Assembly (NCBI RefSeq): GCF_000091665.1
Contig: NC_000909.1
Location: 1,056,629 to 1,088,628, forward strand
Reading direction: 5' to 3'
Source: Methanocaldococcus jannaschii DSM 2661
GTDB lineage: Archaea > AGJL01 > Methanococci > Methanococcales > Methanocaldococcaceae
Length of the DNA: 32,000 bases
Shown here: one piece after another, positions 1 to 32,000 of the stretch
Position numbering within the stretch: the stretch's first letter is position 1
Layout: every line of letters begins with the position of its first letter
Notes under the pieces: generated by a model
What the model was told of the DNA's origin: nothing
Databases searched by the model: none
Seen by the model: only the letters and a program-made list of their open reading frames with translations
Made by a program: the position numbers and the translations under genes

Positions 1-47
1 AATCAATGGTTTTTTCTTAAACATAGGTATCACACTAGCTTATAATT

Positions 48-1673
48 TTAAAATTCACTAACAATCTTCCTCTTCAACATATCTAAAAACTCATTAATTC
101 TCTTCTTTGAAAATCCATATTTCTTAGCAACCTTATAAATCATCTTCTCCCCACCACTTCCATACTGTGCGGCTTTCTTTGGTCTATAGGCAATATAATC
201 TGGCAAATACTGGGAAGCAACATCCCTCAAAATCTTCTTTCTAACAGACCTTACGCACTTTATATTTAAATTGGTATTTTTGAGCCCATTTATGGGCTCA
301 CTTTTCAATGAAATATTAGACTCTGCGTAAGGTCTGTTACTAAGTTCAGACATCTTATATTCAATAGGAATTGATAAAGCAATTTCAACAACCTCCTCAT
401 CTAAGAAAGGAACTCTCAACTCAACACCATTAGCCATTGTACAGTGGTCATCTCTCTCTAAATTTACCTTATATAAATTATAAACATCCTTCAATAGCTC
501 TTTTTTCAGCTCCTCCTCCCCTCTCTCCCTATAAATTCTCTCATGCCTTGCATAGCCTCCAAATAACTCATCAGCTCCTTGCCCAGATAGAACAACCTTT
601 AATCCATCCTCATTTGCCATCTCTGAAGCTACATAGATAGGGATTCCAACTCCAATCTTCATTAAATCAACTTCATCTATTGCCTTAGCTACCTTAAACA
701 CATACTCCTCATACTCCTCTTCTGAAATAATCTTCTTCCTTAGCTTTAAATTTAAATCTTTAGCCAATCTTTCAGCATAGATTAAATCTTCACTATTTTC
801 AGTTCCAACGGCATACAATATAACTTCACAGTATAGAGATGCTAATTTAGCAATCAATGAGCTATCAACTCCTCCAGAGCATATAATTCCAACTTTGTCC
901 AAACCCCTGACCCTCTTTAAAACAGAGTTTTTCAATGCTCTATCTAAATACTCCTTAGCCTCCTCATAACTCCTCTCTTTCATGTAATTTAACTCCAACT
1001 TTTTAAAGCCTTCAATAATTTCAAACCTATTATCATCTAAATAATAAATCAACTGTGAATTTGGCTTCAATGTTTTGATTTTGCTATTTAGCTCATCTAA
1101 ATCTCTCTCACAGCCATCGATATTTATAAGTAGATGCCACAACGCCTTTCTTTCAGAGGCAAAGGCAAAGTATTTATCCCTATCTACATAAAATAATGGC
1201 TTAACTCCAAACATATCCCTTGCCAACCTCACAACATTCTTAGATTTATCATATATGGCAAAGGCATAGTCTCCATCCAACTCTTCCAACTTCTCCTCTT
1301 CATATAGATGAATTATAACCTCATTATCACTGTCTGTCCTAAATTCATGATTTTGTTTTAGATATTCCCTCAACTCAATATAATTGTAAATCTCTCCATT
1401 ACAAACTAACCATATAGTTTCATCCTCATTTGGAATAGGTTGAACTCCATACCTCCCAACAATTGCCAATCTATTATGAGCCAAGCTTAAGTTTCCAATC
1501 ATCTCCTCCTCTAAATCCTCAACATCCTCAAAATCGTTAAAATATATAACTTCATCATCCAACAACAGCCCAGAGTTATCTCTCCCTCTGTGCTTTAAAA
1601 TCTTCATCATATCTATGGAGTATTTAGCAGATATTTGATTGTCTTTAACAATTATTCCACTTATAGAGCACAT
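48..1673 (-). CDS. Asparagine synthetase (glutamine-hydrolysing)-like amidotransferase, AsnB family, with an in-frame palindromic-element insertion near the C-terminus
   Basis: The ATG at 1673 gives MCSISG, the Cys2 nucleophile typical of Ntn amidotransferases; the track start at 1682 is GTG. It has an SGGVDSS PP-loop and a QGADELFGGY motif. Residues SNRPYAE...KCVRSV are encoded by the palindrome at 242-339. Confidence 0.85.
   Translation of the reverse strand: MCSISGIIVKDNQISAKYSIDMMKILKHRGRDNSGLLLDDEVIYFNDFEDVEDLEEEMIGNLSLAHNRLAIVGRYGVQPIPNEDETIWLVCNGEIYNYIELREYLKQNHEFRTDSDNEVIIHLYEEEKLEELDGDYAFAIYDKSKNVVRLARDMFGVKPLFYVDRDKYFAFASERKALWHLLINIDGCERDLDELNSKIKTLKPNSQLIYYLDDNRFEIIEGFKKLELNYMKERSYEEAKEYLDRALKNSVLKRVRGLDKVGIICSGGVDSSLIAKLASLYCEVILYAVGTENSEDLIYAERLAKDLNLKLRKKIISEEEYEEYVFKVAKAIDEVDLMKIGVGIPIYVASEMANEDGLKVVLSGQGADELFGGYARHERIYRERGEEELKKELLKDVYNLYKVNLERDDHCTMANGVELRVPFLDEEVVEIALSIPIEYKMSELSNRPYAESNISLKSEPINGLKNTNLNIKCVRSVRKKILRDVASQYLPDYIAYRPKKAAQYGSGGEKMIYKVAKKYGFSKKRINEFLDMLKRKIVSEF
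242..339. repeat. MJRE-like palindromic element (copy G) inside the AsnB-like CDS
   Basis: Perfect 16-bp terminal inverted repeats: taacagaccttacgca (242-257) and tgcgtaaggtctgtta (324-339). Perfect central hairpin: tgagccca-ttta-tgggctca (281-300). Its reverse complement aligns with the copy at 19476-19575. Confidence 0.85.
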
Positions 1674-1818
1674 GTCTCTCACATTTTTAAATATACCTTA
1701 TTTTTTAATATTAGCTAACACAACTTAACATTTTATGCTAAATATTTGCAAAATTTTAATTTAAATATCTTAATAAAGATTAAATCAATTTATTATAAAT
1801 AACCTTAGAGGTTTTAAA

Positions 1819-2409
1819 ATGGATGCTCTAATTATGGCTGGTGGTAAAGGAACAAGAATGGGTGGAGTTGAAAAGCCGTTGATTAAGCTTTGTGGTAGAT
1901 GTCTTATAGATTATGTTGTCTCTCCCTTATTAAAATCAAAGGTAAATAATATATTTATCGCTACCTCTCCAAATACACCAAAGACAAAGGAATATATAAA
2001 TTCAGCATATAAAGATTACAAAAATATTGTAGTTATAGACACATCTGGTAAAGGTTATATAGAAGATTTAAATGAATGTATTGGATATTTCTCAGAACCA
2101 TTCTTAGTTGTTAGCTCTGACTTAATTAACTTAAAATCGAAAATTATTAATAGTATAGTTGATTATTTTTATTGTATTAAAGCTAAGACTCCAGATGTTG
2201 AAGCATTAGCTGTTATGATTCCAAAAGAAAAATATCCAAACCCCTCAATTGATTTCAACGGCTTAGTTCCTGCAGGGATAAATGTTGTATCCCCAAAGCA
2301 TGGATATCAAAAAGAAGAAATTATGGTTATTGATGAGCTGATATTCAATATAAATACTAAAGATGATTTAAAACTTGCTGAAATGCTTTTGAAAAAAGAT
2401 GGGTTATAA
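1819..2409 (+). CDS. cobY: Adenosylcobinamide-phosphate guanylyltransferase (archaeal CobY-type nucleotidyltransferase)
   Basis: N-terminal MAGGKGTRMGG NTP-transferase motif, 196 aa. The sequence matches my memory of M. jannaschii CobY. An agagg SD precedes the ATG. Confidence 0.75.
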   Translation: MDALIMAGGKGTRMGGVEKPLIKLCGRCLIDYVVSPLLKSKVNNIFIATSPNTPKTKEYINSAYKDYKNIVVIDTSGKGYIEDLNECIGYFSEPFLVVSSDLINLKSKIINSIVDYFYCIKAKTPDVEALAVMIPKEKYPNPSIDFNGLVPAGINVVSPKHGYQKEEIMVIDELIFNINTKDDLKLAEMLLKKDGL

Positions 2410-2433
2410 ATATAAAAATCTAATGGGGATAAA

Positions 2434-2703
2434 ATGGAAAAAATGCCAGCTAAGTTATTGTTTGAGAGAAGTATAATAGGAAATAAGGGTAGCGTAATAG
2501 GAAAAGTTAAAGATATCGTGTTTGATGAAAAAGTTGGTAGATTGGTTTCTTTAGAAGTAGAACCAGCTGAACACAGCCCAATAATGAGAGAAGAAGGAAG
2601 AAACGTCTTAATTCCTTATAAACTTGTAGTAGCTATTAAAGATGTTGTTGTAATCGATGAAACAAATTTGAATAGAGTAAATATAAGGGTAGCTGAACAC
2701 TAA
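2434..2703 (+). CDS. PRC-barrel domain protein
   Basis: 89 aa. The pattern GKVKDIVFDEKVGRLVSLEVEP...LIPYKLVVAIKDVVVID is typical of PRC-barrel proteins. Confidence 0.6.
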   Translation: MEKMPAKLLFERSIIGNKGSVIGKVKDIVFDEKVGRLVSLEVEPAEHSPIMREEGRNVLIPYKLVVAIKDVVVIDETNLNRVNIRVAEH

Positions 2704-2710
2704 AAAACCA

Positions 2711-2791
2711 ATAGTTCTTTGCAAATGTGATTAAAAACTAACTAAGGAAAGTATGCCTTTCTTTATTACAAAATGTTTTACAAAGAGCTAC
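2711..2791. repeat. MJRE-like palindromic element (copy A), intergenic
   Basis: The ends atagttctttgcaaa (2711-2725) and tttacaaagagctac (2777-2791) pair at 12/15 as inverted repeats. Small central hairpin gaaag-tatgc-ctttc (2747-2761). The interior is similar to copy B (ttaaggaaa...tatgcctttYtttattacaaaat). Confidence 0.7.
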
Positions 2792-2816
2792 AAATAACTA
2801 TTTTTGGTGTGAAAAT

Positions 2817-3704
2817 ATGGAATTTACAAAGATGCATGCCCTTGGGAATGATTACATAGTTATTAATGAATTTGACGGGGAAAAAGTTAAAGAAGAAGAA
2901 AAAGCAGAGTTCTCAAGAAAAATTTGTAGAAGAGGTTTTTCAGTAGGTGCTGATGGAGTTATTTTCATCCAAAAGCCAACATCTGATGAATACGATGTAA
3001 GATTTAGAATATTTAACAGTGACGGCTCTGAGGCAGAGATGTGTGGTAATGGAATTAGATGTTTTTCAAAATACGTTTATGAGAGAATAATGAAAAAAAA
3101 TCCTTTAAAAGTAGAGACAAAAGGGGGCTTAAGAGTATCTGAAATGGAGATAGAAGGAGATGAAGTAAAGAAGATTAAAGTTTATATGGGAGTTCCAAAG
3201 TTTAAATTAAAAGATATACCAATGGTTGTTGATGGTTATAAAGAGGATGATGAATTTTTGAATGGAGAGTTAAAATTAAAGAATCCATATTTACCTAAGG
3301 TCAAGTTGAGTGTCGTTAATGTTGGAAATCCACATGCGGTTATATTTGTTGAAGATAACAACATAGATTTAGATTTTGTTAGAGAACACTTGGATGTTAT
3401 TGGGAAAGAGATAGAACACCATGAAGCATTCCCAGAGAGAATTAATGTGCATTTTGTAAAAGTTTTGAATCCTAATGAAATTAGGATTGTTACCTGGGAG
3501 AGGGGAGCTGGATACACAACTGCATGCGGAACAGGAACAACAGCTTCTGTAATTATGGCTCACAAACTTGGTAAAACAAATAATAGGGTTTTAGCTCACT
3601 TAGATGGTGGAGATTTGGAGATTGAGATTAAAGATGATGGAGTTTATATGATTGGAGATGCAGTAATGGTTTATGACGCCAAATTGATAAATATTGGCTG
3701 GTAA
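2817..3704 (+). CDS. dapF: Diaminopimelate epimerase
   Basis: FTKMHALGNDYIVI, plus the two catalytic-Cys motifs MCGNGIRCF and ACGTGTTAS. 295 aa. A ggtg SD lies upstream. Confidence 0.93.
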   Translation: MEFTKMHALGNDYIVINEFDGEKVKEEEKAEFSRKICRRGFSVGADGVIFIQKPTSDEYDVRFRIFNSDGSEAEMCGNGIRCFSKYVYERIMKKNPLKVETKGGLRVSEMEIEGDEVKKIKVYMGVPKFKLKDIPMVVDGYKEDDEFLNGELKLKNPYLPKVKLSVVNVGNPHAVIFVEDNNIDLDFVREHLDVIGKEIEHHEAFPERINVHFVKVLNPNEIRIVTWERGAGYTTACGTGTTASVIMAHKLGKTNNRVLAHLDGGDLEIEIKDDGVYMIGDAVMVYDAKLINIGW

Positions 3705-3707
3705 ATT

Positions 3708-4547
3708 ATGAAAGTAGATTTAACCATTGAATATAGAGGAAAATTAATTACTCCAAATCAAATAAAACTTTTAATTGCCTTACATAAAACAAAATCCCAA
3801 AATGAGGCAGCTAAGTTATTAAATATAAAGCCTTCCTCTTTTAATATTCAATTAAAAAGATTGGAGAATAAGTTAGGGGTTAAGCTTTATTACTCCTCAC
3901 CAAATGGGACGGTTTTAACTGATGCTGGCTTAGAGATTTTAGAAACTTACAACTCATATAGCAAAAGATTAAAAAATCACTTTTTTACAGTTTCTGGATT
4001 TGTGAGTGGGGAGATTGCCAAAATATTATTTGGAAATCCAATAATAACCTCTTTTGATAACGCTTTAAAATTGCTAAAGATGGGGTTTGTTGATGTCTTA
4101 GGGGTTGATGACAGCTATTGGATTTATAGGTTGGGAGATGAGAGATTTTTAAAGTCAGAGATTGGGAGTTGTGATTTTAACATATTTTTAATTGCCTACG
4201 ACAACTTTGTAATGGTTAGTAAAAAAGAGTTTAATTATAAAAACTTAGTTGGCATAAGATTTAGCTCACAGAGGATAGTTTATAACATTTTAAAGAAAGA
4301 AGGTATAAAATTTAAAGTTAAAGTAAGGGTAAAAAATCCGTTTAGAGCTATAGAGTTAGTTAATGAGGGCTATAGCTTATTTTTAAATGAGAGTTTATTG
4401 AGATATATAGATGGAGATTTTAATGTAATTTATCCTAACTTTTATGAAAAGACAGTTCATGCAATAAATTTTATTAGCTTTGGTAAAGATATTGAAATTG
4501 ATAAAAAAGAAATTAAAAAAATAAAAAAATTGGGTTTTAAAATTTGA
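3708..4547 (+). CDS. Putative transcriptional regulator with an N-terminal LysR/ModE-type HTH
   Basis: The N-terminus LTPNQIKLLIALHKTKSQNEAAKLLNIKPSSFNIQLKRLENKLGVKLY fits an HTH_1 pattern. I do not recognise the C-terminal domain. Confidence 0.6.
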   Translation: MKVDLTIEYRGKLITPNQIKLLIALHKTKSQNEAAKLLNIKPSSFNIQLKRLENKLGVKLYYSSPNGTVLTDAGLEILETYNSYSKRLKNHFFTVSGFVSGEIAKILFGNPIITSFDNALKLLKMGFVDVLGVDDSYWIYRLGDERFLKSEIGSCDFNIFLIAYDNFVMVSKKEFNYKNLVGIRFSSQRIVYNILKKEGIKFKVKVRVKNPFRAIELVNEGYSLFLNESLLRYIDGDFNVIYPNFYEKTVHAINFISFGKDIEIDKKEIKKIKKLGFKI

Positions 4548-4557
4548 ATTAAATTAT

Positions 4558-4616
4558 TTATAAAATCTTCACTCTTAAGCCGAACTTTTCAAACATTTTA
4601 AAATCATTATCGTAGG
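4558..4616 (-). pseudogene. Out-of-frame C-terminal remnant of the VapC PIN domain
   Basis: A different frame from the 4617..4901 ORF reads ..[22 protein letters not shown]. This is the conserved PIN C-terminus (T.D.DF) carrying the last acidic active-site residue. Confidence 0.6.
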
Positions 4617-4901
4617 TTAATAAAATATTGACGCAATTAATAAATCTTTTACTGATGGAATTTTGCCTTCTTTTTTTAGTTTTTTAAATATATTGCCAGC
4701 AATCTTTGATGATTTATCATCAAAATTTAGTTTTGGTAAGCTGTCAATCATTATCATTTCATTTTCTTTTAGATTACCACAATATAACTCAAAAACTGTT
4801 ATGGATGTTATTTTACAGTTGTAATCACAAATTTGATATAGAGTATCTTTATTTCCTCTAAATATCTCTATTATTACACTTGTATCAATGACTGCATCCA
4901 T
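4617..4901 (-). CDS. vapC: PIN-domain VapC toxin, C-terminally truncated (94 aa)
   Basis: [12 protein letters not shown] carries the first PIN acidic residue, and ...DLLIAS follows later. The ORF stops before the T.D.DF motif. Its start overlaps the upstream antitoxin gene by 28 nt. Confidence 0.7.
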
Positions 4902-5098
4902 TTTTCTGCCTCTTTAAGTTCTTTTTTTAATTTTTCTACATCCTCCTCACTTCTTGAACCAAAGGCAATCATAAAAACATCCAAGTTTTTTCTCTTTCTC
5001 TCTTCCAACAATTCTTTTATAAACTCTGAAACTGACTTTCTACCTTTAAGTTTTAATAATTCTTTATAAACATCATCATCTATAGTTATAGTTGCCAT
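4874..5098 (-). CDS. vapB: VapB-type antitoxin
   Basis: [31 protein letters not shown] is an N-terminus typical of archaeal VapB. The ATG at 5098 follows gaggtga; the track start at 5107 is GTG. It overlaps vapC. Confidence 0.7.
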
Positions 5099-5177
5099 AT
5101 TTATCACCTCAATGATAATATTTTATAATTTTGTAATATTATAAAAATGTTAGAATTTGTAATAAGGGGGAATAACC

Positions 5178-5795
5178 ATGAATGTTTTTGATAAATACGC
5201 TGAGGAATACGATAAATGGTTTGATGAAAATGAAATTATTTATAAATCAGAGATTGAAGCATTAAAAAGACATATTCCAAAAGGAAGAGGTTTAGAGATA
5301 GGAGTAGGAACCGGAAGATTTGCTAAACCTTTTAATATAAAAATTGGTGTTGATATATCGAAAGAAATGGCTAAAATAGCTGAAAAGAGAGGAATAAAAG
5401 TTATAATAGCAAAAGGTGAAGATTTGCCTTTCAAAGATGAAGAGTTTGATTTTTTTTTAATAAATACTGTCTTAGAGTTTGCAGAAAATCCAAAAAAGAT
5501 GATAGAAGAGGCAAAAAGGGTTTTAAAAAGAGGAGGAAAGATAATTATTGGAATTATTGATAGGGATAGCTTTTTAGGAAAGATGTATGAAGAAAAAAAG
5601 CAAAAAAGTAAATTCTACAAAGATGCAAATTTTTTATCAGCTAAGGAAGTTATAGAAATGCTAAAAGAATTAGGATTTAAAAATATAAAAGCCACACAAA
5701 CGATTTTTAAAGAAATTGATAAAGTTGATAAGGTTGAAGTTAAAGAAGGTTATGGAGAAGGTGGATTTGTAGCTATTTCTGCTGAAAAGATTTAA
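5178..5795 (+). CDS. Class I SAM-dependent methyltransferase
   Basis: Motif I is LEIGVGTGRF, with later motifs DFFLINTVLEF and LKRGGKIIIG. 205 aa. Confidence 0.8.
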   Translation: MNVFDKYAEEYDKWFDENEIIYKSEIEALKRHIPKGRGLEIGVGTGRFAKPFNIKIGVDISKEMAKIAEKRGIKVIIAKGEDLPFKDEEFDFFLINTVLEFAENPKKMIEEAKRVLKRGGKIIIGIIDRDSFLGKMYEEKKQKSKFYKDANFLSAKEVIEMLKELGFKNIKATQTIFKEIDKVDKVEVKEGYGEGGFVAISAEKI

Positions 5796-5809
5796 CTGGA
5801 GGTATAAGA

Positions 5810-8800
5810 ATGGATAAAATCTTAGAGATTTTAAAGGATTTTGGCATTGTAGAGCTAAGGCCACCACAGAAAAAGGCATTGGAAAGAGGATTATTGGATA
5901 AGAATAAAAATTTTTTAATATCTATTCCAACAGCATCTGGAAAAACACTAATTGGAGAGATGGCTTTAATAAATCACTTATTGGATGGGAATAAAAATCC
6001 TACAAACAAAAAGGGTATCTTCATAGTGCCTTTAAAGGCATTGGCATCAGAGAAGTATGAGGAGTTTAAAAGCAAATATGAGCGGTATGGGTTGAGAATA
6101 GCCTTATCAATAGGGGATTATGATGAAGATGAGGATTTAAGCAAATATCATTTAATTATAACGACAGCTGAGAAACTTGACTCTCTATGGAGACATAAAA
6201 TTGACTGGATTAATGATGTTTCTGTTGTTGTGGTTGATGAAATTCATCTAATTAATGATGAAACAAGAGGAGGGACGTTAGAGATTTTATTGACTAAATT
6301 AAAAGAGTTCAATGTACAAATTATTGGTTTATCTGCAACTATTGGAAATCCAGATGAGTTGGCTGAGTGGCTTAATGCTGAGCTTATAGTTGATGATTGG
6401 AGACCTGTTGAGTTGAAAAAAGGCATTTACAAAAATGAAGCCATAGAGTTTATAAATGGAGAAATTAGAGAGATAAAGGCAGTTGATAATAACGATATTT
6501 ACAACTTAGTTGTTGATTGTGTAAAGGAAGGAGGATGCTGTTTAGTATTCTGCAACACCAAAAGAAATGCCGTTAATGAGGCAAAGAAATTAAATTTAAA
6601 GAAATTTTTAACTGAAGAGGAAAAAATAAGATTAAAAGAAATAGCTGAAGAGATTTTATCTATCTTAGAGCCACCAACTGAGATGTGTAAAACCTTAGCT
6701 GAATGCATCTTAAACGGCTCTGCCTTTCATCATGCTGGTTTAACTTATCAGCATAGAAAGATTGTTGAAGATGCGTTTAGAAAGAGGTTAATTAAGGTTA
6801 TCTGTTGCACTCCTACACTCTGCCTAAATGCAAACACTGAAATACTGCAAGAGAGCGGATTTAGGAAAATTACTGAATTAAATAAAGACGAAAAAGTCTT
6901 TGCATTATGTGGAAAGGAGATAAAACCAGTAGATGGTTGGAAAGTCCATAAAACTCCACAGCATGAATACAACATCGTTGTAAAAACAGTAAATGGTTTA
7001 GAAATCACTACAACTCCAAATCATATATTTTTAGTTAAAGAAAATGGTTCTTTAAAAGAAAAAGAGGCAAAGGATTTAAAAGTTGGAGATTATGTAGCGA
7101 CAGTTGATAGAATAAGAGTTAAGGAGAAAGATATTGATTTATCTAATGGAGACCTTTATTTCATTGGATATTTCATAGGAGATGGTTATACCGGAGTTAT
7201 AGAAAAAAATACTCTTAAAGCCACTCCAGACCTTGCATTTAATCCAAAATATCCCCCAAATTTTGATGATTCTGAACTTCACAAAAAATACTTTTTGAAA
7301 TGTAGAATATCAAAAGGTGTTGCTCATTATATATACTCGAAAAAACTAAGAAAAATCTTTAATAAATTAAATATGCTCACAAAAGATAACAAAAACATTG
7401 ATGCATTTTGTAATCTTCCATTGGATAAGTTAGCATATCTTATTGCAGGATTGTTTGATAGTGATGGATATATATACTTAAATAGAAAAAACATTGAATT
7501 CTATTCAATATCTGAAAAATTGGTTGAACAATTACAGTTTGTATTGTTAAGATTTGGGATTCATAGCAGTATTAGAAAAAAGAAAACTAAAACTATGGTA
7601 TCTCCAACAAATGGCAAAGAATACAAATGTAAAGACATTTATGTATTAACAATTAGAGATTTTATGAGTATAAAAAGATTTTATGAGAACATCCCACTAA
7701 GACATGAAGAGAAGAGAAGAAAATTAGAAGAAATCATAAAAAATAAAGAAATTGGACAAATTCCTTCGGAATTTGTAGCTCTCCGCTTCACTCCGATTGC
7801 CAAAATATGGTGTGATTGTGGATTTAGTGTTGATTTGACCATGTTTAAACCAAGAACTAAAAGGCAGAGAGAGTTAAATAAAAAACGTGTAAAATTACTT
7901 TTTGAACTATTGGATGGAAAAAAATTAATTACAAACTATAAAGAATATTATTCAAAGAGAAAAAATCCTTATTTTGACTTTATTGTAAGAGAAAAAATTA
8001 ATGGAAACAATTATTACTCTTTAAATGAAAAAGGCAGAGTTTTAATGAGTCTCCTAAATAAACACATAAAAGATAAAGAAAACTTAGAAGAGATGTATAA
8101 CTTTTTAGTAAATCTCGAAAAATGTCCAATTTGTGGTAAGCCAATTCATAAAGAGATGAGATATAGCTGGAAAAAAGAATGCTATGATGGAGACATTTAT
8201 TGGGATAGAATTAAAGAAATTAAAAAGATAAAAGTAAATGACAAGTATGCCTATGACATAGAACTGCCAGACGATGGAAGCAACAGCCATTATATTGTGG
8301 CAAATGGATTTATAGTGCATAACTCTGCTGGGCTGAACTTACCGTGTAGAAGGGCAATAGTTAAAGACTTAACAAGATTTACAAATAAAGGGATGAGATA
8401 CATCCCAATAATGGAAATCCAACAATGTATAGGAAGAGCTGGAAGACCAGGATTAGACCCATATGGAGAAGGGATAATCGTAGCAAAGAATGATAGAGAT
8501 TATTTAAGGGCTTATCAGGCATTGACGCAAAAACCAGAGCCAATATATTCAAAGCTCTCAAATCAAGCAGTTTTAAGAACTCAACTTTTAGGACTTATTG
8601 CTACTGGAGAGATTAGAGATGAGTATGATTTAGAATGGTTTATAAGAAATACCTTCTATGCTCATCAATATGGAAATTTGAGGGAAGTTGCTAAAAATAT
8701 TAATGAAGTCATTAGATTTTTGGAAGAGAATGAGTTTATTATTGATTTTATGCCAACAGAATTAGGAAAGAGAGTTTCTGAACTCTACATAGACCCATTG

Positions 8801-9397
8801 TCAGCTAAATTCATCATAGATGGATTGGAAGAGATGGAGAATGAAGAAGAGATTTATTATCTCTACCTAATTTCAAAAACCTTGGAGATGATGCCAAATT
8901 TAAGAGTTTATAACTCTGAAGAGTTAAATTTAATTGATGAAATGGACTCTCTTGGAATAAAAAGCTTTGAGATTGAGGATTTAGAGGCATTTAAAACAGC
9001 TAAGATGCTGTATGATTGGATTAATGAAGTTCCAGAAGATGAAATTTTAAAGAGATATAAGATTGAACCAGGGATTTTGAGATATAAGGTTGAAAATGCT
9101 GTTTGGATAATGCATGCATTAAAAGAGATTGCTAAATTAATTGGTAAAAGCTCAGACATTCCAGAGAAGTTGGAGATAAGGTTAGAATATGGAGCTAAGG
9201 AAGATATTATTGAGTTGTTGAGCATAAAGTATATTGGAAGGGTTAGAGCAAGAAAGCTGTATAATGCTGGAATTAGAAGTATTGAGGATATTATAAACAA
9301 CCCTTCAAAAGTGGCTTCAATTATTGGAGAAAAAATAGCTAAAAAGATTTTGGATGAGTTGGGAGTTAAATTTGGACAGCAAAAACTAAGTTTTTAA
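5810..9397 (+). CDS. hel308: Hel308/Ski2-type DNA helicase precursor containing one intein
   Basis: Walker A PTASGKT, the DEIH box, SAT, and the helicase motif TPTL|SAGLNLP split by the intein. Winged-helix, ratchet and HhH domains are C-terminal. A ggagg SD is present. Confidence 0.93.
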   Translation: MDKILEILKDFGIVELRPPQKKALERGLLDKNKNFLISIPTASGKTLIGEMALINHLLDGNKNPTNKKGIFIVPLKALASEKYEEFKSKYERYGLRIALSIGDYDEDEDLSKYHLIITTAEKLDSLWRHKIDWINDVSVVVVDEIHLINDETRGGTLEILLTKLKEFNVQIIGLSATIGNPDELAEWLNAELIVDDWRPVELKKGIYKNEAIEFINGEIREIKAVDNNDIYNLVVDCVKEGGCCLVFCNTKRNAVNEAKKLNLKKFLTEEEKIRLKEIAEEILSILEPPTEMCKTLAECILNGSAFHHAGLTYQHRKIVEDAFRKRLIKVICCTPTLCLNANTEILQESGFRKITELNKDEKVFALCGKEIKPVDGWKVHKTPQHEYNIVVKTVNGLEITTTPNHIFLVKENGSLKEKEAKDLKVGDYVATVDRIRVKEKDIDLSNGDLYFIGYFIGDGYTGVIEKNTLKATPDLAFNPKYPPNFDDSELHKKYFLKCRISKGVAHYIYSKKLRKIFNKLNMLTKDNKNIDAFCNLPLDKLAYLIAGLFDSDGYIYLNRKNIEFYSISEKLVEQLQFVLLRFGIHSSIRKKKTKTMVSPTNGKEYKCKDIYVLTIRDFMSIKRFYENIPLRHEEKRRKLEEIIKNKEIGQIPSEFVALRFTPIAKIWCDCGFSVDLTMFKPRTKRQRELNKKRVKLLFELLDGKKLITNYKEYYSKRKNPYFDFIVREKINGNNYYSLNEKGRVLMSLLNKHIKDKENLEEMYNFLVNLEKCPICGKPIHKEMRYSWKKECYDGDIYWDRIKEIKKIKVNDKYAYDIELPDDGSNSHYIVANGFIVHNSAGLNLPCRRAIVKDLTRFTNKGMRYIPIMEIQQCIGRAGRPGLDPYGEGIIVAKNDRDYLRAYQALTQKPEPIYSKLSNQAVLRTQLLGLIATGEIRDEYDLEWFIRNTFYAHQYGNLREVAKNINEVIRFLEENEFIIDFMPTELGKRVSELYIDPLSAKFIIDGLEEMENEEEIYYLYLISKTLEMMPNLRVYNSEELNLIDEMDSLGIKSFEIEDLEAFKTAKMLYDWINEVPEDEILKRYKIEPGILRYKVENAVWIMHALKEIAKLIGKSSDIPEKLEIRLEYGAKEDIIELLSIKYIGRVRARKLYNAGIRSIEDIINNPSKVASIIGEKIAKKILDELGVKFGQQKLSF
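6821..8323 (+). mobile_element. Intein (501 aa) with a LAGLIDADG homing-endonuclease domain
   Basis: It starts at Cys (CLNANTEIL) straight after TPTL and ends ...FIVHN followed by Ser+1. LAGLIDADG blocks: LYFIGYFIGDGY and LAYLIAGLFDSDGYI. It is 1503 nt and in frame. Confidence 0.9.
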
Positions 9398-9410
9398 ATT
9401 TTTGAATTTA
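9391..9410 (+). terminator. Oligo-T tracts at and after the hel308 stop codon
   Basis: tttttaaatttttgaattt has two T5 runs at and just after the stop, which is the archaeal oligo-T termination signal type. Confidence 0.4.
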
Positions 9411-9947
9411 ACTTTTAAGTTGGATTCACCATTTATTGTCGCTAAGGAAGCTCCGAGCTTTATCTCGGAGAGAAGGTCAGAAATAAGGTATTTAGCGGTT
9501 TATCTAATAAAATAACCTCGGTTCTACAACTAAAGCTCTTGCTAAAGCTACTAGCCCATATTTTATTTTTCCAACATTTTCTGGATTTAAATCACTAACT
9601 ATGACATTTTCAGAACTAAAGGTATTAACAATCTCTTTAACGCTGGCTGAAATCCAATAATTCCAATCTTTTCTGGTTTTAATTCTTTAAATATTCAACT
9701 AACTTTTTTGCACATCTCATAACAGCATTTAAAGTGGCAATTATCTCAGCTCTATTTCCTTTATCTAACAGCTCTCTAATTGTTCCTTTAAATTCAACTG
9801 GCTTATCTGTGAAGGCATCCCACAACAACCCTTAAAATTAGTCCTCAACAAAATCTCTTTTCCACTCATTAAAGGATAGTCTTTAATTCTGGTTGTATCT
9901 AACTCTCTTAATATTTCTTTAACATCTATTGTATTTTTCACCATCAT
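9400..9947 (-). pseudogene. Decayed ABC-transporter ATPase gene (MalK/CysA-like), with multiple frameshifts and stops and a truncated 3' end
   Basis: Conceptual translation across at least 4 frame changes gives KGCCGMPS (Walker A remnant) and LKPEKIGIIGFQPAL (Q-loop). It also gives PENVGKIKYGLVALARALVVEPR then VILLDKPLNTL (signature/Walker B, with the catalytic Glu replaced by Lys). Only a 60-aa ORF (9765..9947) is intact. Confidence 0.6.
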
Positions 9948-10050
9948 AGTTGTTTTTGCAAAGTTATTAAAATTAATTAAGGAAATTTGAACATCCTAAA
10001 AGCATTCATTTATGCCTTTTTTTATTACAAAATTTTTTACAAGAAACTAT
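9946..10050. repeat. MJRE-like palindromic element (copy B), degenerate
   Basis: The ends atagttgtttttgcaaag (9946-9963) and ttttttacaagaaactat (10033-10050) form imperfect inverted repeats. The interior is similar to copy A. Confidence 0.6.
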
Positions 10051-10303
10051 GAGCTTATTAAAAATTTATTAATGAGATAAACTATTGTAACAATTGCAAT
10101 ATATATTGAATATTTTAGTCTTCAATAACTTCGAAACCATATTTCTTAAACGCTTGTTTATAAAGATGAGTCTTTTATAAATTGACTTAGACTCTATTTT
10201 CTTTTTTAATAAGGACAAGATTTATATATTGAATTTCCATAATATATTTTAACAATTTAAAATTTAAAAATTAAATGGGGGAGATAGAATTAAAAGAAGG
10301 GCA

Positions 10304-11512
10304 TTGTTAATTTTAAGAAAAGACAGTAAATTTGATAGAAAAAGTATAGAGGAGCTTAAAGAATTAGCTGAAGTTCTCTATAACCCAGTAAAAACAATAG
10401 TTCAAATTAGAAAAGCTGACCCAAAGTATCAAATTGGTAGTGGATTAGTTGAAAGAATCGCTGAAAATATTAAAGAGGAGAATATAGAGATTGTTATAGT
10501 TGGAAATATCTTAACTCCTTCACAAAAATACAACTTAGCTAAGAAATTTAAAGTTGAAGTTATTGATAAGATTGAGCTTGTTTTAAGGATATTCTATAAG
10601 CATGCAAGAACTAAAGAAGCTCAATTGCAGGTTAGATTGGCAGAATTGCAGTATGAGTTACCAAGGGCAAGGGAGAAAGTAAGATTAGCAAAGATGGGGG
10701 AACAGCCGGGATTTGGAGGATATGGGGATTATGAAGTTGAAAAATACTACCAAAAGGTAAAAAGGGAGATAGCAACAATAAAAAGAAAATTAGAAAAGCT
10801 CAGGGAGCATAGAAGGGTAGCAAGGAAAGGAAGGGCTAAATTTGATACTGTTGGTTTAATTGGTTATACAAACGCAGGAAAAACCAGCTTATTAAATGCA
10901 TTAACTGGAGAGAACAAAGAATCAAAAAATCAGGTTTTTACAACATTAACTACAACAACAAGGGCTATAAAAGGTATTAAGAGAAAGATATTGGTTACCG
11001 ATACAGTTGGATTTATTGATGATTTGCCCCCATTTATGATTGAGGCATTCTTATCAACAATTGAAGAGAGTGCAGACAGCGATTTGATATTAATTGTTGT
11101 AGATGCGTCCGATGATATTGAAGAAATTAAAAGAAAATTAAAGGTAAATCATGAAATTTTAAGTAAAATTAATTGCAAAGCCCCAATAATAACTGTATTT
11201 AACAAAGTAGATAAGATTACAAAGGAAAAAAAGAGAAAAATTTTAGAAGAGTTAGATAGATACATAGTGAATCCAATATTTGTCTCTGCAAAATACGACA
11301 TAAATATGGATTTACTTAAGGAGATGATTATAGAGCATCTCAATCTCTCCATCGGAACTATTGAGACAGACAATCCAAGGCTTATATCCTATTTGTATGA
11401 GAACACTGAGATTATTGAAGATATCTTAGAAGATAACAAGCATATAATAACATTCAGAGCAAAAGAAAGAGATGTAAATAGGATTTTAAAGCTGCATAAA
11501 TCTGCAGTATAA
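10304..11512 (+). CDS. hflX: GTPase HflX
   Basis: HflX N-terminal domain with the coiled-coil LQVRLAELQYELPR. G1 is GYTNAGKTSLLNAL, G3 is DTVGF and G4 is NKVD. There is no in-frame ATG; the track start is TTG. Confidence 0.88.
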   Translation: MLILRKDSKFDRKSIEELKELAEVLYNPVKTIVQIRKADPKYQIGSGLVERIAENIKEENIEIVIVGNILTPSQKYNLAKKFKVEVIDKIELVLRIFYKHARTKEAQLQVRLAELQYELPRAREKVRLAKMGEQPGFGGYGDYEVEKYYQKVKREIATIKRKLEKLREHRRVARKGRAKFDTVGLIGYTNAGKTSLLNALTGENKESKNQVFTTLTTTTRAIKGIKRKILVTDTVGFIDDLPPFMIEAFLSTIEESADSDLILIVVDASDDIEEIKRKLKVNHEILSKINCKAPIITVFNKVDKITKEKKRKILEELDRYIVNPIFVSAKYDINMDLLKEMIIEHLNLSIGTIETDNPRLISYLYENTEIIEDILEDNKHIITFRAKERDVNRILKLHKSAV

Positions 11513-11572
11513 ATTTAGTGAAATACGCTCAGAGGTATAATTAGAAAAATTTAAATTAAATCTGGTGAAAAT

Positions 11573-12415
11573 ATGGATGTTCTAAAAAGTCTGCCTGTTA
11601 CTGACAATCATATACATGTTGATGACAAACACGGCTATGGAGCTGAAAAGGTAGCTAAAACATTCTATAACGCTGGAGGAAAGGTAATGATAGTTTTAAA
11701 TAAACCAACATTTGATGGAAACCTAACAGCATCAATGGACATCTTAGTTAGAGATGTTGAGATAATAAACAAAAACACACCAGTTAAAGCTTTTGGATTA
11801 GTTGGAGTTCATCCAGCTGAGCTAACATACTTGATGAAATTTATGAGCTTGGAGGAGGCAAAACAAAGAATTGTTGATGCCTTAAATTATGCAAAAAAGC
11901 TTGTTGAGGAGTATGATTTTATTGTAGGAATTGGTGAAGTTGGAAGACCTCACTATCCTGTAAGTGAAGATGTTTGGAAAGCATCAAATGAGATTTTAAA
12001 ATATTGTATGGAATTGGCAAAAGATATTGGTTGTGCAATCCAAATTCATGCTGAGAGTTCAACAGAAGAGCAGTTTAAAGAGTTTTCTGAAATGGCTAAA
12101 GAGGTTGGATTGAATCCAGAAAAGGTCGTTAAGCATCATTGTGGGAATATGGTTTTGGAGGGAGAGAGATATGGTATTTTTCCTTCAATTTTAGCATCAA
12201 GAGTAAATGAAGACGTTGTTAAAAAATCTTTAAGGTTTGTTATGGAAACTGACTATATTGATGATTTAAAAAGGCCAGGAGTTGCCTTAGGAATAAAAAC
12301 AGTCCCAAGAGTTACAAGGAGATTGATTGAGAAGGGAGTTTTGGATGAAGAGGGTGTTTATAAAATCCATAAGGAGAATATAGAGAGGATTTATGATATG
12401 GATTTAGAATTGTAA
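11573..12415 (+). CDS. TatD-related metal-dependent TIM-barrel hydrolase
   Basis: N-terminal DNHIHVD metal-binding motif, internal GEVGRPHYP and IQIHAES. 280 aa. A ggtga SD is present. Confidence 0.6.
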   Translation: MDVLKSLPVTDNHIHVDDKHGYGAEKVAKTFYNAGGKVMIVLNKPTFDGNLTASMDILVRDVEIINKNTPVKAFGLVGVHPAELTYLMKFMSLEEAKQRIVDALNYAKKLVEEYDFIVGIGEVGRPHYPVSEDVWKASNEILKYCMELAKDIGCAIQIHAESSTEEQFKEFSEMAKEVGLNPEKVVKHHCGNMVLEGERYGIFPSILASRVNEDVVKKSLRFVMETDYIDDLKRPGVALGIKTVPRVTRRLIEKGVLDEEGVYKIHKENIERIYDMDLEL

Positions 12416-13333
12416 CTATTCTCTCCATTTTTTGTAGTATTTTAGGTATATCTCATCTCCTGTTTTATTGTAAAGCCATAGCATCTGCAGTCTATGTAGA
12501 TGTTCATAATGTTTATTGCATCTATGACCTAAAGCATCGTAATAACTCCAATCTCCAGCATCATACATTGGAAGAAATGTTTTTATTGATTTTAAACCTT
12601 CTTTGTAAAGGTATAGAGCATCAGCGTTCCCTGTTTTGTTTCCAAAGTCTCCAATCCATAGAGTGGCTGTGATAAACCCATTTAGCACATAGGGTGGATT
12701 TTCAGATGCATACTCTGGAAACCAATAGTAGCTTTTATTTTTATAGATTCTGATTTTTAATAACCCTCCTTTTTCAACAGGAACTTTGAAGGCATTTATG
12801 GCTAAATTTGCATAATTTAAATACCTCTCATCTCCAGTAGCTTCATAAGCTAAATATAAGGTCTTTAAGCAGCCTGCTTGGCATAATGCTCCTCTCCAAC
12901 CCTTAGATAGATTATAAAGTGGGAATTCAAAATTATACCTCCAAACAATAAAAGTGATGTTCTTTTCATCTACTTCAGCAGTTTCTTTATCTGCTTGAGA
13001 TATTAGATACTCTGTTAAAAATAGTCCTCTTTTTAAATATCTCTCAGCCTCTTTAGGATTTTTATCTTTTAACTTAAAATATTTATAGAAACATTTTCTT
13101 GCCTCTTCATTGACATTGTGGGGAGTTATCTGATAACCAATATACTTTCCACATATCGTGCCATAGTAAGTAACTGGCATATTTACATTTTCAACTGTAA
13201 AAGGTTTTGGATTTTTGAAATATTGGATAACTGGATTTTCAGAATATAAAGGTTGAGATGCTCCAACAAAATATCCGAAAACAAAGATTAAAACGGCTAT
13301 AAATAAAAAAAGAATAATTTCAAATTTCTTCAT
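12416..13333 (-). CDS. Membrane-anchored protein with a D-glucuronyl C5-epimerase-like C-terminal domain
   Basis: The ATG at 13333 gives MKKFEIILFLFIAVLIFVFGYF, an N-terminal TM helix; the track start at 13342 is GTG. The C-terminus LPMYDAGDWSYYDALGH...HYEHLHRLQMLWLY...YYKKW resembles the heparosan C5-epimerase C-terminal motif LPLYDTG..YDLRH...YH..HI.QL. Confidence 0.6.
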   Translation of the reverse strand: MKKFEIILFLFIAVLIFVFGYFVGASQPLYSENPVIQYFKNPKPFTVENVNMPVTYYGTICGKYIGYQITPHNVNEEARKCFYKYFKLKDKNPKEAERYLKRGLFLTEYLISQADKETAEVDEKNITFIVWRYNFEFPLYNLSKGWRGALCQAGCLKTLYLAYEATGDERYLNYANLAINAFKVPVEKGGLLKIRIYKNKSYYWFPEYASENPPYVLNGFITATLWIGDFGNKTGNADALYLYKEGLKSIKTFLPMYDAGDWSYYDALGHRCNKHYEHLHRLQMLWLYNKTGDEIYLKYYKKWRE

Positions 13334-13344
13334 AAGAATCACTT

Positions 13345-13632
13345 TTATTCTTTCTCTTTAAGCATCTCATTAATGTCCTTCTCCATTACATGCCCTTCTA
13401 CAGTAACCTCAACTTTTTTAACACCTTCCAATGATTTAACTGCTTCCTTTGCCTGAAAAGCCATTGCCATAACACTCATACAGTAAGGGTTTGTAGGAAT
13501 GAGCTTAAATTTTACATTACCCTCATCATCAACCTCCACATCTCTAATTAATCCCATATCTACAATGCTTATTCCCATGTGCGGGTCTGCAACTGTTTTT
13601 AGGGCATTTAAAACATCTTCCTTTGTTACCAT
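13345..13632 (-). CDS. DUF59/MIP18-family Fe-S assembly protein (SufT-like)
   Basis: VLNALKTVADPHMGISIVDMGLIRDVEVD...PTNPYCM is the typical DUF59 signature. 95 aa. A gaggtg SD is present. Confidence 0.75.
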   Translation of the reverse strand: MVTKEDVLNALKTVADPHMGISIVDMGLIRDVEVDDEGNVKFKLIPTNPYCMSVMAMAFQAKEAVKSLEGVKKVEVTVEGHVMEKDINEMLKEKE

Positions 13633-13757
13633 ATCTTACACCTCAGAAGAGATTTTAAATAATTTTTTAGTATTTGCTCATTATATAAATACTTCTATTT
13701 TTACATTTTTTTTACTCATAAGTGGAAAAATCATACCACTTAAAAAATTTTAAATAT

Positions 13758-15365
13758 TTACTCTACATATCTTGCTCTTCTTTCAACATCCTTCATTAAC
13801 TCCAGTATAATCTCCCACCTATCATAAACACTTTTATAACCCTCTAAAAATCTCTCCCAGATTTCATCAAACTTTTCATGATGAGTTGATAACACAGCCT
13901 TTTTAAAGACGATTAAATCAACTGCCTTATCTTCATCAAGATTTGAAATCTTTCCTAAACCAAAATCAATGATATATAAATCTTTATCAAATATAAAGTT
14001 GGATGTAGTTAAGTCATTATGAATTACATCGTTTTTATGCAGTTTTCCAACGATTTCTCCAATTTTGTATGCAATATCTAAATTATCCTCAATAACATCC
14101 TTAGCTAACTTTCCGTTGATATAACTCATCATAATTCTCTTGTTATCTAAATCAACATCAAATATGTATGGAGCTGGGATACCAAAATCTTTAACCAATG
14201 CTAAATACCTTGCCTCTCTTGCAGTTCTACTCTTTCTTATATTTTCATCTAATCTCTCATCCCTATAGCCTTTTTTAACTCTCTCCTTAATAATTACATC
14301 AAAATCTAAATAGCTATCTCTCTTAATATCTGCCTCTGCCCCCTTACCAATTAAATGTTCTGGAATCTTTCTCTTCTTGCCTTTAATTTCTTTTATCCAA
14401 TTAACTTCAACCATATCAGTCCTATAATTTGGAATTATCTTTGTTTCATCCAAACTCATCCATCTTCCATTTTTATGCATCAATAAACCAAGCCATGCAA
14501 TCATAGCTCCATTGTCTCCACAAAACTCCTTAGGAGGGACGTAAAAATCAACATTCTGACCCTCACACATAGCTTTGAGCATCTCTCTCAATCTGTTATT
14601 TGCCGCTACTCCACCAACGAGCATGACCTCTCCTTTATTTGTGTGAGCTAAAGCCCTTTCTGTAATCTCAGTTAGCATTGAGAAGGCATATTCTTGTAGG
14701 GAGTAGCAGATATCTTCCAATCTCTCTCCAGCATCATAAGCTCTCATAGCCGCTGTTAGCAATCCAGAGAATGCTATATCCATGCCTTTAACAGTGTAAG
14801 GTAAATCAACAAGCTTTTTCCCTTTCCTTGCCAATTCCTCTATATAAGGCCCCCCGGGATGTGGCAAATTCACATATCTTGCAAACTGGTCTAAGCAGTT
14901 ACCAACAGCTATATCTAACGTCTCTCCAAATACCCTATATTTTTTTGAGACATAAGCTATAACTTGGGTGTTTCCACCACTAACATATAGAGTTAGAGGG
15001 TCTTCTGCCTCTGTAGTTAGCTTACCAATCTCTATATGGGCAATGCAATGATTAACCCCAATTATTGGTTTTTTTAATGTTAAAGATAAAGTTCTTGCTA
15101 CGGTTGCAGTTACCCTCAAACTCGGCCCTAATCCCGGCCCTTGGGAGAATGCAATTAAATCAATCTCATTTTTATCAACTACTTCAAAAGCCTCTTTTAT
15201 AAGCTTAGGAAATGTTTCAGCATGATGGTCAGCAGCCTCTCTTGGATTAATACCCTGTTTTGGGGGTTTATACATGATAGTTTTATTAAATAAAACCTCT
15301 CCATCAGAGGTAACAATCCCTACCCCAGTTTTTTCTGCAGTTCCTTCTAATCCTAAGCAAATCAT
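13758..15365 (-). CDS. kae1: Kae1-Bud32 fusion protein: t6A tRNA threonylcarbamoyltransferase fused to the Bud32 kinase/ATPase
   Basis: The ATG at 15365 gives [14 protein letters not shown] (535 aa); the track start is TTG. The Kae1 half has VNHCIAHIE and GDNGAMIA. The C-terminal half is a small RIO-like kinase ([19 protein letters not shown]). Confidence 0.93.
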
Positions 15366-15462
15366 ATTATCACTCAATTATACTATTATAATATTTAAAT
15401 TGCCAAAATAGTTAAATAGTTAATGTCAATATAATAAACTAAAAAAGTTTAAAAAAGTTTTT

Positions 15463-16395
15463 TTATTCAAATTCAATTGTAGCTGGTGGCTTATCAGTTA
15501 TATCAAACACTACTCTTGCAACATTTGGAATTTCTGATGTAATTCTTTTACTAATCCTCTTCAACAAATCAAAAGGAATCTCTGGAACGTGTGCTGTCAT
15601 AGCATCCAATGATTTAACCATTCTTAAGGCGACAATCCAGTTGTATTCCCTTTCATCTCCCTTAACTCCAGTTGCTTTACAGTCCAAAACAACGGCAAAG
15701 TATTGCCATAAATCTTTATCTAAGTTGGCTTTTTTAACTTCTTCCTCAACTATTGCATTTGCCTCTCTGCAGATGTTTAGCTTTTCTTCTGTAACCTCCC
15801 CTAAAACTCTAACAGCTAATCCTGGCCCTGGGAATGGTTGTCTATAGACGATGCTATCTGGTAGCCCTAATTCTTTTGCCAACAATCTAACTTCATCTTT
15901 ATAAAGCTCTCTCAATGGTTCAACAACCTCTAAAACCATTCCGTGAGGTAGGGCAACGTTATGATGGCTCTTTATCTTCCCTTGTGTTTCAATCCAATCT
16001 GGGGCTATAGTCCCTTGCACTAAAACCTCTGCCTTTATATCTTCAGCAATCTCCTCAAAGACATCAATAAATAACTTTCCAATAATCTTTCTCTTCTCCT
16101 CTGGGTCTGTAACTCCTTTTAGGGCATTTAAAAATCTATCCTTTGCATCTACAACAATTAAGTTTAATCCCAACTTGTCTCTAAAAGTTTTTTCAACTTC
16201 TTCCCTCTCTCCCTTTCTCATCAATCCAGTATCAACAAAAACAGCTGTTAATTTATCTCCAATTGCTTTGTGGGTTAAGACGGCAGCGACGGAGCTATCT
16301 ACCCCTCCACTTAAGGCAATTATTGCTTTTCTGTCACTAATTTGCTGTTTTATTTCTTCTACTGCCTCATCAATAAATTTTTTTGGGTCAAACAT
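15463..16395 (-). CDS. guaAB: GMP synthase subunit B (ATP pyrophosphatase subunit)
   Basis: PP-loop LSGGVDSSV, a conserved C-terminal dimerisation domain, and the ending KPPATIEFE. 310 aa. Confidence 0.92.
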
Positions 16396-16413
16396 AAAAA
16401 TATCACCTTTAAA

Positions 16414-16770
16414 TTATTCTTCCTTTTCAGCACTTTCACCGTTATTTTCATTTTCTTCTAATATAATAATGTTTTTCTTACAACTGTTTAAATGTTTAAA
16501 AGCGTTTTCTTCAAGTTTTTTGGCTAAGTTTTTGGGGACATTATCCATATTATTGGCTAAGTAACTGGCAACACAAGCAGATAACAGTAATATCGCTGCT
16601 TTTTGTTCGCTTTTAAGTCGATGAATGTGATGGGGCCTAATGTCTAACATCTCATAAATTTTAAATAATTTTTTACATTCATTGTCAGTATTTTCTAAAT
16701 TATCATCCATAATTTCTTTTACAACATAAACAAAAAATTGATGAAGTTTCATTAACTGCTCTTTGTGCAT
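16414..16770 (-). CDS. Small helical hypothetical protein (possibly UPF0058 family)
   Basis: 118 aa, ATG start, sits just upstream of guaAB with 18 nt between them, acidic tail. The family assignment is from memory only. Confidence 0.5.
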   Translation of the reverse strand: MHKEQLMKLHQFFVYVVKEIMDDNLENTDNECKKLFKIYEMLDIRPHHIHRLKSEQKAAILLLSACVASYLANNMDNVPKNLAKKLEENAFKHLNSCKKNIIILEENENNGESAEKEE

Positions 16771-16831
16771 GTTATCACTTTAAATATTAAGCAAAGAATA
16801 AGATTAATATTAAAATTGGCTAAGAAATATA

Positions 16832-16941
16832 TATAGTTTTTTGCAAAACATTTTAGGATAAAAAGGTATTTATGAACGCCTTCCTTTTGGAAGGCGTTTA
16901 AACTTTCCTTAATAAATTTTATTACTTTGCAAAAAACTATA
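16832..16941. repeat. MJRE-like palindromic element (copy C), in a divergent intergenic region
   Basis: Inverted repeats tatagttttttgcaaaa (16832-16848) and ctttgcaaaaaactata (16925-16941) pair at 16/17. Perfect 10-bp central hairpin aacgccttcc-tttt-ggaaggcgtt (16875-16898). Confidence 0.85.
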
Positions 16942-16958
16942 AAAACTTTGGTGGTATC

Positions 16959-18224
16959 ATGAGAGAAATCATTAATAAACTTAATCCCATTATAATAGAC
17001 AAAGCCGATAAAAAGTTTGGAGTTTCAAGAATATTAAAAAAATATGATGGAAAACCAGTTTATATAAAAGATGTAAATGGATTTGAAGTTGTTGGAAATC
17101 TTTGCAGTAGGGAAACCCTTTCAAAGATTTTTAATGTTAAAAAGGAGGATTTTATATTCTTTATGCTTGATGCAATGGAAAAGGAAAAAGAAGGAAAATT
17201 AAAGATAAACAATAAATTGAAAGAGAAATATATTGTTGAAATCCCAGAGAATATTAAAAACTGGCCAATTCCAATATACTACGAGAAGGATGCGGGAGCT
17301 TATATAACAAGTGGGGTTGTTGTTGTCTATGATAAAGATTACGGCTATAACTTATCAATTCATAGAATTTTGGTTAAAGATGATTATTTAGTTATAAGAA
17401 TGGTTGAACAAAGGCATTTACACTTTTTATATAATAAAGCTCTAAAGGAAAAGGGATATTTGGATGTTGCTATAGTTATAGGAGTTCATCCAGCTGTTTT
17501 GTTGGCTGGCTCTACCTCTGCTGATATAACATTTGATGAGCTAAAATTTGCAGCTGCTTTGTTGGGAGGAGAGATAGGGGTTTTTGAGTTGGATAATGGC
17601 TTGTTAGTTCCAGAGGCAGAGTTTATCATTGAGGGTAAGATATTGCCAGAGGTTGATGATGAGGGGCCTTTTGTAGATATAACTGGAACTTATGATATTG
17701 TTAGAAAGCAGCCAATAATTAAGATTGAGAAACTTTATAGGAAGGAAAAACCTATATTCCACGCTTTATTACCGGGAGGGATTGAACATAAAACATTGAT
17801 GGGAATGCCTCAAGAGCCAAGAATTTTGAAGGGAGTTAGAAATACCGTTCCGACAGTAAAAAATATTGTTTTAACTGAGGGAGGTTGTTGCTGGCTTCAT
17901 GCTGTTGTTCAGATAGAGAAGAGGACAGAAGGAGATGGGAAAAATGCTATATTGGCAGCATTTGCTTCCCATCCAAGTTTGAAGCATGTGATTGTAGTTG
18001 ATGATGACATAAATATATTTGATATAAATGATGTTGAGTATGCAATAGCCACAAGGGTTCAAGGAGATAAAGATATAGTTATTATTTCTGGAGCCAAAGG
18101 TTCTTCTTTAGATCCTTCGAGTGATTTAAAAAATAAACTAACAGCAAAAGTGGGGGTAGATGCAACTATGAGTTTGATTAAAGGTAGAGAGCATTTTGAG
18201 AGAGCCAAGATTCCTGATAAATGA
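16959..18224 (+). CDS. UbiD-family (prenyl-FMN dependent) decarboxylase
   Basis: 421 aa with UbiD-like blocks throughout: YITSGVVV, NLSIHRI, VDITGTYD and GGCCWLHAVVQI. A ggtgg SD is present. Confidence 0.85.
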   Translation: MREIINKLNPIIIDKADKKFGVSRILKKYDGKPVYIKDVNGFEVVGNLCSRETLSKIFNVKKEDFIFFMLDAMEKEKEGKLKINNKLKEKYIVEIPENIKNWPIPIYYEKDAGAYITSGVVVVYDKDYGYNLSIHRILVKDDYLVIRMVEQRHLHFLYNKALKEKGYLDVAIVIGVHPAVLLAGSTSADITFDELKFAAALLGGEIGVFELDNGLLVPEAEFIIEGKILPEVDDEGPFVDITGTYDIVRKQPIIKIEKLYRKEKPIFHALLPGGIEHKTLMGMPQEPRILKGVRNTVPTVKNIVLTEGGCCWLHAVVQIEKRTEGDGKNAILAAFASHPSLKHVIVVDDDINIFDINDVEYAIATRVQGDKDIVIISGAKGSSLDPSSDLKNKLTAKVGVDATMSLIKGREHFERAKIPDK

Positions 18225-18246
18225 GTTGAAGGTAAAAAGGAATGAT

Positions 18247-18927
18247 TTAAAAAGATTTAAGTTTAATTATCAACTCTCCAAACAATTTTTCTTGAATCAA
18301 CTCTGCCTTTCCATCATTAGCTAAGTATAAAGAAGGGATAAAGTATCTAACCCTATCCTCTCTTGTTTTAAACTTTTCCTGATAAACTATAATTCCCTCT
18401 TTCATCAAATCATCTAACAACTCAGCTATTATATCGGAGATATCATCCTCTTCTATAAGCTCCTCTATAATTTCTTCAACCTCATTTGTCTTTTTCTCTC
18501 TATTCTTTCTGGATTTTTTAACCTTATTTAGCTCTTTTTCAATTGTTTTAATTAATTCATCAACAGTAACTGGTTTTTTACTTTTTTTATTTTTATCTTT
18601 ATCTTCTTTTTCTTTCTTTTTGCCTTTTTTAGGTTTCTCTTCTATATCATCATAATCATAATAATCATCGCAATAATCATAATCCTCTTCTTCCTCAACC
18701 TTACATTCGTCATATAAAGCTTCAGATTTCATTCTCAACAATATACCAGCAACAAGAATAACATCGGCAGATAATCGAATATCAAACTTCTTAAGCTCTT
18801 TAATCTTTTGTATATAGTAATCGGCAATTTCAGCAATATTAACATCCCAAGGATTTAGATTTTTCTTTTCAATCCCTTCTTTAATCATCCTAACCCAAAG
18901 AACAATGTCAAAGTTAGAATCAATCAT
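18247..18927 (-). CDS. ScpA/kleisin-like segregation and condensation protein with an acidic/basic low-complexity linker
   Basis: The N-terminus LNPWDVNIAEIADYYIQKIKELKKFDIRLSADVILVAGILLRMKSEALY matches the ScpA pattern. The central linker is EEEEDYDYCDDYYDYDDIEEKPKKGKKKEKEDKDKNKKSKK. Confidence 0.6.
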   Translation of the reverse strand: MIDSNFDIVLWVRMIKEGIEKKNLNPWDVNIAEIADYYIQKIKELKKFDIRLSADVILVAGILLRMKSEALYDECKVEEEEDYDYCDDYYDYDDIEEKPKKGKKKEKEDKDKNKKSKKPVTVDELIKTIEKELNKVKKSRKNREKKTNEVEEIIEELIEEDDISDIIAELLDDLMKEGIIVYQEKFKTREDRVRYFIPSLYLANDGKAELIQEKLFGELIIKLKSF

Positions 18928-18945
18928 TGCAATCCCCTAAATAAA

Positions 18946-19404
18946 CTATTTCTTTATCTTTTCAACAACCCTAATCCCAAAAATCTCAGCAGTTTTGTAC
19001 TGCCCATCCTCATCCTTTTCAGCAGATTTAACCATATCCCAAATTGTTAATAAAGCTATAGAGACACCAGTTAAAGCTTCCATCTCAATTCCTGTCTTAT
19101 AAGTAGTTTTTACTGAGCAGATTGCCTTTATCTTATCTTCAAATACCTCAAAATCAACATTAACTGAAGTTATTGGTAGAGGATGGCACATTGGAATTAG
19201 CTCATAAGTTTTTTTAACTGCCAAGATTCCAGCTATTTGTGCAGTTGTTAAGACATTTCCCTTTTTAATTTTTTGTTCTTTTATTAATTTAATTGTTTCT
19301 GGTTTTAATTTTATGTATCCTTCAGCAACACATATTCTCTCAACATCTTCTTTTTTAGAAATATCAACCATCTTAACGCCTTTATCATCAACATGAGTTA
19401 GCAT
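18946..19404 (-). CDS. moaC: Cyclic pyranopterin monophosphate synthase accessory protein MoaC
   Basis: [27 protein letters not shown] and TGIEMEALT are conserved MoaC blocks. 152 aa. Confidence 0.92.
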
Positions 19405-19475
19405 TTAATCACCACTACTTTATTAAACCAAATACTACAATTATACAATAACATTATAATCATTGCCGAATAAAC

Positions 19476-19575
19476 TATATAGAACTTTCGCAGGAATAAA
19501 ATGTTTTATTGAATATTGATGCCTAAAGGCATCCAAATACCTTTTTAAAAATATAAGTTGCGAAAGTTCTATATA
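19476..19575. repeat. MJRE-like palindromic element (copy D), upstream of elp3
   Basis: Perfect 17-bp inverted repeats: tatatagaactttcgca (19476-19492) and tgcgaaagttctatata (19559-19575). Central hairpin gatgcc-taaa-ggcatc (19518-19533). Confidence 0.88.
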
Positions 19576-19633
19576 TAAATCATTTTTATAAATATATTCA
19601 TATATGTAAGTTTAAAGTTTATTGGTGATTATC

Positions 19634-21247
19634 ATGGATGAAAAGGCAAAATTAATGAGATGCATCATTGAAAGAATCTTAGATGAATACAACAAAGGAA
19701 AAACCTTGGATAAAAAGAGAATTGAACAGATTAAGGCAGAGTGTTTAAGAATACATAGAATTGGTATTGGGCATCCATCAAACTCTGAGATTTTGCAGTA
19801 TGCAACTGAAGAGGAAAAGAAGATATTAATCCCAATATTAAGAAAGAAGCCTGTCAGGACAATCTCTGGTGTTGCTGTTGTAGCAGTGATGACATCTCCA
19901 GAAAAATGCCCTCATGGAAAATGTATCTTCTGCCCCGGAGGAGTTGGAAGTGTATTTGGAGATGTGCCACAAAGCTACACTGGAAGAGAGCCAGCCACTA
20001 TGAGAGGTTTGATGTTCAACTTCGACCCATATTTACAAACAAAGGCAAGGATTGAGCAGTTGGAAAAGGTAGGGCATCCAACAAATAAAATTGAATTAAT
20101 TATAATGGGAGGAACATTTCCAGCAAGAGATATAGAATATCAAGATTGGTTTATTAAGAGATGCTTAGATGCCATGAATGGCGTTGATGCAAGTAGCTTA
20201 GAGGAAGCCCAAAAGATAAATGAAACTGCAGAACATAGATGCGTAGCTCTCTGTATAGAAACAAGGCCAGATTATTGTGGAGAAAAGGAAATAAATCAGA
20301 TGCTAAAGTTGGGAGCTACAAGGGTAGAGTTGGGAGTTCAAACAATATATAATGAGATTTTAGAATTCTGTAAGAGAGGGCATACAGTTGAAGACACTAT
20401 AAAAGCCACCCAACTATTAAAGGATAGTGGTTTAAAGGTTTCTTATCATCTAATGCCTGGAATGCCTGGCTCAGATATGGAGATGGATAAAAAAATGTTT
20501 AAAGAAATCTTTGAAAACCCAGATTTCAAGCCGGATATGGTTAAAATCTATCCATGTTTGGTTATTGAAGGAACTGAACTCTATGAAATGTGGAAGAGAG
20601 GAGAGTATAAACCATACAGAGAGGAAGAGGCAATAGAGATAATTAGCTATGCAAAATCAATAATGCCAAAATGGGTTAGAACTTCAAGGATTCAGAGGGA
20701 CATTCCAGCTACTGTGATAGTTGATGGAGTTAAGAAGAGTAATTTGGGAGAGTTGGTTTATAAATACATGGAAAAGCATGGAATTAAATGTAAGTGTATA
20801 AGATGCAGAGAAGTTGGACATGTCATGTATAAAAAAGGAATAATGCCGGATATTGAGCATATAAAACTATGCAGAGAAGAATATGAGGCAAGTGGAGGAA
20901 CTGAGATATTCCTATCCTATGAAGATGTGAAAAACGATATCTTGATAGCATTTTTAAGATTGAGAGAGCCTTATAAACCATTTAGAAAAGAGATTGACGA
21001 TAACACAATGTTAGTTAGGCAACTCCATGTCTGTGGGCAAGAAAAACCATTAACTAAGGATTTGAAAGAAATAACTTGGCAACATAAAGGTTATGGAAGA
21101 AAACTTTTAGAAGAGGCAGAGAGAATAGCCAAAGAAGAATTTGGAAAGAAAAAGATTTTGGTGACAAGTGGTATTGGAGTTAGAGAATATTATAGAAAGT
21201 TAGGATATGAAAGAGTTGGGGCCTATATGGGTAAATACTTAGAATAG
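19634..21247 (+). CDS. elp3: Elp3-type radical SAM / GNAT tRNA uridine(34) modification enzyme
   Basis: The ATG at 19634 follows ggtga; the track start is TTG. It has the Elp3 Cys motif CPHGKCIFCPGG, a radical-SAM barrel, and a C-terminal GNAT domain (HKGYGRKLLEEAERIA). Confidence 0.92.
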   Translation: MDEKAKLMRCIIERILDEYNKGKTLDKKRIEQIKAECLRIHRIGIGHPSNSEILQYATEEEKKILIPILRKKPVRTISGVAVVAVMTSPEKCPHGKCIFCPGGVGSVFGDVPQSYTGREPATMRGLMFNFDPYLQTKARIEQLEKVGHPTNKIELIIMGGTFPARDIEYQDWFIKRCLDAMNGVDASSLEEAQKINETAEHRCVALCIETRPDYCGEKEINQMLKLGATRVELGVQTIYNEILEFCKRGHTVEDTIKATQLLKDSGLKVSYHLMPGMPGSDMEMDKKMFKEIFENPDFKPDMVKIYPCLVIEGTELYEMWKRGEYKPYREEEAIEIISYAKSIMPKWVRTSRIQRDIPATVIVDGVKKSNLGELVYKYMEKHGIKCKCIRCREVGHVMYKKGIMPDIEHIKLCREEYEASGGTEIFLSYEDVKNDILIAFLRLREPYKPFRKEIDDNTMLVRQLHVCGQEKPLTKDLKEITWQHKGYGRKLLEEAERIAKEEFGKKKILVTSGIGVREYYRKLGYERVGAYMGKYLE

Positions 21248-21338
21248 GACTTTCGCAGTTTATATGTTAAACTTTGGAACTTAGACACCTTTAGGGTGTC
21301 ATTATGCAATAAATAATTATTCCTGCGAAAGTCCTATT
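21243..21338. repeat. MJRE-like palindromic element (copy E), overlapping the elp3 stop codon
   Basis: Perfect 16-bp inverted repeats: aataggactttcgcag (21243-21258) and ctgcgaaagtcctatt (21323-21338). Central hairpin gacacc-tttag-ggtgtc (21284-21300). Its reverse complement aligns with copy D. Confidence 0.88.
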
Positions 21339-21385
21339 AGAATAATCAATCATCAAATCTTGTAATAATGAATAAGGTATTTATA

Positions 21386-21402
21386 AAAAGCCTTTGGCTT
21401 TT
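21386..21402. terminator. Short hairpin flanked by T/A runs between convergent genes
   Basis: aaaagcc-ttt-ggctttt is a 7-bp stem. It reads as hairpin plus T-run on both strands and overlaps the stop codon of the minus-strand membrane-protein gene. Confidence 0.3.
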
Positions 21403-21976
21403 ATATAAAGTTCATTAGAGAACAGATATTTATTTGATGATTGATTATAAATGCCACAATAAAAGGAAGATAGAGATTGTCATCTATTCTTATTTTCTTA
21501 CTTACAAATTCAATAAATGCTGAGATTAAAGCTACGAAAATCCCATAAGTTCCATAAAATGGATATAAAATTAATGAGGCAGAGATAAAAAATGCTAAAA
21601 ATCCCTCAACCGTTTTTCCAAAGTATTTTATTTTTAATTTTCCTCTAATGCCTATTATAGTAGCTAAAGAATCCCCAACAGCAAATACCAAGATGCCAAA
21701 AAATACAGCTTTTATATCATCAATTAAAATTAATGAGATTAACATACCAATAGCAAAGTATATCGCTCCTTTTCCATCCTCTTTTTCTCTTTTACAGAGA
21801 TTTAATAAATCTGATACTATTGGTATGTAATATCTTTTACATAAAAAATATAGGCAGATACCAATAACTATACTAACAATTAATGGAATTATTAATTGTT
21901 TTTTAAATATTAAAACTGAAAATGCTATTAAAACTCCAAAAACTAAATGGATTGTTTGTCTATAAATCTCTCTCAA
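21401..21976 (-). CDS. Integral membrane protein, polyprenol (dolichol) kinase / CTP-transferase-like
   Basis: About 6 predicted TM helices. The motif VGDSLATIIGIRGK...GKTVEGFLAFF resembles the CdsA/dolichol-kinase family. TTG start, with no early in-frame ATG. Confidence 0.5.
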   Translation of the reverse strand: MREIYRQTIHLVFGVLIAFSVLIFKKQLIIPLIVSIVIGICLYFLCKRYYIPIVSDLLNLCKREKEDGKGAIYFAIGMLISLILIDDIKAVFFGILVFAVGDSLATIIGIRGKLKIKYFGKTVEGFLAFFISASLILYPFYGTYGIFVALISAFIEFVSKKIRIDDNLYLPFIVAFIINHQINICSLMNFI

Positions 21977-22062
21977 AGTTTCAACCTTTTTAGTTTATAT
22001 TTAATATTGTTGTGAAAAGATATTAATATGTTTTATAACAAAAATGAATATTTGGTGATATT

Positions 22063-22587
22063 ATGAAGAGTGTCAAAAAACTCCTCCTATTAGCTTTTGC
22101 CGTATGTTTGGCAGTGGGTTTTTCTGGATGTTTGGAGCAGCCAAAGATTGAAGTAGTTGGGCAGAAAATTCAAAAAGTAGATGCAGATAACACAAAGATA
22201 GAAATTCAAGTGTTGGTTGATAATCCAAATCCTATTGGTATTAGCATAGATAAAATTTCATTTGATATTTATGCTTTAGTTGGTGGAGATAAGATATATT
22301 TAGGACACGGAGAGCAGAGTAACATTAAAATAACCTCTGGAAATACTACTTTCACTTTGCCAGTAACAATATCTAATAAAAAACTTGTTGAAGTAGCTTT
22401 AAAAGAAAAAAGCACAAAAATCCCTATTGAGATTAAGGGAGATATAGCAGTTAATTTATTCATAACAAAAGTAAATATTCCAATAGATATTCAGCAAGAG
22501 ATAGATGTTTCTGCAATAGCAAAAGAAGAGGTGTTAAATCAATTAAATAATTTAAATCCTAACCAAATACAATCAATAGCACAGTAA
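22063..22587 (+). CDS. Lipoprotein with a LEA_2 / WHy (LEA14-like) domain
   Basis: Signal peptide with a lipobox-like GFSGC. The pattern IEIQVLVDNPNPIGISIDKISFDIYA..GDKIYLGHG is characteristic of LEA type-2 beta-sandwich domains. A ggtga SD is present. Confidence 0.6.
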   Translation: MKSVKKLLLLAFAVCLAVGFSGCLEQPKIEVVGQKIQKVDADNTKIEIQVLVDNPNPIGISIDKISFDIYALVGGDKIYLGHGEQSNIKITSGNTTFTLPVTISNKKLVEVALKEKSTKIPIEIKGDIAVNLFITKVNIPIDIQQEIDVSAIAKEEVLNQLNNLNPNQIQSIAQ

Positions 22588-22590
22588 TTT

Positions 22591-22689
22591 TATAACTTTT
22601 TGCAGATATTTAGATATATAATGCACTGATGAACGCCTTTAGGGCGTTCAAATATCATTTTTAATTTTTAATAATCGTAAAAAACTATA
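22591..22689. repeat. MJRE-like palindromic element (copy F), between convergent genes
   Basis: Central hairpin tgaacgcc-tttag-ggcgttca (22630-22650) closely resembles that of copy C. The ends tataactttttgcag and cgtaaaaaactata are weaker inverted repeats (about 10/15). Confidence 0.7.
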
Positions 22690-22701
22690 ATTATTCTTTT
22701 T

Positions 22702-23400
22702 TCATTCTTTTTCTTCTTTTATAATTTCCACTCCATATCTAACAACATTATCTCTCATCAAATAATCCCTAAAATCACATATCTTATAGGCAGTTTCCAT
22801 AATCTTTTTTGCATACAACGGCTCAACCAACGTATTTAAAAAAGCTCTTAAATCATAAGGATTTTTTATCTGATATTTATTTTCAGCATCTGTAGATATA
22901 ACAACAGGCACATCAAACTTCTTAGCCAATTTTAAGTTGTTTCTAAAAAATAGCAAAGTTCTTGCCCTTTCATAGCCATCTTTATTTAAAAGAGTCTTAA
23001 AATTGAGTTCAATAGCAACTCTATGATTTGATGCCAATCTTGCCAATACATGGTCTATTCCACTATCTTTCCTTCCAAGTTCAGGAGTTGATAATATATC
23101 AACATCATGCAACTCAACTGCAGCCCTATTTATCTTTAAAACCCCTCCTTCAATCAATATAATGTGGCATTTATTTCTAAACTTTTTTACCTTATCCCTT
23201 AGTTGTTTAGAACTTTCTGTCTTTATTTTAACTCCAGAATATACCTTTAATTTATAACTCTCAGCTATTGCTTTAACCTCTTCATATCTATCTTTGCTGA
23301 ATTCATCATCATACTGATAAAAAACAAATCCATTCCATTTCAGTTCTTTAAGTAATTTTATATCCTCTTCCTTTTCTATTCTGTTTATATCGATTCTCAT
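22702..23400 (-). CDS. rnp3: RNase P protein component 3 (Rpp30 homologue)
   Basis: The block STPELGRKDSGIDHVLARLASNHRVAIELNF...YERARTLLFFRNN aligns with my memory of Pyrococcus Rpp30 (RKDPGIDHVLAKL...YERANLLRF). 232 aa. Confidence 0.75.
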   Translation of the reverse strand: MRIDINRIEKEEDIKLLKELKWNGFVFYQYDDEFSKDRYEEVKAIAESYKLKVYSGVKIKTESSKQLRDKVKKFRNKCHIILIEGGVLKINRAAVELHDVDILSTPELGRKDSGIDHVLARLASNHRVAIELNFKTLLNKDGYERARTLLFFRNNLKLAKKFDVPVVISTDAENKYQIKNPYDLRAFLNTLVEPLYAKKIMETAYKICDFRDYLMRDNVVRYGVEIIKEEKE

Positions 23401-23414
23401 GTTATCACAAAATT

Positions 23415-24101
23415 TTATTTAAATCTAACAACTTTGCTCTTATCTTTTTTATATATTCCAACTGCATCTATACTATTTTCCAATATTGCAAACGTAACAT
23501 CTTTCTCATAACCAAGATTCTTTAAATTCTCTGCAGATGACGAATTTAAAATCAAAGACATCCAATCATGTTTAGTTAATTCTAAAGCAGCCTTGATAAA
23601 TTCATCAAACTCTCCATTTAGATATTTAGCTATAACTCCACATCCAATAAAGTCATCTATTGCAAAGTTATTTTCTCTATGGCAGGGGACTAAGCTCACA
23701 TCTTCAAAATCTTCAACCGCCTTAGCAACATACTTTGCATTAACAATTGCCCCTATAAAAATATGCTCAGCATCTAAGCTTTTTAAAACCCTCGTTCCAT
23801 TTGTGGTTGTTAAAATCACCTTTTCTCCATTTTCATATCTTTCTTTTATAATATCTTTATTTGCTAAAATCTCAGTTGGGGAGTTTCCAAAATCAAATCC
23901 TTCTATCTTTCTTCCTTTTCTCTCTCCAATGTATATGGCATTTTCTTTTTTAGATGTTGATGTAGTTATATATACTTCATCTATAAATGATAGGAGTGTT
24001 GTTATTGTAGTAGATGCCCTTAAAACATCAACCACTATAGCTACATTTCCACATTTATATTCAGTAAATCTGTTACATAGAGTTATCATGCTATCAACCA
24101 T
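23415..24101 (-). CDS. comB: 2-phosphosulfolactate phosphatase (coenzyme M biosynthesis)
   Basis: The ComB motif VAIVVDVLRASTTITTLL is present. I place the start at the ATG at 24101 (or 24089), because the track's longer 5' extension overlaps the divergent neighbour. Confidence 0.8.
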   Translation of the reverse strand: MVDSMITLCNRFTEYKCGNVAIVVDVLRASTTITTLLSFIDEVYITTSTSKKENAIYIGERKGRKIEGFDFGNSPTEILANKDIIKERYENGEKVILTTTNGTRVLKSLDAEHIFIGAIVNAKYVAKAVEDFEDVSLVPCHRENNFAIDDFIGCGVIAKYLNGEFDEFIKAALELTKHDWMSLILNSSSAENLKNLGYEKDVTFAILENSIDAVGIYKKDKSKVVRFK

Positions 24102-24133
24102 TTTAATTTTTATAAATTTTTGGAATATCTGAG

Positions 24134-24778
24134 GTGATAAGCATCTTAGGATTAGATGGATTTTTACAACTTGTTGGAATGATAACAATAGCTATATTTG
24201 CACTGGCATTTATATCATTCATCCTAATTTTAATCATTAGCTATATATTACTAAAAAAGAATAAATTGATATTCCCAAGCTTGGCTTTATTTTTGATGGA
24301 TAACCTCTATTCAATACTATTGAAGATATTCCTCCTTATAGGAACTGAAGACACATTTTATAGGGTAGGTATAGAGTTCTACAATAAATATTATGAGGAT
24401 AGATTTAAAAAAGCTAAGAAGAGAGTTTTAATATTGCCCCATTGCCTCAGAGATACAAAATGCCCAGCTAAGCTAACGCCAAAGGGTGTTGAATGTATAT
24501 TTTGCAATAGATGTAGAGTAGGGGAAATTATAAAAGTTGCTGAAGAAAAGGGGTATAAAGTTTATATAGTTCCTGGTTCTACGTTTTTAAAGAGAATTTT
24601 AAAGGAAGAGAAGCCAGAAGCCGTTTTCGGTGTCGCATGCAATAGGGATTTATTCTATGGGATGAACATGTTATCAAGAAAAGGTATTCCTTCACAAGGA
24701 CAACCTTTATTAAGGGATGGTTGTATAAATACTTTGGTCGATGTTGATGAACTAATTACAAGATTAAAATCATTATAA
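24134..24778 (+). CDS. Cys-rich membrane-anchored protein (DUF116-like)
   Basis: An N-terminal TM helix, then LILPHCLRDTKCPAKLTPKGVECIFCNRCRVGE and GVACNRDL cysteine motifs. The start is uncertain: GTG at 24134 or ATG at 24179. Confidence 0.55.
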   Translation: MISILGLDGFLQLVGMITIAIFALAFISFILILIISYILLKKNKLIFPSLALFLMDNLYSILLKIFLLIGTEDTFYRVGIEFYNKYYEDRFKKAKKRVLILPHCLRDTKCPAKLTPKGVECIFCNRCRVGEIIKVAEEKGYKVYIVPGSTFLKRILKEEKPEAVFGVACNRDLFYGMNMLSRKGIPSQGQPLLRDGCINTLVDVDELITRLKSL

Positions 24779-24798
24779 TAATAAGAGGGTGAAAATAA

Positions 24799-25848
<1,050 letters not shown>

Positions 25849-25890
25849 ATTATTTTTAATTTTTAATTTTTCTTTTTAACTGAGGGTATA

Positions 25891-26976
25891 ATGACAATAA
25901 CTCAAATGATAAGTGAGATTTTAATGCACAATACTGTATATAATTATATTCTGTCTCTAATCTCAATTATTTTATTTATTGTTATTGGGAAATATGCAAA
26001 TGCACTTATCGAAAGACTTGCAGATAAATTGCATAAAAAGAGCGGTATAGAATTGGATGAACTTCTAATTAGGGCTTTATCTCTACCTGTAGCAATAGCA
26101 ATAATATTATCTGGATTTTACTTTGGAGTAAATTTTCTGTATCTTCTCCCCTCATTAAAAACAGCAGTAAATGAAGGGATTTTAACTGCCTTTATATTGT
26201 GTGTTGTTGTATTTTTTGACAGATTTCTTAATGAACTTGTAGAAAGGTATTTAGCCCTAACAATATCAAAAAAGACAAAAAAAGATGTTGATGACCAAAT
26301 TGTTGTTTTAACCAAAAAGCTCGTTAGATTAGTTGTGTGGGTTGTTGGATTGTTGTTAATTTTGAGCAATCTTGGGTATGATATAAAAACTTTACTTGCT
26401 GGTTTGGGTATTGGTGGTTTAGCTGTGGCTTTAGCGTCTCAAAATCTTGTTTCTAATTTAATCGCTGGTTTGATAATTTTAACTGATAAACCATTTAAGA
26501 TTGGAAATTGGATAACTTTCAGTGGTGGTAGTGGAATTGTTGAAGATATTGGAATAAGAAGCACAAAGATAAGGGCAACAGACAACTCAATAATCGTAGT
26601 TCCAAACTCAAAACTTATAGATGAAATTATTCAAAATGTTCCATCTAAAAATAAGTGGAAGGTTTCAACAACTATAGGAGTAACTTATAATACACCAGTT
26701 GAAAAAATAAGGAAGGCAGAGGAAATTATAAAAAATATCCTCTTAGAACATCCAAATGTAGAGGATGAACCAATAACAGTTTATTTTAAGGAATTTGGAG
26801 ATTGGAGTCTAAATATCCAAGTAGTTTATTATATTAAAAACAGCAGATATAATGGTTATCAAAAGTATATTAGCACGATAAATGAAGTTAATTTGAAAAT
26901 AAAAGAGGAATTTGATAGAAAAGGAATTGAATTTGCATTCCCAACTTATACATTATATTTAAAAAGAGACGATTAA
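25891..26976 (+). CDS. MscS-family mechanosensitive channel
   Basis: Several N-terminal TM helices. The pore helix plus beta-domain signature is GLGIGGLAVALASQNLVSNLIAGLIILTDKPFKIGNWI. 361 aa. Confidence 0.9.
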   Translation: MTITQMISEILMHNTVYNYILSLISIILFIVIGKYANALIERLADKLHKKSGIELDELLIRALSLPVAIAIILSGFYFGVNFLYLLPSLKTAVNEGILTAFILCVVVFFDRFLNELVERYLALTISKKTKKDVDDQIVVLTKKLVRLVVWVVGLLLILSNLGYDIKTLLAGLGIGGLAVALASQNLVSNLIAGLIILTDKPFKIGNWITFSGGSGIVEDIGIRSTKIRATDNSIIVVPNSKLIDEIIQNVPSKNKWKVSTTIGVTYNTPVEKIRKAEEIIKNILLEHPNVEDEPITVYFKEFGDWSLNIQVVYYIKNSRYNGYQKYISTINEVNLKIKEEFDRKGIEFAFPTYTLYLKRDD

Positions 26977-27944
26977 AGATTTTCAGTAGCTATTGCTACA
27001 GTAACCCCATTTCTCTTAAACTTTTTTAATATCAATTTTATGCTATCAAAATCTTTATTTGTTAATTTTTTGACAGCTAATATTGATGCTGGCTCAGAAA
27101 CTCCATAAACTCCTAAGTGCTTATATACAAACTCTGACTTTTCCAAATCTATTTTTTCATAAATTTCATTAATTTCTTCTCTTTTAAAAATAATTAGGGG
27201 TTTTTTAAATTTATTTACTGTTTCTAAAATTCCTCTTTCATGCTTTTTGTCTTCTATTGTGGCAAAGGCATCCACTCTCCAAACTGGAATATTTCTCAAA
27301 AATAAAGCTTTTTTTACCGCCCAATATACTTTATATCTTTCAATGCCTTTTCTCGCTCCTAAGCCAACAGCTATTTTTAAAGGTTTTAATCTTATGGAGT
27401 CATCAACCACAACCTCATACTTATCATGATAGCTAATTTTATAGCCATTCAAATTTCTTAATTTCCAATACTTTGGAAGGGTTAAGCTAACATCTTCCTC
27501 CAAAATCTTCTTATTTATATCTAAAATATGTTTTCTCTTAGGAGTTTCTAAAAATAGCATCTTGGAGAGTTCATCAATGCCAACTTTACCATTGACATCT
27601 GTTGCAGTTGTAAAAATAACTCTACCATTGATATTGTTAGCTATTAATTTGGAAAAATAATTTCCTCCACCTAAATGGTTTGATAGTATAGGGATGAGCT
27701 CTTTATTTTCATTGCAAATAATAACAAAAGGGTCTTTAAATTTATCATTTTTAATCTCATCCAAAAATTTTCTCAAAACTATTCCAGTTGCCATTATAAA
27801 TATAAAGCCCCCCTCATTTCTCTCTATCTTAAAATCTTTTATAGGCTCTACTTTATTATCATAGTGGTAATAATCTAAAACATCTTTAATTTCTTCAGCT
27901 ATTTTTTTTCCTCTCTTTGTAATATATACAATTTTAATCATCAT
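26973..27944 (-). CDS. cbiG: Cobalamin biosynthesis protein CbiG (cobalt-precorrin-5A hydrolase)
   Basis: The C-terminal CbiG block is IAVGLGARKGI...VDAFATIEDKKHERGILE...PLIIFKREEIN, and the N-terminal CbiG_N-like domain is present. Its stop overlaps the mscS stop by 4 nt. Confidence 0.8.
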   Translation of the reverse strand: MMIKIVYITKRGKKIAEEIKDVLDYYHYDNKVEPIKDFKIERNEGGFIFIMATGIVLRKFLDEIKNDKFKDPFVIICNENKELIPILSNHLGGGNYFSKLIANNINGRVIFTTATDVNGKVGIDELSKMLFLETPKRKHILDINKKILEEDVSLTLPKYWKLRNLNGYKISYHDKYEVVVDDSIRLKPLKIAVGLGARKGIERYKVYWAVKKALFLRNIPVWRVDAFATIEDKKHERGILETVNKFKKPLIIFKREEINEIYEKIDLEKSEFVYKHLGVYGVSEPASILAVKKLTNKDFDSIKLILKKFKRNGVTVAIATENL

Positions 27945-28005
27945 GAATCACACAAAAGTTTTTATTTAAGTTAATTAATAATATTATTTTATGAGGTGGA
28001 TATTT

Positions 28006-28245
28006 ATGGGATTAGAGCATATAATTTTATTGATATTAATAATTATAGTGGGGATTTTATTCTTTAAATTAACCTTTAAAATATTAAGATACTTAGCAAT
28101 AAATACAATTGTTGGTTTGATTTTGGTAGGAATTTTAAATTTCCTTGGAATTACACATATACACTTGAATTTAATAAACTTATTGATAATAGCAGTCGGA
28201 GGGATTATAGGAGTATTTATCTTAATTTTGCTTTCAATTTTATAA
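28006..28245 (+). CDS. Small hydrophobic membrane protein (possibly BofA-like)
   Basis: About 79 aa with 2-3 TM helices. The ATG at 28006 is preceded by aggtgg, whereas the track start at 27991 is not. The family assignment is weak. Confidence 0.45.
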   Translation: MGLEHIILLILIIIVGILFFKLTFKILRYLAINTIVGLILVGILNFLGITHIHLNLINLLIIAVGGIIGVFILILLSIL

Positions 28246-28283
28246 CTTAAAAAATTTTCCTTAAAAAAGACGTAATAGGATAC

Positions 28284-28481
28284 TTAAGCCTTCATTGAAG
28301 ACTTATAAGCTTGACAAGCCCAGTAATCTAAAACGTCTCTTATTGATTTTAAATTCTTTTCCTTTCTTTTTTTAATCCTTGCCATGTTTCTTAATATTTT
28401 TAATGTCCTTTCAATTTCATCCTCACTCATTAAGGTGGCGTCCATTAATAAGCTTATAGCTTTCCTATCTATGTCGTCCAT
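28284..28481 (-). CDS. Hypothetical 65-aa protein
   Basis: ATG preceded by a ggtggt SD. It has an acidic N-terminus and a basic centre ([11 protein letters not shown]). I recognise no family. Confidence 0.4.
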
Positions 28482-28521
28482 AATACCACCTGTTAATACT
28501 AAAATTTAGATTAGTATTATG

Positions 28522-28615
28522 ATATATAAGACTTTCGGTTAAGAGTATGAAGATAACACTTTCTTTTTAATTAAAAGTTATTTTACTAATATTAAAAATT
28601 TTTGTAGTATTATAG
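28522..28615. repeat. Possible degenerate MJRE-like element (copy H)
   Basis: The left end atatataagactttcgg resembles the inverted repeat of copy D, and the right end tttgtagtattatag partly matches. An AT-only near-palindrome ctttttaattaaaag lies at the centre. There is no GC-rich hairpin. Confidence 0.35.
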
Positions 28616-28646
28616 ACTCAAATATTTAGAGTCATAAATATAATGT

Positions 28647-28665
28647 AAAAATAAAAAAGAAAAAA
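28647..28665 (-). terminator. Oligo-T tracts downstream of gap
   Basis: The minus strand reads ttttttcttttttattttt starting 7 nt after the gap stop codon. This is the archaeal oligo-T terminator type. Confidence 0.5.
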
Positions 28666-28671
28666 TTAGAT

Positions 28672-29703
28672 TTATTGGATACCCATAGCTTTATTTGTCT
28701 TTTCAATTGATTTGAAGTTATCTTCTTCCATCTGAAGCATTGCCCTAATACAATCAATATTTTCAGGAATAACTATACTTTCTTGATGAACCGCCTGCAT
28801 TAAGAATATTTCATTTTCTAAAACATTAATGCTTTCTTCCCAGACAACAAGCTCGTTTATGTCATATCTTAACCTGCCTAAATCTCTTCCATATTCAATT
28901 ATTTTAGCTGTTGAACTAAATCCATCTTCAGCTCTAACAGTTATAATTCTTGGAGTTTTTTTGATAGCTTCTAAAATATCATCTCTGCTAACATCTCCAT
29001 CAACTTCAACCATTAAAGTGTGCATATGCATTAATGTTGTTGGAACGATAACAGCTGAAGTTAAAATCTTTCCCTCAAACTCTGGGACAACTGAAACAAC
29101 ATCAGGGCCATGATGGGAAGGAACTGTAACTGGGTTTGGTGTTATAGCATTTACTGGCCCTGTTTTGTCGTCATTTGGGTCTGCCGCTCTTCTAACTAAC
29201 ACGATTCTTGCCTTCTTTATATCTGCAATTGAATTTATAGCATATAATATCCTACACAAACCTGTTGTGTTACATGAAACAACTCTTACATAATCTTTTC
29301 CATAGCATCTGTTGTAGCTCCACAAAGCGTTGAAGTTATCTTCAACATCTTTTGCTTTTTCTCCCCCTTGCAATATAGCTTTAACTTTGTGAGGTTTGTA
29401 GATATTTTCTAAGTTTTGCTTTCCAATCTTCTTAGGAGCTCCATCAACAACTATGTCAGCATCTTCTATAATGTCCAATATAGTCCCCTCAACTGGAATT
29501 CCTGCATCTTCAAATAATTTAACCCTCTCATTATCTGGAATTGCTACAAACAACTTGTAGCCCTTCTCAACGGCTAATCTTGCCTCAAAATCTGGCTTTG
29601 TCTTTGTAACTCCTATAACTTCCATATCATCCTGCATTGAAACTGCATCGGCTACTCTCTTCCCAATTGAACCATATCCATTTATCAATACTTTTGCTGG
29701 CAT
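28672..29703 (-). CDS. gap: Glyceraldehyde-3-phosphate dehydrogenase, archaeal type
   Basis: The Rossmann start is [17 protein letters not shown], the active site is VSCNTTGL, and HHGPDV is present. 343 aa. Confidence 0.93.
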
Positions 29704-29799
29704 AGATTCACCATTTGAAATTTTTGTAGGATTAATAATAATTACTTTGGCAATATATATTTTTATAATTTGTTTATTTTAATAATAAAATGTGGGATT

Positions 29800-31158
29800 A
29801 TGGAAAAGGAGGTTATAAGCAGTAGGGAGTTTATTGATAGATTTGTTGAATGTTTGGAGAAGGGAGAGGATTTTAAGTTAAAGGATTGTGTTGTTGAGGG
29901 GAATGTTGATATTTTGAATATTTATGAAATGATTAAGGATAAAGAACTAAAAGGAGGTTATATTGAAAAAAAAGATGATGAAATTGTTGTGAATATAAAT
30001 ATAAAAGTTGATATTTATAATGTTGAATTTAATGGTGATTTTAGATTTTTTGTAAATATGGAATATCAAATTGTGATATCCGTTTTTAATGGAAATGCTT
30101 ATTTTAGAGTCATAACTTTTAAAGGAAGTGTTTATTTTATAAGAACAATTTTTAATGGAGATGTTGATTTTATAGACACAATTTTTGAAGAAAATGCTTA
30201 TTTTAGTGTCACCGCTTTTAAAGGGAATATTATTAATTTTAGTGGCACAATTTTTAATAAAGAATCTCATTTTAAAAGTACAACTTTTGAAGGAAATACT
30301 TATTTTAGTGTCACAACTTTTAATATAGCAGAATTTTATAATTCAACATTTAAATCTCATGTATATTTTGATGATATATCATTTAATTTGTTGTCTTTTA
30401 CTGATTGTAGATTTAGAGATGATGTATCATTTAAAAAAATAGATAAAGAAAATTTTAAAGGTTTAGCAATATTCCTTAAAACTCAATTTCTAAACAAACA
30501 CACAACGATAGAAAACTTCCAATTATCAAAAACATCATTTTTAAAAACAGATGTTAGAGAAGTGCTATTATGTGATGTTAAAAAAGAAGAAATTTTAAGT
30601 CATAAAATTTTAAGAATAAAAGAAGATAGTGGTAATAAAGATAAAGATTTAGAAAATAAACTAAAAGAATTATTAGGTTTGAGTTATAAGTATATTATAG
30701 ACCAATTCAATTATAAATCAGTCCTTGCAGAATACAGAAATCTAAGAATATCCATTGAGAATAACAGAACCTACATTGAAGCATCCAACCTATACAAAAT
30801 GGAAATGGAATTAATAAAAGAGTTTTCCAATGGCAGATTTGAAAAATTCATCATTGGGGCTTATGGAGCAATATCTGACTATGGAGAATCAATGGAAAAA
30901 ACAGGTAAATGGATATTAGGCAGTATGATATTATTTACAATTTTAGCATCAATTTTAAGATTTAAAGGAATGGAATGGGATATTTTTAAAATAATAGAAT
31001 TTTGGTGGATTTCATTTTGGGAAGTTATAAGGTTATTTTTACAGATAGGAACGGAAGATAAATCATTATGGATATTAGAGCCAATTATAAGGGTTACATC
31101 TCTAATTTTATTGGGTAATCTCTATATAGCTGTTAGAAGAAAATTAAGTAGAAAATAA
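29800..31158 (+). CDS. Tandem-repeat (pentapeptide-like beta-helix) protein with a C-terminal membrane domain
   Basis: The ATG at 29800 gives MEKEV; the track start is TTG. About 12-14 repeats of about 11 aa (NAYFRVITFKG, SVYFIRTIFNG, DVDFIDTIFEE...). Then comes a helical linker, a YGES motif and 2-3 TM helices. Confidence 0.7.
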   Translation: MEKEVISSREFIDRFVECLEKGEDFKLKDCVVEGNVDILNIYEMIKDKELKGGYIEKKDDEIVVNINIKVDIYNVEFNGDFRFFVNMEYQIVISVFNGNAYFRVITFKGSVYFIRTIFNGDVDFIDTIFEENAYFSVTAFKGNIINFSGTIFNKESHFKSTTFEGNTYFSVTTFNIAEFYNSTFKSHVYFDDISFNLLSFTDCRFRDDVSFKKIDKENFKGLAIFLKTQFLNKHTTIENFQLSKTSFLKTDVREVLLCDVKKEEILSHKILRIKEDSGNKDKDLENKLKELLGLSYKYIIDQFNYKSVLAEYRNLRISIENNRTYIEASNLYKMEMELIKEFSNGRFEKFIIGAYGAISDYGESMEKTGKWILGSMILFTILASILRFKGMEWDIFKIIEFWWISFWEVIRLFLQIGTEDKSLWILEPIIRVTSLILLGNLYIAVRRKLSRK

Positions 31159-31159
31159 A

Positions 31160-31486
31160 TTAATCATACTCTCTCCATGTATGACCGCATTTCTTACACT
31201 TATAGAATCTTGTTTCTGGTTCATCAGCACATCTTGTTTGTTGTAGCCACCAGTAAGCTTCATTATGCCCACATTTTGGACATTCGATTCTTGTTGTTGG
31301 TAATGTCTCTAATCCCTCACTTTCAATAACAGTAATTTTTTCTTTCTTGTTCTCTAAGTGTTCCTTGTATTCATACTCCTTACTTCCTTCAGCTGTTGTT
31401 TCTTCTTCATAACCACAGACAGCACATTTTAACTTTCCATCCTTTGGTAGCATTAGGTTGTTACATTTTGGACAAAACTTAACCAT
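31160..31486 (-). CDS. tfs: Transcription factor S (TFS, RNA polymerase subunit M-like cleavage factor)
   Basis: Two zinc ribbons (CPKC...CAVC and CPKC...CKKC) and the acidic-loop motif QTRCADEPET. 108 aa. Confidence 0.9.
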   Translation of the reverse strand: MVKFCPKCNNLMLPKDGKLKCAVCGYEEETTAEGSKEYEYKEHLENKKEKITVIESEGLETLPTTRIECPKCGHNEAYWWLQQTRCADEPETRFYKCKKCGHTWREYD

Positions 31487-31988
31487 TTTTCCACCTCATG
31501 TAATCTTTAATTATTTTTTCATGGTCAAAAGCTAATTTAGGCAAATTATTTAAATCAAAGAATTCAGCCTCTTTTGCATCATCTCCTGCTTTCAACTCTC
31601 CACCTATAACATCCAATATAAAGACGATTGAGATAACGTGCCCTCTCGGGTCTCTATCTGGAGATGAATAAACTCCCAATAAGCTTTTTACCTTTGGTAT
31701 TAAACCAGTTTCTTCTTTAATCTCTCTAACAACTGCCTCTTCAACAGTTTCTCCACATTCTACAAAACCTCCTGGAAGGGCAAAACAACCTTTAAATGGA
31801 TTATTTTTTCTTTTTATTAGCAGGATTTTATTATCTTTCTCAATAATTCCATCAACTGCAACCGCTGGATGAAGATATAGCCTATATTTTTTTAAATCTC
31901 TCTTTTTTATGATTTTTTTAGAGTATCTCTTTCCAAACAAATTTAGGGCAAATATTTTTCCGCTTATACAGAAACATTTTTTAGCCAT
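31479..31988 (-). CDS. Nudix hydrolase (ADP-ribose pyrophosphatase type)
   Basis: The Nudix box is GGFVECGETVEEAVVREIKEETGL. 169 aa. Its 3' end overlaps the tfs start by 8 nt. Confidence 0.88.
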   Translation of the reverse strand: MAKKCFCISGKIFALNLFGKRYSKKIIKKRDLKKYRLYLHPAVAVDGIIEKDNKILLIKRKNNPFKGCFALPGGFVECGETVEEAVVREIKEETGLIPKVKSLLGVYSSPDRDPRGHVISIVFILDVIGGELKAGDDAKEAEFFDLNNLPKLAFDHEKIIKDYMRWKNG

Positions 31989-32000
31989 GCTCTCACTTAT

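Follow-up and report, generated by a model that had tools for sequence, protein, structure and literature searches.

A palindromic repeat of the MJRE type, open in frame and predicted to form a loop, within an asnB-like gene of Methanocaldococcus jannaschii

How can a near-perfect palindrome come to lie wholly inside a protein-coding gene while the gene remains readable from end to end? The question is raised by a 32,000-nucleotide stretch of the Methanocaldococcus jannaschii DSM 2661 genome (here termed 'the window'), in which a minus-strand open reading frame (48..1682) wholly encloses a palindromic element of 98 bp. The explanation that we favour, and to which we would assign a probability of roughly 0.8, is that a small, non-autonomous palindrome of the 'MJRE' type, which is MITE-like and possesses IS701-like ends, inserted at a TTAG sequence and is now read through by its host gene as a tolerated loop of 33 residues.

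The finding itself is already known, in that the element belongs to the MJREs, a class of palindromes with potential to code for peptides (Suyama, Lathe and Bork 2005); the preliminary description of this DNA had taken the class to be probably known, and the citing passages of two later papers, which refer to that study for M. jannaschii repeats fused in frame into protein genes and place them beside cases from Rickettsia and Wolbachia (PMC2229807, PMC2996958), agree. MJREs are found in the same genome, are palindromic and about 100 bp in length, and are mostly intergenic, with a few located in genes where the frame stays open; in a comparison drawn from the citing papers and the description of the class, the element studied here displays no demonstrable difference from them. 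The original survey reportedly sorted 141 elements into three groups and placed three copies, all of MJRE2, within genes; the asnB-like instance is very probably one of those three. A second, bacterial precedent is provided by the Rickettsia palindromic elements (RPEs; Ogata et al. 2000, Science 290:347), which, in the passages of PMC10969869 and PMC2996958 that describe them, are likewise palindromic repeats situated in frame in housekeeping genes and translated as loop segments that are compatible with the fold of the host protein. In contrast to the M. jannaschii element, to which they bear no sequence relationship, RPEs measure about 150 bp and reside in a bacterial intracellular parasite, where in-gene copies are frequent (dozens), whereas in-gene insertions in M. 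jannaschii are rare.

The features of the host gene and of the element within it are as follows (window coordinates; features other than the two coding ones have no strand assigned).

48..1673, minus strand: host gene, an asnB-like glutamine amidotransferase (Q58516 / AAB99117.1, 541 aa), with its ATG at 1673 and its stop codon at 48-50.
242..339: palindromic repeat element of 98 bp, MJRE-type and MITE-like, inside the coding sequence, delimited by the palindrome and by its absence from orthologous empty sites.
242..257: terminal inverted repeat, arm 1, TAACAGACCTTACGCA, with the core CAGACCTTACGCA, which resembles the end of the IS701-family element ISPlag1, CAGGACTTACGCA.
324..339: terminal inverted repeat, arm 2, TGCGTAAGGTCTGTTA, a perfect 16-nt core.
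281..300: central GC-rich hairpin, TGAGCCCAT tt ATGGGCTCA, from repeat finding and folding.
243..341, minus strand: 33 inserted codons encoding SNRPYAESNISLKSEPINGLKNTNLNIKCVRSV, residues 445-477, a predicted disordered loop.
241..244: CTAA (TTAG on the mRNA strand), copy 1 of a 4-bp direct repeat that marks both junctions, as seen when filled and empty sites are compared.
340..343: CTAA (TTAG on the mRNA strand), copy 2 of the same repeat, from the same comparison.

The two arms with which the element begins and ends are part of a longer pair, at 237-257 and 324-344, of 21 nt and 90% complementarity, within which the 16-nt core (242-257 and 324-339) is perfect; at the centre, a perfect 9-nt repeat allows 281-289 to pair with 292-300. 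The mRNA strand folds with a predicted energy of -40.7 kcal/mol, as compared with -13.1 +/- 2.9 once its dinucleotides are shuffled (z = -9.4; none of 200 shuffles folded as well), and the fold of the element as DNA reaches -26.8 kcal/mol (z = -10.8). Both folds and the repeat finding thus bear out the earlier account of a 98-bp near-perfect palindrome with perfect 16-bp ends and a GC-rich central hairpin (of 8-9 bp). That account had also foreseen a strong hairpin in the mRNA, which holds at 37 C but less so for the living cell: at 85 C, the growth temperature of the organism, the predicted energy falls to -8.6 kcal/mol, so that the hairpin is predicted to be much weaker there.

That the palindrome is an insertion is evident from the orthologues of the host gene. 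In 19 of the 20 that were aligned, a gap of exactly 33 residues separates ...YKMSEL from RKKILR; these include, from the same genus, Methanocaldococcus sp. FS406-22, sp. 28A, M. fervens, M. indicus and M. infernus, and, from beyond it, Methanotorris, Methanococcus, Methanothermococcus and Methanobacterium. Two metagenomic relatives show the gap as well. The sole exception in the alignment is a second carrier of the insert, considered below. A gap of about 33 residues was what the preliminary description had expected of orthologues, and it is found even in distant genera; together with the position of the insert in a loop of the modelled protein, it supports the suggestion that a repeat insertion has been tolerated as a peptide insert. 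In nucleotide sequence, the empty site reads GAACTTAGAAAG in sp. 28A and in one MAG and GAACTTAGGAAA in FS406-22, while the filled site reads GAACTTAG|TAACAG...CTGTTAG|AAAG (the vertical strokes mark the junctions) and is longer by 99 bp. TTAG is present at both junctions, and the boundaries of the insert are therefore ambiguous by four bases, with the 99 inserted bases placeable anywhere from 241-339 to 245-343. The junctions can be described either as a 4-bp TTAG repeat or as an imperfect 7-bp repeat (TTAGTAA / TTAGAAA). A simple 5-bp target duplication was considered for this copy and does not fit its junctions; as a speculation, two extra bases at one junction might have restored the frame (92 + 5 = 97, versus the 99 observed).

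The protein encoded by the open reading frame was identified by exact-sequence look-up as M. jannaschii DSM 2661 Q58516 / AAB99117.1, annotated asnB, and contains the domains Asn_synthase and GATase_7; the gene is the one that we take to bear the locus tag MJ1116, and a literature search for MJ1116 returned nothing. Read in all six frames, the element is free of stop codons in just one, that in phase with the host gene, and the probability that 33 random codons of the same base composition would lack stops is about 0.07. The inserted codons, said earlier to keep the frame open at 243-341, prove to be residues 445-477 of the 541-aa protein, and they predict peptides by which translation could be recognized: MSELSNRPYAESNISLK, SEPINGLK and NTNLNIK, the last two of which are tryptic. 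An AlphaFold2 model built from 62 homologues has a mean pLDDT of 90.3, and the only segment with a pLDDT below 50 is that of residues 445-474, which is devoid of secondary structure. Superposition of the model on E. coli AsnB (1CT9) gives TM values of 0.77/0.84, and in a sequence alignment to the same structure, residues 441 and 477 of the query pair with AsnB residues 421 and 427, which indicates that the insert takes the place of a loop of about five residues in E. coli AsnB. That loop is reportedly disordered in the 1CT9 crystal structure. The insert is thus predicted, as had been proposed for checking by modelling, to form a disordered surface loop on an otherwise intact enzyme. The N-terminal cysteine (Cys2) and the SGGxDS motif are conserved in the orthologue alignment, and the host genes of the two lineages that carry the insert give a dN/dS of 0.07; given these observations, the intact frame and the high-confidence model, the gene looks functional with the insert in place.

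Two further copies of the same repeat family lie in the 32-kb window, which brings the copies found there to three (beginning at 242, 19476 and 21243).

19476..19575, no strand assigned: intergenic copy with ends TATAGAACTTTCGCA, from the profile and the end motif.
21243..21338, no strand assigned: copy with ends ATAGGACTTTCGCAG and TTAGAA on both flanks, abutting the 3' end of the open reading frame 19622..21247.

The in-gene copy has its length and the end motif YAGRNCYTTWCGCA in common with these intergenic copies, and a leave-one-out profile constructed from three other copies recovers it at full length (E = 1.4e-3 in 82 kb). Elsewhere in the window, neither its central hairpin nor, at a tolerance of up to three mismatches, its 16-mer end recurs; family membership accordingly rests on the profile and the end motif. 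The in-gene copy is therefore best described as a diverged member of the intergenic family, with similarity that is weak outside the ends, and the earlier assertion that it belongs with the intergenic elements of the window stands as to membership and not as to any obvious resemblance. Further copies were found in Methanocaldococcus sp. 28A, where one sits after a glycosyltransferase gene, and on two AT-rich metagenome contigs. The repeats that flank individual copies vary, from an exact 6-bp TTAGAA at 21243 to a 4-bp TATA at 19476 and an exact 5-bp duplication (ATCAT) in sp. 28A. The sequence of the central hairpin differs among copies and is self-complementary in each. A scan of viral contigs found nothing, as did a plasmid search with the 21243 copy that was able to show extrachromosomal copies of M. 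jannaschii.

Several other features of the window deserve mention in their own right. The copy at 21243 abuts an open reading frame of 541 aa (19622..21247), the stop codon of which, TAG (21245-21247), consists of the first three bases of the element end TAGGAC; the right-hand TTAGAA of the same copy is followed by TAA, so that the insertion seems to have swapped one stop codon for another and to have left the protein unchanged. Adjoining that copy is a second palindrome (21342-21448) with different perfect ends of 17 bp, ATAATCAATCATCAAAT, separated by 73 nt; it has no other convincing copy in the window and may belong to another MJRE group. A large imperfect palindrome at 16825-16948, with 60-nt arms that are 70% complementary and separated by 4 nt, is situated between the divergent open reading frames 16414..16770 (minus strand) and 16959..18224 (plus strand). 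Elsewhere, an open reading frame of 1195 aa (5810-9397, plus strand) corresponds to a gene that, on another locus (L148), has precomputed Pfam matches to DEAD/helicase, Intein_splicing and LAGLIDADG_3; judged by those domains, it is an intein-containing helicase of a kind to be expected in an M. jannaschii genome.

The ends of the repeats offer a clue to their possible origin. A search pattern was derived from two intergenic copies (ACTTWCGCA, where W = A/T, followed by 50-80 bases and TGCGWAAGTYCTRT) and applied to one genome per species. It matched at least 120 loci, nearly all of those listed being from cyanobacteria, Poribacteria, Undibacterium/Burkholderiales and Chloroflexi. The listed bacterial elements are 75-100 bp in length; their ends are conserved (YAGGACTTACGCA...TGCGTAAGTCCTR) and their interiors unrelated, and the YAGG bases that flank those ends match too, across more than 120 elements, though they were absent from the search pattern. 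Among the matches listed, exact 5-bp duplications flank 81 of 127 small elements, from which it follows that the bacterial elements are genuine MITEs. Between neighbouring small elements lie ordinary host genes, and no full-length IS element was found between end pairs in the bacterial loci. As an observation on its own, this bacterial MITE family is very widespread, in genomes and metagenomes alike (loci L006-L146), and its ends, YAGGACTT(A/T)CGCA, are those of ISPlag1.

ISPlag1 is an element of the IS701 group from Planktothrix with a published terminal inverted repeat, CAGGACTTACGCAAGC... (PMC2464740). On a Planktothrix plasmid, a complete ISPlag1 has CAGGACTTACGCAAGC... at both ends, and its transposase, of 337 aa, matches NCBIfam NF049921 (IS701 family) with E = 3e-122. 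Against the ISPlag1 end YAGGACTT(A/T)CGCA, both the end of the in-gene copy (CAGACCTTACGCAG) and that of the intergenic copy at 21243 are identical at 11 of 14 positions. A target duplication of 4 bp, which is also the length of the TTAG junction repeat in one of the two readings of the in-gene copy, is reported for the IS701 family and is the classical IS701 length (PMC2266710). In light of the ISPlag1-like ends, and of bacterial MITEs of the same size, the M. jannaschii repeats have the appearance of MITEs from an IS701-type lineage; no link between MJRE ends and IS701-type transposons was found in the literature searched. The likeness extends to the terminal repeat (11 of 14 positions), to a size of 75-100 bp and to a variable interior. 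It does not extend to the sequences of those interiors, which are unrelated, nor to the clean 5-bp duplications of the bacterial elements (81 of 127, among the matches listed), which are missing from the in-gene copy, and the matching transposase was identified in Planktothrix. Another published MITE, Nezha of Anabaena/Nostoc (Zhou et al. 2008), was considered as a lead only: its terminal repeats also match those of an IS element, and its recent mobility is read from filled and empty sites (PMC3184786), but it is tied to ISNpu3 and measures 130-170 bp. As an identity for the bacterial elements it was dropped, the size being different.

Taken in sequence, the favoured explanation would proceed as follows. 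The element would be a small, non-autonomous palindromic repeat that behaves like a MITE, with terminal inverted repeats and without a transposase gene of its own, and the resemblance of its ends to those of IS701-family transposons suggests that its arrival was transposase-mediated. It would have inserted at a TTAG, in a part of the asnB-like gene that encodes a loop, with a net gain (99 bp) that is a multiple of three; with its sole stop-free frame in phase, the gene would be read through and the insert presumably translated in vivo. The enzyme would thereby have gained a disordered surface loop of 33 residues where E. coli AsnB has about five. The enzyme is under purifying selection, which argues that the insert is tolerated rather than disabling, and the loop may well be neutral.

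The distribution of the insert adds a complication. One other lineage contains it, a metagenomic Methanocaldococcus (L001), represented by a protein cluster (P0001) of five members that all share the same variant. At all four neighbouring genes, M. jannaschii is nearer to FS406-22 than to L001 (for example, 0.90 versus 0.77 nucleotide identity), and within asnB itself, 101 informative sites unite M. jannaschii with FS406-22, as compared with 60 that unite it with L001; the closest sampled relative at asnB, a MAG with 90.8% nucleotide identity, is without the insert. On these sequences, the distribution of the insert does not track relatedness, and a single ancestral insertion would not explain its patchiness. 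Identity to M. jannaschii along asnB, compared across window positions 48-1673 for L001, L002, L003, L004, L005 and L151, is mosaic: in columns 600-750 it is 0.95 for L151 and 0.78 for L001, and in columns 1350-1500 it is 0.94 for L001, a pattern that suggests recombination among Methanocaldococcus lineages. Around the insert, a test for a recombination tract identified two possibly shared-derived sites downstream, too weak to decide. The patchiness could have arisen by precise loss between the TTAG repeats, an event favoured by a palindrome, or equally by recombinational transfer of the filled allele. A further M. jannaschii-like asnB sequence with the insert, from a Logan assembly (P0127), runs out of frame shortly after RKKILR; this frameshift probably stems from a mistake in sequencing or assembly and not from true variation.

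Patchiness of this kind, with the insert present in the distant L001 and missing from closer lineages, is also what might be cited for regarding the segment as an ancestral loop of the enzyme that other lineages have deleted. Such a loop is, however, missing from all orthologues outside the two Methanocaldococcus lineages, including those of other genera and E. coli AsnB, and a near-perfect palindrome from a dispersed repeat family is unlike any ordinary protein loop; with the orthologue gap, the comparison of filled and empty DNA and the match to the family profile, that history is effectively refuted, and we regard it as exceedingly improbable. Nor is it at all likely that the insertion inactivated the gene and left a decaying pseudogene: a disordered insert of 33 residues directly before the invariant RKxILR block might be expected to do damage, yet the 541 codons form an unbroken frame, the two carriers show a dN/dS of 0.07, every catalytic motif is conserved and the model is of high confidence outside the insert. 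Some archaeal mRNAs are spliced at bulge-helix-bulge motifs, and the 99 nt could conceivably be removed at the RNA level, as an intron or a processed hairpin, to yield a mature protein like that of the orthologues; the hairpin is very stable, and its base coincides with the boundaries of the insert. When a bulge-helix-bulge motif was sought at those boundaries in the predicted fold, none was found, the structure there being a perfect 16-bp stem, and an Rfam search of the whole window matched no family. Moreover, an insert that is a multiple of three, and open in the used frame only, is expected only if it is translated; both properties are kept in both carriers (in spite of three amino-acid changes between them), and removal at the RNA level is therefore very unlikely.

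A more substantial challenge to the reading of the element as a tolerated insertion comes from the conservation of the palindrome itself, which might have been co-opted: selection would then retain the hairpin for a function in DNA or mRNA (in transcript stability, translation pausing or as a recombination site), with the peptide loop as a by-product. The copies of M. jannaschii and L001 differ at 6 of 98 positions, and both stems are nonetheless perfect in each, an outcome reached with P = 0.019 when six random substitutions are simulated; one pair, at positions 13/86, has changed in a compensatory manner (C:G to T:A; P = 0.07 for at least one such pair). Synonymous divergence in the insert, at 0.14, is about threefold below that of the host gene as a whole (0.47; P = 0.0017); in the 120 codons next to the insert it is 0.33 (P = 0.054 for the comparison). 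Across seven copies of the family, 7 of 15 end pairs covary, and pairs are almost never broken. These numbers are very small, with six substitutions and a single compensatory event, and the low divergence fits constraint at the nucleotide level, correction of one arm by the other or a common origin of the insert that is more recent. Recent recombinational exchange of the insert-bearing allele would be expected to lower divergence just as well, arm-to-arm correction within a palindrome would generate the same pattern in the absence of any function, and covariation between copies can reflect different parent elements. The closest relatives manage without the insert, and the predicted stability of the RNA at 85 C is only -8.6 kcal/mol. 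A co-opted hairpin is thus improbable on balance, and a tolerated insertion of an MJRE-type palindrome is the explanation that we retain.

A broader proposition can be built around that explanation, in which the insert would be a presence/absence allele still moving among Methanocaldococcus (through precise excision at TTAG or through recombination), its palindrome actively maintained (by selection or by arm-to-arm correction), and the element itself part of an archaeal-bacterial lineage of IS701-type MITEs that is able to add loops to enzymes. We put this forward tentatively, as something that we would sooner doubt than believe.

For M. jannaschii, the locus offers a clean and checkable case of a mobile-type repeat that has turned into part of a protein, and, as far as the model can be trusted, it would indicate that an enzyme from a hyperthermophile can absorb a disordered loop of 33 residues while its fold, and the selection upon it, are retained. 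The phenomenon was published in 2005 for M. jannaschii and in 2000 for Rickettsia, and little is added to it here. The side results (the IS701-type ends, the patchy distribution and the preserved stems) constitute modest leads rather than established findings; if pursued, they could nevertheless shed light on the source of the archaeal repeats, and on whether natural vent populations gain and lose such inserts repeatedly.

Follow-up and report, generated by a model that had tools for sequence, protein, structure and literature searches.

The genome of Methanocaldococcus jannaschii contains "palindromic repetitive elements with coding potential" (Suyama, Lathe and Bork, FEBS Lett 2005; 579:5281), which two papers citing that work describe as fused into protein genes. 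In a citing paper, a parallel is drawn with the Rickettsia palindromic elements (RPE), which are about 100–150 nt long. Correia/NEMIS elements and Stowaway-type MITEs are of the same length, have long terminal inverted repeats, duplicate a TA target and lie near promoters or gene ends (PMC2229807). In archaea, the non-autonomous MITEs of Sulfolobus are considered to owe their mobility to IS transposases acting in trans (Redder et al. 2001, as reported in PMC2229807). ISPlag1, whose published terminal repeat is CAGGACTTACGCA, belongs to the IS701 group, and its closest relative named in that paper comes from a methanogen (PMC2464740).

The window, i.e. the whole 32,000-nt stretch of DNA analysed here, has the gene content of Methanococcales. 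Its Kae1-Bud32 protein is 100% identical over 537 residues to PDB 3EN9/2VWB, chains that we take to be M. jannaschii MJ1130. The palindromic repeat superfamily in the window is most probably the repeat class already published for M. jannaschii (MJRE), matched by its description in the citing papers: host genome, size class (~100 nt) and palindromy are the same, and the units are mainly extragenic, with a few in-frame copies in protein genes, one of them in the window. Compared by description, the window elements show nothing different in kind. The original authors reportedly counted 141 copies in three groups, MJRE1–3, with three MJRE2 copies inside genes. The first-pass annotation of this DNA did not recognise the published class.

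Our analysis indicates that the window elements are very probably non-autonomous mobile palindromic (MITE-like) elements of the genus Methanocaldococcus. The repeat class itself is already known, and what is new here is the filled/empty site evidence from relatives, whose genomes, to our knowledge, were not available in 2005; the added value is modest and consists in direct evidence of recent mobility within the genus. The likeness to RPE lies in palindromy and in in-frame insertion into housekeeping genes without destroying them, but RPE belong to an unrelated host and stand out mainly for their coding insertions, whereas the window copies are mostly intergenic. Likened by general properties, the Correia/NEMIS elements of Neisseria and Stowaway-type MITEs have the TA duplication in common with type 1, but no IS630/Tc1-mariner-type transposase is identified for the window elements. 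Parent ISs with matching ends are known for the Sulfolobus MITEs, whereas the loci examined yielded no parent for the Methanocaldococcus elements.

Architecture and types of the window elements

The window contains eight real elements, which sum to 764 nt, or 2.4% of its length.

245–336, no strand assigned: element G, type 2, 92-nt unit CAGACC...GGTCTG; perfect inverted repeat reaches 242–339; 16-nt perfect arms, z −9.1
2712–2790, plus strand: element A, type 1, decayed, centre shortened; R1 66.6 bits, E 8e-9; between PRC-barrel gene and dapF
9947–10049, plus strand: element B, type 1, old, palindrome lost; R1 91.7 bits, fold z +0.15; adjoins DUF364 pseudogene
16834–16939, plus strand: element C, type 1, ends TAGTTTTTTGCAAA...TTTGCAAAAAACTA; 16-nt perfect arms, z −8.4; between UPF0058 and UbiD-family genes
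19480–19571, no strand assigned: element D, type 2, ends TAGAACTTTCGCA...TGCGAAAGTTCTA; 17-nt perfect arms, z −7.5; between divergent moaC and elp3
21245–21336, no strand assigned: element E, type 2, ends TAGGACTTTCGCAG...CTGCGAAAGTCCTA; 16-nt perfect arms, z −8.0; first bases TAG form the elp3 stop
21343–21447, no strand assigned: element J, ends ATAATCAATCATCAAAT / TAATCAATCATCAAAT...; 17-nt perfect arms, z −6.8
22593–22687, plus strand: element F, type 1; R1 79.1 bits, E 5e-11, z −3.7; between convergent LEA_2 and RNase P p30 genes

The units are 79–106 nt long, have no ORF of their own, and display at least three end types on one architecture, which combines terminal inverted repeats of ~13–17 nt, AT-rich arms and a central GC-rich hairpin. 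Type 1 (A, B, C and F) has TAG...CTA ends, while type 2 (D, E and G) is a 92-nt unit, and the two separate cleanly; these subtypes and the central hairpins had been proposed in the first-pass annotation. Seven of the eight copies that it listed are members of the superfamily. Specifically, its six intergenic copies of one architecture are A–F, although B is no longer palindromic, and its intragenic copy at 242–339 is G. As it also stated, most of the longer spacers contain a copy (about six of nine gene-free spacers >100 nt), and no transposase is encoded in the window. It missed the strong palindrome J, which has the architecture of the others with different ends, has a 21-nt internal block in common with a type-1 copy, and starts 7 nt past the last base of E, beyond E's second TTAGAA. 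The left end of F is mutated (TAAC for TAGT), with TA on both flanks, and the DUF364 remnant beside B is confirmed by tblastn.

The probability that AT-rich intergenic DNA gave rise to these similarities by chance is negligible. Short AT-rich end motifs alone are compatible with chance: TAGTTTTTTGCAAA with up to three mismatches has 20 matches against 19.7 expected, so it is not enriched by itself, and a search with the AT-rich type-1 pattern returned 84 unrelated viral matches. The whole-element inverted repeats, however, are far above shuffles. C, D, E and G have perfect terminal inverted repeats of 16–17 nt, 64–78 nt apart, and together with J they make five element-sized inverted repeats with such arms, whereas 200 dinucleotide shuffles of the window gave a mean of 0.74 pairs of at least 12 nt and a longest arm of 15 nt. 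The fold z-scores of C, D, E and G range from −7.5 to −9.1; the palindromes of F (z −3.7) and A (z −2.9) are weaker, and a covariance model assigns both elements to the family. Furthermore, covariance models recover copies of both types with E values of 1e-8 to 1e-20 and show cross-detection between the types, and comparison with other genomes shows the elements to be discrete insertions. A chance origin is refuted for seven copies. Its remaining "degenerate copy", at 28522–28615, is undetected by both models, has no similarity to any copy and folds no better than shuffled sequence (z −0.33); we reject it as a family member, and chance is the best account of it.

Filled and empty sites in relatives

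Comparison with close relatives reveals empty sites for A, C, D, E, G and J. The PRC-dapF spacer that holds A measures 114 nt here and 24–49 nt in FS406-22, M. fervens and ENA contig L229, all without the element. At the site of C, M. bathoardescens and FS406-22 are empty, with GAAATATATAAAAG in place of GAAATATA-TA-(element)-TA-AAAAC, an insertion of 106 + 2 nt. The site of D is empty in M. bathoardescens and in a 97% relative (L130), which read AAAC-TATAT-AAATC, and the insertion is 96 nt. Element E is flanked by a perfect TTAGAA repeat at 21239–21244 and 21337–21342, whereas M. bathoardescens has one TTAGAA and a TAA stop; J is likewise absent from M. bathoardescens. FS406-22, strain 28A, M. 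fervens and M. indicus lack the residues encoded by G, a 99-nt insertion with flanks TTTCTAA / TTACTAA; L229 has them. Judged from these alignments, A, C, D, E, G and J are evidently lineage-specific insertions, made after M. jannaschii split from M. bathoardescens, FS406-22 and M. fervens. The distribution of G is patchy, since L229 has G yet is more distant over neighbouring genes than FS406-22, which lacks it; recombination, precise loss or repeated insertion is needed to explain it.

Relatives carry copies of their own where the window sites are empty: in the M. fervens hflX leader, in M. bathoardescens (L232:8416–8521 and 11277–11380), in FS406-22 (L231:16330–16430) and in metagenomic relatives (L233, L236). 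Where the window has B, M. bathoardescens carries a decayed type-1 copy in the corresponding place, immediately past the DUF364 start (L232:3597–3707). Two filled/empty comparisons display a TA duplication for type 1, and TA flanks are found in six of eight copies; read from these site pairs, type 1 evidently inserts at TA and duplicates it. For type 2, the cleanest case is the 6-bp TTAGAA repeat around E, but insertion lengths vary (D, 92 + 4; E, 92 + 6; G, 92 + 7 nt), and the TA-richness of the termini leaves the boundaries indistinct.

The elements thus have the generic properties of MITEs: they are short, without coding capacity of their own, with terminal inverted repeats, target-site duplication, several copies and subfamilies, and presence/absence polymorphism with precise empty sites, in agreement with the MITE-type reading of the first-pass annotation. 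A transposase encoded elsewhere or now lost would move them in trans. Type 1 would carry the TA signature of IS630/Tc1-mariner-type elements, and type 2 would have ends like those of an IS701-group element. An element entering a TA-rich promoter would rebuild a TATA-like box at the junction, which may explain the tolerance of intergenic copies. The clean filled/empty site pairs define ends and target duplications, and would permit a search for the missing transposase and a test of TATA-box rebuilding at junctions.

Candidate parent elements

About 217 kb of Methanocaldococcus sequence contained no autonomous element with the same ends. The sole transposase family seen in the Methanocaldococcus loci examined is IS6-type and ISMja1-like; no IS630/Tc1-mariner-type transposase is present in them. 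IS200/IS605-derived elements lack terminal inverted repeats and target duplications and have subterminal hairpins only. The long terminal inverted repeats and flanking duplications of the window elements rule out palindrome-associated elements of that origin.

Derivation from the resident IS6-family ISMja1 (listed as 703 bp, with ends 'GA') is highly improbable. The M. bathoardescens type-1 copy at L232:3597–3707 abuts a DDE_Tnp_IS240 gene fragment, and AGTTCTTTGCAAA, the type-1 end, is similar to the IS6/IS26 consensus of bacteria, GGTTCTGTTGCAAA. However, that M. bathoardescens IS retains an ISMja1-like right end and is missing no more than its initial ~200 nt, which makes the adjacency an insertion or truncation. 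In addition, complete 703-bp ISMja1-like metagenome copies end in GAGACTGTCAAGTTAA / TTAACTTGACAGTCTC, unlike either type (GAGACTGTCAAGTTAA against element ends TAGTTTTTTGCAAA and TAGGACTTTCGCA), and IS6-family duplications are about 8 bp, against 2 bp and 4–7 bp for the elements. ISMja1 as the parent is refuted by the end sequences.

For type 2, it is possible, though we consider it doubtful, that the units are deletion derivatives of an IS701-group IS of the ISPlag1 kind, kin to a MITE family abundant in cyanobacteria, Poribacteria and Chloroflexi. A search of species-representative genomes with a type-2-end pattern found at least 120 stretches, nearly all cyanobacterial among the matches listed and 86–94 nt long; the bacterial matches end in CAGGACTTACGCA, the ISPlag1 terminal repeat (PMC2464740). 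Over its terminal 14 nt, E agrees with some cyanobacterial copies in 13 positions, and type-2 ends match the published ISPlag1 end at 10–11 of 13, in a search that had been seeded with type-2 ends. The cyanobacterial MITEs have terminal 13–14 nt nearly the same as those of type 2 and the same unit length, and many have an internal hairpin, but they belong to another domain of life and have unrelated interiors, with no similarity beyond the ends. Moreover, all bacterial matches listed have A where D, E and the FS406-22 copy have T, so the search pattern was a hybrid of variants; the cyanobacterial duplication is 5 bp (75 of 106 exact), against archaeal 92 + 4, + 6 and + 7 nt; and no Methanocaldococcus locus examined encodes an IS701-type transposase. 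By our rough estimate, a 13-nt resemblance among many thousand repeat families could arise by chance at the per-cent level. The apparent likeness of type 2 to IS701-group ends is a lead only; if the kinship were true, one transposon lineage would have spread across domains.

Arm complementarity and effects on genes

The first-pass annotation had offered structured RNA modules as an alternative. Such modules would be small RNAs, terminators or mRNA stabilisers under hairpin selection, with repetition reflecting function and not mobility. We regard this as improbable. The elements fold very strongly, and pairs that stay intact through changes on both sides number 13 of 34 in type 1 and 14 of 27 in type 2. 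No cell is broken in the terminal stem of type 2, and G is distinguished from its L229 orthologue by a compensatory change from C:G to T:A. On the other hand, Rfam has no match in the window at the gathering score, most copies are not kept at orthologous sites despite 85–94% identical neighbouring proteins, orientation relative to flanking genes is inconsistent, the old copies A and B have lost complementarity, and one copy forms part of a protein's reading frame. If the copies stem from different palindromic masters, co-variation between them would be expected as well. There is no supporting evidence for a dedicated RNA function.

Against the preferred reading of the elements as MITE-like stands the perfect co-variation of terminal repeats between copies, which simple neutral decay of a MITE does not predict. 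The arms may be actively held complementary once inserted, through repair templated by the hairpin or through DNA/RNA-hairpin selection, even in a protein-coding gene, and type 2 may separately share ancestry with cyanobacterial IS701-group MITEs; we hold these proposals to be rather unlikely. Across five copies, each difference in the type-2 terminal stem has its counterpart on the opposite arm, which speaks for kept complementarity, whereas the decay of A and B and the position of the paired G/L229 change at a CpG speak against it.

Genes tolerate the insertions both within their coding sequence and at their ends. In particular, G lies in frame within the asparagine synthase gene (48–1682, minus strand), which gains from it 33 in-frame residues after ...YKMSEL, with conserved flanking sequence; the corresponding stretch of E. 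coli AsnB (1CT9) is 5 residues long, against about 35 in the window protein. The class is one of small selfish palindromes that archaeal housekeeping genes can harbour, a parallel to the Rickettsia elements. Gene ends are reshaped as well: E supplies the stop codon of Elp3, and J encodes the final 12 residues of ORF 21401–21976 in place of an 18-residue tail in M. bathoardescens. In M. fervens, the hflX copy is inserted between promoter and start codon.

Palindromic elements of the window

We searched the window for inverted repeats with exact arms and 40-110 nt between arms, with 200 dinucleotide-preserving shuffles as the control. Five pairs have perfect arms of 16-17 nt, whereas the shuffled windows (n = 200) contain a mean of 0.74 pairs of at least 12 nt and no arm longer than 15 nt. 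The pairs correspond to G, C, D, E and a strong palindrome missing from that annotation's list, J, which starts 7 nt past the last base of E.

Palindromic elements: extent; type; perfect inverted repeat (exact-arm search); fold z against shuffles
G: 245-336; type 2, in asnB; 242-339; -9.1
A: 2712-2790; type 1; none; -2.9
B: 9947-10049; type 1; none; +0.15
C: 16834-16939; type 1; 16832-16941; -8.4
D: 19480-19571; type 2; 19476-19575; -7.5
E: 21245-21336; type 2, at elp3 end; 21243-21338; -8.0
J: 21343-21447; other ends, at the end of ORF 21401-21976; 21342-21448; -6.8
F: 22593-22687; type 1; none; -3.7
Proposed degenerate copy: 28522-28615; none; none; -0.33

Type-1 elements have TAG...CTA ends of the pattern TAGTTYTTTGCAAA, with TA on the flanks in 6/8 copies. 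Type-2 elements have the end pattern (C/T)AG(G/A)(A/C)CTT(T/A)CGCA and are 92 nt long in 3/3 window copies. J has other ends, although a 21-nt block in its interior also occurs in a type-1 copy. Of two covariance models, R1 was built on type-1 copies, two of them from M. fervens, and R2 on type-2 copies. Each recovers its own members at E 1e-8 to 1e-20, while cross-detection is weak, both for R1 (D, G and E at E = 9e-4 to 3e-2) and for R2 (C and F at E about 1e-2 to 1e-1), confirming that the two subtypes claimed earlier are real and share a common architecture. B belongs to the family by sequence, but its palindrome is lost. The degenerate copy proposed at 28522-28615 is detected by neither model, resembles nothing else, and is not retained. 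The palindromic elements very probably belong to the published MJRE class, here rediscovered, for which Suyama, Lathe and Bork in 2005 reportedly described 141 copies in three groups, MJRE1-3, including three MJRE2 copies within genes.

Filled and empty sites in relatives

Syntenic loci of five relatives were gathered by homology to Elp3, AsnB and the UbiD-family protein: L130 (a 97% relative), L228 and L231 (FS406-22), L230 (M. fervens), L232 (M. bathoardescens) and L229 (an ENA contig). The elp3 neighbourhood is not syntenic in M. indicus or contig L129; asnB and the UbiD-family gene are better anchors.

The comparison with empty sites proposed in the first-pass annotation bears out insertion: D, C, A, E and G, together with J, are each lacking at matching sites in relatives. 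Specifically, C is missing in M. bathoardescens and FS406-22, where the empty site reads GAAATATA-TA-AAAG, in contrast to TA-[TAG...CTA]-TA here, and the insertion amounts to 106 nt plus a duplicated TA. A is missing in FS406-22, M. fervens and L229, and D in L130 and M. bathoardescens (empty site AAAC-TATAT-AAATC). G is a 99-nt in-frame insertion missing in FS406-22, strain 28A, M. fervens and others. E and J are both missing in M. bathoardescens, whose site reads AATAC-TTAGAA-TAAATGCC; the filled site here reads TTAGAA-[E, 92 nt]-TTAGAA-[J, 105 nt]-TAAATGCC. The target ACTTAGAA is common to E and G. The type-2 insertion sizes (96, 98 and 99 nt) yield no one duplication length, and a single length was rejected as it fits not all of D, E and G; we speculate that a 6-bp duplication was altered by post-insertion slippage in TA runs and, in G, by a frame-restoring 1-nt gain.

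Relatives carry insertions of their own. In M. fervens a type-1 copy separates the hflX start codon from the promoter block, and M. bathoardescens has type-1 copies in the kae1/guaA spacer and in the spacer between the UbiD-family gene and scpA, the latter again with a duplicated TA; all these sites are empty in the window. In FS406-22 a type-2 copy lies in the purC/purS spacer, and metagenomic relatives contain both element types. An FS406-22 spacer (L228:21037-21235, matching the L231:21145-21247 region) holds an apparent decayed type-2 copy split by another palindrome (ends TAACAG...CTGTTA), which may be a nested insertion. B is older, because M. bathoardescens has a decayed counterpart in the corresponding place. 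An additional 9.7 kb of M. jannaschii flank holds only one decayed type-2 copy.

That the elements are structured RNA modules is very improbable: pairs co-vary strongly between copies and one compensatory change separates G from its orthologous copy in L229, but a window search gave no Rfam match, orthologous copies are not conserved, and old copies decay.

Effects of the insertions on genes

The first three bases of E replace the elp3 TAA stop, and the protein is unchanged. J overlaps the 3' end of ORF 21401-21976 and swaps the last 18 residues of this membrane protein for 12 of its own. G lies at a position that is a 5-residue connection in E. coli AsnB, and the AsnB insertion is common to window 242-339 and L229:5401-5498. 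By the neighbouring genes FS406-22 is the closer relative and L229 the more distant one, yet L229 carries G and FS406-22 does not; the asnB segment after the insert has 95% identity in L229, and that before it 86%. At the junction CTATAAAA, insertion may rebuild a promoter; the candidates are C and D in the window and the copy at hflX in M. fervens.

Candidate parents, look-alikes and gene content

The resident IS6-family element ISMja1 was considered as parent, because in M. bathoardescens a fragment of an IS240-type transposase directly adjoins a type-1 copy. Complete 703-bp ISMja1 relatives from metagenomes end in GAGACTGTCAAGTTAA, their length and 'GA' ends matching the ISMja1 listing, and ISMja1 is therefore not the parent. 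In two loci an ISMja1-like element is the immediate neighbour of a palindromic element: a 5'-truncated one abuts a type-1 copy (L232:3597-4200), and a type-2 copy lies 6-8 nt from the end of another (L236:658-790). A plasmid-collection search with the IS fragment returned only haloarchaeal IS6-like genes and matched no Methanocaldococcus plasmid.

We also ran the type-2 end pattern on a genome collection. Among the matches listed, which contain no Methanocaldococcus record, at least 120 stretches of type-2 length fit the pattern, mostly cyanobacterial. Cyanobacteria, Poribacteria and Chloroflexi (loci L007-L126) carry an abundant MITE family of ~90 nt with (C/T)AGGACTTACGCA ends and variable interiors; its ends equal the terminal repeat published for ISPlag1, which belongs to the IS701 group (PMC2464740). 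The shared length, together with these ends among the cyanobacterial matches, makes kinship of type 2 with ISPlag1-type MITEs a tentative lead, though an unlikely one, as the cyanobacterial elements have a 5-bp target duplication and the archaeal copies differ. In the cyanobacterial loci no full-length element was found, paired ends 0.7-2.6 kb apart enclosing just ordinary genes. In the viral collection, the type-2 pattern matched an unrelated marine-phage region, a common 90-nt region of contigs L131-L143 with four repeated TTACTTTCGCA-type boxes that looks like an operator array, and the 84 AT-rich type-1 matches are chance.

The window has a G+C of ~31%, and its archaeal proteins are of kinds usual in Methanococcales, among them a Kae1-Bud32 fusion, intein-bearing Hel308, Elp3, ComB, CobY and RNase P component 3 of Methanococcales type; its locus is also present in sequencing-run assemblies. 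Kae1-Bud32 shows 100% identity across 537 residues with PDB chains 3EN9 and 2VWB, which we take to be M. jannaschii MJ1130; the window accordingly derives from M. jannaschii or a strain nearly identical to it. Hel308 (5810-9397) is 1195 aa long, with intein and LAGLIDADG domains; FS406-22, M. fervens and M. bathoardescens have intein-free orthologues of 694-696 aa. The DUF364 gene is a fragmented remnant here (9552-9971, minus), while M. fervens and M. bathoardescens have it whole. Two small genes (4617-5098, minus), one a VapB-type antitoxin, lie between the LysR-type and methyltransferase genes, which overlap without the pair in FS406-22 and M. fervens. The mechanosensitive-channel gene (25891-26976) is missing from the syntenic M. 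bathoardescens locus, and that locus has a 498-aa gene at the place of element F (22588-22701 here).
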